Shown here in pieces: positions 1 through 64,000 of a stretch of 64,000 nucleotides of DNA (position 1 is the stretch's first letter; the number at the start of each line of letters is the position of its first letter). A model generated the notes under the pieces. The model did not search any database and was not told where the DNA came from. It saw only the letters and a list, made by a program, of their open reading frames with translations. The stretch is from an uncultured bacterium (GTDB lineage: Bacteria > Omnitrophota > Omnitrophia > Omnitrophales > Aquincolibacteriaceae). Made by a program: the position numbers and the translations under genes. Location of the stretch: the NCBI GenBank assembly GCA_964482725.1, contig CAYZYT010000004.1, positions 104,063 to 168,062 on the forward strand, read 5' to 3'.

Positions 1-225
1 CCAGGATTTCCCCGCGCCGGTTTCAAAAATTTTATGCTCCGAAGCGACGAGAAATTTTGTCGGATCAAGCGGATGGATTGTGAGGCAGGTGAGGGTGCCG
101 CCTGCCATGGAGGGCTGAAGTGGCTTTTGCCACTCCGCAGGGGCTGGCATTTGGAACATCAAAAGACAGAAAAGCGACAAAACAACTCCGGCGACCAACG
201 TTTTCTTTCTGATTTTCAGCATGGG
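1..225 (-). CDS. 5' end of a secreted hypothetical protein that runs off the window. N-terminus reads MLKIRKKTLVAGVVLSLFCLLMFQMPAPAEW...
   Basis: Reverse-strand reading from an ATG at 223-225 has an AAGGAG RBS 8 nt upstream and a signal-peptide-like N-terminus. The frame stays open to the window edge. It was not in the ORF track because it is truncated. Confidence 0.4.
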
Positions 226-540
226 CGAAGCTCCTTTTTATTTATAATTATCATAAAATATATTCATAAAAAATAAAACTGTCAACATTTTTTCATATTT
301 TATTCAAATAACGTCCTATAAGTAGCCTCAAGACCTTGTAAAAGCGGCATCCGGAGGGTACATTTTAGGAACCACAGAAGACGATTTTTAATCGCGTCTA
401 TTCTTAAAACTAAAAATATCCATTTACAAAGAAGTAACCCATCAATTTAAGCGTTTGTATAAGATAATTATTCGAAGGCAGGCCATCCTTTTCTCGCGTC
501 CGAGGCGTGGGAGGCGAGAAACCAAGAGTAAAAGGGAAAA

Positions 541-3500
541 ATGAGGGAGAGCTCTATTTTAAAACGAGTGATTAGCCTGGTCGTCGTTGTTTGCTTCCTG
601 ACAACGAACGCGATGGCTATGCCTGGTCAAACCCTGGATGGAGGATGGGGGATGGCGGGTGTAGAAAAAGCAAAAGCCATCTCTGTTCCCTCTGGGCTCG
701 GAAGTGTCGTGGAAACATATGACGCCTCAAAACAGGATGGCGGAAGGCGGAGGGAGGATGGCAACAAACTAAAAACCGAAGCTCCGTCCACCATCCTCCA
801 TCCTTCCCCCAGATTTGTTATTTACATCCAAGACGCGCACGACTCGCTCGAGGCTCAGGAAAATATCGCCGCCATGGTCCGGCACTGCGTGAAGGAATAC
901 GGCGTCAAAACCGTCTACGAAGAAGGTTATGAAGGCCCGGTCCCGACCGACAAGCTCTTTGGATCGATCCAGGATCCGGTTCTTAAGGAAAAGATCTCTT
1001 ACTACCTGATGGACAAGCTCCGCATCGGCGGCGCGGAGTATGCGCATATCAATCGGGCGGCGGAGCCGCCCTCCCGGGAAACGGCTAACGATGAACGGTT
1101 AACGATGCGTTCAGCGTTCCCCGTTCCCCGTTCCCCGGAAAGCGATTTTCAGCTTGTAGGTGCCGATTCGATCAGCCTCCATCTTGAGAACATCCGCGCC
1201 TACGAGCAGGCGGCGAAGAACCGTACAGGCGTGACGCAAGACATTCAGCGTATCCGCAAAGAACTTCAGAAGCTGGCTGACAAGAATTTCCCGAAGGAAA
1301 TGAAAGAATGGTTGAAGCTCAAAGAACGGTATCAGAACGGACAGCTGCCGCTCGTTGAATACTTGGCAAGAACCATGAAAATCCGGGAGACGGATGGAGG
1401 ATGGAGGATGGCGAAGGGCGTAAAGCCAGGTTTGCCGCCATCCGCCATCCACCCTCCGGCCCCCAGCGTTGAAGCCCTCCTCTCCGGTGATCCGAAAGCC
1501 ATCAAACAGATCGATCTGATGAAATTGATCGGGGAGATCCAAGCTCTCGAGAACGAGATCGTTGAGGCAGGTCTCCCGGCAGAAAGGGACCGGAAAACGT
1601 ACGGTTACTTCGAGAGCGTCATGCTCCTTGAAAAACTCAACAAGATCGAGCTCAGCCACGAGGAATTCACGTTCCTCAAAGATTCGCTCGAAGGCCTCAA
1701 GACCGAAGATGTTGCTCGCTTTATCGCGAAGGAAACCGGTCACTCGCTCGTACTTTTCAAGTCTTGGGAAAATCTAATTGCCGATTCGATCCATTTCTAC
1801 GAGCTGGCGAAGAAGCGCGATCAGGCAATCGAGAAAATCCTGACCAAGACTACAGACGAGAGACTAGAGACCAGCGACAAAAAAAGTCTCCTGTCTCCAG
1901 TCTCCGGTCTCGAGTCTCCAAAAACCAAAGCGGATATCTCCGTTTTGGTTTTTGGGGGTTTCCACAAAGAAGCCATCAAGCGGATCCTGAAGGAAAAAGG
2001 CATCAGCTACGTCATTTTGTCACCCTCGATCGGAAATCCCAGCAAGCGGCATGAGGATTATTACCGAATGTTGATGGGCGGGGGGAGGCATTCGTTTGAA
2101 CGAATGCAGGGTATCGGAGGGAGGATGGAGGATGGAGTAAAACAGAAAACAAAAGGTTTCTCGCCCTCCGCCAACCGTGGCGAGAGCGTTTCTCGCCAAA
2201 GCACCCGCGCTCAATCCGTTTTCACGATGAACTACGGTTCCACCGTCGATCTTCTTTCCAAAACCGCCGCGCCATTCCGCAACGAACTTCGGCAGGATTT
2301 TATTTTAAAGATGGACCTCGCTATTCAGGGACGGTTCTTGAATGCCGGGGCTGAGGCCAAAGAACCGTCCCTGGTTGACAATTCTGCCAAACGCTCCGAA
2401 GTGCGGCAAATGTTGCAACAAGGCCCGGCAACCAAGCGCGACGGATTTATTTCCGCAGCCTGGAAAAAGCAGCGGGCGAAGCTCCTGCAAAGCGCCAATT
2501 ACCGGCTGCTGGAATACATGATTCACCAGACCGACCTTTCCGAGCGTCAGAAAAAAGGGTACCTCTATCTTTGGGAAACGATGATGCTTTTGATCCCGCT
2601 CACCAACGGAGTCAAGATCCCCGCAAGCGCTTGGGCGGTGTCTTTGGCGATCGCTCATCCTGCTTTTACGATCCTTCCGGCGATCATTTGGTGCACCTTG
2701 AGTTCGGTCCTTCGCGCCATTTTTGTGATACCGCCTTTCGCTTTTTACTATCGCTTCAGGGTCAGGGAGCTCGTGCTGGCGAACTTTCTTCCGTTCGGCG
2801 CCGCTTTTGTCGCCGTGCCGACGCAGGTGCTTGCGATCATGCGCGAAGAATACAAGCGGTTCGGGGACCTGTCTTTTAAACAGCTGGCGAAGCTTCACGA
2901 GACCGTGATCCGAAAAGTTCTTGAGGAAAATCCCAAGGATGAAGCGCTGCTCGCGCGGACTCCGGAGCTGACTTTCCGGCTGCTCGAATGGCGTTCCCGG
3001 AAGTACGGGGCCGATGCGGCAAAAGCGCTGCTGCTTCCGGCAAGGCTCACGGACCTTCTTCAAGAGGCTGACCCGAGCAAAGCTGCGTTGTCTGCACAAC
3101 GAGCAACGGCGTTAGCGAAAACGGTCATCTTCTTTCCTCCGTCAGGGTTTCACCAGGCCGGCTCAAGGGGGAGCGCTCTTTATGAAAATTCCGCGACCAT
3201 CAAGCGGCTTTACGAGAGAGTCAATCAAAAGGCGCGGGAAATTCTCGGGGATCCTGCCTTCGATATTTTTGACGTTTCCTTCAACCAGACCGAAGAGGAT
3301 TATTTGCGGGGTAACAATGCCGTCGCGGTGCATCTGGCCATTGCAACCCATCACATGGCCTTATGGGAAAGCCTGAAGGAAAAATATCCGGAAGCCGGCC
3401 GGCCCGGAGCGGTTCTTGGCGCGAGCCGGGGAGCGGATGCGGCCTATTATGCGAGCGGAGCGCTCGGCTTGGAAGATACCGTCGAGCTTGCGGTCCGGAA

Positions 3501-6500
3501 CATTCAGTTCTTGAAAAAAGCGTCCGAGCTTTCGGGTTCCCGGAGGATCGGAAGTGTTTCCCGTCTTTCCCGGGAAACATTGGAGGCCCTGCTAGCTCCG
3601 GAAGAAGGCGCGATCGCGGTTCAATATTCGAAAAATCTTTTCGCTGTTTCTTACAGGAAAGACTCTTTCGAAAAACTCGAACAAGATATCAAATCGGCGG
3701 GAGGCGTTCTCAGAAAAACGCTCCTCAGCGTGTCGAGCCATGATCCTCATCTTCTCACGCCGGAAACAAAGCCGCTCTTTGAAGAATACCAAGCGTTCCT
3801 CGAGGGATTTAAAGCGCGCATTCGTCTGCCCTCTCTGAAGCTTTTCTCGGCACTCGAGCCAGGGAAAGAGCTTAAGACGCCCGAAGACATCCTGAGCGAA
3901 GAGGTGCGTTACACCACCCAGGCGATTCCGCTGGACCGCTCTTTCGCCGACCTCTTGCAAGGAGCGGGACTGCAGAATGTTTTGGGGCTCGGCTATGAAA
4001 AGGATTATTTCATCCAGGCCCTTCAAAAGGAAGGGACGGTGTCCGGGGATGTTCGTGTGGCGCAAGCGGCCGACCTCGCGGATTATGGATCTTTTTGGAA
4101 TCTTTTCTCTCGGACAGAAAACGTAGGCGCAGCCGGTACCGTACGCTCCGAAGTGCGGGCCGCCAATGATCCGAAAGATATATTCGAAGGCGAGCCTCGC
4201 CTCTCCGTCGAGAGGCGGGATGGAAATGTTCTTTCAGGGGATGCCCGAACCCTCTCCGGCGGAAGGGTTTTGAGTTGGGATGAGGCCGTGCAGCACGCCC
4301 CGGAACTAGCCCGAAGGGTGGCTCTGAGCGGAGGCTTTGCCGGTTTTTTTACGCATCTTGGCAGAGCCTGGAATGATCCCTACAGGGAAATCGACCCAGC
4401 GATCGTCGAGCGTTATTTTGAAAACGTGCGAGCCTGGGGTCGCAAGGAAAATGGCGTCGTTTTCATTCTTGGCGGAGTTCCGGAAAAAATCGGCGAGCTT
4501 TTTACGCAGGCGGTGGTAATTCATATCCCCAATGTCCCTGACAACGATCCGATCCCGTTGATCGCCGGGAAGGAATCTTTTGATCCCATGGTTGAGCTGA
4601 TGAAAAAGATAGGTGTTCGCGGGATTCTTCCCTATGGCGGAGAGTATGCCCGCTTCGATGAACAAGGGCGGGTGTTACAAGGGTTTGATCCGGGGCTTGG
4701 TTGCGCAGGCGGACCGCTTTTTATTTTGAGCCGCTTTTTTGCTGTTCACGTATACCCTCAACTGCTTTTGGGAGGTTTGATCAATAAGCACTTGGGTGTG
4801 GCGGGTCTTCCACTTGAAACCGGAAAATATCTCACGGAACCCCGCTCGGAAATCCGGAATATCCCAGCAGGTTCGAAGCTTTCGCGACGGGAAGCTTTCC
4901 GGTGGGCGGCCTTATTCGATGAAGAGTTGAGTCAACGGGGACGCGCGCTCGTGTCGGCAGCGACGAAAGAAAAACTTTCCGTGAAGAGGGATACCCTTTT
5001 AGGGGGCGTGAATCGCTACAGCGCTCCGGAGAAAACCGCCATCCTTTCTTTTCGCGACAAGGATTCTCTGGGCCAGATCTATCTTCTTTTTCTGGATCGG
5101 GAAAACCGCCCCGCAGGCTATGGGTCTCTTTACAGCTCCGGAAAGGACAAGCCCGTCGTCGTATCCTTCCACATCTTTTCGGAATTCAGAGGCCGCGGGC
5201 TCGGCGAGGATTTCTGGAATGCGATCAAAAGCTTTCTCAAACAAAACGGCATGGGGTATGTCCCTGAGAAAGTTTACTTCCCGCCCGTTTCATGGTTTGC
5301 GGAGCGCGGTCTGGGGGACGATTTCAAAAATTCAGGCGTCCAGGAATTTCTGGTCAAAATGGGTTTTAAGCCTGTCGGAGTGAAGCCTTCCGCCACGCCC
5401 GGAGATGTGGCCTTTCTTTATAACTTGGGCGATGGGGAAAAGCCTCAGGCCGGAGTCGCGCGAAGTGAGGCCCGGTCTTCAAACGAAAGCCGGGAGCAGC
5501 TGACGGACGCAGGGATGGATCAATACGCCTTTTTTTACTGGAACAATAATAGTCAGTTCGATGCCATCCCGTACACGCTTGAAAAGCCGTTGTGGGAGTG
5601 GAGGGCCGGGGATATTTTTGTTGTCGAAAGCAGAGAAAAAACCGAGACCTATCTGCTTTTGGAGCAAACGGATTTTGGCGTTGTGACCTTTACTTCGCCT
5701 AGGGATTTTGGAGAGCCTGAAAGACGGAATATCCGTGAGTGGAGGATGGACTTTGGGCGAGATCTCGACCGGGGTGCCAGGATCACGGTCCGAAGGTATT
5801 ACGATGCCGGCAAGATCCCGACACTGCTCCATTTTGCGAATGAGGGACGTTTAGAGCCGGACACGCTCCGAGCTTATTACAAGCGGATCATTCTCGGGGT
5901 TTTGATTATCGCCGCGCCTCCGGTTTTGGGGCTGTATATGTTTGGCCTTTTAAAGCCGTGGTTCATCTCGATGGTTTTAGGAGTTCTGGCGCTGGCTCTT
6001 CTGGCGGGTCCCGTTCTTTTCCGATTTAAAGCGGGTAGTTTTATTTTCGATCTTAACCAAGCGCTTCCTTTCCGGATCCCGCCGCCGGGGACGAAACTTT
6101 CCAAGTTTGAATCCTGGAGAATGAATTTCCCGTCCTCTTCCGCCCGATCGGAAGCGCGTCTCTCGCGAGGGACAAGCCCGGAGCCTACGGCCGCCGGAGA
6201 ACAGGCTCTGGGAAAAGGTCCCCGGGAGGCGGAATGGCCCGAAGTCAGCCGCCAGTTCAGATCCCTGAATCCCTACAATATTCACAATATGCCGAGCGCC
6301 GTGCTTTCGGAATTGGCGTCGGAGATAGCGAACAAGTTAAACGTTTATGTTTTTGTCAGGAAAAATCACAGCGGCAAACGATGGATGAGTCAGGTTATGG
6401 AGATTTTGAGTCTGAGGATCGTTTATGACCAGGATATCGAAGTTTACGTGAAAGGTCGCCAGACTCCGGAAGTTTTAAACGCTACGTTGGACCTGGTTGA

Positions 6501-9500
6501 AAGGGCCATGCAGGATTGGAAAATGCTCGAGGAGTCGACGAAGGAAAATCCTCTTTATGACGCCTATCTTCGGGAGATCGACCAGATCGCGCAGGGATCT
6601 GCGACCCGTACTTTGAAAGCAGCTTATCGGACTTTTTCAGATGCGGCGATTAGCCGCGCGATCGATGCGGTGGATTATAACCACGGAGAGATCGATCCTG
6701 CGACGGGGGAAGCCAAACGGGATGAAGTCACGGATGCGGCCTTCCGCCGCTTGGACGCGCTCTATGAGGCCGTGCCTGGAGTGATCACGGTCCCGCGGAG
6801 TGAGTTCATGGGCTTCTTCGGAAAACGCCAGCCGGAATTCGCAGCGAATAAAGACAGGCTCATCAAACCCTTCTCGGCCTTGAGCGACGCAGAAAAAACC
6901 GCGCTTGTTCGGTGGAATGAAATCCGCCGTTCAGAAGCGCGGGATGTCCCGGAAGTGGCGCAGACGCAAGGGAGCCGGGAGGAGCAGGAAGACCGGTTCG
7001 TGAATGAAAAGATCTCGCTTGGTGCGGTTCCGCACGGGGAAGGTAGGCTTCTGGCCGTGATGGATGGACATGGCGGCGATGAGGTCTCGGAAATGTTGCG
7101 GGCGAATCTCGAGCGCGTTTTTAAAGACTCTATGCTCCGGAAAAACGGAGATGTCCAGCAAGCCTTACAAGAAGTTTTTGGTCGCTTACAAAAGATGGCT
7201 GCGGGATCGGAGTCGGGGTCCACGCTTTCGCTGGCCTATGTTCCGGAAGATGAAAAAGCCGCTTATGTCATGATCGTCGGCGATTCTCCGGTTTATGTCC
7301 GGAAGAACGGAAGGCTTATTTCCTTTCCGGAGCACAATCTTTCGAATCCCGTGGAAGTGATCACGCAGCAACAAAGGGCGTCGAGCGCCGGGAAAAAATT
7401 CCGCGTCGATTATGATTTTAAAAGGGAGAATGGAAAGGATCTGCTACGGAAAATCGGAACGACCGAGAATACCAGTCTTGCCATCACGCGCGCCTTCGGG
7501 AATAAATCCTTTCAAGGTCTTCTGATCGGCGAACCTTCCATTCTGAAGACCGATCTGAGCGACGCGCAGGGGCCGGTCGAGGTCCTTCTCGGCACGGATG
7601 GGATCTATGGTTTTCATGGGAATGACTCGAAGATTCAAAGAGACGCGAGGGCTGGCTATCTTCTTTCCAGAGGGACTGATGCGGCGGGGATCGTCCAGTC
7701 GGCCGGCAGCGCAAATGCTTCCGACAATGTAACGGTTCTCCTCTGGAAATTCGATCCCAACACCGTCCGCTCCGAGATGCGGCAGGACATCCATAGTCCT
7801 GCACGCACTGGTGCTGGGACCAGGGAAGTCCCAGCCGAGATGCGGCAGGACATCCATAGTCCTGCACGCACTGGTGCTGGGACCAAGGAAGTCCCAGCCG
7901 AGCTGCGCGGCGCGGAAAAGCCCGATGATCGGGAGTCCTGGACCCGGTTTTTGAATACCTATGCCCCGGCCCTGTCAGGGTTTGGCGGAACTTCCTTGGA
8001 GCAAGTCTGGAGGGAAATTTTCGAAAACACGCCGGAACATGCGCGAATCCTTGATCTGGCGACCGGGAACGGAGCGGTGGCGGGACTGGCCGCCGCCATG
8101 GCCGCGAAATTTTTTGAGGTTTGGGCCATCGATTCCGCCGAGCCCAAGGTCATTCCTCAGGGCGTCAACTTCCGAAAGGCGTCGATGGAGACATTTTCCG
8201 GGACGACGGATATGCCGGCCGATCTGGACCTTGTGACGGGACAATTTGCGATCGAATACGGAGAGACAGACCGGGTTCTCGGAGAAATTCATCGCGCCAT
8301 GAAAGCGGGAGGCAAAGGCGTTTTCATCATCCATCACAAAAACTCGTTCTGGGCGGAGCGGGCGAAATCCCTTTTGGAGCAGACAGACTGGGTGAAGAAG
8401 GCCGGGATCTTTGAAAGGATACGGCAATGGGTTCAAGATCCGTCCGAAGAGAAGCGAGGGCGATTCGAAGCGGTTCTGGACGTGCTCCGATCTGAAATAA
8501 GCAAACGAAGAGCCCAAAAAAGTGAAAATGACGTTCTGTCGAGTATTTTCCGTATCGCAAATACGACCTTTGAGGCGGTCCGGAATGGAAAACTTTCCGG
8601 ATTGGCCGAGCAGATCCAAGAAGTCGAGGAACAGTGGAACAATACGGTCTGGGTGAAGGAGCATATGATCCACGCCGCCTTTGACGGAGAGGCTATGGCC
8701 CGCTTCAAAACGGCGATTGAAGCGCGCGGTTTCCAGGTGGTAGGGATCGAGCCCTGGCAGATCCGGGGAACAATCCGGACGGAAGAGCAGGACCTGCTTG
8801 TCGGCTGGCGCGTCGAGATCCAAAAGCCCGGAATTTTATCTCCGGAAACCCGGCAGGAGAGGGATTGGATCAAGGAAGTCCAGTGGCCGGATCCGGAGGC
8901 GGCGCTTCGAGCGAATGATGGGCCATTCCATATCCCAAGCAAAGAGGATGAGGCGCTACAGATTTTTCTCGACTCCGGAAAGGGGACGCCGGACTATGCG
9001 TTAAACCAAAAAGCGGAATACCTCGGGAAATTATTAAATATCCTCGGAGCGTTGGACAAGACGCGTCTTTGGTGGGGAACCGGAAACGAAGAAAACTGGT
9101 CTGGCTGGGTGAAACATTCTTTCGCGAATTATTTGAACAACCTGCTGGCCCTCGTGGGGTTTTCTTTGCGAAACGAAGATCCTTTGTCGGAACAATCCGC
9201 CAAGGACCTCAAAGAGCAAATAGAATTTGCGGATGCGATATGGAGCGCCCGCAAGGAGCTCGCGGCATCTGTCGCCAACAATTTTAAGAACTACCCCGAA
9301 ATACTTCAGCCGGCTCCGGAGGGCAAAGGTCTCTCAAAGGAAAATACGTTTTCGAGGATCGAACTTAACTTTGCGTTCCCGCACAAAGTGTTTGTCGCAA
9401 GTCCCAATGCTGAGCGGAATCGCGCCATTTATGCGGAGGCCCTCCGCCGCATGGAAGGCCCCTTTCAGGAGATCCTCAAGCTGGCCCGGGAGCAACTTTC

Positions 9501-12500
9501 GGAGTATGAAAAAGGAACTGCCTTGCCCGCGGAACCTAAAAAAGATAAACGCTCCGAGGTTCGTGATCCCCAGGCATTCTTGGAAAACACCGGTCCGGTC
9601 GATGCCGAGCAGTTTGAACGGATGATCCTCGGAAAAAGATTCGATGACCTTGCTCCGGAACAGCGGGCTCGTTTTATCGAGTTTATTCGTTCCAGGAATC
9701 TGCATAATTTGGCGCCTTCTTTACAACGTTTGATCCTCGACCACGTTCAGCGTCACGCCGGTGAAGAGAACGACGAGATGAAAGCTCTCTGGAGCTGCAC
9801 GCTTCGCCTTGAACCGGGCAGCGCGGAGATCTATCGCCAAGAAGTTAGCATCCTCCGGAGTTCCGTGGCGCCGCTTGCAAAAAAAGTGTCTGAAGGGTAC
9901 TCGATCGTGACGGTCGAAGAATCCTCGAAAGGGATCCGGACTCAAACAAATCTCTCGAAAACAAAGACCGAAGATCCTTCTGCGGAGGTTTGGGAATTTC
10001 TGATCCCGGACCAAGTGGAGACCTCGGGCGGTGTTTATACGATCGCGAAACCGGGAACGGACGCCGTGGTGATCGGCTCCGGGGGTTCCGGAAGCGTGGT
10101 CATCCGGGCTCGAAAACAGGACGGTACGCCCGTGGCCATGAAGATCATTAAAGAAGACGGGAAGAGTATGCACCGCTTTTTCCTCGAATACCTGATGACG
10201 CTTCGCTTCAAAGGCGATCCGAACATTATTCAGGTCTATGATTCCGGCCGCTATGTGGTCCAGGCCCAGAGATTTTATTTTATTATGGAAGAATACGGAG
10301 AACGCACGCTTGCCGACGAGGTGCGGGCTCGTTCTAAGAAGCTTGGGGAAGGCGTGGAAATTTTCTCCCCGCCCGAAAGACGTAAGATCGCCAACGAGAT
10401 GATCGACATTCTGCAGACCTTGTACGCCGCGCGGATCCTGCACCGGGACGTCAAAGCTGACAATCTGTTCTATTCGGGAGGACGTTTGAAGCTGGGGGAT
10501 TTCGGGATCGCCCGCTGCTTGCCCCAGGAAAAAGATGAAATAAATTCCGATGCGCTTGAGGGAACACCGACGCATATCCCCGTCGAATCCTTTGCCGGTG
10601 CGAGCGGGTTCTACAACGATCTTTACGAGTTTGCGATGACCATGGCTTTTCTGGATCCCTCGACTCTCGCAGACGATTTCGGCGCGACGACCCGTGGTCA
10701 GATGCGGAGGGTGTCCGTTCCCACCAGCATGTTCACGAAGAACCTCGCCGGCTTGGCCCAAACGGATGCGGCGTACAAAAAATTCTACGAGATGCGGGAA
10801 TTCAGCAAAAAAACCCTGGCCGGAACGCTTGTCAGGCTTGAACGGAGCCAAGATCCATTTACCCAGCTTGTCGTACGACCGATCCTTGACCGGGAACATT
10901 ACCAGGACTCTCCGCGCAATGCACAGGAGCTGGATCAACTGGCCGCCTCTGTTTTTTTTATCGAAAAGACAACAGATCTGATCCGCGAAGGGCAGCCGGC
11001 AGAAGCGCGGAGGTATGTCGCAGCGTTGCTTGGAGAGGGGAGCACGTTCGCTACTTATCCGATCGTTCGGGAAAAAGTCGAAGAACTCCGTCTTGCCGCG
11101 GAAGCAAGTTCAGTTCGTTCCGAGATGAGGAACGGCAAGACCTCAACAAAGCCAGCCATGATCGAGCGGAAGGCCGAGGGAAAAGGAAGGATCTGGATCG
11201 CCGAACTGAAATATCCGAGAAAAATGCTGTCTCTGGGGGTGCGTTATGCCGGGAAAACGCTCAAGCTCTATCCTTATGATGAGGACTGGAAGAAAGGGAC
11301 GCTGATCTTTGACGAAGAAGAGCCGATCGCTGTTTATGTCTCCCAAGAGGATCTTTTTTCCGTGCTTGAAGAGGAGACAACCACCGACGCGAAAGGACGT
11401 TTTATCCGTGAGGGTTTGCGTTATAACCTCGGTGAAAATAAGGCCCATCTAAAGATCAGCCTCCGGCCTTTTGAAACGCCGGACTGGAAGACCGGTGTGA
11501 GGATTTTTGAAGGTCAGGCCGAGATCGCTTATCACGACGCGAAAAGGAACCGCACGGTCAACCTGATCTCCATCGCGCCCTTTAGACGTTCGGGGGCTCG
11601 GGAGGTCGGGACAGCGGACCTCCGGGACGTGCCTCACGTGCACCGGAAAGATCTCTGGAAGACGGGTTTGTATGGGAGCGAAGAGTTAAAGCAGATCCTA
11701 AAAGCCATGCTTGAGTCGGAAGACATTGTTTTCGATGAGCGGAGATATAAGGTTAGCCTTTATGCGCTTCCGGCCGAAGAGCTTGTTGCGCTGATGGATT
11801 ATCTTCGCGCTCAAAGGATCCGCGTTAACGGATATTTATATCGGGAACTTCTTCAAGAACATCAGGAAGACATGGCCCGGTATATCGAAAAGACGAGAGC
11901 CGCGGGTAGCGATCTGAAATATCTCGGTGCCCCTGCCTACCAGTTGTATGCCGATCTTTTGCCAGCCGCCGAAGAAGTGAACCCGAGCCTTTATGTTGAT
12001 AGCCAGCCGCCCCGATATCACGACGACGTCTTCAGCTCTCTAAAAAAAGAATACAGGGCACAGCTTCAAGAGATCCGGCGGCAGGGAGACAAGATCGGAC
12101 TGGCGGTTCACGGAGTGCGCGAGTGGAAATGGCGCGACATGTCCGGGCAAAGCCGGGACCGGGAGATCGGCATGGATGACGGCAAAATGAGATTTTTGAA
12201 CGTGCTCTTGGAGGGCAGGATCCGGAATTTTACGATGCCCTTCTCTTTTTCCAAGCTGAAGGTGGATGTCGGTTATCTGGATACGGAACACGACACGAAT
12301 TTCAGCGACCGGGGAGATGCCGGGACCTATGGCCCTTACTATATCCTTCTGGACCCGAGGTGGAGGCATGACGCGCAGGGAGGCATCGGCGAAGAGCACC
12401 ATAAATATTATCTTGTGCCGAATGACTCGATGCGAAAGTTCCTGACCGGCGGGCTCGAACAGGCTCTTGCGGGCGGGCTGATCGATCCGGAGCGGTTGGA

Positions 12501-15500
12501 GGTTTTGAAAAGCAAGATCATGACCTATCGCGAGTATGCCGACATCCTCTCCGGGCGCGGCGCAGCGAGCCGGGCGGAATTGCGGGAAGAGAAGGCTCCG
12601 AACCGTGAACGAAAAATGGAAAAAATCCGGCAGCGTCCCTCGAGGCGTTCAGACGGGAAAGAAAGTAAATGGGATGTCTTTGACCGGTTCGTGCAGAAGG
12701 TGAACCTTCTTAATTTTGAAGAGGTCAAGCAAACGGAAGAGCTTAAGAGCTTGAGCAAAAAGCGGGAGCTTCTTGTAAGTTTTGGGATCCCGGAGGCTGC
12801 GGAAGTCGAAGCAAAATATCTCATAGGCGCGATCGGCAAGCTATTCAAGAAAATGCAAGCCGAAGGGGCGGGCCGCCAGCAACCTATTATTTGGACGGAT
12901 TTTTTAAGCTACGGCGGGCAGGGGCGATATCTGACGGCTTACAAGGATGAAAATCCCGAAGGCGGTTGGATCGTCAAGGTCGCGGCCAGCGAAGAAAGCA
13001 GCCGGTACATGGATCTCTATTCTCTGGAGGGGACGCGTCTGGCTCTAGAGCGCCTCGGCGGCGGTCTCGCAGCCAGCACGATGATCATCGACGGGAGAAA
13101 GAACGGAAAGGATTTCTTTTTCCGGTCGGGAAAGCGTGCGATGTATGAAAGCGTCGCGATCGTTCAGGAAAAGTTGTTACCCCTCGTGGAATATTTGAAG
13201 CAGGTCGGTCGGCGCGGCGCCTCGGACCGGGAAGTTTCTGAGGCGATCGGGTACATGGAAAAATACAAACAGCTTGCGATCGCGATGTACCGGCGGGGCA
13301 TTGTGGATGCGGACAATTTTAACGTGGTCGGCAACTATGGTATCCGGCCCTCGGACAAAAGCCTCGCTATTTTTGATCTCGGCGATCTTACCGACAGCTT
13401 AAGGAGCGCACAATCCTTTGTCGCGGAACTGGACAGCTTTAATGAGGATAGGGCGGATGATTCCGCCGAGATCGACGGGGTCCTGCTGGATCCGAAAGTC
13501 TCTCGGGCGTTTACGGACAACCCCTTCCGGACAGAGGATTTTGTTCTTCATGGCAAGGATCTGTTCGGTTCGGAATTCGATCCCAAAAAACATGGCATGA
13601 CCTTTCCGTTATCGGAAGACGAGGTCCGTCGCATGTTCCTGGGGAGTTCGATCCGGGAGCCCTCTCAAGACCGTCGCTCAGAAATTCGAATTTCTGGAGC
13701 GAACAAAAAGCTAGCGCGAAAGGAAGACCGTCGCGCTGAACTGCGCGATGCAGAGACCTGGAGAGGGCGCGGGGCCGAATCGCCGCTCCGGCTGGAGAAG
13801 GTGACATTATTAAATGAACTGGCAGCAAAAGTCCCCGAAGGGACGAAACGTACTTTCAGAGCGCTGGCCAATGCTTCCGGCGGCCGTTACTCCTATTCCG
13901 CGATCCGCGGCATAGCTGTGTATTATGCGATCACTCCGGAAGAGGGAGGTTTTGAGCCGGAAGAAATATGGACAAGAAAAGAGTGGGTTGAAAATCTCCC
14001 GAAGGGAGCCCGCGCGCTGAGTAGGGGGCAAAGGCCTACTGCCGAAAACATTTCAGCCGCGTTAAAGGAAAAATTCGGCATCGTTAGATCGCCTGCCCAG
14101 ATCCGCGAAGCCCTATCTTTTCATAAGATCACTTATCGAGAAGTCGAAATGGTTCGCGATCTCAGCATTGATCCAAGAAACGATGACGCATGGAAGGAGT
14201 TTTTTAAAAGGCATGTCCAAACTCTAGGGCCCGGGCTTCACGCTGTTTCGGAGCTCGCAGAAAAACTTTCGTCAGTCGCGGCGAATAAAAAACTCGAGGC
14301 GGGGTTTATCGGGATCGGCGCAAGCCAGATCGAAAGGATCATGATCTTACACCGTCTTTCTTACGAAGAACTGGGTCTGAAGAAGGTCAGGCCTGCTCCG
14401 AAAACGCAGGACGAATGGATTTTGCTGGTCCGAGAACTGGTCGACAAAATCCCGGCGGGAGTAAAAAAGACGCTTGGCAATGCAGCTCAGGCGTCCGGGG
14501 GTCTATTCACTTACAGCCGGCTCTATCACGCCATGAGCGACCATGATATTTCGTACAACGAGGTCGGACTTGAAACGCCTCGGAGACAACCTCGCCGGTC
14601 GCGCGCCGACTGGCTGGCTTACTTCAAGGAATTGGCGGCGGCTATTCCGGAAGGTTTCCGTAAGGTGCTCGGCAACGCCGCGGAATTTTCCGAAGGCGCT
14701 GTGACGTTTTCTCAACTTCTCAAGGCCAAAGTGAATCATGGATTCTCTTACGAAGAGATCGGGCTGGAGCGTTTTTACCAGATCCTGGGCCTGGTTCCGG
14801 AATCGGTGGATTGGCAGATCCAGACAAGTTATGAAAAAGGCCGCAGCGGAAAAGGGCGATGGGAAACGGTGAGGACTAAGGCCGTCGGACCTCGCATACT
14901 CGGTCCCGACGAAGAAGCTTCCCGCCAGGAACGAATGGACCACCTCGAAAAAACGATCGTCCTTTTAGGCTCTGACGCCGGGAAAATGATCGATCAGGTG
15001 CTGGATGCCTTGGCTCAGGGCGCGAGCATGGACAATCTTTCCGATCTATCGGAAAAAAGCGACGTTGATCCGCAGGCGCTTCGAGAAATGATGGGTCGTC
15101 TCCGGAAAATCTACCACCGGCTTGTTGCCGGCCAACCGATCCCTCAGGAGTGGATCGGTGAAAGTGAAACCCAAGATTACCCCACAGGTGCACCTACGGG
15201 GTTGTCTCAGGGAGTTCTTTCGAGGTCCGAAGTGCGGAATGGGCAGGCGTTGAAAATGTGGGGAGCCTGGAAAACGAAAGAAGAAGCGTTGATCGATCTG
15301 GAGCTTAAAAAATCGCAGGCGATGCTCGCGATGCATCCGTGGAGCTTCCTCGCCTTGCTTAACGGGAAAGAGAATCCGAGGCTTTCGGGTGAGATCGGAG
15401 AGCTTTTGAACCGTTGTTTTGAGATGCTGGCGTGGGCGGTTGGGCAATTTCACGGCCAGCCGGTCGAGGTGCTTCAAATGGAAGAGGCCCGGAAGCTGGA

Positions 15501-18500
15501 AAGCGCGGCCCGGCAGTACCGTGTTCTTCTTGAGGTCTTGCACGGGCTCGACAAAGGGAAGCTCCCGTTCGACAAAATTGTCAGCCAGAACGACTTTGAA
15601 ACCGTCCGGCAATACACTTTTTCAGACAACGGAACCCTGTATCCGGTCCGCGTCATCTGCCGGTGGGAATCCGCCGAAGCAAAAGAGGCAAGGCTTGCCG
15701 TGAATGTCCTTTTGCCGCTGGGGTCCTCTTCTGAGGAGGACATCGCCCGGCACAAGAAGGGGCCCGGGCTTCCGCCGCTTTCCGACAGGCAAATGATCTC
15801 TCTGCGGATCGATTGGAGCAATAGGACCGAACGGGCGGAAATGGATATTTCCGGAGGTTCAAACGAAAAACTTCCTTTTGCGCGTAGGCATTGGGTCCTG
15901 AACGACTTGTCCCGACAGGCGACTTTCAGGAACTTTGTTCTTGGGATGGACCAAAAGCTCGCGAAGCTTTCCTCGGCTTCTGCGCCCGTTCCATCTGAAA
16001 AACATCGTTCTGAGATGAGGGAAGTCTTTAAGCTTGGGGGCGAGTTCACGCGCGAGACGATGGAGCGGATGATCCGCGAGCTGGCCGGACAACAGAAAGT
16101 CGATTTTGAGACGGAGGAGGGCGACAGGTTCACCGTCCATTACACTTTTCAGGATCAAGGCTATCAACAGGGCTGGTACCAGCCTTTCCGCGCCGAAGGT
16201 GAACGTTTCCGGCTCCTACTGACCCGGCATGTTGGCGCGAGCGAAGATCAGGTTGCTTTTGCGAATGCCAAACTTGTCGAACGGGACGGGAAGAAAGTCG
16301 CTGTCATGGATCATGGGTTCGGGAAAGAAGAGATCCTGAAGGGAAAGAGCATTTTAATGGATCGGGAAGTCGTCGCTTTGCAGACCGAGGACCGGTATGT
16401 TGGGTTGTTCAAAGGGATCGGGACGGCGATGATGCAACTCGCATGCGGCGTGGCACGAGCCCATGGGGCGGATGTGCTTTACGCCGAATCCATTGCTAGC
16501 AAGGAATTGGAATCCTTTTATGTTCAGGCCGGCGGTGTCATGGAAGATTATCAGGCGGTTTTTGAGGTTATGGATTCCTCCGAGGACGGGAACGCTGCTT
16601 CTACTTATTTCAGCACGAGACAACGCGCAAAATTCGATTTAAAAAGCCTTCCTCAGCTGGAACGTTTCCAGATTGAGAAGATTAGTTCCGACGCAAAACT
16701 TTCCGGGCACCGCGTACTCGCCTTATCCGACGAGGTGCAGAAGCATAATCCAAGCCCTGCGGATCTCCCAAGCAATTTTGAGATGAATCGTTCGGAAGTG
16801 CGGGGGAAGAATATTAATCGGAAAATTGTTGTTGCGATGACGCCGGAAGCGGAAAAACGTGCCCGGCGACTCCAGCAAGCGCTTAAACTTTTGGCGACGA
16901 CGTATCCTGAAGGTGTGACTTATGAGCTTGTTGCCAAAACCATGAACGAGCTTCCCAGGGATCCGGAACCTTCTCTTTCGTGGTATGCGCTCGCGAAATG
17001 GACCGAAGCCCATCCGGACCTTCCTTCGGTCGTTTTATTGAGAAAAATGCAGCGGGCTTCTTCGGCGCTCCAGGACGCGCTGAGCGATCTTGTAAAGCGA
17101 CCCGCAAAACAGAATTGGACCCCAGATCTTAAAAAGCTCCGGCACGACCTTCTTGGGAAAGCCCTGGAGTTGAACCTCCACGGAGCTTTTGTTTTTCATC
17201 CCTACACGGACGAGCGATACGTTTGGCGCGTCCTGGGATTCATGGAAGATGGGTGGAAAGCGGTATTTGAGGACATTCAAAGCAAAGAGGGCCAACTCTT
17301 GATCACGCTGCGTCTTGAAAAAGAAGGCGAGGAAGTTTTCCTGAGAACCTTTGCTGTAGGAAAAGAGAAACGGGCTTTGCTGGGCGTGCTCGGCAAAAAA
17401 GGTCAGCCGACAAAACAAGCCCTGGATATTCTGCCGCTGGAAGACAAGACCATTTATGGAGAAGAGAAAAAAGCCTACCGCATTCTTTCGGAACTTGTCG
17501 GCAGGCCGGAAGGTTACGCCTGGCAGGCGGATGAAGATAAATTAAACGATTTGATCGGGGAGGAGCTCGGCGAAGTTTCTCCACGAGGTGTTTCGAGCTT
17601 TTCGCCAGCCAAGTATTTCGCCTACCGGTGGTTTCTTTTGGGAACGCGTGAAGCGGGATGGAGCGCCAGGATCATGGAGGCGGGGATCCGGAGCGCCGCG
17701 CCTGTTTTTAAAGTTAAATTTTACAGAGAGGACGGGAAAAAAGAAGCTTTCGAAAAGGAATATCAACTAGGGCCTAAGCGGAAAGATCTGAAATATACCG
17801 GCCCCCGGAAAAACACGGCGCCTCTTTCCATTTGGGACATCGTGCCATTGAATGATGCGGGAGTTTTTGCGCCGGAACGACCCGCCCAAGAAAAAATAAC
17901 GGAAGCGCTCGCGGCCCTTCTGGCGGAAGGTGCGGTGGTCTCGCAGGCATTACTTGCCGAAAAAGCGGATGTTGGGGAGAACACCGTTGTCCGCATCAAA
18001 AAAGAAAACGCGGTTCTCGGGAAAAAGATCGATGAAGCCGTAGCGACCTCGCTTTATAAGAAGATCGAAGCTTTTCTCAAAGATCATCCCGGGGCCAAGC
18101 AAAAAGATATTGCGGAAGCGATCGGCGTGAGCCCGAGTGCGATCGTCTACTATAAGAGCACGAATGAAGAAATCCGCAAATTGATCGAAGTGAATCAGCC
18201 GGTTCAGGATAAAAAAGCTCTCTCGCCAGGAAAGGGGTCTCAGACGAAGGAAACAAGATCTGCCCCAAAGACAGAAGCACCGCGGAAAGAAAAAAAGATC
18301 CCTCAGCCCAGAGTTTCCCCCGCGCAAGACAAGCCCGCCATTCCCGAGGAGAAACCTGAAGAGGGAAAAGCGGCAAAACCCACGGAACTCAAGGGTGTCA
18401 CCGCCGTTCCCGAGATCCAAACGTACGCCATGCTTGATGAGGGGATTGTGACGCTTTTTGAAAGACGGTACGCTCCGATTTTGGAAGAACTTTCGGACCA

Positions 18501-21500
18501 GGCGGTGGATGAACCTTCGGAAACGGTCGAAAAAAGCGAAGCGCTTCTCGGGCGGCTGGATCTTGTTTTGAAAAATTTTGAAAAGTCTTCTCCGACGCTG
18601 TTGGGGAGGCTGAAAAATATACGGGGCAAATTGGAGAGCATTCAGTCTCTGGCCCGCGTGAACGATGATGCGGGTTTTGATGGCTCCGAGGGCGAATCGC
18701 GCGACCCGTCCCGTTCGGAAGTTCGGACCGCGCCGGATCTAACAATAAAGGCAGAGGACAGAACGCGCTTCCTGAAAAAGAATCGCGGGAAAGACCTGAA
18801 CGAGATGGTGAAAAGCATGATCCGGGACGCAACACGGTACTCCGAAGAAGGCGCGGCGCGGGTTCTTTATGCGGAGCCGAAGGAGCCTGTTTTTATTCCT
18901 GAAAAATATGATGCTTATCTTGGCTACAGTGCTTTGGATACGGCGCTTTGGGAAATTTTCGGGAATGCGCTTAAATATTCTCCCAAAGAAAAACCGATCC
19001 GGATCGCGCTTGAAAGGGAACCCGGGCACATTCTCTTGAAGGTCTCAGATTCAGGCATTGGGATATCCGCTGAAGAAATGAAACATGCCGGGACAGTAGG
19101 TTGGCGCGGAGAGCGGGCCCAGGCCTATTTCAAACTTGGCGCCGGAAGAGGGATCGCTCAGACAAAAGAGATCATCGAAAGGATCTACGGCGGTTCGGTA
19201 ACGATTGAAAGCCCCGGGGAAAACCAAGGGACGATCGTTACCATAACGCTCCCTCTGAGCGATTCAGCGGGACGGGCAAAGTTGGATTCAGACAAGCTCC
19301 GCTACAAAGACACAGCGGACTTTATGGCCCGACACAGCGTGATAGAGAAGGGCGTGGTCTATACGGTTCGGGATATTCTCGACCGGGAGTTGCCATCCGC
19401 GGTTTATGCGCTTGAAAAGGTCCAGGAATTACGCCGGCGAATGGACGCATCCGGTAAGCGAGAAACGCCGCTTATCCTTTGGCAGAATATGAGCTTGGGG
19501 CAGTTCTTTCCTTATTTTAGCGAAACCGTTAAAACGGAGCTGGGAGTCTTGGAGCTGTCCGAAGATGTTTCGAAATGGCAAGCCCAGATCGCGGATCTTC
19601 AGCCGGGCAAAAGCCGCTTCATTCTGATCAAACAAAAAATAGCTTCGAGCTTCCCGGGGGAGAATAAAGATTACGCGAATTATCCGGAAGAGGAGTGGGA
19701 CCCGTCGGTGGAGACTTGGGGGGCGAAGGAAATAGAGAGGATCGCCAAGACTTTGCGCGCTCCCGTTGTGATGGTGGATCATACGGGGAAGGAATTCTCA
19801 AACGGACAAAGGCTCTTGGCGGAGCACGCGCAGCGAAGCGGAATTAAAACGCATTGGATGAATAGCCGCTTGAGCGAGGACCTTGGGAAGGATAAAGATC
19901 TTTGGAGCTCGGACAGTCTCCTCGTGCTGCTCAATGCGAATGCAGATCCAGAGAGAAAGAAATCCTTATTCGATGATAGTGAGAATTTTTCAAAAACCCG
20001 GCGGATCCTCTCGGGGATCATTAACGGAGAAAAGATAAACTTCGTCGACGCACTTATGGAGGCCTATGCGGCCGCTACGCTCCAGGCTCAAGAAGCTCGT
20101 CGCTCGGAAATGCGTTTGCCCGCGAGCGGGGGGAGAAAATCCTCCGGAGCGGTGACTTTTCTCAAGAAAAAGGAAGTCCCGGGAGTCGTTACGGCAGTTT
20201 CTTTCGAAGGAAAACCGTATGCGCTGTCCGCGATCGGGACGATGCTGCAGATCCGGGATCAATTCAATTTTGGCATTCTTCTTTTCAAGCTGATTCCCGA
20301 ACGCCAGCGCAATGCCTTTATCGCTTCTTTGCCGCGGGAGACTCAGGAAAGGGTTCAAGCCTACCGTCGCGCACCCGCGGCCGGCGCTACACGGCTTATG
20401 GTCGAGGTCCTCAAAAACGAGGATTTTACGGCGCAGATCAAAGCCAATGCGGCGGTCCAGATTGGGATCGGGCAGGACCTAGCTACGAGTGTCGTGAGGT
20501 TCGAGGTCGAACAAGTCTCAGATGAAAAAGCCGTTTTCAGGATCTTTCTCGGGGAAGTGCCGGTCGAATATGACGTCAGCCTCGGGAAAACCTACATGGT
20601 GGCCCGGGAGAAGGTTTTGGAGGAGCCGCTCGATGCCGCCGAACTTTTTACTGTGTCGTCCGATGTCCTTTCCGCGGGCAAGCACTTTTCTTTCCGGATG
20701 TTCCTGAAAGATAATGCGACCTGGATCCATATGGTTGATTATAAGTCTACGAACGGAACGGTTCTTTGGGCGGAGGTTTATCCGAAGAAAGTGGATTATC
20801 CGAGGCGCAAACAGGACCGGGCGATCTGCGAGAAAGAAATTCGAAAAATGCTGGAGGACTTTTCGGACAAAATGCGGGCCGATGGCCTCGCGACGGACCC
20901 GGAGACGAAAGATGTGAAGTACCAGGAGGCCTTAAACGAGGCGGCCTCGCTCTATATCGAGAGTTCCAAGTTTCACGAACTGGAAGAGCTGAGGAAAAAA
21001 TTGATCGAGAACTACTTTTTTTCCAATACCAGCTCTTCTCTCGGGGCTTCGACGAGGAGCCAGTACGCCCTTGAAACGCTGGAATCTTTACTGGAGGATG
21101 ACCGGATCTCGGTTTGGGAGCCCATCCTCGAGGCGGCTGTTAAATACGTCCGGTACTTTGTTCATCTGGTCCGTCTTCTCAAAACCGAAAAGCTCAAGCT
21201 CGCCCCGTCTAAGCTCCAGTACGAGATGGTGCGCGCTCTTTCCAAAATAAACGGGAAGGAAACAGAGGTCCCGGAAGCGTCCAAATTCAACAAAGAGATC
21301 TTCGGCAAAACCCTCCGCATCGACACCTTGCCGAGGTCTGAAGCCCGGACTTCCCGAACCCCGGATCAGACCCCGGCTCTAAACCCCGGGTCTGCGGCGG
21401 GTGCGAAGCGGGAAGAATCTGGACAAAGTGTTCGCAACGCCCTGGTCGTGCGGGACCGGATCGAGAAACTCACGGGCGCCGGGACGATCCTGATGAGTCG

Positions 21501-21984
21501 AATGGAGCTTGCAGCTCTTACGAAGGAACAATGGGAAGAATTTTTCATCGTGGCTTCGGCTGCGGCTGAGGGACGCAAAGATGCCAGGATCGTTCTTTAT
21601 GGTGAAACACCAGGGACGGTTCTCGAAAAAGGGAGAACCGTCCCTGAGACTTCACGCGAAGAGATTCTTCGGCAGATCGAAGGCGGGAAGATCTTTGTTA
21701 CCGAGCTCGGCATGGAAGCGGCATTTCAGAAATTCGGCATTCCCAACAAAGCGGCTGTGGATCTTTATGGCGCTGCCGTTCGTCGGGAGCGTCATTCTCT
21801 GGTCAAATCACTCCGGCTGGACGGAAGAAGCGGTCTTATCACGCTCGCGCTCCTTTATGTGCTCGCAGACGGCAAAGAAAAGGCCGTGACGGAATCAGCA
21901 TCCGGCGAGCTTTCTGTCCGCGCCGAACTTCGCGCGGTCCTGCAGGATTATCTCTCCCAGCAAGTTGTGGCGTGGGCGGCATAA
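541..21984 (+). CDS. Giant multidomain protein (7,147 aa). It has an N-terminal signal peptide and TM segments. It also has acyltransferase, GNAT, PP2C, SAM-MTase, Ser/Thr kinase, atypical kinase-like, HTH and GHKL-ATPase modules.
   Basis: A single stop-free frame of 21,444 nt. N-terminus MRESSILKRVISLVVVVCFLTTNAMA looks like a signal peptide. Several canonical catalytic motifs are listed as sub-features below. Upstream RBS is AAGGGAAAA. Confidence 0.85.
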   Translation: MRESSILKRVISLVVVVCFLTTNAMAMPGQTLDGGWGMAGVEKAKAISVPSGLGSVVETYDASKQDGGRRREDGNKLKTEAPSTILHPSPRFVIYIQDAHDSLEAQENIAAMVRHCVKEYGVKTVYEEGYEGPVPTDKLFGSIQDPVLKEKISYYLMDKLRIGGAEYAHINRAAEPPSRETANDERLTMRSAFPVPRSPESDFQLVGADSISLHLENIRAYEQAAKNRTGVTQDIQRIRKELQKLADKNFPKEMKEWLKLKERYQNGQLPLVEYLARTMKIRETDGGWRMAKGVKPGLPPSAIHPPAPSVEALLSGDPKAIKQIDLMKLIGEIQALENEIVEAGLPAERDRKTYGYFESVMLLEKLNKIELSHEEFTFLKDSLEGLKTEDVARFIAKETGHSLVLFKSWENLIADSIHFYELAKKRDQAIEKILTKTTDERLETSDKKSLLSPVSGLESPKTKADISVLVFGGFHKEAIKRILKEKGISYVILSPSIGNPSKRHEDYYRMLMGGGRHSFERMQGIGGRMEDGVKQKTKGFSPSANRGESVSRQSTRAQSVFTMNYGSTVDLLSKTAAPFRNELRQDFILKMDLAIQGRFLNAGAEAKEPSLVDNSAKRSEVRQMLQQGPATKRDGFISAAWKKQRAKLLQSANYRLLEYMIHQTDLSERQKKGYLYLWETMMLLIPLTNGVKIPASAWAVSLAIAHPAFTILPAIIWCTLSSVLRAIFVIPPFAFYYRFRVRELVLANFLPFGAAFVAVPTQVLAIMREEYKRFGDLSFKQLAKLHETVIRKVLEENPKDEALLARTPELTFRLLEWRSRKYGADAAKALLLPARLTDLLQEADPSKAALSAQRATALAKTVIFFPPSGFHQAGSRGSALYENSATIKRLYERVNQKAREILGDPAFDIFDVSFNQTEEDYLRGNNAVAVHLAIATHHMALWESLKEKYPEAGRPGAVLGASRGADAAYYASGALGLEDTVELAVRNIQFLKKASELSGSRRIGSVSRLSRETLEALLAPEEGAIAVQYSKNLFAVSYRKDSFEKLEQDIKSAGGVLRKTLLSVSSHDPHLLTPETKPLFEEYQAFLEGFKARIRLPSLKLFSALEPGKELKTPEDILSEEVRYTTQAIPLDRSFADLLQGAGLQNVLGLGYEKDYFIQALQKEGTVSGDVRVAQAADLADYGSFWNLFSRTENVGAAGTVRSEVRAANDPKDIFEGEPRLSVERRDGNVLSGDARTLSGGRVLSWDEAVQHAPELARRVALSGGFAGFFTHLGRAWNDPYREIDPAIVERYFENVRAWGRKENGVVFILGGVPEKIGELFTQAVVIHIPNVPDNDPIPLIAGKESFDPMVELMKKIGVRGILPYGGEYARFDEQGRVLQGFDPGLGCAGGPLFILSRFFAVHVYPQLLLGGLINKHLGVAGLPLETGKYLTEPRSEIRNIPAGSKLSRREAFRWAALFDEELSQRGRALVSAATKEKLSVKRDTLLGGVNRYSAPEKTAILSFRDKDSLGQIYLLFLDRENRPAGYGSLYSSGKDKPVVVSFHIFSEFRGRGLGEDFWNAIKSFLKQNGMGYVPEKVYFPPVSWFAERGLGDDFKNSGVQEFLVKMGFKPVGVKPSATPGDVAFLYNLGDGEKPQAGVARSEARSSNESREQLTDAGMDQYAFFYWNNNSQFDAIPYTLEKPLWEWRAGDIFVVESREKTETYLLLEQTDFGVVTFTSPRDFGEPERRNIREWRMDFGRDLDRGARITVRRYYDAGKIPTLLHFANEGRLEPDTLRAYYKRIILGVLIIAAPPVLGLYMFGLLKPWFISMVLGVLALALLAGPVLFRFKAGSFIFDLNQALPFRIPPPGTKLSKFESWRMNFPSSSARSEARLSRGTSPEPTAAGEQALGKGPREAEWPEVSRQFRSLNPYNIHNMPSAVLSELASEIANKLNVYVFVRKNHSGKRWMSQVMEILSLRIVYDQDIEVYVKGRQTPEVLNATLDLVERAMQDWKMLEESTKENPLYDAYLREIDQIAQGSATRTLKAAYRTFSDAAISRAIDAVDYNHGEIDPATGEAKRDEVTDAAFRRLDALYEAVPGVITVPRSEFMGFFGKRQPEFAANKDRLIKPFSALSDAEKTALVRWNEIRRSEARDVPEVAQTQGSREEQEDRFVNEKISLGAVPHGEGRLLAVMDGHGGDEVSEMLRANLERVFKDSMLRKNGDVQQALQEVFGRLQKMAAGSESGSTLSLAYVPEDEKAAYVMIVGDSPVYVRKNGRLISFPEHNLSNPVEVITQQQRASSAGKKFRVDYDFKRENGKDLLRKIGTTENTSLAITRAFGNKSFQGLLIGEPSILKTDLSDAQGPVEVLLGTDGIYGFHGNDSKIQRDARAGYLLSRGTDAAGIVQSAGSANASDNVTVLLWKFDPNTVRSEMRQDIHSPARTGAGTREVPAEMRQDIHSPARTGAGTKEVPAELRGAEKPDDRESWTRFLNTYAPALSGFGGTSLEQVWREIFENTPEHARILDLATGNGAVAGLAAAMAAKFFEVWAIDSAEPKVIPQGVNFRKASMETFSGTTDMPADLDLVTGQFAIEYGETDRVLGEIHRAMKAGGKGVFIIHHKNSFWAERAKSLLEQTDWVKKAGIFERIRQWVQDPSEEKRGRFEAVLDVLRSEISKRRAQKSENDVLSSIFRIANTTFEAVRNGKLSGLAEQIQEVEEQWNNTVWVKEHMIHAAFDGEAMARFKTAIEARGFQVVGIEPWQIRGTIRTEEQDLLVGWRVEIQKPGILSPETRQERDWIKEVQWPDPEAALRANDGPFHIPSKEDEALQIFLDSGKGTPDYALNQKAEYLGKLLNILGALDKTRLWWGTGNEENWSGWVKHSFANYLNNLLALVGFSLRNEDPLSEQSAKDLKEQIEFADAIWSARKELAASVANNFKNYPEILQPAPEGKGLSKENTFSRIELNFAFPHKVFVASPNAERNRAIYAEALRRMEGPFQEILKLAREQLSEYEKGTALPAEPKKDKRSEVRDPQAFLENTGPVDAEQFERMILGKRFDDLAPEQRARFIEFIRSRNLHNLAPSLQRLILDHVQRHAGEENDEMKALWSCTLRLEPGSAEIYRQEVSILRSSVAPLAKKVSEGYSIVTVEESSKGIRTQTNLSKTKTEDPSAEVWEFLIPDQVETSGGVYTIAKPGTDAVVIGSGGSGSVVIRARKQDGTPVAMKIIKEDGKSMHRFFLEYLMTLRFKGDPNIIQVYDSGRYVVQAQRFYFIMEEYGERTLADEVRARSKKLGEGVEIFSPPERRKIANEMIDILQTLYAARILHRDVKADNLFYSGGRLKLGDFGIARCLPQEKDEINSDALEGTPTHIPVESFAGASGFYNDLYEFAMTMAFLDPSTLADDFGATTRGQMRRVSVPTSMFTKNLAGLAQTDAAYKKFYEMREFSKKTLAGTLVRLERSQDPFTQLVVRPILDREHYQDSPRNAQELDQLAASVFFIEKTTDLIREGQPAEARRYVAALLGEGSTFATYPIVREKVEELRLAAEASSVRSEMRNGKTSTKPAMIERKAEGKGRIWIAELKYPRKMLSLGVRYAGKTLKLYPYDEDWKKGTLIFDEEEPIAVYVSQEDLFSVLEEETTTDAKGRFIREGLRYNLGENKAHLKISLRPFETPDWKTGVRIFEGQAEIAYHDAKRNRTVNLISIAPFRRSGAREVGTADLRDVPHVHRKDLWKTGLYGSEELKQILKAMLESEDIVFDERRYKVSLYALPAEELVALMDYLRAQRIRVNGYLYRELLQEHQEDMARYIEKTRAAGSDLKYLGAPAYQLYADLLPAAEEVNPSLYVDSQPPRYHDDVFSSLKKEYRAQLQEIRRQGDKIGLAVHGVREWKWRDMSGQSRDREIGMDDGKMRFLNVLLEGRIRNFTMPFSFSKLKVDVGYLDTEHDTNFSDRGDAGTYGPYYILLDPRWRHDAQGGIGEEHHKYYLVPNDSMRKFLTGGLEQALAGGLIDPERLEVLKSKIMTYREYADILSGRGAASRAELREEKAPNRERKMEKIRQRPSRRSDGKESKWDVFDRFVQKVNLLNFEEVKQTEELKSLSKKRELLVSFGIPEAAEVEAKYLIGAIGKLFKKMQAEGAGRQQPIIWTDFLSYGGQGRYLTAYKDENPEGGWIVKVAASEESSRYMDLYSLEGTRLALERLGGGLAASTMIIDGRKNGKDFFFRSGKRAMYESVAIVQEKLLPLVEYLKQVGRRGASDREVSEAIGYMEKYKQLAIAMYRRGIVDADNFNVVGNYGIRPSDKSLAIFDLGDLTDSLRSAQSFVAELDSFNEDRADDSAEIDGVLLDPKVSRAFTDNPFRTEDFVLHGKDLFGSEFDPKKHGMTFPLSEDEVRRMFLGSSIREPSQDRRSEIRISGANKKLARKEDRRAELRDAETWRGRGAESPLRLEKVTLLNELAAKVPEGTKRTFRALANASGGRYSYSAIRGIAVYYAITPEEGGFEPEEIWTRKEWVENLPKGARALSRGQRPTAENISAALKEKFGIVRSPAQIREALSFHKITYREVEMVRDLSIDPRNDDAWKEFFKRHVQTLGPGLHAVSELAEKLSSVAANKKLEAGFIGIGASQIERIMILHRLSYEELGLKKVRPAPKTQDEWILLVRELVDKIPAGVKKTLGNAAQASGGLFTYSRLYHAMSDHDISYNEVGLETPRRQPRRSRADWLAYFKELAAAIPEGFRKVLGNAAEFSEGAVTFSQLLKAKVNHGFSYEEIGLERFYQILGLVPESVDWQIQTSYEKGRSGKGRWETVRTKAVGPRILGPDEEASRQERMDHLEKTIVLLGSDAGKMIDQVLDALAQGASMDNLSDLSEKSDVDPQALREMMGRLRKIYHRLVAGQPIPQEWIGESETQDYPTGAPTGLSQGVLSRSEVRNGQALKMWGAWKTKEEALIDLELKKSQAMLAMHPWSFLALLNGKENPRLSGEIGELLNRCFEMLAWAVGQFHGQPVEVLQMEEARKLESAARQYRVLLEVLHGLDKGKLPFDKIVSQNDFETVRQYTFSDNGTLYPVRVICRWESAEAKEARLAVNVLLPLGSSSEEDIARHKKGPGLPPLSDRQMISLRIDWSNRTERAEMDISGGSNEKLPFARRHWVLNDLSRQATFRNFVLGMDQKLAKLSSASAPVPSEKHRSEMREVFKLGGEFTRETMERMIRELAGQQKVDFETEEGDRFTVHYTFQDQGYQQGWYQPFRAEGERFRLLLTRHVGASEDQVAFANAKLVERDGKKVAVMDHGFGKEEILKGKSILMDREVVALQTEDRYVGLFKGIGTAMMQLACGVARAHGADVLYAESIASKELESFYVQAGGVMEDYQAVFEVMDSSEDGNAASTYFSTRQRAKFDLKSLPQLERFQIEKISSDAKLSGHRVLALSDEVQKHNPSPADLPSNFEMNRSEVRGKNINRKIVVAMTPEAEKRARRLQQALKLLATTYPEGVTYELVAKTMNELPRDPEPSLSWYALAKWTEAHPDLPSVVLLRKMQRASSALQDALSDLVKRPAKQNWTPDLKKLRHDLLGKALELNLHGAFVFHPYTDERYVWRVLGFMEDGWKAVFEDIQSKEGQLLITLRLEKEGEEVFLRTFAVGKEKRALLGVLGKKGQPTKQALDILPLEDKTIYGEEKKAYRILSELVGRPEGYAWQADEDKLNDLIGEELGEVSPRGVSSFSPAKYFAYRWFLLGTREAGWSARIMEAGIRSAAPVFKVKFYREDGKKEAFEKEYQLGPKRKDLKYTGPRKNTAPLSIWDIVPLNDAGVFAPERPAQEKITEALAALLAEGAVVSQALLAEKADVGENTVVRIKKENAVLGKKIDEAVATSLYKKIEAFLKDHPGAKQKDIAEAIGVSPSAIVYYKSTNEEIRKLIEVNQPVQDKKALSPGKGSQTKETRSAPKTEAPRKEKKIPQPRVSPAQDKPAIPEEKPEEGKAAKPTELKGVTAVPEIQTYAMLDEGIVTLFERRYAPILEELSDQAVDEPSETVEKSEALLGRLDLVLKNFEKSSPTLLGRLKNIRGKLESIQSLARVNDDAGFDGSEGESRDPSRSEVRTAPDLTIKAEDRTRFLKKNRGKDLNEMVKSMIRDATRYSEEGAARVLYAEPKEPVFIPEKYDAYLGYSALDTALWEIFGNALKYSPKEKPIRIALEREPGHILLKVSDSGIGISAEEMKHAGTVGWRGERAQAYFKLGAGRGIAQTKEIIERIYGGSVTIESPGENQGTIVTITLPLSDSAGRAKLDSDKLRYKDTADFMARHSVIEKGVVYTVRDILDRELPSAVYALEKVQELRRRMDASGKRETPLILWQNMSLGQFFPYFSETVKTELGVLELSEDVSKWQAQIADLQPGKSRFILIKQKIASSFPGENKDYANYPEEEWDPSVETWGAKEIERIAKTLRAPVVMVDHTGKEFSNGQRLLAEHAQRSGIKTHWMNSRLSEDLGKDKDLWSSDSLLVLLNANADPERKKSLFDDSENFSKTRRILSGIINGEKINFVDALMEAYAAATLQAQEARRSEMRLPASGGRKSSGAVTFLKKKEVPGVVTAVSFEGKPYALSAIGTMLQIRDQFNFGILLFKLIPERQRNAFIASLPRETQERVQAYRRAPAAGATRLMVEVLKNEDFTAQIKANAAVQIGIGQDLATSVVRFEVEQVSDEKAVFRIFLGEVPVEYDVSLGKTYMVAREKVLEEPLDAAELFTVSSDVLSAGKHFSFRMFLKDNATWIHMVDYKSTNGTVLWAEVYPKKVDYPRRKQDRAICEKEIRKMLEDFSDKMRADGLATDPETKDVKYQEALNEAASLYIESSKFHELEELRKKLIENYFFSNTSSSLGASTRSQYALETLESLLEDDRISVWEPILEAAVKYVRYFVHLVRLLKTEKLKLAPSKLQYEMVRALSKINGKETEVPEASKFNKEIFGKTLRIDTLPRSEARTSRTPDQTPALNPGSAAGAKREESGQSVRNALVVRDRIEKLTGAGTILMSRMELAALTKEQWEEFFIVASAAAEGRKDARIVLYGETPGTVLEKGRTVPETSREEILRQIEGGKIFVTELGMEAAFQKFGIPNKAAVDLYGAAVRRERHSLVKSLRLDGRSGLITLALLYVLADGKEKAVTESASGELSVRAELRAVLQDYLSQQVVAWAA
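735..805 (+). repeat. GGATGG/CCATCC hairpin element, copy A, in frame in the giant ORF.
   Basis: ggatggcggaaggcggagggaggatgg ... ccatcctccatcc. Translated DGGRRREDGNKLKTEAPSTILHPS. Confidence 0.6.
1392..1458 (+). repeat. GGATGG/CCATCC hairpin element, copy B, in frame in the giant ORF.
   Basis: ggatggaggatggaggatggcg ... cgccatccgccatccaccctcc. Translated DGGWRMAKGVKPGLPPSAIHPPAPS. Confidence 0.6.
2115..2178 (+). repeat. GGATGG hairpin element, copy C, with a degenerate right arm, in frame in the giant ORF.
   Basis: ggagggaggatggaggatgg-agtaaaacagaaaacaaaaggtttc-tcgccctccgccaacc. The loop aaaacaaaaggttt is shared with copy D. Translated GGRMEDGVKQKTKGFSPSANRG. Confidence 0.5.
3130..3800 (+). 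other. Malonyl-CoA:ACP transacylase (FabD/PKS AT)-like acyltransferase domain inside the giant ORF.
   Basis: Segment PGAVLGASRGADAAYYASGALGLEDTVELAVRN parallels FabD [29 protein letters not shown]. Nucleophile context GxSxG is retained as G-A-S-R-G. Downstream LLSVSSHDPH parallels the FabD LPVSVPSH His motif. Confidence 0.55.
5035..5265 (+). other. GNAT N-acetyltransferase-like domain inside the giant ORF.
   Basis: IYLLFLD...PVVVSFHIFSEFRGRGLGEDFWNAIKSFLKQNGMGYV resembles the GNAT acetyl-CoA-binding motif A (R/Q-x-x-G-x-G/A). Confidence 0.5.
7010..7755 (+). other. PP2C-type Ser/Thr phosphatase domain inside the giant ORF.
   Basis: LLAVMDGHGGDEVSE ... AYVMIVGDSPVYV ... AITRAFGNK ... LLGTDGIYGF. 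These match the canonical PP2C metal-binding motifs (MDGHGG, DG). Confidence 0.8.
7774..7899 (+). repeat. Perfect-frame 63-bp tandem repeat, 2 copies with 1 mismatch, inside the giant ORF.
   Basis: gagatgcggcaggacatccatagtcctgcacgcactggtgctgggacca[g/a]ggaagtcccagcc occurs twice head to tail. It encodes EMRQDIHSPARTGAGT[R/K]EVPA twice. The first copy starts inside an RSEMR motif. Confidence 0.95.
7990..8360 (+). other. Class I SAM-dependent methyltransferase domain inside the giant ORF.
   Basis: ILDLATGNGAVAG (motif I, GxGxG-like), followed by DLVTGQFAIEY and GGKGVFIIHH. Confidence 0.6.
10033..10870 (+). other. Hanks-type Ser/Thr protein kinase domain inside the giant ORF.
   Basis: Gly-rich loop VIGSGGSGSVV, lysine AMKII, catalytic loop HRDVKADNLF and DFG motif LGDFGIA. 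Confidence 0.85.
12560..13440 (+). other. Second, atypical kinase-like (phosphotransferase-fold) region inside the giant ORF.
   Basis: RGIVDADNFNVVG ... LAIFDLGDL resembles HxD..N catalytic-loop and DxG motifs of atypical/aminoglycoside-type kinases. Assignment is weak. Confidence 0.3.
13808..14775 (+). repeat. Three to four divergent tandem copies of a ~65-70 aa module inside the giant ORF.
   Basis: Copy at about 13808: KVPEGTKRTFRALANASGGRYSYSAIRG...ITPEEGGFE. Copy at about 14413: KIPAGVKKTLGNAAQASGGLFTYSRLYHAMSDHDISYNEVGLE. Copy at about 14611: AIPEGFRKVLGNAAEFSEGAVTFSQLLKAKVNHGFSYEEIGLE. A weaker copy ERIMILHRLSYEELGL lies between the first and second. The repeat is protein-level only. 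Confidence 0.6.
16380..16560 (+). other. Possible second GNAT-like acetyltransferase core inside the giant ORF.
   Basis: VGLFKGIGTAMMQLACGVARAHGADVLYAESIASKELESFYVQAGG has a motif A-like shape. Assignment is weak. Confidence 0.3.
18097..18160 (+). other. Helix-turn-helix motif inside the giant ORF.
   Basis: KQKDIAEAIGVSPSAIVYYKS has a typical HTH layout. Confidence 0.4.
18930..19260 (+). other. GHKL/HATPase_c ATP-binding domain of histidine-kinase/RsbW type inside the giant ORF.
   Basis: N-box-like EIFGNALKYS, G1 VSDSGIGIS, G2-like GAGRGIA and GTIVTITLPL. Confidence 0.7.
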
Positions 21985-21985
21985 C

Positions 21986-22157
21986 ACGTACGGCGTACGG
22001 AGTACGGCGAATAGAAAACATCTTGCATAACGCCTTACCCCGTACGCGATGCGTTCTGTGATATCCCTTAACAACATCAGGGAAATAGCGTACACTTCTC
22101 GAGCTTTTAACAACAAAGGAGGAATTCGCTCATCGCCGTACTCCGTACGCCGTACAT
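21986..22157. repeat. 25-bp near-perfect inverted repeat (24/25 match) flanking a 122-bp core, between the giant gene and ychF.
   Basis: Left arm cacgtacggcgtacggagtacggcg (21986-22010). Right arm cgccgtactccgtacgccgtacatg (22133-22157). Each arm contains a GTACGG triplet in direct repeat. The core contains ttaacaaca twice and an AAGGAGG. Confidence 0.7.
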
Positions 22158-22171
22158 GAGCGAAAGCGAAT

Positions 22172-23266
22172 ATGGGCTTCAAATGCGGTATTGTCGGTCT
22201 TCCAAACGTCGGTAAATCGACTATTTTTAATGCGATCGCCAAGGCGCATGCTGCGGCGTCCAACTATCCTTTCTGCACGATCGAACCGAACGTCGGCATG
22301 GTGCCGGTCCCGGATCCGCGTCTCTGGGAGCTGAGCAAACTCTTCAAGCCGCAAAAGACGACGCCGACTACGGTGGAATTTTATGATATCGCGGGGCTCG
22401 TCGCCGGAGCCTCCAAAGGTGAAGGCCTCGGGAACCAGTTCCTAGGGCATATAAAGGAAGTCGAAGCCATTCTCCACGTCGTCCGCTGCTTTGAGGACCC
22501 CAACATTGTGCACGTCTCGGGCACGATCGATCCTTCGCGTGATATCGATGTGATCGACACAGAGCTTTGTCTTAAGGACCTGGACACCATCAATGCCCGC
22601 TACAATAAGACCGAAAAACTGGCGAAGGCCGGCGATAAGGTGTCGAAGGAGCAAATGCCGGTCTATGAGAAAGTGAAAAAAGCGCTTGAGGACGGGACGC
22701 CGCTCCGCAATATCGGGCTGATCGAAGAAGAGAGGGCGCTTGTCAAAGATCTGGCGTTCCTGACGCTTAAAACCGTACTGTACTGCGCGAACGTTGCCGA
22801 AAAAGATCTGCCTGGCGGTGGGCCGTTCGTGAATCTGTTGCGCCAGCGCGCGGCCAAAGAGAGCGCCGAAGTGGTGGTGATCTCCGGGAAAGTCGAATCT
22901 GAATTGATCGATCTTTCCGAAGAAGATCAGCAGGTATTCCTGAAAGATTTGGGCCTTGAAGAACCGGGGTTGAATTCATTGATCCGGACCGGCTATAAAG
23001 CACTTCAGCTCATTACCTATTTTACGGCCGGTGAAAAGGAAGTGCGCGCCTGGACCGTTCGCAAAGGTTCCAAGGCGCCGCAAGCCGCGGGCGTGATCCA
23101 TTCCGATTTTGAGCGCGGGTTCATTCGCGCCGAAGTAATGAACTATGAAGATCTTCTGAAATACGGTTCCCAGGCCGCAGTCAAAGAAAAAGGTCTTCTT
23201 CGCGTCGAAGGTAAGGAATACGTGACGCAAGACGGCGATGTGATGCTTTTCCGTTTTTCAGTTTAA
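22172..23266 (+). CDS. ychF: Redox-regulated ribosome-associated ATPase YchF.
   Basis: [22 protein letters not shown]-loop and a TGS-like C-terminal domain. Confidence 0.9.
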
Positions 23267-23308
23267 AAAAAGGATTCGACTTTCCAACCTGAACAAGGAG
23301 GACGGCGT

Positions 23309-23737
23309 ATGATCCTGACTGAGATCGAGAAGATCAAGGAGGCCACCCAAGGCTCCCTCAAAGAAAAAAAAGGCGTCTATCATCTGGACGCCCTGATCGC
23401 GGAAAGAAAAGTATTCCTGTCCAAGAAGAAACTGACCTACCACGCCCAGATCAAAGTCGACGAAGCCGCTAAGCAGGTCCACTTTTTTGAAATGCTGAAG
23501 GAAGCTTCTTCCGGACTTTCTGCCGGCGGCGACTTGGACTCTCCCGGGTTTGGATTTAAAACCGAGACCTACAAAACCGGCCTCGGGCAGCCGCGAGAAG
23601 GCATGATCCAGGAACAATCAAAACTTTTCGGAAAAACCTACCAATACAAATTCGATTTTTCTACGATCCGGCAGTCTTTCCGCGACGCTATCGAACGCGA
23701 AGGATATTCTTTCCAATACAAAACACTGCCTTTTTAA
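23309..23737 (+). CDS. Hypothetical protein (142 aa).
   Basis: ORF with AAGGAGG RBS. No recognisable motifs. Confidence 0.45.
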   Translation: MILTEIEKIKEATQGSLKEKKGVYHLDALIAERKVFLSKKKLTYHAQIKVDEAAKQVHFFEMLKEASSGLSAGGDLDSPGFGFKTETYKTGLGQPREGMIQEQSKLFGKTYQYKFDFSTIRQSFRDAIEREGYSFQYKTLPF

Positions 23738-23756
23738 TCCCTCGAAGGGAGCTTTT

Positions 23757-26700
23757 ATGAATCTTCAAAAGATCTCAAAAGCGATCATCGCGATCAGCCT
23801 CGGGGTGTTTCTCGTTTCTCCTCAGGCTTTTTCCGAAACCTCTTCCGGCGCCTCTAAACGGTTTGTTTTATCTGCACAAGAAATGAAACTCGGGGCGACC
23901 CCCCAGCTTCTCCGAGTGGAAAACAAAAGCCCGGAAAAAACAGCCTACTCGGTCAAAGCTACGGTCCCCTGGATCACAGTCATGCCTCAGTCGGGCCAGA
24001 TCGATCCCGGATCCTTGGCTGTGATCACCGTCCAGAGGGATCCCTCTGCGAAACCGGCGAGTTCTACGCAAGCGGATATCGCGGTGGTGGTTACAGACAC
24101 GCAAAGCGGCGATGAATATAAAGCGGCGATTGTTTACGAAAGCAAGGAGGCCAAAGCGGAGCTTCGGGTTTCTCAAGGAAGTCTCGAATTTTCCGGAGTC
24201 CAAGGAAAAGCAATCGCTCCACAGAGTTTTGATATTCAAAACACCGGCAATGCGCCGCTGAATTTCAAGATTCAGTCTGGTGCGGCATGGCTCATCGTTC
24301 AGCCCGATGCCGGGACTTTGGACGCGGGGAAAGCAGCAAGGATTTCCGTAAACAGTAATCCGGAAAATATGCAGCCTGGGAAAAAAGAAGCTGTTCTGAA
24401 GATCACCAGTGACGGCGCGGCCAACAGCCCTCAGCAGGTCAAGGTGGTTGCGGCGGTGAATAAAAAACCCTCGGGAAAAAAAACAAAAGCTCCTCTCTCG
24501 GATCCCAAAACCGGAATGGTGGAACTTGCCGGAGGATTGTGGGAGAAGCGCGAAGAGGGTACGGATAAGTCGCAATACGCCCGCGGCGTTGTTCCCGGAG
24601 CGCTGAAAGGATTGGTGCTTCCGATCGGAGATGCGGACAAGGAATACTGGACTGAAACGCGGATGGGAAGCTCTGGGCATTATGACGAAGTGGAACTTAT
24701 GTATTCCCGGGAGCTTCATCTGATGGAACGGACGCCCAGAAAAGGGTATACGCCCTCTAAAATAATAGTTTGGCAGATGCATGTGGCCATGAATCTTTTC
24801 AGTCCCCGGGCCCAGTGGGGAGGGGAACCGGAACAAGAGTATATTTCCACCGCAGGCAGCTGGAGAAGTCAAGAACAGCATGGAGCTGTGCCTCAGCGGG
24901 GAGTTTCGGGGGCGGATAAAAGCTATGTCACCCAGCGCATCAACAAACAGTACGGAGCCGAAAAAACAGGGGAAAGCTGGCACTTCATTGTTTTGAAGGA
25001 CGGGGTCAGTTTCACACTAGAAGCGTCCACTTACAACGATACAGTCCAACGCTTTGGGATCGAACCCAATTTCTATCCCTGGGTCGAACAGCTCGTAAAA
25101 GAGATCTCCGCCAAGAAATGGCTTTCGATCTTCAGGCAGGGTAATTCCAAGTATGAAAAATTGCCGGATTTCATGAAACCTTTTGTCATCAATAAAGGGC
25201 TTTTGAACGCGGACGGTATCCTTTTGAGACAAGTGGGAACATCCGACTGGACCTCGCTCAGTCTCCACTATTGGACCAATGACTACAACCGTGATACCGG
25301 AGTTTATGGGCTAACGGCAAATGTGACGGTTACTTTTTATGTCCCTCGCGACAAAGGCGAGGAAATGGCGGTCCGCTTTTCGATGTTACCCGCTCAAGAC
25401 GAGTATAACGACTACTCAAAAGTTTCCTTCGGGGATGGCGGGTATAAAACCGTTAGCAAGAAATATCCGACGGACGTGAATTATTTGGTTCGCGTCGGAG
25501 CCGGTACCGTGAATGTAGGTTTGACTTCAGGGCGGACGATTTTAAATCCACCCGCGGATATTCTGGAAGAGCTCGTTGCAAAGATGCGGACGGTGGATTA
25601 TGCCGCGATCGAAGCTTATACCGGGAGTCCCGAGAGCGAGGAGGAATATGTTGAAGAAGTTTTGGATGAGGAGGCGTTTGAAGACGCGCCGCCTGCGGAC
25701 CTTGATCCAAGCTTCTGGGACCCGGGATATGACCCCGCGGTGGGCGGAGTACGCGTGGCACTGCCGGAAACACCCGGCCAACCCGCGGTTGATCCTACCA
25801 CGTATCAGCCTCAGCCCGGGGACAAGAGTACGAATGGGCTTGTTTGGTCCGGAGTTTACGGAGACTGGGTGCGGGGCGAGGTGTTTGACAACGAACAGCA
25901 GCAAAAAAAGCTCGGCCGCGTGTGGCAGGGGGATCAACGAGGCTGGGAAACTCCGTCAGAAACCAAAGAACGGGATGAGAATCTGCAGAAGTTTGAAAAA
26001 GGTAATGAGGTGGCGGATGCCGAGGAGCGTGAAAAATTAAAAAAGATCACGGATGCGATCCAGGAAGCTCGTGACAACCTTAAAAATCTCAAGGAAAAAG
26101 CCGCGAAGCGTGAAGAGCTCATGGCGAAACTGGATCAACTTGAAAAAGAACGGGAACAAGCTGAGAAAGACGCCAAGTGGAATTCCAGCGCGGTGATAAA
26201 CGCGACGGCGGAGCGGATCGCGCGGGAAGTCGCGACAGGCCAGACGGCGGAAGGGGCGACATCCTTCAAGGCGATGGGTCTGCGGATGCTCGCGGGTGTG
26301 GTGAGCGGAGGATCCTCGGAAATTGTTTACGCCTCCGCGGACGGGTGCTACCGGGTTTATGACAATCTTCTGAAAGGTGATTCCATGATGGCGGCGGTCG
26401 GCAAGACCGTGGCCACGATGGCGGCGGAAGAGGCATTTGGGCGCGCAGTGAGCGGGCTTGCGGCTTATGCCGGCAAAAAAGGATCCGAGGTTGGCCGAAA
26501 ATTGATCGGAGAAGCGGCCGAGACCGGAACGGCGAACCTGCCGAAAGGACTCGCCAAGACAAAAAATGCGGTTGAAAAAGCCCTGAAAGAAACCCCGGCC
26601 ATGAAAGAGACGGCGGCGCTCAGGAAAAAATACAGCATCAGTGCCAAGGAGGATGTGGATCTGCTCATTCAGCAGGGACGCATCAAGCCCAAGGAAGCGA

Positions 26701-27758
26701 TCAAGTTGAAACAGGCCCTCGGAGATGAAGCCGCAAAGACCCGGGAAATTCTGGCTCTTTATAAACAGGACGGCATGAAGAAACTGAGCGAGCTTGAGCG
26801 TAAAGGACATCTCGGGACGAATGAGGCCAAAAAGATCAACGATGTCGTGAGTCGCGAGGTCAACGATTCGATCGACAAAGGCGTCAAGAAAACGATGGGC
26901 GAATTTGAGGAGAAAACGGGCGTTAAAATAAAAGAGGTGATGGTGGGTGACAGCGGGTCCAGCGCGGGACGCAAAGCCCGTTCCATCAAGACGGACGCCG
27001 ACAGAACCGTGGTGGTCGATTTCGATGAAGCTTCTCTTAAAGCCTATGCGGATAAGAACTGCAAAGGCAACGTGCAGGAGGCTTACGACAAACTATCCAA
27101 GAAGTTCGCCGCGAAGCAGGACAGTTTGGTGGCAAAAGAACTCGAGAAAAAGGGTGTTAGCGCGAAGGCTGTGGACTATAAAACTTATGACCGGTTCGGG
27201 AAGCCGGGTCTCGATGACTCCTATCCTGGGACTTTCGTGAAGACCGTTCAGGCGACGAAAGGAAAGACGACGGTTTATAAAACGGGCAAGGTACAGGACG
27301 ACGGCAAATTTTCCAAGTTTGCCGATGGGCAGGTAAAAACGGTTAAAACAAGCGGACAAACGATCGTGGATCAGGAGGCTCTTATCAATCAAAAGATCAG
27401 CGGGACAGCTGTCGTCGAAGGCCCGAAGATCGATACGGGTGAGAGCGGGGCTTTGATGGCTCAGCAGAAACAGGCCCTCGCGAAGTCCGGCGTGACGGCG
27501 GAAAAGGCGGCGAAGGCGCTTGAACGAGCCGACAAGGCCCTCGCGCTTGATGGGGCGGCGAAGAATCTGGAAATCCTGAAAGCGGGTGGCAAGGTGTCCG
27601 ATCTAATCACGACACCCCGGATCGATCCGGACCTTTTGGCGAAGGCGAAAGCCATCCGTGACAATCCGCAGCAGGTCAAACAGATCCTCGGGAATCAAAG
27701 CGAAGAGGCTTTCGTCAAGGAATTGGAAGATGCGGTGGATGGAGCTGCATCTAAATAG
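23757..27758 (+). CDS. Large secreted hypothetical protein (1,333 aa).
   Basis: Signal peptide MNLQKISKAIIAISLGVFLVSPQAFS. Two beta-rich N-terminal domains are followed by a globular region, a long charged/coiled-coil segment, and a Lys/Thr-rich C-terminal domain. Confidence 0.6.
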   Translation: MNLQKISKAIIAISLGVFLVSPQAFSETSSGASKRFVLSAQEMKLGATPQLLRVENKSPEKTAYSVKATVPWITVMPQSGQIDPGSLAVITVQRDPSAKPASSTQADIAVVVTDTQSGDEYKAAIVYESKEAKAELRVSQGSLEFSGVQGKAIAPQSFDIQNTGNAPLNFKIQSGAAWLIVQPDAGTLDAGKAARISVNSNPENMQPGKKEAVLKITSDGAANSPQQVKVVAAVNKKPSGKKTKAPLSDPKTGMVELAGGLWEKREEGTDKSQYARGVVPGALKGLVLPIGDADKEYWTETRMGSSGHYDEVELMYSRELHLMERTPRKGYTPSKIIVWQMHVAMNLFSPRAQWGGEPEQEYISTAGSWRSQEQHGAVPQRGVSGADKSYVTQRINKQYGAEKTGESWHFIVLKDGVSFTLEASTYNDTVQRFGIEPNFYPWVEQLVKEISAKKWLSIFRQGNSKYEKLPDFMKPFVINKGLLNADGILLRQVGTSDWTSLSLHYWTNDYNRDTGVYGLTANVTVTFYVPRDKGEEMAVRFSMLPAQDEYNDYSKVSFGDGGYKTVSKKYPTDVNYLVRVGAGTVNVGLTSGRTILNPPADILEELVAKMRTVDYAAIEAYTGSPESEEEYVEEVLDEEAFEDAPPADLDPSFWDPGYDPAVGGVRVALPETPGQPAVDPTTYQPQPGDKSTNGLVWSGVYGDWVRGEVFDNEQQQKKLGRVWQGDQRGWETPSETKERDENLQKFEKGNEVADAEEREKLKKITDAIQEARDNLKNLKEKAAKREELMAKLDQLEKEREQAEKDAKWNSSAVINATAERIAREVATGQTAEGATSFKAMGLRMLAGVVSGGSSEIVYASADGCYRVYDNLLKGDSMMAAVGKTVATMAAEEAFGRAVSGLAAYAGKKGSEVGRKLIGEAAETGTANLPKGLAKTKNAVEKALKETPAMKETAALRKKYSISAKEDVDLLIQQGRIKPKEAIKLKQALGDEAAKTREILALYKQDGMKKLSELERKGHLGTNEAKKINDVVSREVNDSIDKGVKKTMGEFEEKTGVKIKEVMVGDSGSSAGRKARSIKTDADRTVVVDFDEASLKAYADKNCKGNVQEAYDKLSKKFAAKQDSLVAKELEKKGVSAKAVDYKTYDRFGKPGLDDSYPGTFVKTVQATKGKTTVYKTGKVQDDGKFSKFADGQVKTVKTSGQTIVDQEALINQKISGTAVVEGPKIDTGESGALMAQQKQALAKSGVTAEKAAKALERADKALALDGAAKNLEILKAGGKVSDLITTPRIDPDLLAKAKAIRDNPQQVKQILGNQSEEAFVKELEDAVDGAASK

Positions 27759-27911
27759 GATTTTTCGATTTTTAGCGTCTAAATCGGAAAAGCGTGGCTA
27801 CAAAGCCAAACGGCACATGACACACGAAAGGCCTTTTGTCTTGGGACTTTGTCACTTTCCGCCATATCGTCATTTGACCTCCCCCCCGTTATCTGAAATA
27901 ATACCCGCCAT

Positions 27912-28598
27912 ATGAAACACAATCCTTTCTACTCTATCTATCGCGACTTTAAGGCCTGCTTCGAGCGTGATCCGGCTGCCCGGACGCCATTTGGTGCGCT
28001 CGAGGTCATTTTTCTCTATGCCGGTCTTCATGCCGTTCTTTTCTACCGATTCGCGCATGTCCTCTATAGAGTAGGGATTCCTTTCATCCCCAGGCTCATT
28101 TCCCAGATCGCCCGGTTTCTGACCGGGGTGGAGATCCATCCGGGAGCTAAGATCGCTCCTGGATTTTTTATTGATCACGGGATGGGCGTGGTGATCGGTG
28201 AGACGACAGAGATCGGCGAGAATGTGACGATCTATCAGGGCGTAACGCTCGGGGGGACGGGGAAAGAGCGCGGCAAACGCCATCCCACACTTGGTCATAA
28301 CGTGGTGGTGGGCGTGGGTGCCAAGGTCCTCGGAAATATCAAGATCGGGGACCATGTGAAGATCGGAGGAGGATCGGTCGTGATCCACTCAGTGCCGGAT
28401 CATTGCACTGTGGTCGGCGTTCCGGCCGAGATCGTTCGCATTGACGGTCAAAAAGTTGAAGAGGTCGATCTTGAGCACGGCGATCTGCCGGACCCTGTAA
28501 GAGAGCTCAAGAATCGCGTTCGTGAACTTCAAAAAGAAGTCGAATCCCTTGAAGCGCATCATAAAGGGCAAAATCTTAAAAAGCCGGGAAACGGATAA
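27912..28598 (+). CDS. cysE: Serine O-acetyltransferase.
   Basis: Hexapeptide-repeat core [38 protein letters not shown] and an N-terminal SATase helix domain. Confidence 0.85.
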
Positions 28599-28668
28599 CG
28601 GATGGCGGATGGCGAAAAGCAAAAAACAAAAGGTTTGACGCCATCCTCCATCCGCCATCCTCCATCCG
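28599..28668 (+). repeat. GGATGG/CCATCC hairpin element, copy D, at the cysE-rnhA junction. It supplies the rnhA ATG and the first ~22 codons.
   Basis: cggatggcggatggcg-aaaagcaaaaaacaaaaggtttga-cgccatcctccatccgccatcctccatccg. Translated MADGEKQKTKGLTPSSIRHPPSG. Confidence 0.7.
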
Positions 28669-29075
28669 GAAGGAAAGGCAAGATCTACTCCGACGGGGGG
28701 GCGCGCGGAAATCCGGGGCCCGCGGCGATCGGCGTGCTAGTTTGTGATGAGAAGGACCACCGGCTGAGCGATCATGGCGAAACGATTGGGGATGCGACCA
28801 ACAATGTTGCGGAATACACGGCGGTGGTCCGGGGCTTGACCCTGGCGGCGGAATTGGGTATCTCCGAAGCGGATTATTTCTTGGATAGCGAACTTGTCGC
28901 GCGCCAACTTTCCGGAATTTATAGGCTCAAGGCCGAGCATCTCAAGCCTTTCTTCAATCAGGTCAAAGAACTTGAAAAGAAGTTCAAACGCATCACCTAT
29001 TTTCATGTTCCGCGCGAGCATCCGAAGATCAAGTATGTTGATCGGCTCGTGAATCTCGCGCTTGACCGGGAGTAA
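28602..29075 (+). CDS. rnhA: Ribonuclease HI.
   Basis: KIYSDGGARGNPGPAAIGVL ... NNVAEYTAVVRGL (DEDD RNase H fold). The start codon lies inside the hairpin repeat, copy D. Confidence 0.8.
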   Translation: MADGEKQKTKGLTPSSIRHPPSGRKGKIYSDGGARGNPGPAAIGVLVCDEKDHRLSDHGETIGDATNNVAEYTAVVRGLTLAAELGISEADYFLDSELVARQLSGIYRLKAEHLKPFFNQVKELEKKFKRITYFHVPREHPKIKYVDRLVNLALDRE

Positions 29076-29078
29076 TAC

Positions 29079-29426
29079 GTGGCCACGGCGCTCATCGGGA
29101 TCCTCGGCGGCTTTCTCAGCGGGCTTTTCGGGGTCGGCGGCGGGGTTATCTTTGTGCCGCTTCTGATGCTTCTTAAAGGATTCGATATTCATCGTGCGGT
29201 TGGGACATCGCTTCTGATCATTATTTTTACGGCGCTTTCGGGAGCATTCTTTCACGGGAAAGCGGGGATGGTGGATTGGAAAGCCGCAGTGATCCTGGGG
29301 ATTTTCAGCGTGCTCGGCGTTTGGCTCGGAACCAAGCTTTCACTCAAGCTTGATGCCGTCATGCTCCAGCGTTTTTTCGCGATATTTTTAGTGGCCGTTG
29401 CGATCAAGATTTTTTTCTTTAAGTGA
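29079..29426 (+). CDS. Half-length, single-repeat TauE/SafE-family membrane protein (115 aa).
   Basis: GILGGFLSGLFGVGGGVIFVPLLM is the TauE/SafE signature. Typical members are ~250 aa with two such repeats. Confidence 0.6.
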   Translation: MATALIGILGGFLSGLFGVGGGVIFVPLLMLLKGFDIHRAVGTSLLIIIFTALSGAFFHGKAGMVDWKAAVILGIFSVLGVWLGTKLSLKLDAVMLQRFFAIFLVAVAIKIFFFK

Positions 29427-29541
29427 CGCCAAGGGCGTCATCCCCGAATGGTGGAGTCGGGGATTCACGTTCTGGATTCCCGCCCGAGGCATGCGGGAAT
29501 GATAAAAAGGGGAATTATTTCAACCTAAGGGAGATGAATAC

Positions 29542-31065
29542 ATGAAAGTTTCATTAACGAGTTTGACGCGCTCTGCCGCCAAGGCGGATCTTTTTGTGGC
29601 GGGTTATTTTAAAGGTGAGAAGGATCTGAAGGCGCTTAAAAAGATCGATGCTGTATTCGCAAGAGCGGCGGCAGGGGCCATTTCTAAAAAGCGCTTTGAA
29701 GGAAAAACGGGCGAAGTTTTCAGCTCGTATCAGACCGGATATCGCCAGGCTCCTGAAATGTTGCTGCTGGGCCTGGGTGAGAAAAAAGAGCTTAAGGCCG
29801 CCTCTTTAAGGAAAACCGTTGGAACGCTGATCGGACTCGCCGGCGGACGGAAGGCCATGAAAGTCCGGGTGCTTCTGGATTCCTTTCTGACGGAGGCGGT
29901 CCCCGCGGAAGAGGCAGCGAAGATCCTGACGGAGATCGCCCTTTTGGCGTCGTACCGTTTTACGGAGTACAAATCAAAGAAGAAAGACGATCCGCCGAAA
30001 GCGCCGGAATCTCTGGAACTTGTTACTGAAAAAAAGGAGCTTCTTTCCTCGCTTCGTCCTGCCATGGTGCGTGCCGAGAAGATTGCTAAGGCCGTTCTTT
30101 TTGCCCGGGATCTTAATAATGAACCGGGGAATGTGATGAACCCCCCGCGACTTGCCAGTGAGGCCAAGAAACTCGCGGCTGAGAAAAAAATAGAGTGCCG
30201 GGTTTTGGGACTGGCGGAGCTGAAGAAAATGGGCATGAACGGGATCCTGTCCGTGAATCAAGGGAGCGTGACGCCGCCCGCCCTGATCATCATGGAATAC
30301 GGGAAAGAGCACAAAGACCAAGGAACGGTCTGTCTCGTCGGGAAAGGCGTGACTTTTGATACGGGCGGCATTTCCATCAAGCCTTCAAAAGGCATGGAAG
30401 AAATGAAATACGACAAGTCCGGCGCGATCGCCGTGATCGCCACCATGGGGCTTGTGTCCGACCTCAAGCTGCCGCTTCACATCGTTGCTCTCGCGCCTTC
30501 CGTAGAAAACAATGTCGCGGCGGATCCTCAGCGTCCCGGGGATATCATCCGGATGTACAACGGGAAGACGGTGGAAGTGATGAACACGGATGCCGAAGGT
30601 CGGCTTATTCTCGCGGATGCCCTGTCGTATTGTGCTGAGTTCAAGCCGATGGCGATCATCGATGCGGCCACGCTGACGGGGATGTGCCACCACACGTTTG
30701 GGGACAAGACCTGCGGGATCCTCGGAACGGACCAGAAATTGATCGACGCCATACAAAAAGCCGGCGAAAAGGTTGGAGAGCGGTGCTGGCAACTTCCGCT
30801 TTGGGAAGAGTATGGGGAGTGCATCAAATCGCATCACTCGGACCTTAAAAACACCGGCGACGGCTATGCCGGGACGATCACGGCGACAATGTTCCTCAAG
30901 GAATTTGTGCCGGAGAAAACGCCATGGGTACATCTCGACATCGCGGGAACAGCTTGTTGTACTTCTAACCAGTTCGATTGCCCGAAGGGTGCGAATGGTT
31001 TTGGCGTGAGGCTTTTTGCCGAAGTCCTTTCGAACTGGAGTTCCGAGAATATATCCAAAAAATAA
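29542..31065 (+). CDS. pepA: Leucyl aminopeptidase (M17 family).
   Basis: VGKGVTFDTGGISIKP and NTDAEGRLILADAL catalytic motifs. Confidence 0.9.
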   Translation: MKVSLTSLTRSAAKADLFVAGYFKGEKDLKALKKIDAVFARAAAGAISKKRFEGKTGEVFSSYQTGYRQAPEMLLLGLGEKKELKAASLRKTVGTLIGLAGGRKAMKVRVLLDSFLTEAVPAEEAAKILTEIALLASYRFTEYKSKKKDDPPKAPESLELVTEKKELLSSLRPAMVRAEKIAKAVLFARDLNNEPGNVMNPPRLASEAKKLAAEKKIECRVLGLAELKKMGMNGILSVNQGSVTPPALIIMEYGKEHKDQGTVCLVGKGVTFDTGGISIKPSKGMEEMKYDKSGAIAVIATMGLVSDLKLPLHIVALAPSVENNVAADPQRPGDIIRMYNGKTVEVMNTDAEGRLILADALSYCAEFKPMAIIDAATLTGMCHHTFGDKTCGILGTDQKLIDAIQKAGEKVGERCWQLPLWEEYGECIKSHHSDLKNTGDGYAGTITATMFLKEFVPEKTPWVHLDIAGTACCTSNQFDCPKGANGFGVRLFAEVLSNWSSENISKK

Positions 31066-31248
31066 GGCGTGGGTTCCTCTTGTTAGAGGTTTAACCTAAC
31101 AACGGCTCGTTGCTTTTGTGTACGGACGGCTCAGGGGAAATCGAATGTCTCTTACGCCATTTGAGCCTCTCGCGGAGTAAAGATTTCTTCGGGAAAGTCG
31201 TTAGATTAACAGCAAGGAAATAGCAGGTTTTTAAGGAGGAGAGCATCC

Positions 31249-31689
31249 ATGAAAAAACACTTTGCTTGTCTCATTGTCTTTTTGATGATCTTTGCGTCCT
31301 TGTCGCCGGCGGCTTTTGCGGTGGGAGGCAAAGAATTCGGAGCTTCTTTGCTTTTGCCGACTACCGGTCAGGCGCTGAATGGTGAGATCGGAGCTACCAA
31401 AACGAAGATCATGGCCGGCATTGAAGTGGCCGCCGTGACGACGACGATCCTTCTTGCCACGCTGACCACCGGAGGTCTTTTTTGGGTCGGTCTCGGGCCT
31501 CTTATTGCCAACCATGCGTGGAGTGCCGCGGATGCTTTCAAAACCGCGCGCAACGGAAACAACAACGATCCGTATATCCAACAACAGCTTTCTTCGGCCC
31601 AGCGAACCCTGGACGTGTCCCGGCAGAACCGTTTTGACCGGGAATCCGATATTCGCCAGAGGATCCTGAAGGCCGGTGAGCAGTCCTAG
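31249..31689 (+). CDS. Hypothetical secreted/membrane protein (146 aa).
   Basis: Signal peptide MKKHFACLIVFLMIFASLSPAAFA, GGAGGAG RBS, and a rho-independent terminator downstream. Confidence 0.55.
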   Translation: MKKHFACLIVFLMIFASLSPAAFAVGGKEFGASLLLPTTGQALNGEIGATKTKIMAGIEVAAVTTTILLATLTTGGLFWVGLGPLIANHAWSAADAFKTARNGNNNDPYIQQQLSSAQRTLDVSRQNRFDRESDIRQRILKAGEQS

Positions 31690-31721
31690 AAGATTCGCTC
31701 TTTGATTTTTTGATATTGCGA

Positions 31722-31756
31722 AAGGCCTGGTCCGTGCGATCAGGCCTTTTTTTTCC
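31722..31756 (+). terminator. Rho-independent terminator.
   Basis: aggcctgg-tccgtgcgat-caggcct followed by T9. Confidence 0.7.
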
Positions 31757-31848
31757 AACCCAGACTGGTTCAAGTTTAATTTTTAGGGGTCAACGCTACA
31801 GCGCTGCGAATCCCTAGAACCCATTGGAGCGCAGCGCTAGAGGAATTC

Positions 31849-33180
31849 ATGAAAGACAGTCAAAGGCGGCTTGTTTTTTCCCAGCTCCGTATGGCGACCG
31901 AAGTCTGGCAAGGGGTCGTGAAGGATCCCATGCCGTCCGATCGGTGGCTTGCGCGCTATTTTTATCAGAACCGGAAAAAAGTTGGTTCTCGCGACCGCAA
32001 GTTTCTTTCCGAAACAATCTACGCGATCTTTCGCCATAAAAGTTTTCTGGAGGCCTGGGTCGAGAAGGCCAAGCCGCGGCCGATCATGAGCGATCTCGAA
32101 CGGGCCGAAAGCCTTTGCCTTTATGCCGCGGCGAAGGAAGGGCTTATCACGAGAGATGATTTTCGCGAGTTCTTCAAACAAGGCGAAAAGGTCTATGCGG
32201 CCCTGCAGGAGCATCTTCTTCCCGAAGGTGAAGGGCCGAAGTCTAAGGAAGAAATGATGGCGCTTCTTTATTCTTTCCCCCTGTGGCTGGTCCATCACTG
32301 GGTCGAGGTGTTCGGCGTGGTTGAGACCGAACGTTTGGTGGCGTTCTTCCAGCAGAGACCGCTTCTTGTGCTTCGTGCCAACACGCTTAAGATCAGCCGT
32401 AAAAAACTTGTCGATATGTTCCGCCGTCTTGGCGTTGAGGCCAACCAGACGACGCGGTCTTATTTCGGGCTTATGCTGCAGGAGCGACGTAATGTGTTCG
32501 ATACTCCGGCTTTTCGCGACGGATGGTTCGAGGTCCAGGATGAAGGCAGTCAAATGGTCTGTCAAATCATGGATCCTCAACCTGGAGAGAGCATTTGGGA
32601 CGTTTGCGCGGGCGGTGGCGGGAAGAGCTTGCTTTTGGCGGCGATGATGGAGAATAAAGGGCGTATCGTGGCGACGGATCTGCGCTCTTATAAGTTGGAA
32701 GAGCTTAAAAAGAGAGCTAAGCGGGCCGGGGTTTTTAATATTTTCCCCGCGGAATTGGACCGCATGGCGGACCTCAAGCTGGCGCAAAGAGGGTTCGAGA
32801 GGATCCTGGTGGACGCGCCGTGTTCCGGAACCGGGACCCTGGGGCGGAATCCTGACGCAAAATGGAAACTCGCCCCCGCGTGGTTTGAAGCGCTTCCGAA
32901 AGAACAACTCGCGATCCTTGAAAAAGCATTGCCCTATCTTGCCGAAAACGGCAAACTGTATTACGCCACTTGTTCGGTGGAGGCTGCGGAGAATGAATCC
33001 GTCGCCCAGGCGTTCCTGGCGGCACATCCCGAGCTTGAGATCGTTCCTTGCGGGGAAGCGGGGGAAACATTCTTTAAATTATGGCCGCCGGAGAGCGGGA
33101 CAGATGGTTTCTTTCTTGCGGTTTTTAAAAAAATCAATGAAGGCCCAAAGGTGGAGAATAAGACATGGAAAAAAAGATAA
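31849..33180 (+). CDS. rsmB: 16S rRNA m5C methyltransferase (RsmB/Sun, NOL1/NOP2 family).
   Basis: DVCAGGGGKS motif I, DAPCSGTGTLGRNPD, an active-site Cys region and an N-terminal NusB-like domain. Confidence 0.8.
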   Translation: MKDSQRRLVFSQLRMATEVWQGVVKDPMPSDRWLARYFYQNRKKVGSRDRKFLSETIYAIFRHKSFLEAWVEKAKPRPIMSDLERAESLCLYAAAKEGLITRDDFREFFKQGEKVYAALQEHLLPEGEGPKSKEEMMALLYSFPLWLVHHWVEVFGVVETERLVAFFQQRPLLVLRANTLKISRKKLVDMFRRLGVEANQTTRSYFGLMLQERRNVFDTPAFRDGWFEVQDEGSQMVCQIMDPQPGESIWDVCAGGGGKSLLLAAMMENKGRIVATDLRSYKLEELKKRAKRAGVFNIFPAELDRMADLKLAQRGFERILVDAPCSGTGTLGRNPDAKWKLAPAWFEALPKEQLAILEKALPYLAENGKLYYATCSVEAAENESVAQAFLAAHPELEIVPCGEAGETFFKLWPPESGTDGFFLAVFKKINEGPKVENKTWKKR

Positions 33181-33527
33181 TGTGGGTTCTTGTCGGACTT
33201 TTATTGTTGGGGGCGGACTCCCTTTTTGCGGCAGAAACCGTGAAAAAAGAAAACGCTTTTAAACAGATCGCTTCGATCGAAAAGCGAGGCTTGGTGAATC
33301 TTCTTACTTCGCCCGGGGAGTTGGTGTATACATTCAAGGAGGAAAAGAAATCTCATCCCAAGGCGTGGCCTGTCACCTATGTTCCGCGTCTCTTCACGAA
33401 CACGGCGATACGATGGGGATCGAGCGTGAATGATTTTATCGTACTTCCCTGGTATGCGGCGGCAAGTGATGACACGCCTCTGACGCGGCATTTCGAGCTG
33501 CCGGATTATGTTTGGGAGAAGGAATAA
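33165..33527 (+). CDS. Small secreted protein, paralog 1 (KRGLVNLLTSPGEL motif).
   Basis: Signal peptide MEKKIMWVLVGLLLLGADSLFAAE. It shares a G-L-x-N-x-x-T-S-P motif with the 34960..35478 ORF. Confidence 0.5.
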   Translation: MEKKIMWVLVGLLLLGADSLFAAETVKKENAFKQIASIEKRGLVNLLTSPGELVYTFKEEKKSHPKAWPVTYVPRLFTNTAIRWGSSVNDFIVLPWYAAASDDTPLTRHFELPDYVWEKE

Positions 33528-33562
33528 AAAAGCACGCGTTTTCCATATCCCGGGGTCTTACG

Positions 33563-34321
33563 ATGAAGAAAGAAAAAATTGCGATCATTCTTGTTTCTCC
33601 CGAGAACCCGGACAATATTGGGGCAGTGGCCCGGGCTGTCAAGAACATGGGGTTTGTGGATTTGCGTCTTGTAGCGCCCCCGAGGGCGTGGAGGTCCAAG
33701 GCCAAAAAGATGGCCGTGTCTGCAGAGGATGTCCTGAAGACAGGGGAAGAATACGTCGCGCTTCAGGATGCGATCCAGGACTTAGGGCTTGTGATAGGGA
33801 CAACGCGGCGCCTAGGCGGGCATCGCGGGACTTTCCTTTCATTCGACAGGGCGATCGCGAAGATTCGCGGGGGCTCACACCGCCAGAAAATAGGCATCGT
33901 TTTTGGGCGAGAATCCAAGGGTCTTGCCAACGAGGACAGCGCTTTATGCGACCATTTGGTGACGATCCCCACGGGACTTGCCTATCCGTCGCTTAATCTC
34001 GCGCAGGCTGTGATGGTGGTTCTTTTTGCTCTTTCCTGGGGACGGGCTGCAAAAAAAGAAGCGCCCCCTGAGAGAGCGTTGAATAAAAAAGAGATCGAGG
34101 TGACGGTCGCGCACTTTGAAGAAGCCCTTAAAGTGCTGGGATATAAAAAAGGTGGGGCGGATCTTCTGCCAAGGATCCTTCGGACTTTGCGGGGGCTCAT
34201 CAAACGAGGTGGGCTTTTAGAGCCTGAAGCGCAAATGATCAAAGGTCTTTCGAGGAAGATCCGAGAGAAAATTTCAAATGGCTCTCTGCGCGCAGAGAGA
34301 ACAACTCAAAAGGAGTCCTAA
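33563..34321 (+). CDS. SpoU/TrmH-family RNA 2'-O-methyltransferase (TrmJ-like).
   Basis: KIAIILVSPENPDNIGAVARA ... IGIVFGRESKGL ... PSLNLAQAVMVV (SPOUT knot motifs). I chose the ATG at 33563 (MKKEKIA) over the TTG at 33512 from the ORF track. Confidence 0.75.
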   Translation: MKKEKIAIILVSPENPDNIGAVARAVKNMGFVDLRLVAPPRAWRSKAKKMAVSAEDVLKTGEEYVALQDAIQDLGLVIGTTRRLGGHRGTFLSFDRAIAKIRGGSHRQKIGIVFGRESKGLANEDSALCDHLVTIPTGLAYPSLNLAQAVMVVLFALSWGRAAKKEAPPERALNKKEIEVTVAHFEEALKVLGYKKGGADLLPRILRTLRGLIKRGGLLEPEAQMIKGLSRKIREKISNGSLRAERTTQKES

Positions 34322-34325
34322 GACC

Positions 34326-34871
34326 ATGGATGAACAAGCGCTCAAACAAGCATTGTTAAAAATGATCCAGGAGAAGGCCGTGGTGCGCGGGGAGCGCACG
34401 TTGGCCTCCGGGAAAATCTCGCAGTACTATATCGATGGCAAGCAGGTCACGCTTGACGCGCAGGGGCTTTTTCTCGCTGCGAAAGTGATCCTTCATATGG
34501 CGCAGGCGGTAGGCGCGGATGCGGTCGGAGGGCCAACCCTTGGCGCGGATCCTCTCGCAGCCGCGGCATCCGTTCTGAGCTCGCAGAGTGGAAAACCGCT
34601 CAAGGCGTTCATTGTTCGCAAGGAAGCCAAGGCGCATGGGATGCAGAAAATGATCGAAGGGCCTGCCCTGCTTCCCGGGGACAAGGTGGTTATGTTGGAG
34701 GATGTGATCACGACAGGAGGCTCGGTCCTGAAAGCCATTAAAGAGGTGGAGGCACTTGGTGCAAAGATCGTAAAAACGATCTGCCTTGTGGATCGCAACG
34801 AAGGGGCTTCGGAAACGCTCGCCAGTTATCACTACTCACCGATTTTTACGTTGAGCGACCTGGGGCTGTAG
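34326..34871 (+). CDS. pyrE: Orotate phosphoribosyltransferase.
   Basis: PRPP-binding motif VMLEDVITTGGSV. The start at 34326 (MDEQALK) has an AAGGAG RBS. Confidence 0.8.
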   Translation: MDEQALKQALLKMIQEKAVVRGERTLASGKISQYYIDGKQVTLDAQGLFLAAKVILHMAQAVGADAVGGPTLGADPLAAAASVLSSQSGKPLKAFIVRKEAKAHGMQKMIEGPALLPGDKVVMLEDVITTGGSVLKAIKEVEALGAKIVKTICLVDRNEGASETLASYHYSPIFTLSDLGL

Positions 34872-34900
34872 AACCTTAGGTTGGAATTTTCCTACACATA

Positions 34901-34936
34901 AAAAAAGCGCCTCGCCGAAAGGCGAAGCGCTTTTTT
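34901..34936. terminator. Bidirectional rho-independent terminator between convergent genes.
   Basis: A7-gcgcctcgcc-gaaa-ggcgaagcgc-T6. Confidence 0.7.
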
Positions 34937-34959
34937 ATCTTCTACTCCGAAAATCTACT

Positions 34960-35478
34960 TTATTTCTTTACGTAATCGTAAGCGTTATGCTTCTTGGTCA
35001 CGTGTTTGCGTACTGGAGCGGCAGGTGTTTCCGTGACCGTCACAAGAGGTTCTTGAGACACCGGCTCAGAAACGACCGGCGCTACGACCTGCTCTTGGAC
35101 GGGAGTCTGGGCGGACTCTTCAAGGCAATTGTCATAAGACTTTGCTACGGGAAAACCATTGAATCCGGGGACCCAGAAAAGAGCGACGTCCACGATGCCC
35201 GAACTGGCACGAAGCGCCGTGCAGCCAAGACCGCCTGCCATGCCCGTTAAAGTTCCGATGAGCGCCGGTCCTTCCTTTGATCGATTCACCGTTTGAACAA
35301 AGATATCCACAGGGCTTGTGGCGACATTAACAAGACCGCGACCCAACATACCCCCGGCTTTTTCTTTATAGAGATCGGATTGCGCCATTTCCCAAGTGTC
35401 TTTTGCAAAGCTCATCGGGATCAGCAAAAAAGTGCAGAGCACAAGAGCTAACAATACTTTCGCTTTCTTCATGAACAA
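34960..35478 (-). CDS. Small secreted protein, paralog 2 (GRGLVNVATSPVDI motif).
   Basis: Signal peptide MFMKKAKVLLALVLCTFLLIPMSFA. It shares the motif with the 33165 ORF and has a Pro/Val-rich C-terminus. Confidence 0.55.
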   Translation of the reverse strand: MFMKKAKVLLALVLCTFLLIPMSFAKDTWEMAQSDLYKEKAGGMLGRGLVNVATSPVDIFVQTVNRSKEGPALIGTLTGMAGGLGCTALRASSGIVDVALFWVPGFNGFPVAKSYDNCLEESAQTPVQEQVVAPVVSEPVSQEPLVTVTETPAAPVRKHVTKKHNAYDYVKK

Positions 35479-35672
35479 CCTCCTCGTTTGAATGAATGTT
35501 TAAAGATGGCTAAGGGAACCGAAAACCTTTCCTGAAAATCGAACAGGCGTAGATACTACAATGAATAAAAATAACAAGCAATAATATTTTTATTTTGAGG
35601 AGCTGTTTTTTGTAAGCTTAACAAGGACATAGGTTTACAAAAACAGGTGAAAAGCCTAAAAACTAGCAACTA

Positions 35673-35701
35673 TTGACAATTTATAGTATGTAAGATAGAT
35701 T
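35673..35701 (+). promoter_or_regulatory. Putative sigma70-like promoter (TTGACA-17-TAGATT) in a 280-bp AT-rich spacer.
   Basis: ttgacaatttatagtatgtaagatagatt lies about 60 nt upstream of the HTH gene. Confidence 0.3.
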
Positions 35702-35762
35702 GTATTGTAGGATGTAGCTATAGTAAACGCAAAAATAGCAATAATAGACAAGGAGAACTAGA

Positions 35763-35984
35763 ATGGAACAGTCAAAAGAGCAGAGTCAAGAATATCAGTA
35801 TCCCAAGAGGGAGCGCACCCAGATCATGACGCCCAAGGAAGCGGCGAAATATCTCGGATTCCATCTTGTGACGATCTACCGCTTGCTGAAGAAGGGTGAA
35901 GTTCCGGCGACGAAGATCGGTGGTCAGTGGCGTTTCAAGAAAGACGTCCTGGATACCTGGCTGACAGACCGCATGACCCAATAA
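35763..35984 (+). CDS. Excisionase/Xis-family helix-turn-helix DNA-binding protein (73 aa).
   Basis: MTPKEAAKYLGFHLVTIYRLLKKGEVPATKIGGQWRFKKDVLDTWL matches the excisionase-family HTH pattern. It has an AAGGAGAA RBS. Confidence 0.65.
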   Translation: MEQSKEQSQEYQYPKRERTQIMTPKEAAKYLGFHLVTIYRLLKKGEVPATKIGGQWRFKKDVLDTWLTDRMTQ

Positions 35985-36024
35985 AGGATACTCGGGCTTA
36001 CGACGGTATCTTTTATAAAGATTC

Positions 36025-37140
36025 TCAGGTGAGTCGAGCCCCGGGTTTCCTTTGCGGCAGGCCTCTTTTGGGGAAAAGAGGATTCAACAGACCCTTTCTA
36101 GAGAGAAGCGCCAAAGCTATTTTTCTGTGCGGGGAAGGAAAGGCGATTTGAGGTAGCTCTGTGACCGGGAACCATCTTCCCTGTGGCCGCTTCGGAAAAG
36201 CCTTCTTTGGGCAAAAGGCTCCAAAAACCTCAAGAGTGATCCTGTATTTTGTAAAAGCATGAGGGACGGTTAAAAAAAGGACGGGCCGTGAGCAGGAAAA
36301 CCTAAGCTCTTCCAGCATTTGTTTTTTATGCGTCCAAAAAGGAAACATCCAAAGCCCGCCCCACCGTCCCTGTACCGGTTGTTTTTCAAGCCAGAACTCA
36401 TTCCGAGGGTTTCGCAGTACCAAGGCGGCCATCCTTAGCTTTTCATAGCTGCTTTTTTGAGAACGAACGGGATAAAAAAGCTCCTTTCCCTTCTGATGGG
36501 CGGCGCATATTTTTTTTACAGGGCATCGGGCGCACTGCGGGTTTGCGGGGAAGCAGACTGTGGCGCCTAGCTCCATTAGCGACTGATTAAGGTCCCCAGG
36601 ATTTTTACCTGGGAGGAGCGAAGCCGCCATAGACCAAAGTTTTTCCAAGGTTGCAGGTTGATCCACGCTTTCAGGGATAGCGAAGATCCTTGAGAGGATG
36701 CGGATCACATTTCCGTCAAGCACGGGTGTTTTTTCACCCCAGGCGATGCTCGCGATCGCTCCGGCGGTATAACGGCCAATACCGGGAAGCTTTTTCAGCT
36801 CTTCCGCAGTCTCGGGGATCTTTCCCTGTAGCTGTCTTTGAGTGAAAATGGCTGCTTCATGGAACATCCGCACTCTTCGGTAATAGCCTAGCCCAGCCCA
36901 AAGCTTCAGGGCCTTTGACAAAGGAGCGCGCGCCAGGGCGGAAAGAGACGGGAAAGTTTTAAGCCAACGCTTATAGTAAGGAATGACCGTTGCGACCTGC
37001 GTCTGTTGGAGCATGATCTCGGAGACCCAGATCTTGTAAGGATCGCGGGTGTGGCGCCAGGGGAGGTCTCTTTTGTTCCGGGAGTACCATCGGAGAAGTG
37101 CGAGACGGAGTTTCAGCCGGGACGCGGTGGATTTATGCAT
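36025..37140 (-). CDS. mutY: A/G-specific adenine DNA glycosylase.
   Basis: HhH-GPD domain LPGIGRYTAGAIASIAWGE, [4Fe-4S] Cys cluster C-x6-C-x2-C-x5-C and a NUDIX-like C-terminus. I chose the start MHKSTASR at 37140, not the upstream extension. Confidence 0.8.
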   Translation of the reverse strand: MHKSTASRLKLRLALLRWYSRNKRDLPWRHTRDPYKIWVSEIMLQQTQVATVIPYYKRWLKTFPSLSALARAPLSKALKLWAGLGYYRRVRMFHEAAIFTQRQLQGKIPETAEELKKLPGIGRYTAGAIASIAWGEKTPVLDGNVIRILSRIFAIPESVDQPATLEKLWSMAASLLPGKNPGDLNQSLMELGATVCFPANPQCARCPVKKICAAHQKGKELFYPVRSQKSSYEKLRMAALVLRNPRNEFWLEKQPVQGRWGGLWMFPFWTHKKQMLEELRFSCSRPVLFLTVPHAFTKYRITLEVFGAFCPKKAFPKRPQGRWFPVTELPQIAFPSPHRKIALALLSRKGLLNPLFPKRGLPQRKPGARLT

Positions 37141-37331
37141 AGGAGTATCATATCGGGTCAGGGTGGGGGCGACAAGGGGGATAAGAAATGATAAAAAAGG
37201 ATAAAGGAAACACTTGGGAGGACGATAATCTCTAGGAATATTAGAGGTTGTCGATGGCAGCAAGTTGTGGCACAATAAAAACAAGTAAGCGGTACTGTTC
37301 CAAGGCTTTAAAAACCAAGGGAGAAAAAACA

Positions 37332-37673
37332 ATGAAGAAAATCATGAGTCTCGTAGTGGTACTTTCCATGCTTCTCGCGCCGATCGCTTTTGCAGCGAGT
37401 CCGTGGACCGAAGAAAAAACCTATGGTGACAGGGTCACCGGCAAGCTCGTGTTCGGTCTCCAGAACACGGTGCTCGGCTGGATCCAGCTCTTCGCCGTTC
37501 CTAACCAATATGCCAATGAAGGCAAGAACGTGTGGTCCGGCATTGGACAGGGTTTGGTTGAAGCGACTGTATGCACGATCGGTGGCGCTCTTCAGCTGGT
37601 TACCTTCCCGATCCCTGCAGATCTTCCGCTCCCGAACAACGGTGTGGATCTCAGCGGCGCAGCAAAGAAGTAA
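37332..37673 (+). CDS. Small secreted protein, paralog 3.
   Basis: Signal peptide MKKIMSLVVVLSMLLAPIAFA and GGGAG RBS. GKLVFGLQNTVLGW resembles the paralog motif. A terminator follows. Confidence 0.55.
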   Translation: MKKIMSLVVVLSMLLAPIAFAASPWTEEKTYGDRVTGKLVFGLQNTVLGWIQLFAVPNQYANEGKNVWSGIGQGLVEATVCTIGGALQLVTFPIPADLPLPNNGVDLSGAAKK

Positions 37674-37690
37674 ACAAGGTTTTAGCTTTT

Positions 37691-37729
37691 CAAAAGCACC
37701 GGGCCTCAAAACCCGGTGCTTTTTTTTTA
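37691..37729 (+). terminator. Rho-independent terminator.
   Basis: agcaccggg-cctcaaaa-cccggtgct followed by T9. Confidence 0.7.
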
Positions 37730-37990
37730 ACTCCTGCCGGTTTCAATCAAAAAGCGCATCGACCCAATCCTTCGCAGCCTTTTTCGATGCCTTTCTCAGA
37801 TAATTCCTTTGGGAGGGTTTCACGCGCGTTCTGGGGTTGATGGCCCAACCGTGGCGGGGTTTCGGCGTTTTGAAGGATTTTTTCTTTTTCTCCATTTTTA
37901 TCCTCTTTTTGGATGACCGAGGAAGGTCATGGAGGGAGCATAGCCTTAAATCTGGTTTTTCGTGATGCGTCCTCCGCCTGTCTTCTTCCC

Positions 37991-38779
37991 CTAGCCAAGC
38001 CTTTTGAACGGTTTCAGGGCAGCAAGCATTTTCGTATGGATCAAGCCATTCGTGGCGAGGTTCTGCAATCCTAAAAGGGTCAAGGGGGTTCCTGAGAAAT
38101 CCGTGAGTTTTCCGCCCGCTTCCTCGACGATCATCATTCCGCCCGCTTTGTCCCACGGAGAGAGCTTCATTTCATAATAACCGTCAAAACGGCCGCAGGC
38201 CACATAGCAGAGATCGATCGCGGCCGACCCTCCGCGGCGTATACCCTGGATCTGAGTTAGGAAGACGCGGAGCATGTCGAGATAATCATCCGGGTTCTTG
38301 TTGCGGTCATACGGGAAGCCGGTCGCGAGGAGAGAGTCCGAGAGCGTTTTTACCTTTGAAACATGAATACGCTTCCCGTTCAAAGTCGCGCCTTGGCCGC
38401 GTTCCGCGAAGAAAAGTTCCTTACGGAAAGGATCGAACACGCCGCCCATTTCAAGGCGCCCATCTTTTTCGAAGGCGATCGAGACTGAGACGATGGGGAA
38501 GCCGTGCGCGAAATTCGTCGTTCCATCGATGGGGTCGATAATCCAGCGGCATTCAGAGCCCAGGACGGCCGGGGATTCCTCGGCCAGGATCGAATGACCG
38601 GGGAAGCGCTTCAGGATGAGCTCTACAACCGCCTTTTCGGAGGCCTTGTCGATCTCGGTCACGAGGTTGAATGTGCCCTTTTTCGTGATCTTCTGTTCCT
38701 TGCCGAAGTTCGCCCGGATGATCTTTCCGGCCCTGGTGAGGGCTTCCAAGAGCGTTCTTTTAATTTTGGTGTTCTTCAT
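37991..38779 (-). CDS. suhB: Inositol monophosphatase family protein.
   Basis: WIIDPIDGTTNFAHGFP and DLCYVACGRFDGY motifs. Confidence 0.8.
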   Translation of the reverse strand: MKNTKIKRTLLEALTRAGKIIRANFGKEQKITKKGTFNLVTEIDKASEKAVVELILKRFPGHSILAEESPAVLGSECRWIIDPIDGTTNFAHGFPIVSVSIAFEKDGRLEMGGVFDPFRKELFFAERGQGATLNGKRIHVSKVKTLSDSLLATGFPYDRNKNPDDYLDMLRVFLTQIQGIRRGGSAAIDLCYVACGRFDGYYEMKLSPWDKAGGMMIVEEAGGKLTDFSGTPLTLLGLQNLATNGLIHTKMLAALKPFKRLG

Positions 38780-38951
38780 ATAAAATACGAGTCCTTTTGA
38801 TGAACCGGGTTGCGGGGACAGGGCATTCTATCGGAACTGCTTCCTAGCCGCAACTCATTGAGATATTTAAAGATGTTTATCCGCTTTTTCCGCTTTCGGA
38901 CGGGATCCCGCCATCGGGCGGCGGTGCGGGGATGACAGGAAAAGGAGAAAA

Positions 38952-40034
38952 ATGAAATCTTATCGCGTCACACTGATTCCCGGCGACGGCGTCGGGCCTG
39001 AACTGGCAGAGGCAACGAAGGCATGTCTTGAGGCCACAGGTGTTCAATTTGATTGGGACATTCAGACCGCGGGGATGGATGTGATGGCGAGCGAAGGAAC
39101 GCCGCTCCCGGAGCGTGTGTTGGAATCCATTCGCAAAAATAAAGTCGCAATCAAATCCCCGCTCACAACTCCCGTCGGCACAGGATTCCGTTCCGTGAAC
39201 GTGGCGCTTCGCAAGGAGCTCGATCTTTACGCGTGTCTCCGGCCTTGCAAATCCTATGAGGGCGTCCGCTCCCGTTACAAGAATATCGATCTGGTGATCG
39301 TGCGCGAGAACACCGAAGACCTTTATGCGGGCATCGAATTCCAGAAAGGAACTCCGGAAGCTCTGGAATTGATCGCGGACATCGAAAAGCTTTCCAAAAG
39401 GAAGATTCGTTCCGATTCCGGCGTAAGCATCAAGCCGATCTCGGTCATGGGGAGCGAGCGCATTGTGAAGTTCGCGTTCGATTATGCCCGGCAGTACAAA
39501 CGCAAAAAAGTCACAGCCGTTCATAAAGCCAATATCATGAAGTTCTCGGATGGACTTTTCCTCGAGGTCGCGCGCGAAGTGGCGAAAAAATATCCCGACA
39601 TCCAGTTCGAGGACCGGATCGTGGACAATATGTGCATGCAGCTTGTGCAAAAGCCCGAGCTTTATGATGTGCTGGTTCTTCCGAATCTTTACGGGGATAT
39701 TCTCTCCGATCTTTGCGCAGGGCTGGTCGGCGGCCTGGGCGTGGCCCCCGGCGCCAATATCGGGACGAATGGCGCCCTTTTTGAGGCGACCCACGGTTCC
39801 GCCCCGAAGTATAAAGGTCTCAATAAAGTAAATCCTGTGGCCTTGATCCTCTCGGGCGTTTTGATGCTCCAGCATCTGGGAGAAACTGAGGCCGCGAAGC
39901 GTTTGGAAAAAGCTGTCGCCGATGTTATGCGCGAAGGCAAAGATGTGACTTACGATCTGAAAGATGACCGCAATGATCCTACGGCGGTCGGGACCCGGGA
40001 AATGGGCGAGGCGATCATTAAAAAATTAAGGTGA
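38952..40034 (+). CDS. icd: Isocitrate dehydrogenase of the isopropylmalate/isocitrate dehydrogenase family (likely NAD-type).
   Basis: [10 protein letters not shown]-terminus, [10 protein letters not shown] metal-binding region, and a TCA-gene neighbourhood. Confidence 0.7.
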
Positions 40035-40140
40035 ACCCCACCAGGGGCCTGGTCAAGGCACCAGGCGGGTAACGGCAAACGAGAGACTAGCGTTTTTTCG
40101 GTCCACGGTCCCCGGGAGACGTTTACGGAGGAGGAAAAGC

Positions 40141-40548
40141 ATGTCGCATATTGTTTGGGATGAAAAATACAGCGTGAACATCGAAGTGATCGATGAACAG
40201 CACAAGAAGATCATCGAAGTGTTGGGGAATCTTTTCGAAGAAATGGGGAAAAAGAAAAGCCGCGAGGTGCTGAAAGCCATTCTTGATCAGATGATTTGGT
40301 ATGCGGGGGAGCATTTTGCAACGGAAGAGATATTCATGAAGCAGTATGGCTTTCCGGGCTATGAAGAGCACAAAAAAGAACACGAGGCCTTCAAAGGGAA
40401 GGTCACTATTTTTCAGAAGGATTTTGCCGCGGGGAAGGAATCGCTTTCCGCCAACATGGTTCGTTTTTTAACCGAGTGGCTCGATCATCATATTGTGGAA
40501 ATTGATAAACAATATGGACCGTTCCTGAATGAAAAAGGGATTTGTTGA
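40141..40548 (+). CDS. Hemerythrin-like (bacteriohemerythrin) protein.
   Basis: The H...HF..EE...H...H..EH iron-ligand pattern is present: [30 protein letters not shown]. Its stop overlaps the acnA start (TGATG). Confidence 0.75.
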
Positions 40549-43238
40549 TGAGCCTTTTGAATAGCTTTGGCAGTAAGGTGACCCTTCGGATCGCGGGGAA
40601 AGACTACACGATCTATCGTCTGCGCGCGCTTCAGGAATGCGGCATTGCCAAGGTTTTAAAGCTGCCTTACTCCATCCGCGTGCTGCTCGAGAACTTGCTT
40701 CGCAATGAAGACGGCAAGAATGTCACGCGCAAGGACATTGAGCGGCTTGCGACCTGGGACCCGACCCGCAAAGCCGAACATGAGATCGCCTTTACGCCCG
40801 CCCGCGTTTTGCTGCAGGATTTTACGGGTGTTCCGGCGGTCGTGGATCTTGCCGCCATGCGCGAAGCGATGGTCAAGATGGGCGGCGATCCTAAAAAGAT
40901 CAACCCGCTCCAGCCCGTAGACCTTGTGATCGACCATTCCGTGCAGACGGATTTTTCGGGGACCTCCGAAGCGTTCGCGAAAAATATCGCCAAAGAATTC
41001 GAACGCAACCAGGAACGCTATCAATTCCTCAAATGGGGCCAGCAGGCCTTCCGTGATTTTCGCGTTGTGCCTCCCGCGACTGGCATCATCCATCAGGTGA
41101 ATCTCGAATATTTATCTCCCGTGATCTTCAGTAAAAAAGAAGGCGGTAAGACCTTTCTTTATCCGGATACGCTGGTGGGCACGGATTCGCACACGACCAT
41201 GATCAACGGCTTAGGTGTTTTGGGCTGGGGGGCCGGAGGGATCGAGGCGGAGGCCGCCATGCTCGGCCAGCCGATCTCGATGTTGATCCCCGAGGTGGTG
41301 GGGTTCAAATTCACCGGGAAATTGTCTGAAGGTGTGACGGCGACAGACCTTGTGCTGACCGTCACACAAATGCTCCGCAAAAAAGGTGTGGTCGGAAAGT
41401 TCGTGGAGTTTTTCGGTCCCGGCGTTAGCGCCTTGCCGCTCGCGGACCGCGCCGTGGTCGCGAATATGGCGCCCGAGTATGGCGCGACGGCCGGATTTTT
41501 TCCGGTGGACCAGGAAACGCTCAATTTTCTCAGGCTGACCGGGCGAAGCGAAGAGCAGATCAAGCTGGCTGAAACTTATTTGAAGGCGCAGGGACTTTTC
41601 CGGGAACCCGGAGAAGAAAAGATCGTTTATTCCGACACGGTGGAGTTGGACCTTGCGAGCGTCGTTCCGAGTCTCGCGGGGCCCAAGCGTCCGCAGGACC
41701 GTGTGACGCTCAAAGAAGTAAAGCCTTCCTTCAAGAAGATGCTTGTAGAGACAGTGAAAAAGAAGGTCGATCTTACGAAAAAAGCCTTGCTGGAGATCGA
41801 CGGAGAAAAATGTGAACTCGAGCAAGGAGCCGTCGTGATCGCGTCCATCACGAGCTGCACCAATACCTCCAATCCTTCTGTCATGCTAGCGGCTGGGATC
41901 CTGGCGAAAAAAGCGCTTCAAAAAGGCCTGACCGTGAAGCCGTGGGTGAAGACAAGCCTCGCTCCGGGCTCTCAGGTGGTGACGGATTATCTCGCGGCGA
42001 GCGGGCTTCTTTCCTGTCTCGAGGTGCTGAAATTCAATCTTGCGGGGTATGGATGCATGACATGTATCGGGAATTCCGGTCCCTTGGCCGCGCCGGTGTC
42101 CAAAGCGATCAGCGAAAAAGACTTGGTGGTGGCGTCGGTTCTTTCCGGGAACCGTAATTTCGAGGGGCGGGTGCACGCGCAGGTCCGTGCGAATTATCTC
42201 GCGTCGCCGCCGCTTGTGGTGGCTTACGCGATCGCGGGAACGGTGCTGATCGATCTTGAAAAAGATTCTCTGGGTAAGGGGAAGAACGGAAAGCCGGTTT
42301 ATCTGCGGGATATTTGGCCAAGCTCTGCGGAGATCCGGGAAGCTCTTAAGAGCGTGGACCCGGCGATGTTCCGAAAGCGCTACCTCAATGCTTTTGAGGG
42401 GAACGAAGCCTGGCGTTCTCTCAGGGCTCCCGCGGGCGATACTTTTGAATGGGACAAAAATTCAGTTTACGTGAAGTCCCCGCCTTATTTCAAAAAAATG
42501 GCAGTTTTACCGGCGGACCTTAAAGACATCAAGAACGCCCGAGTGCTGGCGGTGCTCGGAGATTCGATCACGACCGACCATATTTCTCCTGCCGGCTCCA
42601 TTGCTCCGGCAAGTCCCGCCGGGAAATATCTGATCGAACAAGGGATCTCCCCCGGGGATTTTAATTCTTACGGCGCGCGACGTGGGAATCATGAAGTCAT
42701 GATGCGCGGCACGTTTGCCAATATCCGTTTGAAGAACCTGCTTGTACCGGGCGTGGAAGGTGGGATGACGAAGTATTTCCCGGAAAAAGGAAAAGGCGTG
42801 GCGATGCCGATCTTTGACGCGGCGATGAAGTATGCCGAAGACAATCGTCCGCTTGTGATCCTTGCGGGAAAAGAATATGGGTCCGGATCTTCGCGCGATT
42901 GGGCGGCCAAAGGTCCCGCGCTCCTGGGCGTTCGCGCCGTGATCGCGGAAAGCTATGAAAGGATCCACCGAAGCAATCTGATCGGGATGGGCATTCTGCC
43001 GCTCCAATTTTTTCAGGGCCAGAACGCGGCTTCTTTTAAATTAACCGGCGAAGAGATCTTCACGGTCGAGGGTGTCGCGAAGGGGCTGAAGCCCGGCAAG
43101 ATCCTTACGGTCAAGGTTTTGGGTGCCGGGGAAGCCAATGTTTTCGAAGTGGTTTGCCGCATTGATACTCCCGTTGAGATCGAATACTACCGCCATGGCG
43201 GTATCCTCCAATACGTCCTGCGACAGTTGTTGAAATAA
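40548..43238 (+). CDS. acnA: Aconitate hydratase A.
   Basis: Length of ~897 aa, and the Fe-S Cys ligands SITSCTNTS and CMTCIGNSG. Confidence 0.9.
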
Positions 43239-43241
43239 AAA

Positions 43242-43262
43242 AGGTGCCGCACGGCACCTGTT
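43242..43262 (+). terminator. Weak hairpin after acnA (ggtgccg-cac-cggcacc) without a strong T-tract.
   Basis: A GC hairpin preceded by an A-run. Followed by gttcgg only. Confidence 0.25.
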
Positions 43263-43316
43263 CGGTCCTTAGCCATGCGTTCGTTGCTTTGAGAAAATAA
43301 ACCGGAAGAAAAATCC

Positions 43317-44054
43317 ATGCGCGCAGAAGAAGATCTTTATGTGGAGACGGGATACAAGATCCTTTATGAGGATGAGTTCTTTCTCGTGGTGGATAAACCG
43401 GCGCCGCTGCCGGTGCATGCCGTGGGACGTTTTCAAGAAAAGAATTTGCTCAGTCTTTTAATAAAAGATCTTCGGCCGGGAGGCGAAGGCTTGAGGATCG
43501 TAAACCGGCTTGATTCGGAGACAAGCGGACTTGTGCTGGTTGCAAAATCGGCGCCAATGGCCGGGAAACTCGGCATCCTTTTCGAAAACAGGCAAGTGGT
43601 GAAAGAATATCACACCGTGGTTTTCGGAACGCCCGAAGCGCAAGCGGGAACGATCTCGGCGTCTCTGGGGCTTAAGGTGGATAGCGGTCATAATATCCGC
43701 AGTTCCGATCCCGAGGGCGAAAAGGCGCAAACCGATTATCAGGTCTTAAGCAGTTCGGGGGGATATTCTCTTCTCAAAGTAATGCCGCGGACAGGGCGAA
43801 CGCACCAGATCCGCGCCCACCTTTCATTCTTGGGCCATCCCATTGTGGGGGACAAGATCTACATCGATCCGCGTATCTTTGAACGCTACATTCACGAAGG
43901 ATGGCTGGAAGACATGCGGCCCGTCGTGAAGGCCGAGCGTCTTCTTTTACATGCTTCGGGATTAGAATTTCGTCATCCCGTGACCGGAGAGCTTGCAAAA
44001 TTCACGTCAGAGATCCCGTCCTGCTTCGATTCATTCTTAAATGAGAAAAAATGA
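43317..44054 (+). CDS. RluA-family pseudouridine synthase.
   Basis: HRLDSETSGLVLVAK catalytic Asp motif and HQIRAHLSFLGHPIVGD. Confidence 0.8.
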   Translation: MRAEEDLYVETGYKILYEDEFFLVVDKPAPLPVHAVGRFQEKNLLSLLIKDLRPGGEGLRIVNRLDSETSGLVLVAKSAPMAGKLGILFENRQVVKEYHTVVFGTPEAQAGTISASLGLKVDSGHNIRSSDPEGEKAQTDYQVLSSSGGYSLLKVMPRTGRTHQIRAHLSFLGHPIVGDKIYIDPRIFERYIHEGWLEDMRPVVKAERLLLHASGLEFRHPVTGELAKFTSEIPSCFDSFLNEKK

Positions 44055-44099
44055 ACACGCTTTGGGTTGATGTGTCTGGAAAGTAGGCGGAATTTCTGA

Positions 44100-44340
44100 G
44101 ACCCTGAGGCACGCTCCGGAGGTCAAGCGGGCATGGTGACAGGCAGGACTGGGCCTCGTCACCCGCGGTTCGTTTCTTCCAGCGAGAAACGACCGCGTGC
44201 GGCTCTCGCCCTTTGGATCCGCCCGTAAAGAGGGGCGGCACCAAGCTCCAAAGGGCTGCGAACGCTGCCTCGGTCCCAGTCCCGCCTGTCGAGCGAGACC
44301 GGAGGCGCGAGTGAGTTTTTCCACGCTGGGGAAAAACGAA
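44100..44340. other. GC-rich, highly structured ~240-nt non-coding region. A structured RNA or leader is possible. Class is unknown.
   Basis: Nested stem-loops gcgggcatggtgac...gtcacccgc, cggttcgtttc-ttccagcga-gaaacgaccg, and gccctttgga...ccgccc-gtaaagag-gggcgg...tccaaagggc. There is no plausible ORF in any frame. Confidence 0.3.
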
Positions 44341-44382
44341 CGGTGATGAAGGGTCTCAAGAAATTCTTATAAAGGAGCTAAA

Positions 44383-44586
44383 ATGGCCGGTTCAACAAAG
44401 GTGGCAAGTACTGCTTGTTGGGATTGCAGCTTTCGCAGGGATTTCGAAAATACTTTTCTGGGTATTTGCACCTGGTTTGAGGTTCACGGTAAAGGCTCGA
44501 ATAAAGATATTCCTCCGGCCCTGGTAGAAAAAGGCTGCAAGTATTGGAAGAAGAAACAACAAAAAGGTGACAGTCACCCAAAGTGA
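44383..44586 (+). CDS. Small Cys-containing hypothetical protein (67 aa).
   Basis: Strong AAGGAG RBS 8 nt upstream. Cys residues at 12, 15, 29 and 52 (C-x2-C ... C ... C). Confidence 0.4.
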   Translation: MAGSTKVASTACWDCSFRRDFENTFLGICTWFEVHGKGSNKDIPPALVEKGCKYWKKKQQKGDSHPK

Positions 44587-44593
44587 CTGTCAC
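44566..44593. repeat. Doubled palindromic motif GTGACAGTCACCC-AAA-GTGACTGTCAC, copy 1.
   Basis: Near-identical to the structure at 50651-50676. Confidence 0.6.
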
Positions 44594-44636
44594 GGTTGGG
44601 ACAGGCTTTTCCCATACCCTTAGCGAGGTAACCCTT

Positions 44637-45170
44637 ATGTTCGACAAATTGATCGGGTACTTGGTGGCGCGAGCGGGCAAGGAATACTCTGCGGGTTATC
44701 GGGCGGTGGCGACAGCCCTTGGCGTGATGCTCTTTTTCGCGGGCTGGCCGACGCTTGTCTGGGTTTCTGGGCTCGGGGGACAGGGGGAGGTTTTCCCTTC
44801 CTTGGCTGCGGTTCTTTTGAGTGCGCTTTTTTTTGTGGTTGGTATCCCGTGGGTGAGTTGGGCCGTTTTCTGGCAGCTTTGGAAAGGAAAGGGCACGCCT
44901 GTTCCTCTGGTGCCCACCAAGGAGTTTCTGCCTTCCGGACCTTACCGTTATTGCCGTAATCCTATGATGCTTGGTTTTTTTCTTTATCTGGCGGGTTGGG
45001 CCGCGCTCTTCAACCGGACAGGTTCCTGGACTGCAGCCGCCATTCTTATGGTTCTTTTGGCCCTTGAGATCAAGCTGATCGAGGAAAAAGAGCTCGCAGA
45101 GCGTTTCGGAGATGTTTACCGCACCTATAAAAAAAAGACGCCGTTTTTCATTCCAAGATTTCGACCTTAA
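44637..45170 (+). CDS. Isoprenylcysteine carboxyl methyltransferase / PEMT-family membrane methyltransferase.
   Basis: YRYCRNPMMLGFFL matches the (R/H)-x-P-M-Y-x-G family signature. Multiple TM helices. Confidence 0.65.
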   Translation: MFDKLIGYLVARAGKEYSAGYRAVATALGVMLFFAGWPTLVWVSGLGGQGEVFPSLAAVLLSALFFVVGIPWVSWAVFWQLWKGKGTPVPLVPTKEFLPSGPYRYCRNPMMLGFFLYLAGWAALFNRTGSWTAAAILMVLLALEIKLIEEKELAERFGDVYRTYKKKTPFFIPRFRP

Positions 45171-45186
45171 AGAACGTGCTGGGGAG

Positions 45187-45885
45187 ATGAAACAAGTGAA
45201 GCGTGTCTGTGTCGTCTTGGTAGCAACGTTGTTTTTCTCTCTTGCAGGACTTTTCTCGAGTTCTCTCAGGGCGGAGGACGACGTTCCACAGCTTCCCAAG
45301 TTTTATTTAAACGACAAACCTGTCGTTTTGACGATTCAGGACTTGTCGGGTTTTGGCACCCGGCCCCTGCGCTTGCTGGTGCAAAGGAACAACCGGAGGC
45401 ATCACGACGAGCTCATCCAGGTCAACGCCCTCGGAGCGCGCGAAGGGGAAGATCTCAAAATAGTACTGGCGACCCCTTTGCCGGGGATGCGCGTGACGCT
45501 TTATAAGATCCTCCACGAAACGGAGGGGTCTCGCTCTTTAAGCATGCTCACCTCGGTTTACTTTGATAAACCCGGAGAGAAGATTTATCAGGAAAAAGTA
45601 GGATCTTTTCGCGAAGCTTTTTTCATCATCACCTTTGAAAAGACCGATTCTCCGGAGGAAAAGGACATCAACGTCCGGTATTTTGAGGAGCGGGTGAGAA
45701 AACTCGTGATCGGGGCGTACAAGACCAACTTCTTATTTTCTTCTCTGAAGCTAAAAATGAAGGATTTCGCAGATCCGGACGCCCAAGCGTTCTTTGAAAG
45801 GGACGCACAGCTTCTCGTCGATCGCCTCAGGGATCCTCGGCGGATATTCCTGATCCGACTATGGAAGGTTGATAAATCAACGTAA
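45187..45885 (+). CDS. Hypothetical secreted protein.
   Basis: Signal peptide MKQVKRVCVVLVATLFFSLAGLFSSSLRA. Confidence 0.5.
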   Translation: MKQVKRVCVVLVATLFFSLAGLFSSSLRAEDDVPQLPKFYLNDKPVVLTIQDLSGFGTRPLRLLVQRNNRRHHDELIQVNALGAREGEDLKIVLATPLPGMRVTLYKILHETEGSRSLSMLTSVYFDKPGEKIYQEKVGSFREAFFIITFEKTDSPEEKDINVRYFEERVRKLVIGAYKTNFLFSSLKLKMKDFADPDAQAFFERDAQLLVDRLRDPRRIFLIRLWKVDKST

Positions 45886-45992
45886 CGGAGGGCGCGCTCC
45901 GATGCCGGTAATATAAAACATCAGTTCCCGTTTTTCCCGCTTTGAGTATAATGAGGTCACTGTGTGAATTTCTTTAAAGGAGATAATGAAAA

Positions 45993-47147
45993 ATGCCCAA
46001 CTCGAAAAAAGAACCTTCTAGCGCATCAAAGCTGATCAAAGGATTGGAAGGCGTTGTCGCTGCGCAGACATCTCTAAGCGATGTGGACGGGGAGAATGGC
46101 CGGCTTTTTTATCGCGGTATTCCTATCGGCGAGCTGGTCGAGAAATCCCATTTTGAGGAAGTGACTTATCACCTCTGGTACGCGAAACTTCCCAACGCCG
46201 AAGAACTCAGAATTTTCAAGGAAACGTTGAAGGCCCAAAGGCCTCTATCCGAACGCGCCCTTGAGGTCTTGAAACTTATTCCGACCAGCACACATCCTAT
46301 GAGTGCTCTCCGGACCATGTGTTCGCTGATGGGGAGTCTGGATCCACGGGCCCACATTGTGAACCCTGAGGAATCTCAGCGTAAGGCCTATCATCTGACA
46401 GGTGTTTTCCCGACCATCATCGCGGCTTTTTACAGGCTGCGCGAAGGGAAGGAGCCCATCCAGCCCGATATGACCCTTTCCCATGCGGCTAATTTTCTTT
46501 ATATGCTTAACGGGACGAAACCGACTCCGGAAATGGAGAAGGCGCTGGATGCTTATCTGATCCTGTTGGCGGATCACGGGCTTAACGCCTCGACTTTTGC
46601 GGCGCGCGTGACGACCGGGACCCTTTCCAATCTTTATTCGGCGGTCACTTCCGCGGTGGGGACCTTGGCCGGGGAGTTGCATGGGGCAGCGAACCAATAC
46701 GCGATGGAGATGATCCTGGAGATTGGGACCCCCGCGAAGGCTGTCGCGTATGTGAACCAACTTCTGGATGAGAAAAAGAAAGTGATGGGCTTCGGGCATC
46801 GTATTTATAAAACGCGCGATCCGCGTGCCGAAGCGTTCCGCCCGATTGCGCATGACCTGTGCGTCAAAGCCGGGAAAACGGAATGGATGGAGATCGCAGC
46901 CCATGTCGAGAAAGTCATGATGGACCGGAAGAAGATCCCCTGCAATGTAGACTTTTTCTCCGCGCCGGTGCTTTATGTGCTGGGATTCCCGCCGGATTTT
47001 TTTACGACGGTGTTCGCGGCAAGCCGTGTCGCCGGCTGGAGCGGCCACATTATCGAGCAGCAGTTGGACAACCGTCTCATACGGCCGCTTGCGGAATACA
47101 TCGGTCCGCAGGAACAGTATTACATCCCTCACGAAGACCGTAAGTGA
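45993..47147 (+). CDS. gltA: Citrate synthase.
   Basis: GFGHRIYK and catalytic His/Asp context. A TATAAT -10 lies upstream at about 45941. Confidence 0.85.
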   Translation: MPNSKKEPSSASKLIKGLEGVVAAQTSLSDVDGENGRLFYRGIPIGELVEKSHFEEVTYHLWYAKLPNAEELRIFKETLKAQRPLSERALEVLKLIPTSTHPMSALRTMCSLMGSLDPRAHIVNPEESQRKAYHLTGVFPTIIAAFYRLREGKEPIQPDMTLSHAANFLYMLNGTKPTPEMEKALDAYLILLADHGLNASTFAARVTTGTLSNLYSAVTSAVGTLAGELHGAANQYAMEMILEIGTPAKAVAYVNQLLDEKKKVMGFGHRIYKTRDPRAEAFRPIAHDLCVKAGKTEWMEIAAHVEKVMMDRKKIPCNVDFFSAPVLYVLGFPPDFFTTVFAASRVAGWSGHIIEQQLDNRLIRPLAEYIGPQEQYYIPHEDRK

Positions 47148-47282
47148 GGGGGCGGAGTTTTTCTGCCCCACTCATCCCGAGGGAGGCGAGGGCGACCGAA
47201 GGATCTTGTTTTTAAAAATAAGATTGCTTCGCCTCCAGCTCGCAATGACGAAATGTCGTTCATGGAGAGGCGGAATTAACGC

Positions 47283-48647
47283 ATGACCGCGAATCTTGAT
47301 TACGCGTACGATCAATACCTGAAGACCCACGAGGTTCGTGCCGTTCCCGCCATTGCCCGGTTCCGAGAGAAGCTCAAAAATCCCACGTTCGCGTACGGAC
47401 GCTTCACGGTCCCGGCTTTTTACAAAGCTTATTTTGTCACCCCCAAACAGCAGCATCTTTTAAAACGAGCCGCTTCGACCTTCTCCCAGATCCTCAACAA
47501 GACTGCGCGCCTCTATTTTGAAGAAGCACAGATGAAATCCCACTTTCACCTTTCTCCCGAGGCCGAAGAGCTTGTGAAGATCGACCCCGGCTATTCGCAG
47601 CATGTCGTTTTCAGCCGATTTGACGCGCTTCTGGAAGGAGAGAGCTTGAAGCTTTTGGAGTTCAATTGCGACGCTCCGGCCGGCGCCGCCTACACCGATC
47701 AGTTGGAGTCGGCATTCCTTTCTGAAGAGCTGATCTGGCCTTTCGCCGAGGAGCATCATTTGGTGGCCAGCGAGCGCGTTCAAAGTATTCTTTCGACGCT
47801 GCTTTCGGTCTATGAGGAGTTTGGAGGTTATGAAACGCCTCAGATCGCGATCGTGGACTGGCGGCATGCGAGGACCACCCCGGAATTTGAATACATGAAA
47901 AGCCACTTCGAGTCCAAGGGATACAAAACCACGATCGCGGATCCGCGTGAGCTTCAGTACCGGGGCGGCAAACTTTACCACAAAGGTTTTCGCGTGCATT
48001 TGGTCTACCGGCGCGTGATCTTTGATGAGCTCCTGGAACGGATCGATGAGGTTCAAGACCTGTTGCATGCTTATAAGGACAAGGCCGTCTGCGTCGTCAA
48101 CCCTTTGCGGTCGAGGCTCGCCTCCAGCAAATCGATCTTCTCGATTTTGACCACCCCGGAGTTTGACCGTTTCTTCACGGAAAACGAAAACGCGATGAAG
48201 CGCCAACATCTCCCGTGGACGCGCTGTCTTTCGGATGCCGAAGATTTCTATGGCCACCGGAAGGTCTTCCTGATCGATTTTCTAAAAGATGAGAAAGACA
48301 CGATCGTTCTGAAACCTTCGGGCTCCAGCCACGGCGCCCGGCGGGTTCACATCGGACGCGAGACGCCGGACAGCGAATGGAACGCGGCGGTGGATCGGGC
48401 ACTTAAAGAAGAGGATTGGGTGATCCAGGAGCAGGTCTCGGTCCCGGCGATGACCGTTCCCGACGTGGTGAACCAGAAGCTCGACCTCATTTACAAAAAA
48501 TACAATTTTAACATGCTGGTCTTCGGAGGAAAATACGCCGGAGGTTTTGTTCGGTTGAGCGATGAGAGCGTGATCAACGTGGCGACGGGCGGGGGCCTCA
48601 TGCCTGCGCTCTGGTCCGATGTCGCCCCGGAGCATTTTGGAGCTTGA
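47283..48647 (+). CDS. ATP-grasp family protein. A circularly-permuted or glutathionylspermidine-synthase-like type is possible.
   Basis: TIVLKPSGSSHGARRVHIG and VIQEQVSVPAM are ATP-grasp-like segments. Confidence 0.4.
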   Translation: MTANLDYAYDQYLKTHEVRAVPAIARFREKLKNPTFAYGRFTVPAFYKAYFVTPKQQHLLKRAASTFSQILNKTARLYFEEAQMKSHFHLSPEAEELVKIDPGYSQHVVFSRFDALLEGESLKLLEFNCDAPAGAAYTDQLESAFLSEELIWPFAEEHHLVASERVQSILSTLLSVYEEFGGYETPQIAIVDWRHARTTPEFEYMKSHFESKGYKTTIADPRELQYRGGKLYHKGFRVHLVYRRVIFDELLERIDEVQDLLHAYKDKAVCVVNPLRSRLASSKSIFSILTTPEFDRFFTENENAMKRQHLPWTRCLSDAEDFYGHRKVFLIDFLKDEKDTIVLKPSGSSHGARRVHIGRETPDSEWNAAVDRALKEEDWVIQEQVSVPAMTVPDVVNQKLDLIYKKYNFNMLVFGGKYAGGFVRLSDESVINVATGGGLMPALWSDVAPEHFGA

Positions 48648-48699
48648 AGCGGAAGCGAGCAGGGTGTAACTTGATGAGTGTTGTCATCCGGAGGGAAGC

Positions 48700-49149
48700 G
48701 TGAAGCCTTTGAAGAAGAAACGCATTTTTTCGAGAGAAGAAGCGGACGCTTTACTCCCCGAGCTTGAGAAAGGCCTGAAGCTTCTCCGCGCCAAAAAAGA
48801 GGCCTACAGCCGCACCCACGATCTTCTTTTTATGCATGAGCTTGTTTGCACGGCCGAGAAGAACCACGGACTTTCAGAAGAAAAAGATGACCTGGAAGAT
48901 GGCATTCATGCGCTTGAAGAAGCGATCGAGGATCTCGCCCATGATATCGAAGCGATTTTCGCCAGGGGCTGCCTTCTCCGTAATATCGAAAAAGGCCATG
49001 TTGAATTTCTAGGCAGGCATGAAGGGCGAGACGTTTATTTTTCCTGGCGCCTTGGTGAATCCAGCATTTCTCATTATCGCGAGCTTGAGAAAAAAGCCCA
49101 TGAGCGCATGCCCCTTCCCGAAAAGCCCGCAGAAAAAAAATCAAAGTAG
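48700..49149 (+). CDS. Hypothetical protein (149 aa).
   Basis: ORF only. Confidence 0.4.
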   Translation: MKPLKKKRIFSREEADALLPELEKGLKLLRAKKEAYSRTHDLLFMHELVCTAEKNHGLSEEKDDLEDGIHALEEAIEDLAHDIEAIFARGCLLRNIEKGHVEFLGRHEGRDVYFSWRLGESSISHYRELEKKAHERMPLPEKPAEKKSK

Positions 49150-49176
49150 GAAAATCCTACAAGGAGTCGGTCCCCA

Positions 49177-50631
49177 ATGTTCTGCTGTCTGTTCAGTGAA
49201 GGAACCAAGTATAAGAATCTCTTGAACGGTCAGTGGGTGGATCCCCGGGCCAAACAATGGGACAAGATCTTTTCGCCCGCGGACGGTTCTTTGGTCGGGG
49301 AAGTGCCCGCCATGAGCCAAGACGAAGCGGATGAGTTCTTGAAATCCTCAGTCGCGGCTCAAAAATCCTGGGCCGCAGTCCCGGTGAGTGAGCGCGCCGC
49401 CATGCTCCACAAGGCGGCGGACATTCTTTTGCGCGAAAAGGACAAGATCGCGGACGTGCTAGTGCGCGAAATCGCGAAGAATAGGAAGTCTTCGCTTTCT
49501 GAAGTGACGCGCACGGCCGATCTGATCCATTTCACGGCGGAAGAAGGAAAGCGCGTCACGGGAGAAAGCCTTTCGTCGGGAGCTTTTCCAGGCTTTAGCG
49601 AAACGAAGCTTTCCATTATGAATCGCGTGCCTCTGGGTGTTGTGCTTGCGATCGCCCCCTTCAATTATCCGATCAATCTGGCAGCTTCTAAAATAGCCCC
49701 GGCGCTTGTGGCGGGGAATGCCGTGGTTTTCAAGCCGCCGACGCAAGGAGCGATCAGCGCGCTTCATTTGGCGCGGGTTTTTTGCGAAGCCGGACTTCCG
49801 GCGGGTGTTCTCAATGTTATCACCGGACAGGGCCGCGCGATCGGAGACCACCTGGTCAGTCATTCGCTCGTGAACATGGTCGCTTTCACCGGGAGCAGCA
49901 AGGTCGGGAAGCATATTGCCTCGATCGTGGGGATGAAGCCGCTTCTCCTGGAGCTTGGCGGTAAAGACGCGGCGATCGTACTCGAGGACGCCGATCTTCC
50001 TTTAACCGCGGCGCATATCGTTGCCGGCGCCTTTTCTTTTTCCGGGCAACGGTGTACGGCTGTGAAGCGTATTCTGGTCCTGGAATCCGTGGCCGACAAA
50101 CTGATCGAGCAGATTTTGCCGCTTGTGCAAAAGATGACGGTGGGCCGCCCGGAGGATGACGCGGACATCACGCCGCTAGTCTCGACGGAGGCCGCCGATT
50201 TTGTCGAGGAATTGATCCATGACGCGATCCGAAAAGGAGCGAAGCTTCTCGTAGGCAATAAACGCGAAAAGAACCTTGTCTATCCCACGCTCTTTGACCG
50301 AGTGACCGCGGATATGAGGATCGCCTGGGAAGAGCCTTTTGGTCCCGTGCTCCCGATCCTGCGGGTCAAGACGGTCGAAGAAGCGGTCCGGATCACGAAT
50401 GAATCCGAATATGGGCTCCAAGCCTCGGTTTTCACGGAAAATGTCGACGCCGCTTTCAGGGTCGGAGCGCAGTTGGATGTTGGTACAGTCCAAGTGAACG
50501 GCAAAACAGAGCGCGGTCCGGATCATTTTCCTTTTATCGGAGTGAAAAGTTCCGGAATGGGGACACAGGGGATCCGTTATTCGATCGAAGCCATGACACG
50601 CGCAAAGACGATCGTCCTCAATTTTCACTGA
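49177..50631 (+). CDS. gapN: Non-phosphorylating NADP-dependent glyceraldehyde-3-phosphate dehydrogenase (aldehyde dehydrogenase family).
   Basis: ERAAMLHKAADILLREKDKIADVLVREIAK, PFNYPINLAASKIAPAL and catalytic Cys in SGQRCTAVKR. Close to characterised GapN sequences. Confidence 0.85.
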   Translation: MFCCLFSEGTKYKNLLNGQWVDPRAKQWDKIFSPADGSLVGEVPAMSQDEADEFLKSSVAAQKSWAAVPVSERAAMLHKAADILLREKDKIADVLVREIAKNRKSSLSEVTRTADLIHFTAEEGKRVTGESLSSGAFPGFSETKLSIMNRVPLGVVLAIAPFNYPINLAASKIAPALVAGNAVVFKPPTQGAISALHLARVFCEAGLPAGVLNVITGQGRAIGDHLVSHSLVNMVAFTGSSKVGKHIASIVGMKPLLLELGGKDAAIVLEDADLPLTAAHIVAGAFSFSGQRCTAVKRILVLESVADKLIEQILPLVQKMTVGRPEDDADITPLVSTEAADFVEELIHDAIRKGAKLLVGNKREKNLVYPTLFDRVTADMRIAWEEPFGPVLPILRVKTVEEAVRITNESEYGLQASVFTENVDAAFRVGAQLDVGTVQVNGKTERGPDHFPFIGVKSSGMGTQGIRYSIEAMTRAKTIVLNFH

Positions 50632-50650
50632 GGGGCTTGGTATAAAAAAA

Positions 50651-50676
50651 GTGACTGTCACCCAAGGTGACAGTCG
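50651..50676. repeat. Doubled palindromic motif GTGACTGTCACCC-AAG-GTGACAGTC, copy 2. It probably also acts as the phoR terminator.
   Basis: Lies between convergent gapN and phoR. A7 precedes it on the + strand, which gives T7 after the hairpin on the - strand. Confidence 0.6.
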
Positions 50677-50682
50677 CTAAAA

Positions 50683-52467
50683 TCAAGATTCATGCAGTGT
50701 CGGGAAGAATACCGAGAAACGCGAACCTTGGCCGGGGGTGCTTTGGCATGTGGCGCGGCCGCCATGCGCTTCCATGATGTGCTTGACGATCGCCAGACCC
50801 AGCCCCGTTCCTCCGAGTTCTTTCGATCGCGCTTTATCCACCCGAAAGAAGCGTTCGAAAATACGAGCTTGGGCTTCTTCCGGAATGCCGATCCCCGTAT
50901 CCTCGAGCGTGAGCGTCACACCGTCCGGCTTTTGATCTGCAGACAGGACGATCTTGCCCCCCCGTTTATTGAATTTGATCGCATTATCGATGAGATTAAC
51001 GAAGACTTGATGGACCTTGTCTTTGTCCCCGGATAGCCAGAGCGATCCTTCGGAAAGGCGATTTTCCACCCCGATCTTTTTTCCCAGGATCTGAGTCTTG
51101 AACTGTTCCAGGATCGCGGAAAGCTCGGAGGAAAGATCGATCTTTTCTTTCAGGGTCAGGGCTGCGCCTTGTTCGATCTCTCCCAGCGTCAGGATATCCT
51201 CCACAAGACGCCCCAGTCGATCCGTTTCCTCTGAAATGATCCGCAAGAATTTTTCGCTGGTCGGCGGATCTTTTACGCCGCCGCCCAGGAGCGTTTCAAT
51301 AAAACCTTTGATCGAGGTGAGCGGCGTGCGGAGTTCGTGCGAAACATTGGCCACGAATTCTTTGCGAATGTTTTCAAGACGGCACAGTTCCGTCATGTCA
51401 TGAAAGACCAGGATGCCGCCGATATCGCGGACATGGGCGTCCAAGACGATGACGTTGACATGAAGCGTCTTTTTTGTCTTGCCGGAGATCTGGATCTCTT
51501 CTGACGCGAGCCGCCGCTCTTTAAAAGCTTGGTCTACGATCCTCTCGAGATGGGGATGCCGTGTGACCTCGATCAGGCTTTTTCCCGCGACACTCGCGGC
51601 AGTGCATCCAAAGATCTCTTCTGCCGCAGGATTCGCCATGACGCATTGTTTGCGCCGGTCGATCGCGATCACGCCTTCGTTCATATGGCTCAGAATGACG
51701 GAGATCTTCCCCTTTTCGCTTTCAAGATCTTCGATCCTAGAACGCAGGGTAGAGGCCATTTGGTTCATGGTGTTCGCGAGCATCTTGAGTTCATCCCGGC
51801 CGTCGATCAGGATTTTTTCGGACCAGTCTTCGCGAGCGTAGCGTTTGGCCACGGAGGTGATGCGATGGATGCGTTTGCTGAGATGGTGGCTGAAAAGAAT
51901 GCCGGCCACAAGGACGACCAGGATGCCAAGGACCGCCGTGAGCATCATGGGTCTTCGGACGGAGTTTAGGATCTCATCGACGCGCGTGACCGGCATCGCC
52001 GTACGAATAACGCCCAGGATCTTCTCATGATCCAAAACAGGGAGTGCGAGGTAAAGCATCCGGGCTCCGAGGGTCGTGCTATAGCGGATGCTCATACCCG
52101 TTTCTTTTTTCAGGGCTGCTGCGACCTCGGGCCGGGTGGCATGATTGTCCATTTTGGAGAGTTGTTCCCAATTTTCGCTCGAATCCGCGAGAACCGTTCC
52201 GTCAGGATCGATGACTGTGGCACGAACATCTGTTTCTGCGGTGATTTTTTTAAGCTGTTCCTGCAGGAGCCTGGTGTTGCCAAAAAGGGGGAGCGCCAAT
52301 TCGCGGATCAGGACGGTTTGGCGGGTCAAAGAACTCTGAAGCTGCAGGAGATCGCGTTTTTGAAGAAAGTGAGAAAGAGACCAATCGGTTACAACCAAGA
52401 CAAGGATGAAAATGATACCGTACAAAACCAGGAGACGTTTGGCCAAACCGATCTTGGGAAGTCCCAT
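50683..52467 (-). CDS. phoR: Phosphate regulon sensor histidine kinase.
   Basis: TM, HAMP and PAS domains, H-box SHELRTPL and HATPase GGTGLGLAIVKHI. Adjacent to phoB. Confidence 0.85.
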   Translation of the reverse strand: MGLPKIGLAKRLLVLYGIIFILVLVVTDWSLSHFLQKRDLLQLQSSLTRQTVLIRELALPLFGNTRLLQEQLKKITAETDVRATVIDPDGTVLADSSENWEQLSKMDNHATRPEVAAALKKETGMSIRYSTTLGARMLYLALPVLDHEKILGVIRTAMPVTRVDEILNSVRRPMMLTAVLGILVVLVAGILFSHHLSKRIHRITSVAKRYAREDWSEKILIDGRDELKMLANTMNQMASTLRSRIEDLESEKGKISVILSHMNEGVIAIDRRKQCVMANPAAEEIFGCTAASVAGKSLIEVTRHPHLERIVDQAFKERRLASEEIQISGKTKKTLHVNVIVLDAHVRDIGGILVFHDMTELCRLENIRKEFVANVSHELRTPLTSIKGFIETLLGGGVKDPPTSEKFLRIISEETDRLGRLVEDILTLGEIEQGAALTLKEKIDLSSELSAILEQFKTQILGKKIGVENRLSEGSLWLSGDKDKVHQVFVNLIDNAIKFNKRGGKIVLSADQKPDGVTLTLEDTGIGIPEEAQARIFERFFRVDKARSKELGGTGLGLAIVKHIMEAHGGRATCQSTPGQGSRFSVFFPTLHES

Positions 52468-52468
52468 G

Positions 52469-53158
52469 TCACTCTCCGTCGAAGCGGTAGCCGACGCTTT
52501 TGACCGTGACGATCCGTTCTGCTTCTTTCCCGATCTTTTTCCGAAGTTGTCCGATGTGCATGTCCACGGTGCGTGTTTCGATATTCACGGAATTCTCATA
52601 ACCCCAGACCTTCGATAGCAGGACTTCGCGCGTCAGGACCCGTCCTTTGGAGCTTATGAGTACGCGCAAGAGCTCAAATTCTTTGGCGGTGATCTCGACG
52701 GACTTTCCCTTCAAGCGCAGTTCATGTTTTGTCACGTCCAGCTCGATCGTTCCGGACCTCAAGATCTGTTCGGGAGATTTTTCCTGTGAGCGGCGCAGCA
52801 CGGTCTTGACGCGGGCCACGAACTCCCGAGGGCTAAAAGGTTTGGTGATGTAATCATCCGCGCCGAGTTCGAGGCCGACGACTTTGTCAGATTCCGTGCC
52901 TTTTGCAGTGAGCATGATGATGGGGATCGCGTGCGTCTTGTCGTTCCGTTTGAGAGTTTTGCAAATATCAAGGCCATTCATTTCCGGGAGCATGAGATCA
53001 AGGACCACAAGCACTGGCTTCTCTCTCAGCGCCGTCTCAAGACCTGTGCTGCCCTTGGCTTCGGTAAGGACGCGAAAACCTTCCTGCTCGAGGTTGTATT
53101 TCACAAGCTCGCGGATGTTCTTCTCGTCTTCAATGAGGAGGATCGTTTCGTTTGCCAT
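52469..53158 (-). CDS. phoB: Phosphate regulon response regulator (OmpR/PhoB family).
   Basis: Receiver domain LLIEDE...VLDLMLP and winged-helix C-terminus. Confidence 0.85.
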   Translation of the reverse strand: MANETILLIEDEKNIRELVKYNLEQEGFRVLTEAKGSTGLETALREKPVLVVLDLMLPEMNGLDICKTLKRNDKTHAIPIIMLTAKGTESDKVVGLELGADDYITKPFSPREFVARVKTVLRRSQEKSPEQILRSGTIELDVTKHELRLKGKSVEITAKEFELLRVLISSKGRVLTREVLLSKVWGYENSVNIETRTVDMHIGQLRKKIGKEAERIVTVKSVGYRFDGE

Positions 53159-53222
53159 AAGGTTTTAAGCGTGTGGATTTTACCATAACGAGAGGTCCCA
53201 AGGGGAGGACATCCTTGGTTCA

Positions 53223-53260
53223 TTACACGCTTTTTACATGTCCGTCATAACGGCTTTACG
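53223..53260 (+). promoter_or_regulatory. Putative Pho box: TTACA direct repeats at 11-bp periodicity in the phoB/porin divergent promoter.
   Basis: TTACAcgctttTTACAtgtccgTCATAacggctTTACG. A TATACT -10-like hexamer lies ~9 bp downstream. Confidence 0.5.
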
Positions 53261-53325
53261 CGGATTTTTTATACTTCGGACATGAAAACGAAACGATTTC
53301 CATTTAACCGGAGGAGAACGAATCT

Positions 53326-54847
53326 TATGAAACACCACCCTTTCACAAAACTGGCGAGCATTTTAGTTATTTGCCTTATGACTTTTTCGTCCTCAGTCTT
53401 CGCGAGCGATGCTGAACTCATGGCCTTGGTCCAGAATATGCAGAAACAGATGAACGCACTGCAGACGACCGTTATGGCGCAGAAAACAGAGCTCGAGGCG
53501 CTGAAGGCGGGTGGCGGCGGGAAGATCCAGATGGCCCCAAGCGGCGTGGAAGCGACTCCTCCCATGAGCGAAGCGGAATTCGCCCAGCGCTTAGGCGATG
53601 CTACTGGGGGCGCCAATAAATGGCTCAAAGACCTCAAGTTCTCGGGCGACCTCCGCTTGAGGTATGAAGCTTTCCACCTGAATACAGGTAATAATTATAA
53701 GAACGCAGACGGTACGTACAGCGGGAATCAGCCCGACCGAAACCGTTTCCGTATTCGCTTGCGTTATGGGTTCGAGAAAACCTTTAATCCGGAAATGAAA
53801 GTCGGTTTTTCAATGGCCAGTGGCGAGAAAAAAGGCACCATCGGTGAAAACATTGATCCAGTCTCTACGAATCAGAGTTTGAACAATGATTTCAATTTCA
53901 AGAGTATTTGGATTGAAAAAGCCTACGCAACGTACACGCCGGAATGGGCGAAAGTCGGTATCTCGGACGGTCCGAAAATCGAGGGCCTGGAGGTCACGGC
54001 CGGTAAATTCACGAATCCCTTCGAAAAAGGATCGACCGATATGATCTGGGATCGAGATCTGAAGCCGGAGGGTGTCTATGAAAAAATTGATGCCAAGCTT
54101 ATGGATACTGAGAACTTCGATCTCAAGACCTATTTGACGGCAGGGCAGTTCGTTCTTAGGGAGTCAGGAACTACCGGAACCAAAGATGCAAACCTTTGGG
54201 CGTATCAGGCCGGAGTGAACCCTGTTTTCTATGTGCCGGGCATGGAAAGACCTGTGGATGCTCTCTCAGCCCTTTCCATCTATAGCTATCAGAATTATGC
54301 CCGCTTGGGTAATTTTACGATCGATGGTACCAGTCAGGCCAATGGTAATCCAACCTACAACACGACCACGTTGGCGGCACGAAACTTTAATATCTTGAGC
54401 TTTTATCAAGAGGTTAATTTTTTCCCTCACGGGATCCCCGTGAAGCCGTTCGCCGAATTTGCGCGCAATATGAGTAACCAGTCCGGCAACCCTGCTGCGG
54501 CTCCGTTTAACGGAATGCAAGGCGGTGCGGATGCCTGGTCCTTAGGCATCACACTTGGAAAACTGATGAAGAAGGGGGATTGGCAGGGGAGCTATCAATA
54601 TAAGTACATCGGGGCAAACTCTGTGGTAGGTGCTTTTAACGACAGCGACTTTGGCGGTTATAACTATGGCGGCACCGACAAGGCCGGCAGTGTCATCAAG
54701 TTGGGATATAACCTTACAGACTATCTGACGGTGAACGGCGCATGCTATCTCGTGCGGCCGATCACCGTGAGGGATAACACGAGTAACGGCATGCAGTTGG
54801 ATCAATCGGTCCGAAGGTTCCAGCTGGATATGACTTACAAGTTCTAA
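53326..54847 (+). CDS. Outer-membrane beta-barrel porin, probably phosphate-selective (OprO/OprP-like).
   Basis: Signal peptide MKHHPFTKLASILVICLMTFSSSVFA, N-terminal coiled coil, alternating beta-strand pattern and C-terminal YKF. Within the Pho regulon and preceded by a Pho box. I chose the start at 53326 (GGAGGA RBS) over 53282. Confidence 0.55.
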
Positions 54848-54873
54848 GCAGCCGAGCAAAAGTGTTTGGCCTT

Positions 54874-54910
54874 TGCAGGGACGGTTCTCCCGAAAGAGAA
54901 CCGTCCCTGA
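54874..54910 (+). terminator. Hairpin terminator after the porin gene.
   Basis: gggacggttctc-ccgaaa-gagaaccgtccc. Confidence 0.5.
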
Positions 54911-54929
54911 TTAACAGCCAGGATAGAGT

Positions 54930-54946
54930 TTTACACGGATTTTACA
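54930..54946 (+). promoter_or_regulatory. Putative Pho box TTTACA-N5-TTTACA upstream of pstS.
   Basis: tTTTACAcggatTTTACAtc. TAGAAT -10 about 26 bp downstream. 57 bp from the pstS ATG. Confidence 0.55.
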
Positions 54947-55002
54947 TCAACCAGAGCCGGGCCATCGTAGAATGATGCCCATGATAAAAGAGGGGGTTTG
55001 AG

Positions 55003-55875
55003 ATGAAGACGGATAGGTTGTTTAAAGTGATGCTTGTGGTGTTAAGTGTTTTTTGTGTCGGGATTTTTCCGGTCCATGCGAAGGAAGGCATGATCCAGAT
55101 CAAGGGGTCGGACACGATCGTGAATTTGAGCCAGGCGTGGGCCGAGGAATTTATGACGGCAAATCCTCGGGTGAGTCTTGCTGTGACAGGGGGTGGTTCC
55201 GGTACCGGGATCGCGGCGCTGATCAACGGGACTACCGATATCGCCAATTCGAGCCGCAAGATCAAGAAGAAGGAGCTCGATGACGCCCAGAAGGCAGGGT
55301 ACTATCCCGAAGAATTCAAAGTAGCGGTCGACGCCCTCGCGGTGATCGTGAACCCGGCGAACCCCGTCAAGGAACTGACGATCGACCAGCTCTCCGGTAT
55401 TTTTACGGGGAAAATTACGAATTGGAACGAAGTCGGCGGGAAGAACGAGAAGATCCTGGTCCTCTCGCGTGAACGGAATTCGGGGACGCACATGTATTTT
55501 TTGGAACAAGTGTTAAGAAAAGGCAATGAGAAAGGGCCGGAGCAGTTTGCCCCGTCGGTCCTGATGCTGCCGTCCTCCGAGGCGATCATTAATGAAACCT
55601 CAACAAGCGAAAGCGCGATTGGCTACGACGGACTCGGCTATATATCCGCGAAGGTCAAAACCATCGCAGTCGCAAAGAAAGGCGGAGACCCCTTCGTTCA
55701 GCCTTCCAAAGAGACTGCGATGAACAGGACCTACCCGATCTGGCGTTTCCTCTATATATATACCGGCTTCAAGCCCAGGGGAGAGATCAAGGCCTTTCTT
55801 GATTTTGCCCTGAGCGCGAAGGGGCAGAAGATCGTTGAAGATATGGGTTTTGTTCCATTGGGTGAATCCCGATAG
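55003..55875 (+). CDS. pstS: Phosphate ABC transporter substrate-binding protein.
   Basis: Signal peptide and IKGSDTIVNLSQ...VTGGGSGTGIAALINGTTDIANSSR. Confidence 0.85.
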   Translation: MKTDRLFKVMLVVLSVFCVGIFPVHAKEGMIQIKGSDTIVNLSQAWAEEFMTANPRVSLAVTGGGSGTGIAALINGTTDIANSSRKIKKKELDDAQKAGYYPEEFKVAVDALAVIVNPANPVKELTIDQLSGIFTGKITNWNEVGGKNEKILVLSRERNSGTHMYFLEQVLRKGNEKGPEQFAPSVLMLPSSEAIINETSTSESAIGYDGLGYISAKVKTIAVAKKGGDPFVQPSKETAMNRTYPIWRFLYIYTGFKPRGEIKAFLDFALSAKGQKIVEDMGFVPLGESR

Positions 55876-55897
55876 AGATTCGTAAAAGGTTTTCCTG

Positions 55898-55996
55898 CGT
55901 TAGAGAGGAATGTGATAGTGAAAATGAAGTTGCCGCCATGTAATTCTCACCTTGACGGAAGCGCTCCCAAAAGGAGCGCTTCCTATCTCTAACGGG
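55898..55996. repeat. MITE-like element, copy 1, in the pstS-pstC spacer. It has CGTTAGAGA terminal inverted repeats and an internal GGAAGCGCT palindrome.
   Basis: gcgttagagagg ... ggaagcgctcc-caaaa-ggagcgcttcc-tatctctaacggg. Confidence 0.65.
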
Positions 55997-56004
55997 AGAG
56001 CAGA

Positions 56005-56871
56005 GTGAGAAAGTTCCGCGAAGCGATCATTGAGAAGGCCATTCTTCTGAATGGTTTTGCGTGCATCCTCTTTGTCATTCTGATCTTTGTTTTTTTAGCA
56101 AAAGACGGGCTTACGCTCTTCAAAACGATCGCGATCCAGGATTTTCTTTTCGGGAAAATTTGGAGCCCGCTTGCCGAACCCCCGCAATTCGGGATCCTGC
56201 CGCTTTTTCTCGGATCCTTGTTTGTGACGATCGGAGCGGCTGTTATTTCAGTTCCTCTTAGCATGGCCTGCGCGATCTTTATTGGTGAGATCGCGCCGCG
56301 CTGGATGCGGGAGACGTTAAAAGCCGGTGTCGAACTTCTGGCGGCCATCCCAAGCATTGTGATCGGTTTTATCGGAATGGCCATGCTTGGCCCCATTGTA
56401 AAAAATCTATTCCATCTCCCCACGGGGCTGACCGCGCTGACCGGGTCCGTTGCACTGGCTTTTATGGCCATTCCGACTATGGTGAGCATTATGGAAGATG
56501 CGATCACTTCCGTGCCGCGGACTTATAAGGAGGGATCACTCGCGCTAGGCGCTACGCATTGGCAGACGGTCTACCGGGTCATTATCCCTGCGGCGTCTTC
56601 GGGGATCGTGGCCGCCATCATGCTTGGGATCGGTCGCGTGATCGGAGAGACCATGGCCGTGATGATGCTCACTGGAAATGCCTCGGTGATGCCTGAGACG
56701 ATCCTGGCGCCCGTCCGAACCTTGACCGCTACCATTGCCGCCGAAATGGGGGAGACCGTGCGCGGGAGTGAACATTATTTCTCGCTTTTTGCTATCGGCT
56801 TGGTTCTTTTCGGGATCACGTTCCTCATTAATTTTCTAGCCGACATGGCGCGTCATAGGAAAAGGAAATGA
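56005..56871 (+). CDS. pstC: Phosphate ABC transporter permease.
   Basis: GTG start with GGGAGAG RBS. Six TM segments and the EAA-like loop. Confidence 0.85.
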   Translation: MRKFREAIIEKAILLNGFACILFVILIFVFLAKDGLTLFKTIAIQDFLFGKIWSPLAEPPQFGILPLFLGSLFVTIGAAVISVPLSMACAIFIGEIAPRWMRETLKAGVELLAAIPSIVIGFIGMAMLGPIVKNLFHLPTGLTALTGSVALAFMAIPTMVSIMEDAITSVPRTYKEGSLALGATHWQTVYRVIIPAASSGIVAAIMLGIGRVIGETMAVMMLTGNASVMPETILAPVRTLTATIAAEMGETVRGSEHYFSLFAIGLVLFGITFLINFLADMARHRKRK

Positions 56872-57719
56872 AACTCAAGTCTCAAACAAAACAAAAGATC
56901 GCTTTTACGTTGCTCGGTCTGGCGGCCGTCACCGTGATCGTTCCGGTAATCCTTATCCTGGTAATCCTTATCCAAAGGGGATGGCCCGCGATCAGTTGGC
57001 AATTTTTGACGGAAATGCCACGCATGGGAATGCGGGCTGGCGGTATTTTTCCTGCGATCATGGGGACCTTATGTCTTGTCGCGTGTGCGATTAGCGTTGC
57101 CCTGCCGCTTGGGGTTCTTACGGCGATCTATCTCGTGGAGTATGCCAAGAAAAATTGGTGGACGCGGATGATCGAGATCGCCATCGTGAACCTGGCGGGT
57201 GTCCCCTCGGTGGTCTACGGTCTTTTCGGCCTTGGACTTTTTGTGATCTTTTTTCATTTCGGGTCTTCGATTCTTGCTGGGGCGCTCACGCTCGCGATCA
57301 TGGAATTGCCCGTGATCATCACCTCTTCAAAAGAGGCTCTCATGAGCGTTCCGCGTTCTTTCCGGGAAGCGAGCCTCGCCTTGGGGGTTAGTAAATGGGA
57401 AACGATCCGCTGCGTGGTGCTTCCAAATGCCCTTCCAGGCATCCTGACCGGTTCGATCTTGGGCGTCAGCCGAACAGCCGGCGAGACGGCCCCGATCCTT
57501 TTTACGGTCGCGGCCTTTTATTTGCCCAGGCTTCCCCAGTCGATCTTTGATCAGTGCATGGCGCTGCCCTATCACCTTTATGTTCTTTCCACGCAGGTCC
57601 CGAATGTGAAGCCGGCACTTCAATATGGAACGGCGCTCGTGCTGGTGGGCATGGTATTTTCGCTTAATCTGGTAGCGATCCTTGTGCGCGCGCATATACG
57701 GAGTAAAAAACAATGGTAA
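56868..57719 (+). CDS. pstA: Phosphate ABC transporter permease.
   Basis: ATGA overlap with pstC. TM permease. Confidence 0.85.
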   Translation: MKLKSQTKQKIAFTLLGLAAVTVIVPVILILVILIQRGWPAISWQFLTEMPRMGMRAGGIFPAIMGTLCLVACAISVALPLGVLTAIYLVEYAKKNWWTRMIEIAIVNLAGVPSVVYGLFGLGLFVIFFHFGSSILAGALTLAIMELPVIITSSKEALMSVPRSFREASLALGVSKWETIRCVVLPNALPGILTGSILGVSRTAGETAPILFTVAAFYLPRLPQSIFDQCMALPYHLYVLSTQVPNVKPALQYGTALVLVGMVFSLNLVAILVRAHIRSKKQW

Positions 57720-58570
57720 ACCTATCCTCCGACCGTCATTCTGAGCTCGGCGGGCAGCCGGGCGAAGAATCTCAGAAGAGAGATCCTTCGGCTTTGCCTC
57801 AGGATGACAGGAGATGTGTTTCAGATAAGATCATCGTTAAAGATCTGAACATTGATTACGGTGGCGTTCCGGCCCTGAAGGGTGTGAATTTTTCCGTGAA
57901 GGACAAGGAGATCCTCGGCGTGATCGGCCCGGCCAATAGCGGAAAGACCTCATTTTTGCGTGCCCTCAACCGGCTGAATGATCTGGACCTTGGTTGCAAG
58001 ATGAGAGGATCGATCCTTTTGAACGGCAAGGACATCAACCGGGAGATGGACGCCGAAGAAGTGCGGAAAAAAGTGACCATGGTCTTTGCACTTCCGATCC
58101 CGCTTCCGATGTCGATCTTTGACAATGTCGCGTATGGTCCAAGGCGCCACGGTGTGAAAGATAAGAAAAAGCTCGAAGAGATCGTGGAAAAAAGTCTTAA
58201 GGCGTCATTTCTTTGGGAGGAGGTGAAGGACCGGCTTTCGTCTTCCGGGATGAAGCTTTCCGGCGGTCAGCAGCAGCGTCTTTGCATCGCACGGACGCTC
58301 GCCGTAGAGCCGGAAGTGATCCTTTATGATGAACCCTGTTCCGGGCTCGATCCTATCTCTACGGCTAAAGTGGAAGAAGCCATGCGGGAGCTGAAGTCCC
58401 GCTATACCCAGATCCTCGTGACCAACAATGTAAAGCAGGCTGCGCGAGTCGGGGACCGGGTCGCATTCTTTTTGATGGGAGAGCTTGTGGAGATCGATGG
58501 AGCCCAGAAGATTTTCACCACCCCGAGCGATAAACGTACCAATGATTATCTTACGGGACGATTCGGGTAA
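57713..58570 (+). CDS. pstB: Phosphate ABC transporter ATP-binding protein, copy 1. It has a ~27-aa repeat-encoded N-terminal extension.
   Basis: Walker [19 protein letters not shown] signature and Walker B ILYDEP. The start overlaps the pstA stop (ATGGTAA). Confidence 0.85.
57734..57809 (+). repeat. ~76-bp palindromic-ended element, copy 1 (CGTCATTCTGAG...CTCAGGATGACA), in frame within the pstB1 N-terminus.
   Basis: About 85% identical to the copy at 58579-58651. Termini are imperfect inverted repeats. Confidence 0.65.
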
Positions 58571-58578
58571 CACAACAT

Positions 58579-58651
58579 CGTCATTCTGAGGGCTGTGAAA
58601 CAGCCCGAAGAATCTCAAAGCGAGATCCTTCGGTTGCGCCTCAGGATGACA
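58579..58651 (+). repeat. ~73-bp palindromic-ended element, copy 2, in the pstB1-pstB2 spacer.
   Basis: cgtcattctgag-ggctgtgaaacagccc-gaagaatctcaaagcgagatccttcggttgcgcctcaggatgaca. Confidence 0.65.
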
Positions 58652-58674
58652 AAAGGGATTTTCAGGAAAGCATT

Positions 58675-59427
58675 ATGAATAAGATCGAAACACAAAATCT
58701 CAATCTGTTCTACGGAACGTTCCAGGCGCTGATCGATGTGAACCTTACGATCGAGGAGAAAAAGATCACCGCGCTGATCGGCCCCTCGGGATGCGGGAAA
58801 TCCACTCTGCTCCGGACATTTAACCGTATGAATGATCTGATCGATGGGGTGAAGATCACCGGGCAGGTCCTGATCGACGGACGGAATATCTATGGCTCCG
58901 GGACCGATCTTGTGGAGCTTCGTAAAAAAGTGGGCATGGTCTTTCAGCGGCCGAATCCCTTTCCACTCTCTATTTTCGACAATATTGCCTACGGTCCGCG
59001 GACGCATGGGCTCAAGGATAAAGCCCAGCTTCAGGAGGTCGTGGAACAGGCGCTCTCTCATGTGCAGCTTTGGGATGCTTTGAAGGACAAGCTGGATTAT
59101 TCCGCATTGAATCTTTCTCTTGAGCAGCAACAGAGGCTTTGCATTGCACGTCTTATGGCGGTCACGCCCGATGTGGTGCTTATGGACGAGCCTTGTTCGG
59201 CGCTGGACCCGGTGGCGACACAAAAGATTGAAGAGCTGATGATCGAGCTGAAGAAACATTATACGATCCTGATCGTGACGCATAACATGCAGCAGGCTGC
59301 CCGCGTTTCAGATCGCACAGGATTCATGCTTCTTGGAAAACTCGTTGAGTATGGAGAAACCCGGCAGATCTTTACGAACCCGGCAGAAAAACAAACCGAA
59401 GAATACATCACCGGAAGGTACGGATGA
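58675..59427 (+). CDS. pstB: Phosphate ABC transporter ATP-binding protein, copy 2.
   Basis: Walker [19 protein letters not shown] and Walker B VLMDEP. About 50% identical to copy 1. Confidence 0.85.
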
Positions 59428-59428
59428 G

Positions 59429-59555
59429 CCCCGTTAGAGACTGGTGGGGTGAAATGCAAAAGGGTGAGCGTAAAAATAATGGATTTTAAAACAGATCTTA
59501 AAAATAATGAAAATACGGAAGCGCTTTTGAAAAGCGCTTCCTGTCTCTAACGGGG
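59429..59555. repeat. MITE-like element, copy 2, in the pstB2-phoU spacer. Same TIRs and internal palindrome as 55898-55996.
   Basis: ccccgttagagac ... ggaagcgctttt-gaaaagcgcttcc-tgtctctaacgggg. Confidence 0.65.
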
Positions 59556-59569
59556 TAAAGGAGAAAAAC

Positions 59570-60232
59570 ATGGAAAGACATTTTGCGGAAGAATTGAAGA
59601 CGTTGAAACAAAAATTATTCCAGATGGGGCTTTTGGTCGAGGGCGCTATCGAAAAATCTTTTGAGGCGCTGATCGAGCGTTCGGAAGACCGCGTGAAGGC
59701 GGTCTTTGAGGACGAAAAGGTCATCAATTCCCTAGAGATCGAGATCGACGAAACAGGGCATATGCTTCTTGCTCTGGTGCAGCCGATGGCCCGCGACCTT
59801 CGTCTCATTACCATGATCCTCAAGATCAATACAGATCTGGAGCGTATGGGCGATCATGCGGTCAATATCGCTGAAAAAAGCCAATACTTGATCAGCCAGG
59901 CGCCCCTCAAGCTGGATTTTCCCTTGGAGCCGATGGCGGAAGCCGTGAAAAAAATGGTTCGCGACGCCTTGGATTGCTTTATGAACGAGAACGTGGATCT
60001 TGCGCGCAAGGTGCTTGAAAGTGACGATAAGATCGACGACTACAATGACAAGCTCTATCTGGATATGGTGGCGCTTATGGAGAAAGATCCTCAGACGGTT
60101 CGCCGGGCCTTGAGCGTTGTCATGATCGGACGCAATCTCGAACGCATCGCCGATCTCTCCAACAACATCGCTGAAGACACCATCTATCTGAAGCAGGGCA
60201 AGGAAGTCCGCCACCACTTCGAAACAACATAG
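59570..60232 (+). CDS. phoU: Phosphate signalling complex protein PhoU.
   Basis: Two PhoU repeats with the TDLERMGDHAVNIAE and RNLERIADLSNNIAE motifs. Confidence 0.9.
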   Translation: MERHFAEELKTLKQKLFQMGLLVEGAIEKSFEALIERSEDRVKAVFEDEKVINSLEIEIDETGHMLLALVQPMARDLRLITMILKINTDLERMGDHAVNIAEKSQYLISQAPLKLDFPLEPMAEAVKKMVRDALDCFMNENVDLARKVLESDDKIDDYNDKLYLDMVALMEKDPQTVRRALSVVMIGRNLERIADLSNNIAEDTIYLKQGKEVRHHFETT

Positions 60233-60460
60233 TAGATTTTCGATTAAAATGGAGCGCAGTGGCTAGTTTTTCAACAGCGCATTTTCCAAGCGTGCGAGAT
60301 GCCCGTCTTCATGTTTTCTCTACACATTTTTTCCTTTACGGGCAGGGTATGGCAAAGTAACATGTCTGCGCTTTGGTTTGATAAATAATCTCCCCACAGG
60401 GCCGGCGAATGACGGTCCGAAGCGACTTCCTGGAACACAGAACCGATAAAGGAGTAAATT

Positions 60461-61093
60461 ATGGCGTTTGGATTCCTTCTTCCGAAAGAGACCAGTTTCT
60501 TCGATTATTTTGACAAGCAGGCGGATTATGCTGTTCAGGCAGCCACCCATTTTGTAAAAATGGTCGCCGACTACAAAGTGGATGAGACCGAGGTCGGGAT
60601 CATGAAAGAGATCGAGCATCTCGGAGATGAGGTGACCCATCAGGTCATGGATCAATTGAACAATACGTTTATCACGCCGTTTGATCGCGAGGATATTCAT
60701 GACTTGGCGAAAAAGATGGATGATATTGTCGACATGCTTTACACGCTGACCAAGCGTCTTCGCGTCTATAAGATCCTGAGCATGGAAAGAAACCTTACGG
60801 AATTTGCCCGGGTGATCGAAATGTCCGTTAAGGGCGTTTCGCAAGCCGTCAAAGGGCTCCGGGACATGAAGCGAAGCAAAGAGATCTTGAAGGCCTGTAT
60901 CGAGGTGAATAACCTTGAAAACCTAGGCGACAGGATGCGTGACGACATGCTTGGCGAGCTTTTTGAAAAATATGCCAAGGATCCCGTCGCGGTGATCAAA
61001 TGGAAAGATATCTATCAGGATGCGGAAACGGTCCTGGATGTTTGTGAAGACGTGGTGCACGTGGTTGAATCCATTCTCGTCAAACACGCTTAA
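60461..61093 (+). CDS. DUF47-family (PhoU-like) Pit accessory protein.
   Basis: MAFGFLLPKETSFFDYFDKQA N-terminus is typical of DUF47/YkaA. Lies immediately upstream of pitA. Confidence 0.75.
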   Translation: MAFGFLLPKETSFFDYFDKQADYAVQAATHFVKMVADYKVDETEVGIMKEIEHLGDEVTHQVMDQLNNTFITPFDREDIHDLAKKMDDIVDMLYTLTKRLRVYKILSMERNLTEFARVIEMSVKGVSQAVKGLRDMKRSKEILKACIEVNNLENLGDRMRDDMLGELFEKYAKDPVAVIKWKDIYQDAETVLDVCEDVVHVVESILVKHA

Positions 61094-61096
61094 AAC

Positions 61097-62089
61097 ATGA
61101 CTACGTGGATCCTTTTTCTTATCCTGCTGGCGCTCACGTTTGATTTTCTGAACGGTTTCCACGATTCCGCGAACTCCATTGCGACTGTCGTTTCTACCCG
61201 AGTTCTCTCTCCGCAGCATGCGGTGCTTTGGGCTGCTTTCTTCAACTTTATCGCGTTCCTCTTTTTCGGGCTCCATGTGGCGAATACGATCGGGAAGGGG
61301 ATTATTGATATTAACATTGTGGATAGCCAGATCATCTTCGGTGCTTTGATGGGCGCTTGCGCCTGGAACATTATTACCTGGTACTTTGGATTGCCGACCA
61401 GCTCCTCTCATGCTCTGATCGGCGGGTTGGTCGGGGCGGCGCTCGTGAAGGCCGGCACAGGGTCTCTGGTCTGGAGCGGGATCATCAAAACAGTCGCTTT
61501 TATTTTAATCTCCCCGGTAGTGGGACTTATTTTGGGGGTTCTTTATGGCGTCATCGTCCATTGGCTTGCCCGGAAGAGTTCGCCGGCGGGAGTCGACCAC
61601 TGGTTCCGGAAAGGGCAACTTGTTTCCGCGGCGCTTTACAGCCTAGGGCATGGGGGGAATGATGCGCAAAAGACCATGGGCATTATCGCCAGCCTCCTTT
61701 TCAGCGCGGGCCTTCTTGGGAAAGAATTCCACATTCCTTTTTGGGTCGTGATCTCGTGTCAGGCGGCCATCGCCCTGGGAACAATGTTCGGGGGCTGGAG
61801 GATCGTGAAGACCATGGGGCAGAAAGTCGCGAAGCTTCGCCCGGTGGACGGTTTTTGCGCAGAAGCTGGGGCCGCTACGAGTTTATTTGTGGCTTCCGCC
61901 TTCGGTATTCCGGTTAGCACGACGCACACGATCACCGGCGCGATCATGGGCGTGGGCTCTCTCAAACGAATGAGCGCCGTGCGTTGGGGGGTTGCGGGGA
62001 ATATCGTTTGGGCCTGGATCATCACGATCCCGTGCTCAGCGGCGATCTCAGCCCTCTCTTACGTGGCGGCCAAATTCTTTTTTAAATAA
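61097..62089 (+). CDS. pitA: Inorganic phosphate transporter (PiT family).
   Basis: GFHDSANSIATVV and GHGGNDAQKTMGII PHO4 signature repeats. Confidence 0.85.
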   Translation: MTTWILFLILLALTFDFLNGFHDSANSIATVVSTRVLSPQHAVLWAAFFNFIAFLFFGLHVANTIGKGIIDINIVDSQIIFGALMGACAWNIITWYFGLPTSSSHALIGGLVGAALVKAGTGSLVWSGIIKTVAFILISPVVGLILGVLYGVIVHWLARKSSPAGVDHWFRKGQLVSAALYSLGHGGNDAQKTMGIIASLLFSAGLLGKEFHIPFWVVISCQAAIALGTMFGGWRIVKTMGQKVAKLRPVDGFCAEAGAATSLFVASAFGIPVSTTHTITGAIMGVGSLKRMSAVRWGVAGNIVWAWIITIPCSAAISALSYVAAKFFFK

Positions 62090-62236
62090 GCCCTTCCCCA
62101 GTCTGGATCTTCGGCCACGTGTCTGCCCAAGGTGGAAAAAACCTAACTTCTAAAACTTCGCAAGAGAGCTCTTCTTCTTCGTCTGCTCCGCTCGGGGAGG
62201 ACGCGAGCTATCTGAGAGCTTCCACTGCCCGGTGTT

Positions 62237-63571
62237 TTACTGTTTTCCCATTTCCAGAGAAGCGCTTACAGAAGGGTCGAGCGTCGTTTGAGCGTCTGGC
62301 GGGGAAGGAGGGTTGGAAGGAGAGGGGTCCGACTCCACCGCTAGATCCGCATCCGGGTTTTCAGGTGCTGCTGTTTCCATAGGAGCTTGCACCCCAACAG
62401 CCTGAATTTCCTTGCGCTTGGGGGCCGCTTCTTTTTCTGGCACAGTGGGCGGAAGGACTTTTTTCTCCGGTTTTTCTTTAGGGGTGTTTGAGATTATCCT
62501 TTCTCTTTTCAAAGGAATTTCAACAGCAGCTTTTATTTTGCTCGGGATCTCTTCCCGTCTTGCTTGGAATTTCGAAAAGCGAGGGTCCTTCTCGTCCAGG
62601 AAAATTTCTTTAGTGCCGGGCGGGATTCTCAAGATGAAATCCAGCGGGTCGATCGTGTCCAGAGCCGTGACCCGGGTGAAGAAGATCGCGCTGCCTTTTT
62701 TTGTTTCGGGAGATGAGATCGTGACCTTCTTCGGGAAAATGATCGAATCGTAGGAGCCAACATGACCCCGGAGTTCGCGAAAATCATAGCGCTGGATCTC
62801 CGTGACCGGTCGTTCCTTTGAATCATAAAAGAGCTCGCCGCGCACGTCACCCTCAGGCGTCAGGTAGAGTTTTCTCTCCAGTTTTCCCTCGTCTTCCTTC
62901 CGTCCATAAACATCCAGACTCGTGATCGCAGAATTGGTTCGTTCAACCTTGGTGCGACGAGGGTCAACGGCCATCGGCTTGAGCGCCCGGTAAAGATCGC
63001 GGGCCTTGAGATGACTTTCAATGTCCGGAGAATCCTCCAGGTCGAAGATGGATCCGTGATAGACCGTGTTCTGAGCGGGGAGGTAAAGGTCAAAGCGGCG
63101 ATCGAGTGTACGGAACACGAACATTAATTCTTGACGTGCATCGACGCAGGTGAGGAACATGCGCTCATCAAGGCGTTGATACAAAAGCTCTCCGCCGCAC
63201 ATGGCGTTCGGATCCCCTTCTTTTGCGAAAAAAAGAAGCACATCCGCGCGGATCGCGATCCAGCGATAATGGCGGGATGCGATCTTTTGGAGAAGGCCCT
63301 CCAGTTCAGCGCTCGGCGCTGTTTCCGCACGAGCCACAGCACTGAAATTTAGAAGAGAGAGGAAAAGGAAGATTAGAAAAAAGGAGCGCAATGCGCGGTC
63401 CCCATGCCGATCCATTGAAGCGAAGCGGCACCTGATTCTCTTTAATTTTAAAACAAAGGTAATCAGTGCCGTCCCAGTCGCCATGAATAAAAAGAAAAAA
63501 AGACTTGGACGGAAATGGGGGCCGCCCAGGTCGCCCTTAATAAAAGGGAAATAAAGACACGGGCCGGCCAT
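62237..63571 (-). CDS. Hypothetical secreted protein with a Pro/Glu/Lys-rich C-terminus.
   Basis: The start abuts the upstream stop (TAAATG), which suggests coupling. An alternative internal start is MDRHGDRALRSFFLIFLFLSLLNFSAVARA (signal peptide) at about 63414. Confidence 0.5.
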   Translation of the reverse strand: MAGPCLYFPFIKGDLGGPHFRPSLFFFLFMATGTALITFVLKLKRIRCRFASMDRHGDRALRSFFLIFLFLSLLNFSAVARAETAPSAELEGLLQKIASRHYRWIAIRADVLLFFAKEGDPNAMCGGELLYQRLDERMFLTCVDARQELMFVFRTLDRRFDLYLPAQNTVYHGSIFDLEDSPDIESHLKARDLYRALKPMAVDPRRTKVERTNSAITSLDVYGRKEDEGKLERKLYLTPEGDVRGELFYDSKERPVTEIQRYDFRELRGHVGSYDSIIFPKKVTISSPETKKGSAIFFTRVTALDTIDPLDFILRIPPGTKEIFLDEKDPRFSKFQARREEIPSKIKAAVEIPLKRERIISNTPKEKPEKKVLPPTVPEKEAAPKRKEIQAVGVQAPMETAAPENPDADLAVESDPSPSNPPSPPDAQTTLDPSVSASLEMGKQ

Positions 63572-64000
63572 TTAATTCCGAGGAGTTTCGGCGAGGATCT
63601 TTTTCGTGTGGAAGATGCGCTGGAGTGCGGTCGCGTGCGTGCCGACCACCAGGACCAGCAGTATCAACTTTAAAAGTGGAAAAACGAGCGTTCCCGCGAT
63701 CAAGAGCAGGATCCTTTCCGATCTCCCGAAGATGCCCACGCCGCAAGCTTTAATGAAATTTTCGGCGCGTGCCTTGGTATAGCTGATCACGAAGGAGCCC
63801 AGGAGGATACCGAGCGTGACGAAAAACCAAAAGATCTCTCCGTTACGGATAAAATAGGTCGCGAGCCCCGCAAATACAAAGAAATCAGAATAGCGATCCA
63901 CGACCGAATCCAGGAAGGCACCAAAGGGGCTTGCTTTTCCCGTGGAACGCGCCAAGGGGCCGTCGAGCAGGTCGGCCGCTCCGGCGATGAAAAGCATGAC
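63572..64000 (-). CDS. CDP-alcohol phosphatidyltransferase (pgsA-like), 3' part. The 5' end lies beyond the window.
   Basis: DG-x2-AR-x8-G-x3-D-x3-D motif: LLDGPLARSTGKASPFGAFLDSVVDRYSD. Confidence 0.7.
   Translation of the reverse strand, partial: VMLFIAGAADLLDGPLARSTGKASPFGAFLDSVVDRYSDFFVFAGLATYFIRNGEIFWFFVTLGILLGSFVISYTKARAENFIKACGVGIFGRSERILLLIAGTLVFPLLKLILLVLVVGTHATALQRIFHTKKILAETPRN

Follow-up and report, generated by a model that had tools for sequence, protein, structure and literature searches.

Giant ORFs of more than 20 kb have been reported in most classes of Omnitrophota (Seymour 2023, PMC10066038). Enzyme-rich "Archaeovorins" have also been described (West-Roberts 2023, bioRxiv 10.1101/2023.11.21.568195), as well as a "multi-enzyme" class with a signalling module composed of methyltransferase, HATPase_c, and GNAT domains (Nielsen & Lui 2026, bioRxiv 10.64898/2026.06.07.730766). 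The size thresholds of these studies are an ORF of >20 kb (Seymour), ≥10,000 aa (Nielsen & Lui), and ≥30,000 aa (West-Roberts). According to all three studies, the function of the Omnitrophota giants is poorly understood, and one of them states that further analysis was blocked because no cleavage points were known. Post-translational cleavage of the multi-enzyme giants has been speculated in publications, and the three papers mention neither a delimiter motif nor a conserved head and tail nor an exchange of cassettes.

I analysed a giant ORF in a 64-kb window, that is, the whole stretch of contig under study; all coordinates below are positions in this window on the forward (+) strand. The ORF (541..21984) is complete, with an ATG start codon and one terminal stop codon, and encodes 7,147 aa. 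Its 21,444 nt exceed the >20-kb criterion of Seymour, while its product is shorter than the ≥10-kaa and ≥30-kaa thresholds of the other two catalogues. In other respects it resembles the published multi-enzyme giants: it belongs to the same phylum, has a signal peptide and transmembrane (TM) segments, and matches many unrelated enzyme Pfams, none of them dominant, including the methyltransferase, HATPase_c, and GNAT module. The first-pass annotation had called this combination an undescribed architecture, which is too strong a claim because giant multi-enzyme ORFs have already been described for Omnitrophota. No SecA-DEAD, C39 peptidase, or dockerin domain was found in the giant by Pfam and NCBIfam searches at E<=0.01.

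The same annotation had taken the stop-free frame for a genuine giant gene, and this was borne out. The N-terminal module of a protein family lies at the start of the ORF, and the C-terminal module of the same family, together with its canonical tail, lies at the end, in frame, 21 kb later. Thus, a mis-assembled or falsely fused ORF is very unlikely. Homologous giant ORFs were also found in relatives; proteins of 6,000-7,652 aa with the same caps come from independent assemblies, the longest being P0106. At the read-assembly level, the 3′ end and the stop codon were confirmed by two Logan assemblies made independently from separate SRA runs, which match window positions 21194-26773 and 21420-23475 with 100% identity, but these contigs cover just the final 790 nt of the ORF. 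The gene is cellular and chromosomal, with housekeeping genes on its flanks. A tRNA scan of the window detected no tRNA, the DNA ahead of the window start does not carry the end of a second family gene, and the only candidate protease in the 64-kb window is a housekeeping M17 aminopeptidase. In summary, the giant ORF is a genuine gene of an Omnitrophota genome and belongs, as one of the large members, to a family of capped cassette arrays that is specific to the phylum.

Hundreds of Omnitrophota proteins, from 0.8 to 7.6 kaa in length, share one plan: a Sec signal peptide, an N-module of about 430 aa, a variable number of cassettes, and an HAD-like C-module of about 200 aa ending in [SA]A. Among the homologs and loci whose source names a phylum, all but one weak match belong to Candidatus Omnitrophota/Omnitrophica; many further records are untitled or labelled only "uncultured bacterium". 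Several paralogs of the family occur per genome. In the giant, the signal peptide (541..618, aa 1-26; hydropathy peak at aa 3-29) is of the Sec type and consists of the n-region MRESSILKR, the h-region VISLVVVVCFLTT, and the c-region NAMA|M; by the AXA rule, cleavage is expected at AMA|M. All homologs have comparable N-termini. The C-module (21334..21981, aa 6932-7147) is composed of a motif-bearing disordered linker, an α/β domain with a Rossmannoid HAD-like fold, and a terminal helix (RAELRAVLQDYLSQQVVAWAA). Its end conforms to the family-wide pattern h-x-x-[SA]-A-COOH, and the 7,652-aa P0106 carries the same tail (DYLSQQVVAWAA). The C-terminal Ala is the only invariant column. The DxD of HAD catalytic motif I is not conserved (LMSRMEL in the giant, FMDADNL in others), and the C-module gave no sequence-profile match in Pfam, NCBIfam, PADLOC, a phmmer search of PDB, or a PDB profile search.

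Between the two caps, the pentapeptide R-[S/A]-E-[V/M/A/I/L]-R recurs 19 times in the giant, against 0.2 expected copies. The copies, of 15 nt each, span 2392..21933 and begin at nt 2392, 4144, 4843, 5461, 6145, 6928, 7768, 9550, 11116, 12571, 13675, 13732, 15223, 16006, 16789, 18712, 20101, 21334, and 21919. The chain is thereby partitioned into about 20 segments that are 195-641 aa long, and two others are short (19 and 21 aa). None of the other ORFs of the window has an in-frame copy. The first 104 homologs contain 250 copies in 149 kaa, and 95 further representatives contain 636 in 334 kaa, with a median inter-motif interval of 306 aa. The density is 1.71 per 1000 aa in family ORFs versus 0.14 in neighbouring ORFs, and most matches in the latter are the tails of a second, tandem family gene. 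Each of the four fixed positions matters: when any of them is relaxed, the count falls to background. In the giant ORF, synonymous codons at the motif vary, which points to selection on the peptide; this codon degeneracy rules out a repeat or recombination site acting at the DNA level. The linkers around the motif are short and poor in hydrophobic residues: over 881 sites, the fraction of such residues declines from 0.33 to 0.17-0.23 at distances of up to about 10 aa (p=1e-90), and the copy ahead of the C-module sits in a low-pLDDT stretch. The C-module of a subset of members has the pentapeptide inside its folded part ("RSELRLVIYN"), and the terminal helix carries it as well, so that the motif is not confined to linkers. 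Some family members have zero or one copy over more than 3,000 aa. Literature searches on the motif, and on polyproteins, cleavage, or autoprocessing in Omnitrophota, turned up no earlier description.

Eight cassettes contain eight different recognisable domain types, each in a cassette of its own, and none of the eight domain envelopes includes a motif (0/8; chance 0.057). Three assignments of the first-pass annotation lie above the Pfam cut-offs: a PP2C phosphatase in cassette 7 (6958..7608, 56 bits), a Hanks-type Ser/Thr kinase in cassette 9 (10069..10641, Pkinase 84 bits, with GxGxxG, VAMK, HRD, and DFG all present), and a GHKL (HATPase_c) ATPase in cassette 17 (18931..19260, 64 bits), with which no HisKA domain was detected. 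Three more are judged real but remain below the Pfam cut-offs, namely a FabD/MdcH-like acyltransferase in cassette 2 (3178..3747; Pfam Acyl_transf_1 E=1.8e-5, score 24.9 vs 32.7; NCBIfam mdcH 3e-11 and fabD 1e-7), a GNAT-like domain in cassette 4 (5065..5253; Pfam 19.6 vs 20.7), and a class I SAM-methyltransferase-like domain in cassette 8 (8014..8367; about 18 vs 21-27). The helix-turn-helix (HTH) of cassette 16 (18073..18153) was recovered as a weak match to HTH_24 and HTH_3 whose 17-18 bits are likewise below cut-off. A second kinase-like fold, placed by the annotation at aa ~4011-4378, was not confirmed, since that region has no match in Pfam, NCBIfam, PADLOC, or PDB sequences. An HPr-like (PTS-HPr) domain, absent from the list of that annotation, was detected in cassette 6 (6247..6501; 25.7 bits vs cut-off 23) when the cassette was scanned alone. 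About 10 cassettes have no match in Pfam, NCBIfam, PADLOC, PDB phmmer, or PDB profile searches. The domain searches agree with the view that the content is enzymatic and signalling rather than adhesin- or RTX-like, and hydropathy supports both the N-terminal signal peptide and the internal TM helices that had been proposed. Two hydrophobic clusters were found: one at the start of cassette 2 with 2-3 TM-like helices (2629..2841, aa 697-767) and one in cassette 5 with two (5878..6039, aa 1780-1833). Each recognised cassette is a self-contained enzyme or regulator (AT, GNAT, HPr-like, PP2C, MTase, Ser/Thr kinase, HTH, or GHKL), and the protein lines up about 20 independent cassettes between two family-defining modules and is not one integrated multi-domain enzyme.

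How do these arrays differ between relatives? P0106 and the giant are 60% identical in the N-module and 75% in the C-module, while they have only two cassettes in common, in a different order, both matching from motif to motif. One of them is the entire cassette 7 (aa 2130-2414), which corresponds to P0106 2994-3273. P0105, L003, and L007 behave in the same way, with the caps kept and the cassettes mostly different; cassette 5 recurs in L007 (59% identity) and P0105 (64%), and cassette 8 also occurs in P0105 (58%) and P0065. In close relatives generally, both caps are retained, the cassettes are almost wholly different, and the blocks of homology stop at the motif. Family members exchange cassettes at motif boundaries.

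At its variable positions, the motif is written in a "dialect" that is specific to the genome and common to old paralogs. Homogeneity within a protein at position 4 is 0.40 vs 0.205 (z=29), and paralogs of the same genome share a dialect, for example RSELR in 14/14 copies or RSEAR in 16/21. Such paralogs have N-modules that are just 35-53% identical and no cargo in common, which rules out recent duplication as the cause. Amino-acid composition and GC content were ruled out as well (composition test p 6e-5 to 3e-12). Variant dialects are RPEAR, RSETR, and RSEKR. Since old paralogs share a dialect and composition fails as an explanation, a reader encoded by the genome is implied. The pentapeptide appears to be the recognition site of this reader, which is most probably a site-specific endopeptidase.

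A candidate is present in the family itself. The N-module (805..2100, aa ~89-520, about 430 aa) has an α/β core with a large helical insert, and it is the sole enzyme-like element present in every family member, always 20-90 aa ahead of the first motif. Among 40 sequences, D98-x-H100, E127/E128, H169, R426, GGF-H475, and H504 are invariant, and R172 is nearly so (>=90% of sequences). The catalytic set known as 2His/2Glu consists of E-x-H, then E, then a second His (PMC6254334). The N-module has a set of this type (acid-x-His, Glu, GxxH) with Asp in place of the first Glu, and the spacing of 28 residues between H100 and E128 equals that between H3902 and E3930 of RRSP. As in the TIKI/TraB-PrgY/Ere/ChaN superfamily, the core is an α/β fold with a parallel β-sheet, in which acid-x-His follows strand 1, Glu lies 28 residues on, and GxxH follows a later strand; Tiki and PrgY are also similar in having an extracytoplasmic domain behind a signal peptide. 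The active site of the superfamily has a conserved basic residue as well, for which the invariant R426 or the nearly invariant R172 may be the counterpart. In contrast to known members, the N-module has the Asp substitution, a helical insert of about 250 aa, and no sequence-profile match in Pfam (including TraB, Erythro_esteras, and Cofac_haem_bdg), NCBIfam, or the PDB profile search. A Foldseek search against PDB gave no significant match. Judging from its residues and predicted fold, the N-module is a probable hydrolase of the TIKI/TraB/EreA/ChaN/RRSP superfamily. The superfamily does not consist of proteases alone, since it also has esterases (Ere) and ChaN, which binds haem; the N-module is therefore not necessarily a protease. 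Downstream of the module lies a spacer (2275..2406) in which a degenerate RNELR (aa 579-583) is followed, after about 34 aa, by the canonical motif in its first occurrence, RSEVR (aa 618-622). Such a pair (a "double motif", consensus RxExR...RSExR), spaced by 30-45 aa, recurs family-wide after the N-module, and the inter-motif intervals have a secondary peak at 25-50 aa.

As in a polyprotein, one recurrent short sequence marks the junctions between protein-sized units. The explanation that I favour, at slightly under an even chance, is an exported polyprotein whose processing would take place at the motif, with its own N-module as the possible protease. The whole chain would be exported by the Sec pathway behind one signal peptide and then cut into separate cassettes at R-[S/A]-E-h-R. 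The best candidate for the protease is the N-module, with its probable TIKI-superfamily fold and its catalytic residue set; the TIKI-superfamily hydrolases include the endopeptidases Tiki and RRSP. In 42/62 complete family members there is no internal TM-like helix, so that head, cargo, and tail lie on one side of the membrane. In the giant ORF, the N-module is separated from most of the cargo by 2-3 plus 2 TM-like helices; thus, its head and aa 1834-7147 may face opposite sides. With a Sec signal peptide in front of them, kinases that depend on ATP, enzymes that depend on SAM, and an HTH do not fit easily into any place other than a cytoplasm. The released ATP-, SAM-, and DNA-dependent cassettes could act in a compartment of the cell itself or in a prey or host cell; the latter site is conceivable because Omnitrophota have been described as epibiotic predators or parasites.

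Published work on Omnitrophota treats the giants as intact coat or membrane proteins, and peptides of the 39,678-aa protein of V. archaeovorus were detected. The giant might likewise remain uncut and form a multi-enzyme assembly at the surface or anchored in the membrane. The motif would then serve as a docking site or hinge and be read without proteolysis, for instance by a chaperone, by an export factor, or by the N- or C-module, which would bind the motif and so compact the chain. The occurrence of the motif in the folded C-module and the terminal helix of some members would suit such a scaffold, and the dialects need a reader but not necessarily a protease. However, functionally unrelated cassettes, shuffled in any order, argue against an ordered assembly line, and what the motif shows, a strict sequence of five residues placed in disordered stretches that join units of protein size, is what one classically sees at processing sites. 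Moreover, the family has its own hydrolase-like head with an intact set of catalytic residues. I consider the unprocessed scaffold unlikely, though it deserves serious attention. It is improbable, to a clearly greater degree, that the polyprotein is cut in trans, by a protease of the prey or by one from another locus of the same genome, with the N-module otherwise employed as an esterase or lipase on the prey envelope or as a binder of a ligand or haem. A single trans factor is the simplest explanation for one dialect per genome despite divergent N-modules; since N-modules of 35-53% identity share one dialect, it fits at least as well as the own head does. The TM helices that may part head from cargo in the giant and the existence of non-proteases in the TIKI superfamily point the same way. 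Against this stand the position and ubiquity of the N-module, which alone is enzyme-like in every member, and the lack of any protease candidate in the window beyond the M17 aminopeptidase.

The kinase and PP2C cassettes of the giant, together with the resemblance of R-S-E to a basophilic/acidophilic phospho-site, raise the question of whether the motif is post-translationally modified rather than cleaved; the kinase cassette might, for example, phosphorylate its Ser, or its Arg or Glu might be modified. Such a role is very improbable, since Ser is replaced by Ala at 17% of the sites, entire proteins use RAExR or RPEAR, and most motif-bearing family members have no kinase cassettes. A phospho-site as such was ruled out by the Ala and Pro substitutions. 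Finally, the sequence is derived from a metagenome, the independent contigs reach only the last 790 nt of the ORF, and ORFs are broken at some related loci (L019, L008, and L056). That separate genes were joined by mis-assembly or sequencing error is nevertheless scarcely credible: a head and a tail specific to the family are joined in one frame across 21 kb, and independent assemblies contain relatives of 6,000-7,652 aa with the same caps. The same holds for the notion that the motif is a scar of DNA-level recombination, since its degenerate codons (CGN/AGR and TCN/AGY) leave no conserved DNA site.

Among known systems, MARTX toxins resemble the family in having conserved N- and C-terminal regions that enclose effector enzymes, the set of which varies from strain to strain or between relatives, and the MARTX effector RRSP belongs to the fold superfamily in which the N-module is probably placed. 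In MARTX, an in-built protease cuts the inter-domain linkers and frees the effectors; a comparable release may take place in the family. Unlike MARTX, the family has a Sec signal peptide instead of a type I secretion signal, and its delimiter is a strict pentapeptide, not Leu-X. The giant has no Pfam match to RTX or glycine-rich repeats and no Pfam or NCBIfam match to the InsP6-activated cysteine protease domain (Peptidase_C80), and its caps are TIKI-like and HAD-like domains. Thus, the family may at most work like a MARTX toxin and is not a MARTX member. Polyproteins of picorna-, flavi-, and nidoviruses also encode many proteins in one long ORF with a recurrent recognition sequence at the junctions, and their protease is within the same chain, where the candidate counterpart is the N-module. 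In contrast, the giant ORF is a cellular and chromosomal gene, family members occur as several paralogs per genome, and their cassettes are shuffled between paralogs. Multi-core RiPP precursors (such as cyanobactin PatE) and polymorphic toxins share the leader, the repeated recognition sequences around interchangeable cargo, and the constant ends kept while cargo varies between relatives. Here, however, the cargo is whole folded enzymes of 200-640 aa, not short peptides or toxin tips, and there are no adjacent immunity genes or modifying enzymes.

Giant genes fill a sizeable share of the small Omnitrophota genomes. The delimiter motif and the constant caps provide a rule for cutting the giants into units for annotation and structure prediction, and the exchange of cassettes between capped arrays is an evolutionary mechanism for the growth and diversification of such genes. 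The motif and the TIKI-like head together offer a concrete, cheap, and testable hypothesis, namely cleavage at R-S-E-x-R. If processing is true, it would be a cellular polyprotein strategy at a scale otherwise not known in bacteria, and it would yield a new pair of site-specific protease and recognition site with the natural specificity variants RSEVR, RSELR, RSEAR, and RPEAR. A wider proposal, which I hold to be doubtful, is a phylum-wide cellular polyprotein system in which the TIKI-like head would cut the genome-specific R-x-E-x-R and the enzymes would be effectors directed at prey or host. If true, this system would explain how the puzzling giant genes of these ultra-small predators are organised, and it would be an independently arisen bacterial counterpart of viral polyproteins and MARTX toxins.

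The giant ORF at 541..21984 on the forward strand starts with an ATG, has 7,147 codons, and contains a single stop codon at its end, as the first-pass annotation had described. It is a real gene and a large new member of a known phenomenon. The flanking genes in the window are bacterial housekeeping genes (YchF, hexapeptide transferase, RNase H, PepA, RsmB, SpoU, MutY, and SuhB), together with an Ig/BACON-domain protein, and no tRNA gene was found in a scan of the window. A 1,333-aa ORF downstream of ychF (23757-27758, forward strand), with MSP and BACON_2/Ig-like domains near the N-terminus and an unannotated remainder, may encode a surface protein. An ORF on the reverse strand (~1-230) with a signal-peptide-like start (MLKIRKKTLVAGVVLSLFCLLMF...) runs past the left edge, and thus positions ~230 to 540 form a divergent intergenic region ahead of the giant. 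Positions 21194-26773 and 21420-23475 match, at 100% identity, two Logan assemblies built independently from different SRA runs; for the giant, this verifies the 3′ end and stop codon, the support being limited to these. The strongest argument against a false fusion is that a family-specific N-terminal module (N-module) at the start and a HAD-like C-terminal module (C-module) with a canonical tail 21 kb further on share the same frame.

Domains were called with Pfam on slices of the giant using curated cut-offs, with NCBIfam as a second source. PP2C (56 bits), Pkinase (84 bits), and HATPase_c (64 bits) exceed their Pfam cut-offs. The other enzymes of the first-pass list, namely the acyltransferase (Pfam 24.9 vs. 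a cut-off of 32.7; NCBIfam mdcH E=3e-11 and fabD 1e-7), GNAT (19.6 vs. 20.7), and SAM-methyltransferase (~18 bits), are sub-threshold in Pfam, yet their matches agree among related models. The HTH match is weak, and the second kinase-like fold proposed at aa ~4011-4378 found no support in Pfam, NCBIfam, PADLOC, or PDB sequences. An HPr-like domain missing from that list was detected when its cassette was scanned singly (25.7 vs. a cut-off of 23). This cassette adjoins the PP2C cassette (window 6145-7767), and the giant also has the Hanks kinase and a stand-alone GHKL ATPase cassette lacking a HisKA domain (window 18712-20100). Such a combination recalls partner-switching or HPr-kinase-type signalling, but neither a STAS nor an HprK partner was detected. 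Hydropathy agrees with the proposed signal peptide and TM helices, with a signal-peptide-like N-terminus (aa 3-29, A-M-A|M site), two internal clusters of hydrophobic residues (aa 697-767 and 1780-1833), and no TM-like segment beyond aa 1840.

What the first-pass annotation overlooked is a pentapeptide delimiting the segments of the giant. R-[S/A]-E-[V/M/A/I/L]-R is present in 19 copies (0.2 expected; maximum of 3 upon shuffling), splitting the protein into ~20 segments of mostly 195-641 aa, while no other ORF of the window has an in-frame copy. The recognisable domains occupy separate segments, one each, and the motif is absent from 8/8 domain envelopes (chance ~0.06). Since the motif codons vary synonymously (Arg CGC/CGT/CGA/AGG; Ser TCC/TCG/TCA/TCT/AGT), selection acts on the peptide and not on the DNA. 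A near-motif RNELR (window 2275-2289, forward strand; aa 579-583) lies 39 aa ahead of the first canonical RSEVR. In many family members, the N-module is directly followed by a motif pair 30-45 aa apart, often RAExR and then RSExR, and the short spacer peptide between the two varies little in length. Straight after the motif at aa 2410, there is a 21-aa tandem duplication (window 7768-7905, aa 2410-2455; RSEMRQDIHSPARTGAGTREVP / AEMRQDIHSPARTGAGTKEVP / AELRG), whose second and third copies bear the degenerate motifs PAEMR and PAELR. Homology of this cassette to the homologs P0105 and P0065 begins only past the duplication.

The closest relatives of the giant keep both terminal modules and carry different cargo. 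The 7,652-aa homolog P0106 has the identical tail DYLSQQVVAWAA, with 60% identity in the N-module and 75% in the C-module, and has only two cassettes in common with the giant, in changed order. Residues 2130-2414 of the giant correspond to 2994-3273 of P0106 (motifs at 2130/2410 and 2994/3269), and residues 3519-3687 to 2800-2963 (motifs at 3526 and 2807/2959). Since the shared cassettes match motif to motif, the motif is the boundary of evolutionarily mobile units. The same pattern was found for P0105 and the related loci L003 and L007.

Is this organisation common in Omnitrophota? A word-indexed database gave ~100 homologs of the N-module (first ~520 residues), fused to diverse, normally cytoplasmic enzymes (NUDIX, sigma-70, GT2/GT4, radical SAM, PGK, PGM, cytidylate kinase, Dus, amylase, PEP-utilising enzymes, and methyltransferases) and to WD40 and HEAT domains. 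Run exhaustively against 1.84 billion cluster representatives, phmmer gave 284 of them at E<=1e-30 and 951 at the looser E<=1e-10, with the module N-terminal without exception; the proteins reach 7,652 aa. The word-indexed search (cf. P0003 and P0024) gave no family member above 2,073 aa, whereas many of 3,000-7,652 aa appeared in the exhaustive one. Word-indexed searching thus seems to return too few of the very long proteins, a caveat for surveys of giant genes. A locus scan of one genome per species recovered 61 family loci, whose titled records all name Omnitrophota; the named homologs and loci from both protein search and scan are Candidatus Omnitrophota, apart from one weak match. Genomes have several paralogs, up to six among the recovered loci, some in tandem. 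Family genes are often tandem, as five loci (L015, L025, L030, L032, and L041) have another immediately upstream in the same orientation, with the canonical ...[SA]A tail at its end; no family gene ends upstream of the giant within the window. At L019 (528, 706, and 1,724 aa), L008, and L056, the N-module ORF is broken into consecutive shorter ORFs still bearing motifs, which could be frameshifts, pseudogenes, or MAG assembly errors.

Across the family, the motif was counted 250 times in 149 kaa and, in a second set, 636 times in 334 kaa. Its density is 1.71 per 1000 aa in family ORFs vs. 0.14 in neighbouring ORFs, where most matches belong to the tail of another family gene lying upstream. 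Behind the N-module, the first copy comes within ~20-90 aa, and copies are spaced at a median of 306 aa, with a secondary peak at 25-50 aa. The logo is strict without an extended consensus, and if any fixed position is relaxed, counts fall to background (20-31 vs. 222). Ala, Ser, Gly, and Pro are over-represented in the flanks, and hydrophobic-residue content drops from 0.33 to 0.17-0.23 within ~10 residues of the motif (881 sites, p=1e-90).

The two variable positions are far more uniform within a protein than expected by chance (position 4, 0.40 vs. 0.205, z=29; position 2, 0.73 vs. 0.63, z=9), as in RAEVR x15 of P0192 and RSELR x10 of P0195. Some members scored as motif-less use RPEAR (x8), RSETR, or RSEKR, indicating R-x-E-x-R as the core. 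This dialect is common to paralogs of one genome: RSELR in 14/14 for JAUYMS, RSEAR in 16/21 for CAYGIT, and mostly RSEVR for SICL01. Their N-modules are 35-53% identical, barely above the between-genome 39.6%, and no common cargo was detectable. Composition was ruled out as the cause (binomial p 6e-5 to 3e-12), as was GC content, since three equal-GC genomes use V, A, and L. Such concerted evolution of a linker pentapeptide in old paralogs implies a common, putative genome-encoded reader.

The comparisons demonstrate the architecture and modularity of the family. The reader would be a site-specific endopeptidase and the giant a polyprotein. The TIKI-like head of each protein is the leading candidate for this protease, since no other enzyme-like element occurs in all members and the head lies directly before the first site. 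Tiki and RRSP are sequence-specific endopeptidases of TIKI-like fold, and Tiki and PrgY have extracytoplasmic domains behind a signal peptide, like the N-module. As 42/62 complete members lack an internal TM-like helix, their head, cargo, and tail would share one compartment behind the Sec-type signal peptide. A trans-acting factor would account equally well for the single dialect per genome despite divergent heads. Processing of the giant at the motif appears quite possible, if short of probable: the fold scores are modest, and against a protease role the TIKI superfamily also holds esterases and a haem binder. The 2-3 + 2 TM-like helices of the giant count against processing by its own head, and most of its cargo may lie across the membrane from it. 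Some members have the pentapeptide within the folded C-module and the terminal helix as well, another point against processing. A further difficulty is that cassettes depending on ATP, SAM, or DNA but placed behind a signal peptide would need a cytoplasm to function; this could be the cytoplasm of prey, as Omnitrophota have been described as epibiotic predators or parasites. The full picture of an N-module protease with cassettes as delivered effectors is rather unlikely.

The architecture had been called undescribed, which is too strong. Giant ORFs of >20 kb with 'poorly understood' roles are known from most Omnitrophota classes (PMC10066038), and Nielsen & Lui (bioRxiv 10.64898/2026.06.07.730766) defined a multi-enzyme class with a methyltransferase/HATPase_c/GNAT module. 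These accounts mention no motif, cleavage sites, or conserved terminal modules, and a literature search turned up no description under either the motif strings or 'polyprotein' in connection with Omnitrophota; the capped, motif-delimited cassette organisation is apparently new. Functionally, the closest counterparts of the family would be MARTX toxins and viral polyproteins. The giant belongs to neither, as it lacks RTX repeats, the C80 protease, and type I secretion and is a chromosomal cellular gene. The family shows a common plan of signal peptide, TIKI-like head, shuffled cassettes delimited by R-x-E-x-R, and HAD-like tail ending in [SA]A, which makes the processing of Omnitrophota giant proteins, and its sites, a directly testable question.

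Follow-up and report, generated by a model that had tools for sequence, protein, structure and literature searches.

The 64,000-nucleotide stretch of DNA analysed here (the window), from an uncultured Omnitrophota bacterium, carries a giant open reading frame (ORF) in which one pentapeptide recurs, and the question raised by this locus is what the pentapeptide does. The ORF is a cellular chromosomal gene with housekeeping genes on its flanks. A previous reading made without database searches (the sequence-only reading) had reported sixteen in-frame copies of RSE[V/M/A/I]R at spacings of about 206-853 aa. Translation of 541-21981 gave the same sixteen copies and the same types (six RSEVR, four RSEMR, four RSEAR and two RSEIR), spaced 206-853 aa apart. 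The start coordinates also matched, except for one site, given as 15232, which starts at 15223, and the inventory had missed three RAELR variants (aa 4011, 4398, and 7127), including a true cassette border at aa 4011.

The number of copies was far above chance. Based on the composition of the protein itself, 0.24 copies of RSExR would be expected, and ~0.05 if x is V, M, A or I, in keeping with the previous estimate of fewer than 0.1. RSExR occurred nine times in total in the other five frames and the remaining window, and none of these nine was found to be a V/M/A/I-type site in a real ORF. The broader pattern R[SAPT]E[VLMAI]R was absent from the 38 other ORFs of the window (12,327 aa). The residues flanking the RSExR sites were not conserved, and therefore the information sits in the five motif positions only. 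The ORF and its sites are as follows.

541..21984 (+), giant ORF of 7,147 aa, polyprotein-like Omnitrophota family member with signal peptide, N-terminal domain, cassettes and C-terminal domain
2392..2406 (+), motif 1, RSEVR (aa 618), straight after the N-terminal domain, pLDDT <50
4144..4158 (+), motif 2, RSEVR (aa 1202), from translation
4843..4857 (+), motif 3, RSEIR (aa 1435), from translation
5461..5475 (+), motif 4, RSEAR (aa 1641), edge of a cassette shared with P0059, in which the motif is displaced by 9 aa inside the linker
6145..6159 (+), motif 5, RSEAR (aa 1869), from translation and cassette alignment
6928..6942 (+), motif 6, RSEAR (aa 2130), start of the PP2C cassette, aligns to RSEIR of P0061
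7768..7782 (+), motif 7, RSEMR (aa 2410), end of the PP2C cassette, aligns to RSEMR of P0061
7772..7907 (+), linker after motif 7, tandemly duplicated (63 bp), the duplicated copies reading PAEMR and PAELR
9550..9564 (+), motif 8, RSEVR (aa 3004), from translation
11116..11130 (+), motif 9, RSEMR (aa 3526), aligns to RSEIR of P0061
11587..11601 (+), decayed site RSGAR (aa 3683), whose counterpart in P0061 is an intact RSEIR border
12571..12585 (+), variant RAELR (aa 4011), the true cassette border, aligns to RSEMR of P0090, homology beginning exactly there
13675..13689 (+), motif 10, RSEIR (aa 4379), aligns to RSEVR of P0090
13732..13746 (+), variant RAELR (aa 4398), 19 aa past motif 10, possibly a doubled site
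15223..15237 (+), motif 11, RSEVR (aa 4895), from translation
16006..16020 (+), motif 12, RSEMR (aa 5156), from translation
16789..16803 (+), motif 13, RSEVR (aa 5417), from translation
18712..18726 (+), motif 14, RSEVR (aa 6058), 19 aa ahead of the HisKA-HATPase module
20101..20115 (+), motif 15, RSEMR (aa 6521), edge of the cassette common to L006
21334..21348 (+), motif 16, RSEAR (aa 6932), linker ahead of the C-terminal domain, pLDDT 41-46 (AF2 model)

The recurring junction motif is a trait of the whole Omnitrophota giant-protein family to which this ORF belongs. Hundreds of related giant proteins (1-7.7 kaa) carry it, and they share a plan: behind a Sec-type signal comes an invariant N-terminal domain of ~470 aa, then a variable set of unrelated cassettes, and finally a conserved C-terminal domain of ~190 aa. 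The N-terminus was hydrophobic in 91/111 representatives. Counted over 125 representatives (394 kaa), there were 600 copies of RSE[VLMAI]R against 3.6 expected, an enrichment of ~170-fold, and 161 copies of RAE[VLMAI]R against 4.6 expected; forms with K in place of R, or D or Q in place of E, were hardly enriched. Position 2 was Ser in ~78% of the family sites, Ala in ~20%, and occasionally Pro or Thr. The motif was not found in control ORFs that neighbour family genes and lie outside the family (12,327 + 18,095 aa, ~30 kaa). Of the checks proposed by the sequence-only reading, enrichment in homologous giant genes was observed, as was absence from the ~30 kaa of non-family ORFs examined. We did not find a published description of a motif-punctuated family.

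541..621 (+), Sec-type signal peptide or signal anchor, MRESSILKRVISLVVVVCFLTTNAMA followed by M, from sequence reading and a KD hydrophobicity scan
21412..21981 (+), conserved C-terminal domain (aa 6958-7147), Rossmannoid alpha/beta fold, ending ...VVAWAA-COOH

It is the peptide that is under selection, and individual proteins have their own dialects. The sequence-only reading had argued for selection on the peptide rather than on a DNA motif, and the varied synonymous codons (AGG or CGN for Arg, AGT or TCN for Ser, GAA or GAG for Glu) and strict amino-acid constraints agree with this. In addition to the synonymous variation that it had described, there is a residual bias in the window gene and close relatives: the first Arg is CGY in 43/49 cases and the Ser is TCN in 42/44. 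Two sites of one protein share the residue at position 4 with a probability of 0.36, versus 0.19 under the null (z = 25). P0173 has RAEVR at 15/16 sites, P0128 has 11 RSELR, P0167 has 8 RPEAR, all three in non-paralogous cassettes; P0083 has 11 RAExR, and whole proteins with only RAELR also occur. In P0167, hardly any synonymous position is the same across the 8 RPEAR sites. Dialects with such varied codons fit a dedicated reader that co-evolves with its sites; they do not fit DNA homogenisation or a protease of generic specificity. The dialect correlated weakly with N-terminal domain similarity.

Based on structure models and sequence composition, the motifs are located in disorder-prone, low-confidence linkers, not in domain cores, and they coincide with the borders of shared cassettes. 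They lie in regions with pLDDT <50 in both AF2 models. Order-promoting residues drop around the motifs, aromatics are depleted at most of the flanking positions examined (-12 to +16), and the disorder propensity of the flanks is on average at the 81st percentile. Of ~800 family motifs, only 2 are inside the N-terminal domain; across the family, the first motif comes a median of 107 aa past the GGFH sequence of that domain, and the last a median of 194 aa from the C-terminus, near where the ~190-aa C-terminal domain begins. Cassettes that are homologous between proteins extend from motif to motif in varying order, and the cassette common to the 7,147-aa ORF and L006 (38% identity) has a motif at both ends in both. 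The motif can move 9-12 aa inside an otherwise homologous linker, and therefore its presence is selected, not its exact position. Directly after the last Arg, Pro is depleted 5-fold and S, T, and N are enriched, a residue pattern that would be compatible with a scissile bond there. The GNAT, PP2C, Ser/Thr kinase, and HATPase_c domains named previously were correctly assigned, and acyltransferase, HPr, SAM-methyltransferase, and HisKA domains are present too.

3178..3747 (+), FabD-like acyltransferase cassette domain
5056..5253 (+), GNAT acetyltransferase cassette domain
6247..6501 (+), HPr-like cassette domain
6958..7608 (+), PP2C phosphatase cassette domain
8014..8367 (+), class I SAM methyltransferase cassette domain (weak match)
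10069..10587 (+), Hanks-type Ser/Thr kinase cassette domain
18769..19260 (+), HisKA and HATPase_c (histidine-kinase core) cassette domain

The N-terminal domain resembles a superfamily that includes peptidases. The best structural matches of its model were members of the TIKI/TraB-PrgY/ChaN/erythromycin-esterase superfamily, and sequence similarity to the TIKI superfamily was near the detection limit. That superfamily includes the Tiki Wnt protease, the Ras/Rap1-specific endopeptidase RRSP, EreA-C, and Bcr135/136, and some of its members are site-specific endopeptidases. Like the 2His/2Glu site of the superfamily, the N-terminal domain has D/E-x-H, a Glu 28 residues on, and a C-terminal His at strand ends, but its first acidic residue is Asp, not Glu, and it contains a large helical insertion (aa ~211-450). 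The D98-A99-H100 motif is invariant in 117/118 family members and sits at the C-terminal end of a predicted strand (91-98); its counterpart in RRSP is E3900-x-H3902 (PMC6254334). The spacing from H100 to E128 equals that from H85 to E113 of Bcr135 and from H3902 to E3930 of RRSP, and H475 comes after a predicted strand (465-472). In the literature searched, neither a fusion to a multi-cassette tail nor a self-processing role was described for the TIKI superfamily.

688..2100 (+), conserved N-terminal domain (aa ~50-520), TIKI/EreA/ChaN/TraB-like fold, candidate processing endopeptidase
832..840 (+), D98-A99-H100 codons (IQDAHD motif), first half of the putative catalytic site
922..924 (+), E128 codon, putative catalytic Glu at H100 + 28 residues, invariant
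1963..1965 (+), H475 codon (GGFH motif), putative second catalytic His, invariant in 118/118

We believe, with somewhat better than even confidence, that the protein is an exported modular polyprotein in which the motifs are processing sites and the N-terminal domain is the candidate protease. A giant precursor would be exported via its Sec-type signal peptide. It would consist of the N-terminal domain, a putative hydrolase of the TIKI/erythromycin-esterase/ChaN fold, followed by ~17-18 unrelated enzyme or regulator cassettes, including many unknowns, and last the C-terminal alpha/beta domain, with a short, disordered linker bearing R-[S>A>P,T]-E-[V/L/M/A/I]-R at every junction. A dedicated, sequence-specific endopeptidase would recognise the pentapeptide at the peptide level and split the precursor into cassettes during or after export. 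The module-delimiting linker motif proposed by the sequence-only reading holds; proteolysis itself we infer. Because the motif is in nearly every inter-module linker across the family, it most likely marks polyprotein cut sites, and we consider cleavage of the pentapeptide probable. For the protease, left unnamed previously, the protein's own N-terminal domain is a concrete candidate because it is the sole universally conserved catalytic-looking domain in the family (no conserved catalytic set was found in the C-terminal domain). That this domain does the cutting is a tentative proposal, somewhat short of an even chance.

Could the cut be made by a separate protease, either a dedicated enzyme elsewhere in the Omnitrophota genome or one that the prey or host supplies? 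In that case the N-terminal domain would have another role, such as that of an esterase or of a factor that binds or attacks a target envelope. The evidence for processing sites in the linkers applies equally to this explanation, dialects track N-terminal domain similarity weakly, a standalone N-terminal domain protein without a tail exists, and the TIKI superfamily also holds esterases and a haem-binding protein. However, neither a protease gene nor any other gene was conserved beside the family genes (window, L006, L008, L009, and L011), dialects with varied codons are hard to square with one generic host or housekeeping protease, the active-site residues of the N-terminal domain are invariant, and in giant members this domain is always fused to motif-bearing tails. 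We regard a separate protease as fairly unlikely. It is distinctly unlikely, in our view, that the pentapeptide is an uncut docking motif for a chaperone, a translocon, a secretion or injection apparatus, or a prey protein, with the giant protein acting as a single chain whose motifs space or hand over modules. Docking would be consistent with a short linear motif that is strict, lies in disordered linkers and has unconserved flanks, and the dialects equally fit co-evolution with a binding partner, but the motifs are exactly at the edges of independently shuffled, functionally unrelated cassettes and beside both terminal domains, a placement expected of release sites, not binding sites. The Pro depletion right past the last Arg, and the hydrolase active site carried by the sole conserved partner-like domain in cis, also argue against docking.

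Two further explanations fared worse against the codon and residue data. If the 15-bp site were a microhomology serving as the crossover point for cassette swaps between paralogous giant genes, and the peptide a by-product, then the frequent exact start or stop of inter-protein cassette homology at the motif and the CGY and TCN bias would be accounted for. But Arg, Ser, and Glu codons vary, as do those of the RPEAR sites in P0167, K, D, and Q are excluded, the motif is mobile within a conserved linker, and the reading frame is kept at every site. Microhomology may assist shuffling; it cannot account for the pattern, and as the explanation it is very improbable. The sequence-only reading had also suggested that the motif Ser, with its basic neighbours, could serve at each copy as a phospho-acceptor for the kinase, PP2C, or GHKL modules embedded in the protein, in line with Ser being the commonest residue at position 2 and with the kinase and PP2C of the window protein. 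However, Ala and a few Pro or Thr take its place, P0173, P0083, and P0167 are essentially without Ser sites, and the scanned parts of L005, L006, and L008 had no Ser/Thr-kinase or PP2C Pfam domain and kept the motif. Ser is therefore dispensable, and given these Ala- or Pro-only proteins the phospho-acceptor idea is largely refuted; we give it almost no credence, and phosphorylation could at most modulate some sites.

The logic of the polyprotein mechanism resembles that of MARTX toxins or viral polyproteins, without homology to either. In MARTX toxins (e.g. Vibrio RtxA1; PMC6315884 and PMC2900308), an embedded protease frees effector modules at unstructured linkers. Both are very large secreted bacterial proteins with conserved ends around variable, shuffled, unrelated enzyme modules connected via unstructured linkers, and RRSP, a MARTX effector, has the TIKI fold. 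In contrast to MARTX, the giant protein is not homologous, lacks RTX/glycine-rich repeats and a C80 cysteine protease domain, has an N-terminal Sec-type rather than a C-terminal T1SS signal, and comes from an Omnitrophota bacterium whose likely targets are prokaryotes; rtx transport genes were not found near the ORF. MARTX processing sites are loosely defined and cut after Leu, whereas the giant family keeps a strict pentapeptide. In viral polyproteins (potyvirus NIa, picornavirus 3C, flavivirus NS3), an embedded protease cuts a conserved short motif, and each virus has its own cleavage-site dialect that co-varies with its protease. Here too a short strict peptide with otherwise unconserved flanks marks each domain junction, with a dialect per giant protein, but the gene is cellular, the cassette repertoire is shuffled rather than a fixed replication set, and the fold of the candidate protease differs.

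In polymorphic toxin and polyvalent proteins (Aravind group), an embedded peptidase is often predicted to free the cassettes, as it is for giant proteins of the Omnitrophota type. The polymorphic toxin and polyvalent proteins usually differ in a single C-terminal toxin tip and have immunity genes next to them. The giant family shares their conserved head, variable and rapidly exchanged enzymatic cassettes, and probable use in inter-organism conflict, but strings together as many as ~20 cassettes and has a defined, repeated motif at their junctions, and recognisable immunity genes were not found near the family genes examined. Giant proteins of Omnitrophota have been described ("Archaeovorins", Dockerin-type; West-Roberts et al. 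2023 bioRxiv 10.1101/2023.11.21.568195; Seymour et al. 2023 PMC10066038), with ORFs of >20-30 kaa, many TM helices, and C39/S8 peptidase domains; post-translational cleavage was proposed, and the cleavage points were stated to be without information. The family described here is from the same phylum and likewise has huge ORFs with HEAT, HATPase_c, GNAT, phosphatase, and other cytoplasm-type domains, but it is smaller, its N-terminal and C-terminal domains are defined, and its junction motif is explicit. Were its precursors split at that motif, the freed proteins would form a cocktail, probably acting in or on a prey or host cell.

The giant protein is punctuated by a short peptide motif. Translation of its 7,147-aa open reading frame (541-21984, + strand) confirmed the 16 in-frame copies of R-S-E-x-R that a sequence-only reading had counted (RSEVR six times, RSEMR and RSEAR four times each, RSEIR twice). 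The positions assigned to them were right except for one, placed at 15232, that is really at 15223. Chance had been judged an improbable source, and indeed the protein's own composition predicts 0.24 RSExR, or ~0.05 if x is V, M, A or I. Elsewhere, that is, in the five alternative frames plus the 42 kb of the window outside the gene, there were nine RSExR altogether, and R[SAPT]E[VLMAI]R was absent from the 38 other window ORFs (12,327 aa). An RSEMR at 24622 is out of frame within the gene for a BACON/Ig protein and is a chance match. Information was confined to the five positions of the motif, and the flanking residues were unconserved.

Repeated modules do not account for the motif, since no paralogy was found among the 17 segments between motifs, and the homologues were likewise without internal paralogy of cassettes (domain modules). 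The GNAT, PP2C, Hanks kinase and HATPase_c domains that had been recognized in the segments were all matched by Pfam; further cassette domains are a FabD-like acyltransferase, HPr, a SAM-methyltransferase and HisKA. Nine of the 17 segments lacked a Pfam match, and an NCBIfam scan of segments 1-9 (aa 1-3525) gave no family-level name. The tandem repeats in the gene were a 7-bp array and a 63-bp array, with no others:

7772-7907: tandem duplication of 63 bp, 2.2 copies with 97% identity, directly after the RSEMR at 7768

In the duplicated copies of the linker, Pro stands in place of the motif's first Arg, giving PAEMR (7831-7845) and PAELR (7894-7908).

The motif lies in linkers that are predicted to be disordered. 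An AF2 model of aa 1-622 (38 homologues) had a confident domain at aa ~50-520, the N-domain, and a region containing RSEVR-618 with pLDDT below 50. In a model of aa 6914-7147, a confident C-terminal domain began at aa 6958, and RSEAR-6932 was in a 44-residue stretch with pLDDT of 41-46. The motif flanks in the window protein averaged the 81st percentile of a disorder-propensity scale. Across 743 family sites, order-promoting residues fell from 0.33 to 0.17-0.23 near the motif and came back up within ~20 residues, and aromatics were scarcer around it. Just 2 of ~800 family motifs were inside the N-domain. The first motif came a median of 107 aa past GGFH, that is, after the N-domain, and the last was a median of 194 aa from the C-terminus, just ahead of the C-terminal domain. 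At the residue right after the last Arg, Pro was depleted and Ser, Thr and Asn were enriched among family sites, a pattern that would be compatible with cleavage at that bond. A further match in the window protein is close to its C-terminus:

21919-21933 (aa 7127): RAELR, 20 aa before the C-terminus, in the last helix of the C-terminal domain, which is modelled with confidence

We think that this RAELR is probably not a processing site, given its place in a confident helix and its retention in few such C-terminal domains.

The motif is enriched across a family of Omnitrophota proteins. Scanned against GTDB genomes, the first 1,434 aa matched six loci, the named ones being Omnitrophota MAGs. 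The region common to these loci and the window protein was the first ~600 aa only (50-62% identity) and ended at an RSExR. Beyond it, the ORFs diverged yet were again punctuated by RSExR (7 in 1,825 aa, 9 in 3,893 aa and 11 in 4,037 aa), and their Pfam content (HD, GNAT, HTH, HEAT and a YrbL-like kinase) was unlike that of the window protein. When the first 1,200 aa were used as the query of an exhaustive HMMER search, 3,179 cluster representatives were recovered at E <= 1e-3, including 290 at E <= 1e-30; the best 150 of these matches were 165-7,652 aa long, mostly at least 1,100 aa, and all family matches with a taxon name were from Omnitrophota. One MAG (binchicken_co18_506) holds two family loci, L003 and L007, both truncated, indicating that genomes can carry several paralogues.

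We took a census of 125 new representatives (394,125 aa) and found 664 RSExR versus 11 expected. RSE[VLMAI]R occurred 600 times versus 3.6 expected (168-fold), and RAE[VLMAI]R 161 times versus 4.6. Pro and Thr were rare at position 2 (RPE[VLMAI]R 19 times, the RTE form 13 times), and substitution of Lys for either Arg, or of Asp or Gln for Glu, was barely above chance. The motif was absent from the 46 non-family ORFs of the related loci (18,095 aa). Homology searches with individual segments gave one weak Omnitrophota match for aa 3526-4894 and nothing for aa 6521-7147; word-based searches miss most cassettes.

Unrelated cassettes have been exchanged between family members at disordered-linker borders. 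Homology between a module of the window protein and its counterpart in another member spans motif to motif, and the shared cassettes are in different orders in different proteins:

aa 2130-2414: PP2C cassette, matching aa 2994-3273 of family protein P0061
aa 4011-4383: cassette matching aa 594-951 of family protein P0090, with the window RAELR aligned with an RSEMR
aa 6520-6937: cassette matching aa 3450-3872 of related locus L006
11587-11601 (aa 3683): RSGAR, a decayed site aligned with an intact RSEIR border of P0061

Its alignment with RSEMR of P0090 marks RAELR-4011 as a real border, one that the sequence-only reading had missed. RSGAR looks like a decayed site that fused two ancestral cassettes, judging from the alignment, and such a fusion would explain the long stretch at aa 3526-4011. 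In the pair formed with P0059 (64% identity), motifs were displaced by 9-12 aa from the window positions in an otherwise homologous linker. Displaced and decayed sites indicate that the motif is gained, lost and moved within linkers, and that its presence there is what is conserved.

Cassettes elsewhere in the family (P0011, P0018, P0020, P0045 and loci L006 and L008) include Peptidase_M23, cytidylate kinase, HD/HD-GYP-type, HEAT and HTH domains and more methyltransferases. Peptidase_M23 is a peptidoglycan hydrolase and so fits an extracytoplasmic, prey-directed role. Two cassettes of the window protein contain transmembrane-like helices, and some released modules may be membrane proteins:

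2638-2841: helix pair at aa 700-718 and 749-767, strongly hydrophobic, inside a cassette
5887-6018: helix pair at aa 1783-1801 and 1808-1826, inside a second cassette and conserved in P0059

The N-domain resembles the superfamily that includes TIKI, TraB, ChaN and erythromycin esterase. This superfamily is marked by a parallel β-sheet core and a 2His/2Glu site; among its members are the Wnt protease Tiki and RRSP, a site-specific endopeptidase for Ras/Rap1 (PMC6254334). The N-domain has an α/β fold with a central parallel β-sheet core and flanking helices, and a putative 2His/2Glu-type set (D98-x-H100, E128 and H475) that was invariant in 117-118 of 118 members. Each follows a predicted strand, and E128 is 28 residues beyond H100, a spacing like that of H85/E113 in Bcr135 and H3902/E3930 in RRSP. 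The first acidic residue of the site is Asp, not the superfamily Glu. E166, H169, R172 and R426 were also invariant, as were E127, E332, E337 and E410. The N-domain of the window protein had no Pfam match; among 39 family members, one matched PF04187 (ChaN, Tiki superfamily; E = 8.5e-5) and two matched DUF5694 (E = 0.005). A search of PDB sequences with the family profile found nothing, and Foldseek of the N-domain against the PDB gave no significant match. One family member consists of this domain by itself:

L009 (related locus), 10001-11296: P0023, a complete standalone N-domain protein of 431 aa, with a signal peptide, the N-domain with all putative catalytic residues, and no cassette tail

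The P0023 gene lies on a contig of 462 kb, with an unrelated fasciclin gene after it; an ORF of >1,700 aa that is ~5 kb upstream is without the motif.

The ends of the protein are conserved and its gene is solitary. The N-terminus (MRESSILKRVISLVVVVCFLTTNAMA, followed by M) is a predicted Sec-like signal. An HMM found the C-terminal domain in 69 family sequences (the 125 representatives and further homologue matches were scanned), and a hydrophobic stretch plus [AS]A-COOH closes the chain in 94 of the 125 representatives (VVAWAA in the window protein). The HAD nucleophile motif DxDx(T/V) was not present after strand 1 of this domain. The domain and tail could serve as a signal for sorting, anchoring or recognition of the tail. 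The giant gene lies behind an AT-rich leader and is followed by housekeeping genes (YchF, PepA, RsmB, MutY and aconitase) and by a gene for an MSP/BACON/Ig protein that could be a surface or adhesion protein:

240-540: AT-rich non-coding leader of ~300 bp, upstream of the giant ORF and after a divergent gene ending near 230
21412-21981 (aa 6958-7147): conserved C-terminal domain, predicted Rossmannoid/HAD-like fold
23757-27758: MSP/BACON/Ig-like protein of 1,333 aa, downstream of YchF

No conserved neighbor gene for a protease, secretion or immunity was found in the window or at L006, L008, L009 and L011.

Selection acts on the peptide rather than on the DNA, as the sequence-only reading had held: codons at the motif varied for Arg (CGN/AGG), Ser (TCN/AGT) and Glu (GAA/GAG). 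This diversity speaks against the disfavored alternative that the motif is a DNA microhomology for cassette exchange. What remains for that alternative is a codon bias in the window lineage (window and L003-L008), in which the first Arg was CGY in 43 of 49 sites (background ~36%) and almost never CGG, and Ser was TCN in 42 of 44, with Glu and the last Arg at background. A distant member, P0167 (L011), did not show the bias. Some members replace Ser almost throughout, giving protein-specific dialects of the motif: P0173 has 15 RAEVR and one RSELR, P0083 has 11 RAExR, and P0167 has eight RPEAR and one RSEAR. Their cassettes are non-paralogous, save for one weakly similar pair in P0167, and the RPEAR sites of the P0167 gene differ at synonymous positions almost throughout, so DNA-level homogenization was rejected as the source of its dialect. 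Among 77 proteins with at least five sites, two sites of one protein were alike at position 4 with a frequency of 0.36 versus a null of 0.19 (z = 25), and at position 2 with a frequency of 0.73 versus 0.60 (z = 13). Dialects kept at the peptide level point to a dedicated, co-evolving reader of the motif. Only proteins with closely related N-domains had more similar dialects (Mantel r = 0.09, p = 0.02); RAExR-type proteins had several origins, and a single N-domain clade for them was rejected.

We believe that the motif is probably a processing site. The suggestion that its Ser is a phospho-acceptor is removed by the dialects: position 2 was Ala in 161 sites and Pro in 19, and whole proteins were RAEVR-, RAELR- or RPEAR-only, indicating that the Ser hydroxyl is not required. 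A Tat signal, a furin-type R-x-[KR]-R site and a 14-3-3 motif do not fit the pattern. Processing is favored by the combination of a modular junction peptide with a sole universally conserved domain that looks catalytically intact and belongs to a superfamily containing endopeptidases. It is further favored by the absence of a nearby conserved partner gene and by the Pro and Ser/Thr/Asn pattern after the last Arg. Two rival explanations are that a trans-acting protease cuts the motifs and that the motif is a non-proteolytic docking site. That the N-domain is the protease cutting the motif is a real possibility, which we would not go so far as to call probable.

A more tentative reading, which we hold with some doubt, joins these elements. 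The precursor, up to ~7,700 aa long and exported by Sec, would be cleaved at R-[S/A/P]-E-hydrophobic-R by the TIKI-fold endopeptidase at its own N-terminus, with the dialect co-evolving in each protein, cassettes being swapped at motif borders, and up to ~20 signaling or modifying enzymes being delivered to prey or host. Under processing at the motif in general, release of the cassettes would follow Sec export. Action in another cell is suggested by the cytoplasmic cofactors on which the kinase, phosphatase, acetyltransferase and methyltransferase cassettes depend, and it fits the predatory or parasitic lifestyle that has been proposed for Omnitrophota (PMC10066038).

Autoprocessed multi-effector polyproteins are of a known kind. 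The logic is like that of MARTX toxins, in that both have variable central effector modules on unstructured linkers (here with putative processing sites). However, MARTX toxins have glycine-rich RTX-type repeats at both ends, whereas no RTX or hemolysin-type repeats were found in any of the 17 segments of the window protein, and they have an InsP6-activated cysteine protease (Peptidase_C80), which had no match in the window protein (Pfam; NCBIfam for segments 1-9, aa 1-3525). They also use type I secretion, with a C-terminal signal and adjacent rtxBDE genes, whereas the window protein has a predicted N-terminal Sec-type signal and, downstream of its gene, YchF, the BACON/Ig protein, PepA and RsmB. 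As in viral polyproteins, a short conserved recognition-type motif is at every domain junction; those have their cognate protease in the same chain, for which the N-domain would be the candidate here, but the correlation between dialect and N-domain is weak.

Papers on the giant genes of Omnitrophota have put forward cleavage while stating that no cleavage points are known, and according to the main study of the giant ORFs this lack blocked structural analysis. Literature searches (motif strings; Omnitrophota with polyprotein, Tiki or autoprocessing) gave nothing relevant; RSELR and RSEVR turned up solely in PL7 alginate lyases, where they form a catalytic motif of no relation to this one. In the literature searched, we did not find the motif or such a polyprotein system described.

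Giant ORFs are characteristic of Omnitrophota. Whether their products stay a single chain or are cut is an open question that is now accessible to a simple biochemical test with peptides and recombinant domains, with no culturing needed. Our analysis supplies a statistically overwhelming junction motif, a definition of the family (N-domain, cassettes and C-terminal domain) and a candidate protease. With the motif, the proteins can be divided in silico into modules for annotation and for structure prediction, so that a large, fast-shuffling repertoire of putative effector enzymes could be catalogued. Should the N-domain prove to be the protease, the range of the TIKI superfamily would come to include polyprotein self-processing, and the readable dialects would be a natural system for the evolution of specificity and a potential source of orthogonal site-specific proteases. 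The tentative reading above, if true, would add a self-processing protease and substrate of a new sort and give this uncultured, predatory or parasitic phylum its first cleavage grammar for giant proteins.

Follow-up and report, generated by a model that had tools for sequence, protein, structure and literature searches.

The window, the whole 64,000-nucleotide stretch of DNA analysed here, carries an open reading frame whose very large product, called the giant below, hosts a domain resembling the acyltransferase FabD (the AT-like domain). The features discussed are as follows:

541..21984, + strand: giant open reading frame, 7,147 aa, a modular Omnitrophota-type protein hosting the AT-like domain
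541..2391, + strand: conserved N-terminal domain, aa 1-617, with a hydrophobic signal or anchor segment at aa 9-29
2392..2406, + strand: boundary motif R-S-E-V-R, aa 618-622, opening the module that holds the AT-like domain
2461..3066, + strand: membrane-anchor unit, aa 641-842, recognised by hydropathy and by homology to the open reading frame P0210
2560-2841, + strand: hydrophobic helices within the anchor unit, aa 674-767, recognised by hydropathy, just upstream of the AT-like domain
3124..4035, + strand: FabD-like acyltransferase-fold domain, aa 862-1165, found by sequence and profile searches, AF2 and Foldseek
3418..3432, + strand: nucleophile elbow G-A-S-R-G, aa 960-964, from alignments and a strand-Ser-helix arrangement in the AF2 model
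3496..3501, + strand: Arg986-Asn987, with Asn987 at the position of the malonyl-binding Arg117 of FabD and the Arg one residue before
3739..3741, + strand: His1067 in S-S-H-D-P, equivalent to FabD His201 in three independent alignments
4144..4158, + strand: boundary motif R-S-E-V-R, aa 1202-1206, closing the AT-like module

Residues 1-600 of the giant were 58-62% identical to proteins of Candidatus Omnitrophota MAGs, and the same range was found against proteins of 1.8-7.6 kaa. In the sets compared individually, identity over this region was 58-65% to P0033-P0036 and to loci L001-L005 and L010, and 51% to L006. The N-terminal domain of about 600 aa is common to at least 290 protein clusters (E<1e-30). 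The giant's own copy gave no significant Pfam, NCBIfam or PDB match in sequence and PDB profile searches; its AF2 model (pLDDT 77) returned solely non-significant Foldseek matches, to EreC, BcR135 and ChaN. We also considered whether the reading frame might be a fused-gene artefact and rejected this, as the 21.4-kb frame is unbroken and both N- and C-terminal modules match full-length relatives.

The interior of the protein is a mosaic. The giant has 19 occurrences of the motif R-[S/A]-E-x-R; 150 relatives together hold about 900, and the other window ORFs counted hold a single one. The borders of BLAST segments shared between the giant and its relatives coincide with these motifs, and internal segments match the relatives in shuffled order. 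A literature search for the motif returned unrelated noise only. By its N-terminal domain, by the occurrence of its relatives in Omnitrophota genomes and by its mosaic interior, the giant belongs to a large family of Omnitrophota modular giants that share the N-terminal domain of about 600 aa and carry shuffled cassettes. Modules recognised by Pfam beside the AT-like domain were GNAT, HPr-like, PP2C, methyltransferase, Ser/Thr kinase and HATPase_c. The preliminary description had reported two GNAT-like modules; one, at aa ~1505-1571, was statistically supported (22.5 bits against a gathering threshold of 20.7), whereas the second reached only E 0.14. Across the family the cassettes are shuffled independently, which argues against an obligate cooperation of AT and GNAT modules in the acyl or acetyl modification that the preliminary description had suggested.

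The AT-like domain had been placed after a multi-TM segment, and this is borne out by the hydrophobic helices at aa 674-767. The anchor unit that contains them aligns over 209 aa, with 39% identity, to P0210, a complete stand-alone ORF of 251 aa on JGI contig L013 and the one relative found for the anchor half of the cassette. A two-helix hairpin at aa 1780-1831, identified by hydropathy, is the sole separator of the AT-like domain from the ATP-, SAM- and acetyl-CoA-dependent modules. Because the domain would thus share a membrane side with these modules, it probably lies at the cytoplasmic face, a placement based on hydropathy.

The peptides that first drew attention to the domain are encoded on the + strand in frame 1, within the ORF at 541..21984: GAVLGASRGADAAYYASGALGLEDTVELAVRN corresponds to aa 956-987 (nt 3406-3501) and LLSVSSHDP to aa 1061-1069 (nt 3721-3747). 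The FabD-like sequence starts with VIFFPPSGFHQ, aa 862-872 (nt 3124-3156). The originally proposed interval, 3130-3800, falls inside the domain but covers only its first two thirds, the real extent being ~3124 to ~4035. Pfam Acyl_transf_1 (PF00698) matched at E 1.3e-5 over profile positions 17-193 of 319, with 25.3 bits against a gathering threshold of 32.7 bits. NCBIfam matches were MdcH (TIGR03131; 1.3e-11), a PKS model (1.7e-9) and FabD (TIGR00128; 6e-8), with the equivalog cut-offs far from reached (FabD, 32.5 vs 260.9 bits; MdcH, 44 vs 297.9). All 33 matches of a PDB sequence search were malonyl transacylases or PKS AT domains, the best of them (MAS AT, E 3.2e-5) aligning through RPGAVLGASRGADAAYYASGALGLED. 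A search of 5.8 billion proteins returned solely FabDs of about 295 aa (E 3e-6 at database scale; 32 of 32 in one family), and hhalign against a FabD-only profile gave 97% probability and E 8e-11 over 251 columns. Identity to FabDs was about 15-29%.

Structure prediction pointed the same way. The AF2 model of the AT-like domain (pLDDT 75, pTM 0.80) has the MCAT fold, with a large alpha/beta subdomain and a ferredoxin-like small subdomain inserted as beta-alpha-beta-beta-alpha-beta at aa ~1001-1059. Foldseek matched it to MCATs (1mla, 6smd, 3hjv and others) at E 5e-16 and TM 0.7-0.79, a fold match that is partly circular since the model was built on a FabD alignment. Taken together, these results confirm that aa 862-1165 are a highly diverged homologue of the FabD/acyltransferase superfamily, as the preliminary description had proposed for a FabD/PKS-type domain. 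What carries this assignment is the agreement between several independent searches, the Pfam score alone being sub-threshold; of the refuting outcome named at the outset, the half that concerns the Acyl_transf_1 match formally applies, since that match stays below the gathering score. A patatin/cPLA2-type lipase identity was rejected, there being no match to those families in any search.

We then compared the active site with that of FabD. Ser962 (nt 3424-3426) aligns with the FabD nucleophile Ser92, its neighbours His91 and Leu93 being replaced by Ala961 and Arg963, and the elbow glycines G960 and G964 are preserved beside it; the AF2 model shows a strand (957-960), the Ser and a helix (963-972). 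His1067 aligns with His201, so that both residues singled out earlier as retained, the Ser of GASRG and the distal His of SSHDP, have their FabD counterparts. The model is weakest in two loops, the one with His1067 and the N-terminal oxyanion loop, with pLDDT <50 just before His1067. Around this dyad much has changed: Q11 is replaced by S868, Q63 by H931, R117 by N987 and Q250 by Y1124, FabD Asn160/162 and Gln166 are also replaced, and the small subdomain no longer has its NxNxPGQ motif. In total, 27 of 89 FabD-invariant positions are kept and 62 replaced.

The search for a carrier protein gave a consistent negative picture. Pfam found no PP-binding domain at E<=0.1 in the whole giant, nor at E<=1 in the post-AT modules scanned one by one, and a motif scan found no ACP-type GxDS motif in the giant outside the N-terminal domain. 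The giant likewise showed no KS, KR or other FAS/PKS domain. Of the 20 neighbouring ORFs that were scanned, encoding YchF, PepA, RsmB, aconitase, citrate synthase and the like, none was a fab or acp gene. Module 3 (aa 1203-1435), directly C-terminal of the AT-like module, was considered as a partner; it gave nothing in Pfam and noise in PDB sequence searches. Since carrier protein and condensing enzyme are both absent from the giant and these 20 ORFs, the AT-like domain is outside any FAS/PKS assembly line, in agreement with the initial view that its role is not fatty-acid synthesis. An ACP acting in trans may still be encoded elsewhere in the genome.

We also searched for further copies of the domain. 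None was found in a scan of genome contigs or in a scan of metagenome contigs; phmmer and a custom HMM found no match to the cassette in the 150 related giants listed (414 kaa), and tblastn found none to the domain in loci L001-L010. No match returned from the 5.8-billion-protein search was longer than ~1,100 aa. At the level of sequence, and within the collections searched, the AT-like cassette is a single orphan.

The interpretation that we consider most likely, with moderate confidence, is that the cassette is tethered to the membrane and uses its Ser-His pair for acyl transfer or hydrolysis on a substrate other than malonyl; its activity, donor and acceptor are what we infer here. The diverged FabD-superfamily domain and the small membrane-anchor unit would form one cassette, aa 618-1206, between two RSEVR motifs. 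An acyl thioester, either acyl-CoA or acyl-ACP, would acylate Ser962 to give an acyl-O-serine intermediate; water, or an acceptor provided in trans, would then receive the acyl group at the cytoplasmic membrane face. Acyl-O-serine chemistry is most likely retained because the two-subdomain fold, the nucleophile elbow and the Ser962-His1067 dyad are preserved, and malonyl-CoA is not expected as substrate because Arg117, Gln11 and Gln63, which recognise the malonyl carboxylate, are all replaced. Against this reading stand the sub-threshold Pfam and NCBIfam scores, the low share of invariant positions kept, the loss of His91 and of NxNxPGQ, the low model confidence in the two loops named above, the partly circular fold match, and the lack of orthologues in the collections searched that could show Ser962 and His1067 to be conserved.

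A serious rival, which we regard as possible though less probable, is that the domain is a pseudoenzyme or scaffold, in which the FabD fold would give structure, dock partners or bind acyl-CoA or another ligand but perform no transfer, its Ser and His persisting by descent or for binding. The 62 changed invariant positions favour this, as do the loss of three of five classical active-site residues (Gln11, Arg117 and Gln250) in addition to His91 and the small-subdomain motif, the lack of an acceptor carrier protein in the giant, and an orphan cassette that shows no sign of conservation in the collections searched. However, the chemically indispensable Ser and His are exactly the residues kept, together with G960 and G964, at 18-29% identity to FabDs. 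Gln11 and Gln250 work through backbone atoms in FabD, and a change of their side chains therefore need not disable the enzyme.

More speculatively, the giant may be a cassette array or polyprotein in which the RSExR motifs are processing or exchange points. In that case the AT module (aa 618-1206) would be set free, or would function, as an autonomous membrane-anchored enzyme of about 585 aa. Such an enzyme would represent a new branch of the FabD superfamily, marked by the GASRG elbow and a substrate other than malonyl; it might, for instance, acylate lipids, proteins or prey- or host-derived molecules at the membrane, and it would have been recruited from free-standing genes. P0210, the 251-aa ORF homologous to the anchor, suggests this recruitment; as a whole we consider this scenario rather unlikely.

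That a housekeeping FabD (malonyl-CoA:ACP transacylase) was fused into the giant by happenstance is very improbable: the top database matches are FabD proteins and NCBIfam matched MdcH and FabD, but both equivalog scores fall far short, the malonate-binding residues are all replaced, no fab or ACP gene is present in the 20 neighbouring ORFs scanned, and the absence of the cassette from the 150 related giants listed indicates that it has no conserved housekeeping role in the family. Chance similarity, with no FabD-related domain at all, could appeal to the Pfam score but is effectively refuted by five independent searches that converge, colinear over 250-300 residues, and by PDB and database matches that fall without exception in one family.

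Giant multi-enzyme proteins of Omnitrophota have been described as 'archaeovorins' (West-Roberts et al. 2023, bioRxiv 10.1101/2023.11.21.568195) and as a 'multi-enzyme cluster' class with a Pfam Module 1 trio of methyltransferase, HATPase_c and GNAT (Nielsen & Lui 2026, bioRxiv 10.64898/2026.06.07.730766). The giant shares with them relatives in Omnitrophota MAGs, an N-terminal hydrophobic segment, internal TMs, many unrelated enzyme domains and the Module 1 trio. It differs in size, 7.1 kaa against the 30-147 kaa on which those papers focus, and in having no HEAT or TPR repeats and no glycosyltransferase domains. Neither the main text of either paper nor one supplement of the 2026 paper names PF00698, an acyltransferase or an acyl domain. 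If active, the cassette would add lipid- or acyl-handling to the little-understood repertoire of Omnitrophota giants. With one orphan cassette seen so far, its general importance is limited at present. Of wider interest may be the boundary motif and the shuffling of cassettes, which bear on the construction and possible processing of giant genes.

Compared with E. coli FabD (1mla), the domain shares the fold (Foldseek TM 0.70/0.78), colinearity over ~300 residues and the G-x-S-x-G Ser with its distal His, but has GASRG for GHSLG and sits behind a membrane anchor in a 7,147-aa protein. To our knowledge, acyltransferases of the FabD fold have been described almost only as ACP partners in fatty-acid, polyketide and malonate-decarboxylase systems; if active, a membrane-tethered copy that lacks a carrier protein and the malonyl-binding residues and has an altered elbow would widen the chemistry known for this fold. 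The best single PDB-sequence match and the best curated-family match were to the PKS ATs, in the form of mycocerosic acid synthase (7agp, 9d2y), and to MdcH. Type I PKS ATs, too, are parts of very large polypeptides with many domains, but the giant has no KS, ACP, KR, DH or TE, its neighbouring modules are signalling or modifying ones, and the substrate-selecting motifs of PKS ATs (HAFH/YASH, Arg117) are absent. PksD (8avz) and VinK (5czc) were structural matches to the model (TM 0.65-0.69); they act on ACP-bound substrates in PKS pathways, a context not seen around the giant, and keep GHSxG. In these two enzymes the FabD fold supports hydrolysis or non-malonyl transfer with the same Ser-His dyad.

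The first 22 kb of the window form a single unbroken ORF (541..21984, + strand) encoding a giant protein of 7,147 aa, with the following features, all in its frame.

aa 1-617, window 541-2391: N-terminal domain, about 600 aa
aa 641-842, window 2461-3066: membrane-anchor part, preceding the AT-like domain
aa 674-767: hydrophobic helices
aa 862-1165: FabD-like acyltransferase-fold (AT-like) domain
aa 862-872: VIFFPPSGFHQ, FabD N-terminus-like
aa 956-987, nt 3406-3501: GAVLGASRGADAAYYASGALGLEDTVELAVRN
aa 1061-1069, nt 3721-3747: LLSVSSHDP
aa ~1505-1571: GNAT
aa 1780-1831: two-helix hairpin
aa 1903-1987, window 6247-6501: HPr-like (PTS phosphocarrier)
aa 2140-2356: PP2C
aa ~2490-2610: SAM methyltransferase
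aa ~3177-3350: Ser/Thr kinase
aa ~5845: HTH
aa ~6131-6240: HATPase_c
aa ~6940-7147: C-terminal module

The peptides named in the preliminary description all lie in the giant's frame, and the observation is therefore real. Its acyltransferase was correctly located in the giant, but the extent of 3130-3800 was too short, since the domain continues to about aa 1165 (nt 4035). The multi-TM segment it placed before the acyltransferase corresponds to the hydrophobic helices directly upstream.

Five independent searches agree that the AT-like domain is FabD-type by homology, as is its fold, bearing out the initial FabD/PKS-type call. Pfam Acyl_transf_1 matched at E 1.3e-5, although its 25.3 bits lie under the gathering score of 32.7. 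NCBIfam returned MdcH (1.3e-11), a type I PKS model (1.7e-9) and FabD (6e-8), all scoring far under the equivalog cut-offs. All 33 phmmer matches among PDB sequences were malonyl transacylases or PKS AT domains, the top one being the mycocerosic acid synthase AT (E 3.2e-5), strikingly similar locally around the nucleophile. Among 5.8 billion proteins, the sole matches were FabDs of ~295 aa (25–33% identity, up to 90% of the query covered, E 3e-6 at database scale), and when hhalign compared the single sequence with a profile of FabDs only, the probability was 97% (E 8e-11, 251 columns). In the AlphaFold2 model (pLDDT 75, pTM 0.80) the strand-Ser-helix elbow belongs to a large alpha/beta subdomain, and a beta-alpha-beta-beta-alpha-beta subdomain is inserted; Foldseek matched the model to MCAT structures (6smd, 3hjv, 1mla and others; E 5e-16, TM 0.7–0.79). 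Because the model was built on a FabD alignment, this fold match corroborates the sequence results but is not independent of them.

The catalytic residues proposed from the sequence held up in alignment: Ser962 (G-A-S-R-G) aligned with FabD Ser92 by MAFFT and hhalign, and His1067 (S-S-H-D-P) with FabD His201 by MAFFT, hhalign and phmmer. Of 89 positions invariant over twelve FabDs, 27 are kept; besides Ser92 and Arg190, these are mainly glycines and prolines. Substitutions at the remaining 62 include those of Gln11 (Ser868), Gln63 (His931), His91 (Ala961), Leu93 (Arg963), Arg117 (Asn987, with Arg at 986), Met121 (Leu991), Asn160 (Gln1028), Asn162 (Ser1030), Gln166 (Leu1033) and Gln250 (Tyr1124). 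FabD binds the malonyl carboxylate and the oxyanion through Arg117, Gln11 and Gln63; with all three replaced, malonyl specificity is not expected. Such losses could also be read as those of a pseudoenzyme or binding scaffold, an explanation to which we give about one chance in three, and model confidence is lowest in the loops that carry His1067 and the oxyanion segment at the N-terminus. On the other side, identity to FabDs is only 18–29% outside the surviving dyad and elbow glycines, and the survival of precisely these essential residues favours retained catalysis, as judged from alignment, without proving it.

No PP-binding/ACP, ketosynthase or other FAS/PKS domain was found in the giant (E<=0.1 for the whole protein; E<=1 for modules scanned singly), and an ACP-type GxDS site occurred only within the unrelated N-terminal domain. 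Domain search and motif scan thus detected no carrier-protein segment near the acyltransferase. The other window ORFs scanned, all ordinary chromosomal genes, included no fab or acp gene; among them were YchF, a BACON/Ig protein, PepA, RsmB, MutY, aconitase, citrate synthase, a two-component system and phosphate-transport components. The YchF gene (window 22172-23266) adjoins the giant ORF, and an identical YchF protein occurs on two short Logan contigs (runs SRR12261224 and SRR12261227), placing the organism in public reads, in which the giant gene is fragmented.

The modules requiring ATP, SAM or acetyl-CoA must be cytoplasmic and are separated from the AT-like domain solely by the two-helix hairpin, so the domain most likely also lies in the cytoplasm, with ~95 residues between it and the final anchor helix. 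We consider it about an even call that the domain is a membrane-tethered, catalytically competent FabD-superfamily cassette, whose Ser-His dyad would perform acyl transfer or acyl hydrolysis on a non-malonyl substrate, with the acceptor supplied in trans and independently of any FAS/PKS machinery. A canonical FabD fused into the giant would account for the family assignment, sits poorly with the replaced malonyl-binding residues, and is improbable. Chance similarity to FabD, set against five concordant searches, is barely credible.

A two-part module, flanked by RSEVR motifs at aa 618 and aa 1202, holds the AT-like domain. Among the 5.8 billion proteins the anchor part has one relative, P0210, at 39% identity; it is the product of a complete, free-standing 251-aa ORF (L013, 463-1218, a JGI contig). 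P0210 ends (…LVRSEIGSWKG, then stop) at the point that corresponds to the start of the giant's AT-like domain, which suggests that the giant's cassettes may be related to stand-alone genes. The AT-like part had no counterpart in the best 150 matches listed by the exhaustive relative search, in ten genome loci, or in genome and metagenome scans. The 5.8-billion-protein search returned nothing longer than ~1,100 aa, though 60%-identical giants exist, and so can pick up giants only in the form of assembly fragments.

In a comparison with proteins P0033-P0040 and loci L001-L010, the closest relatives have the N-terminal module in common (58–65% identity), and some also the C-terminal module. Internal segments match in changed order and number, a mosaic of the same cassettes at different positions; cassettes in this family assort independently. 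In the giant, R-[S/A]-E-x-R motifs (x usually V, L, M, A or I) number 19, where 0.6 would be expected (aa 618, 1202, 1435, 1641, 1869, 2130, 2410, 3004, 3526, 4011, 4379, 4398, 4895, 5156, 5417, 6058, 6521, 6932 and 7127); the other window ORFs counted, 10,615 aa in all, hold a single copy. No copy falls inside a Pfam-matched domain; all lie between recognisable domains, and borders of BLAST segments common with relatives coincide with them (e.g. 1640-1868, 2130-2414, 6520-6937). The best 150 matches hold 903 copies in 414 kaa (2.2 per 1,000 aa). Since neither flank is conserved and codons vary, the signal is at the peptide level; the motif could be a module boundary, processing site or docking motif, and a literature search for it turned up nothing. 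A 63-bp tandem duplication (window 7772-7907; 2.2 copies, 97% identical) starts at the Ser codon of the RSEMR motif at aa 2410, 4 nt in, and copies the linker peptide (S/A)EMRQDIHSPARTGAGT(R/K)EVP; this indicates that a module boundary has recently undergone slippage or recombination.

The N-terminal domain (motifs YIQDAHDSLEAQEN, EEGYEGP and GGAEYAHINR) recurs in at least 290 clusters (50% identity, E<1e-30), mostly of 1–7.6 kaa proteins, and the GTDB genomes encoding it are Candidatus Omnitrophota/Omnitrophica MAGs. It matches no Pfam family. Its AF2 model (pLDDT 77) gave non-significant Foldseek matches only, headed by erythromycin esterase EreC, BcR135 and ChaN, and one of 47 homologues matches Pfam Cofac_haem_bdg (Tiki superfamily, 8.5e-5), a weak lead towards an Ere/ChaN/Tiki-like fold. 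Its coding region contains a 7-bp repeat, AGTCTCC (window 1885-1920; 5.1 copies, 79% matches), in a poorly conserved, low-confidence stretch (~aa 449-460). The HPr-like domain, at 25.7 bits above the Pfam gathering threshold of 23 when its module is scanned alone, adjoins the PP2C, methyltransferase and Ser/Thr kinase modules. Of two GNAT-like modules mentioned previously, only the one at aa ~1505-1571 has statistical support (22.5 bits, threshold 20.7); the second (window 16009-16791, aa ~5290-5320) lacks it, at 12.9 bits with Acetyltransf_1 (E 0.14). The wider proposal in the preliminary description, acyl or acetyl modification by the AT-like domain together with two GNATs, remains a conjecture, and the independent assortment of cassettes argues against an obligatory partnership.

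The FabD fold and family, and Omnitrophota giant multi-enzyme proteins as a phenomenon, were already known. What is new is the context, a membrane-anchored cassette without ACP; the changed active site, GASRG without Arg117, Gln11 and Gln63; and the cassette's orphan status. The recurrent RSExR boundary motif and cassette shuffling may merit study in their own right. An acyltransferase domain is not mentioned in the main texts of West-Roberts et al. 2023 (bioRxiv 10.1101/2023.11.21.568195) and Nielsen & Lui 2026 (bioRxiv 10.64898/2026.06.07.730766), or in one supplement of the latter. The giant's module set fits the published Omnitrophota multi-enzyme giant proteins, including their "Module 1" of methyltransferase/HATPase/GNAT (Nielsen & Lui 2026).
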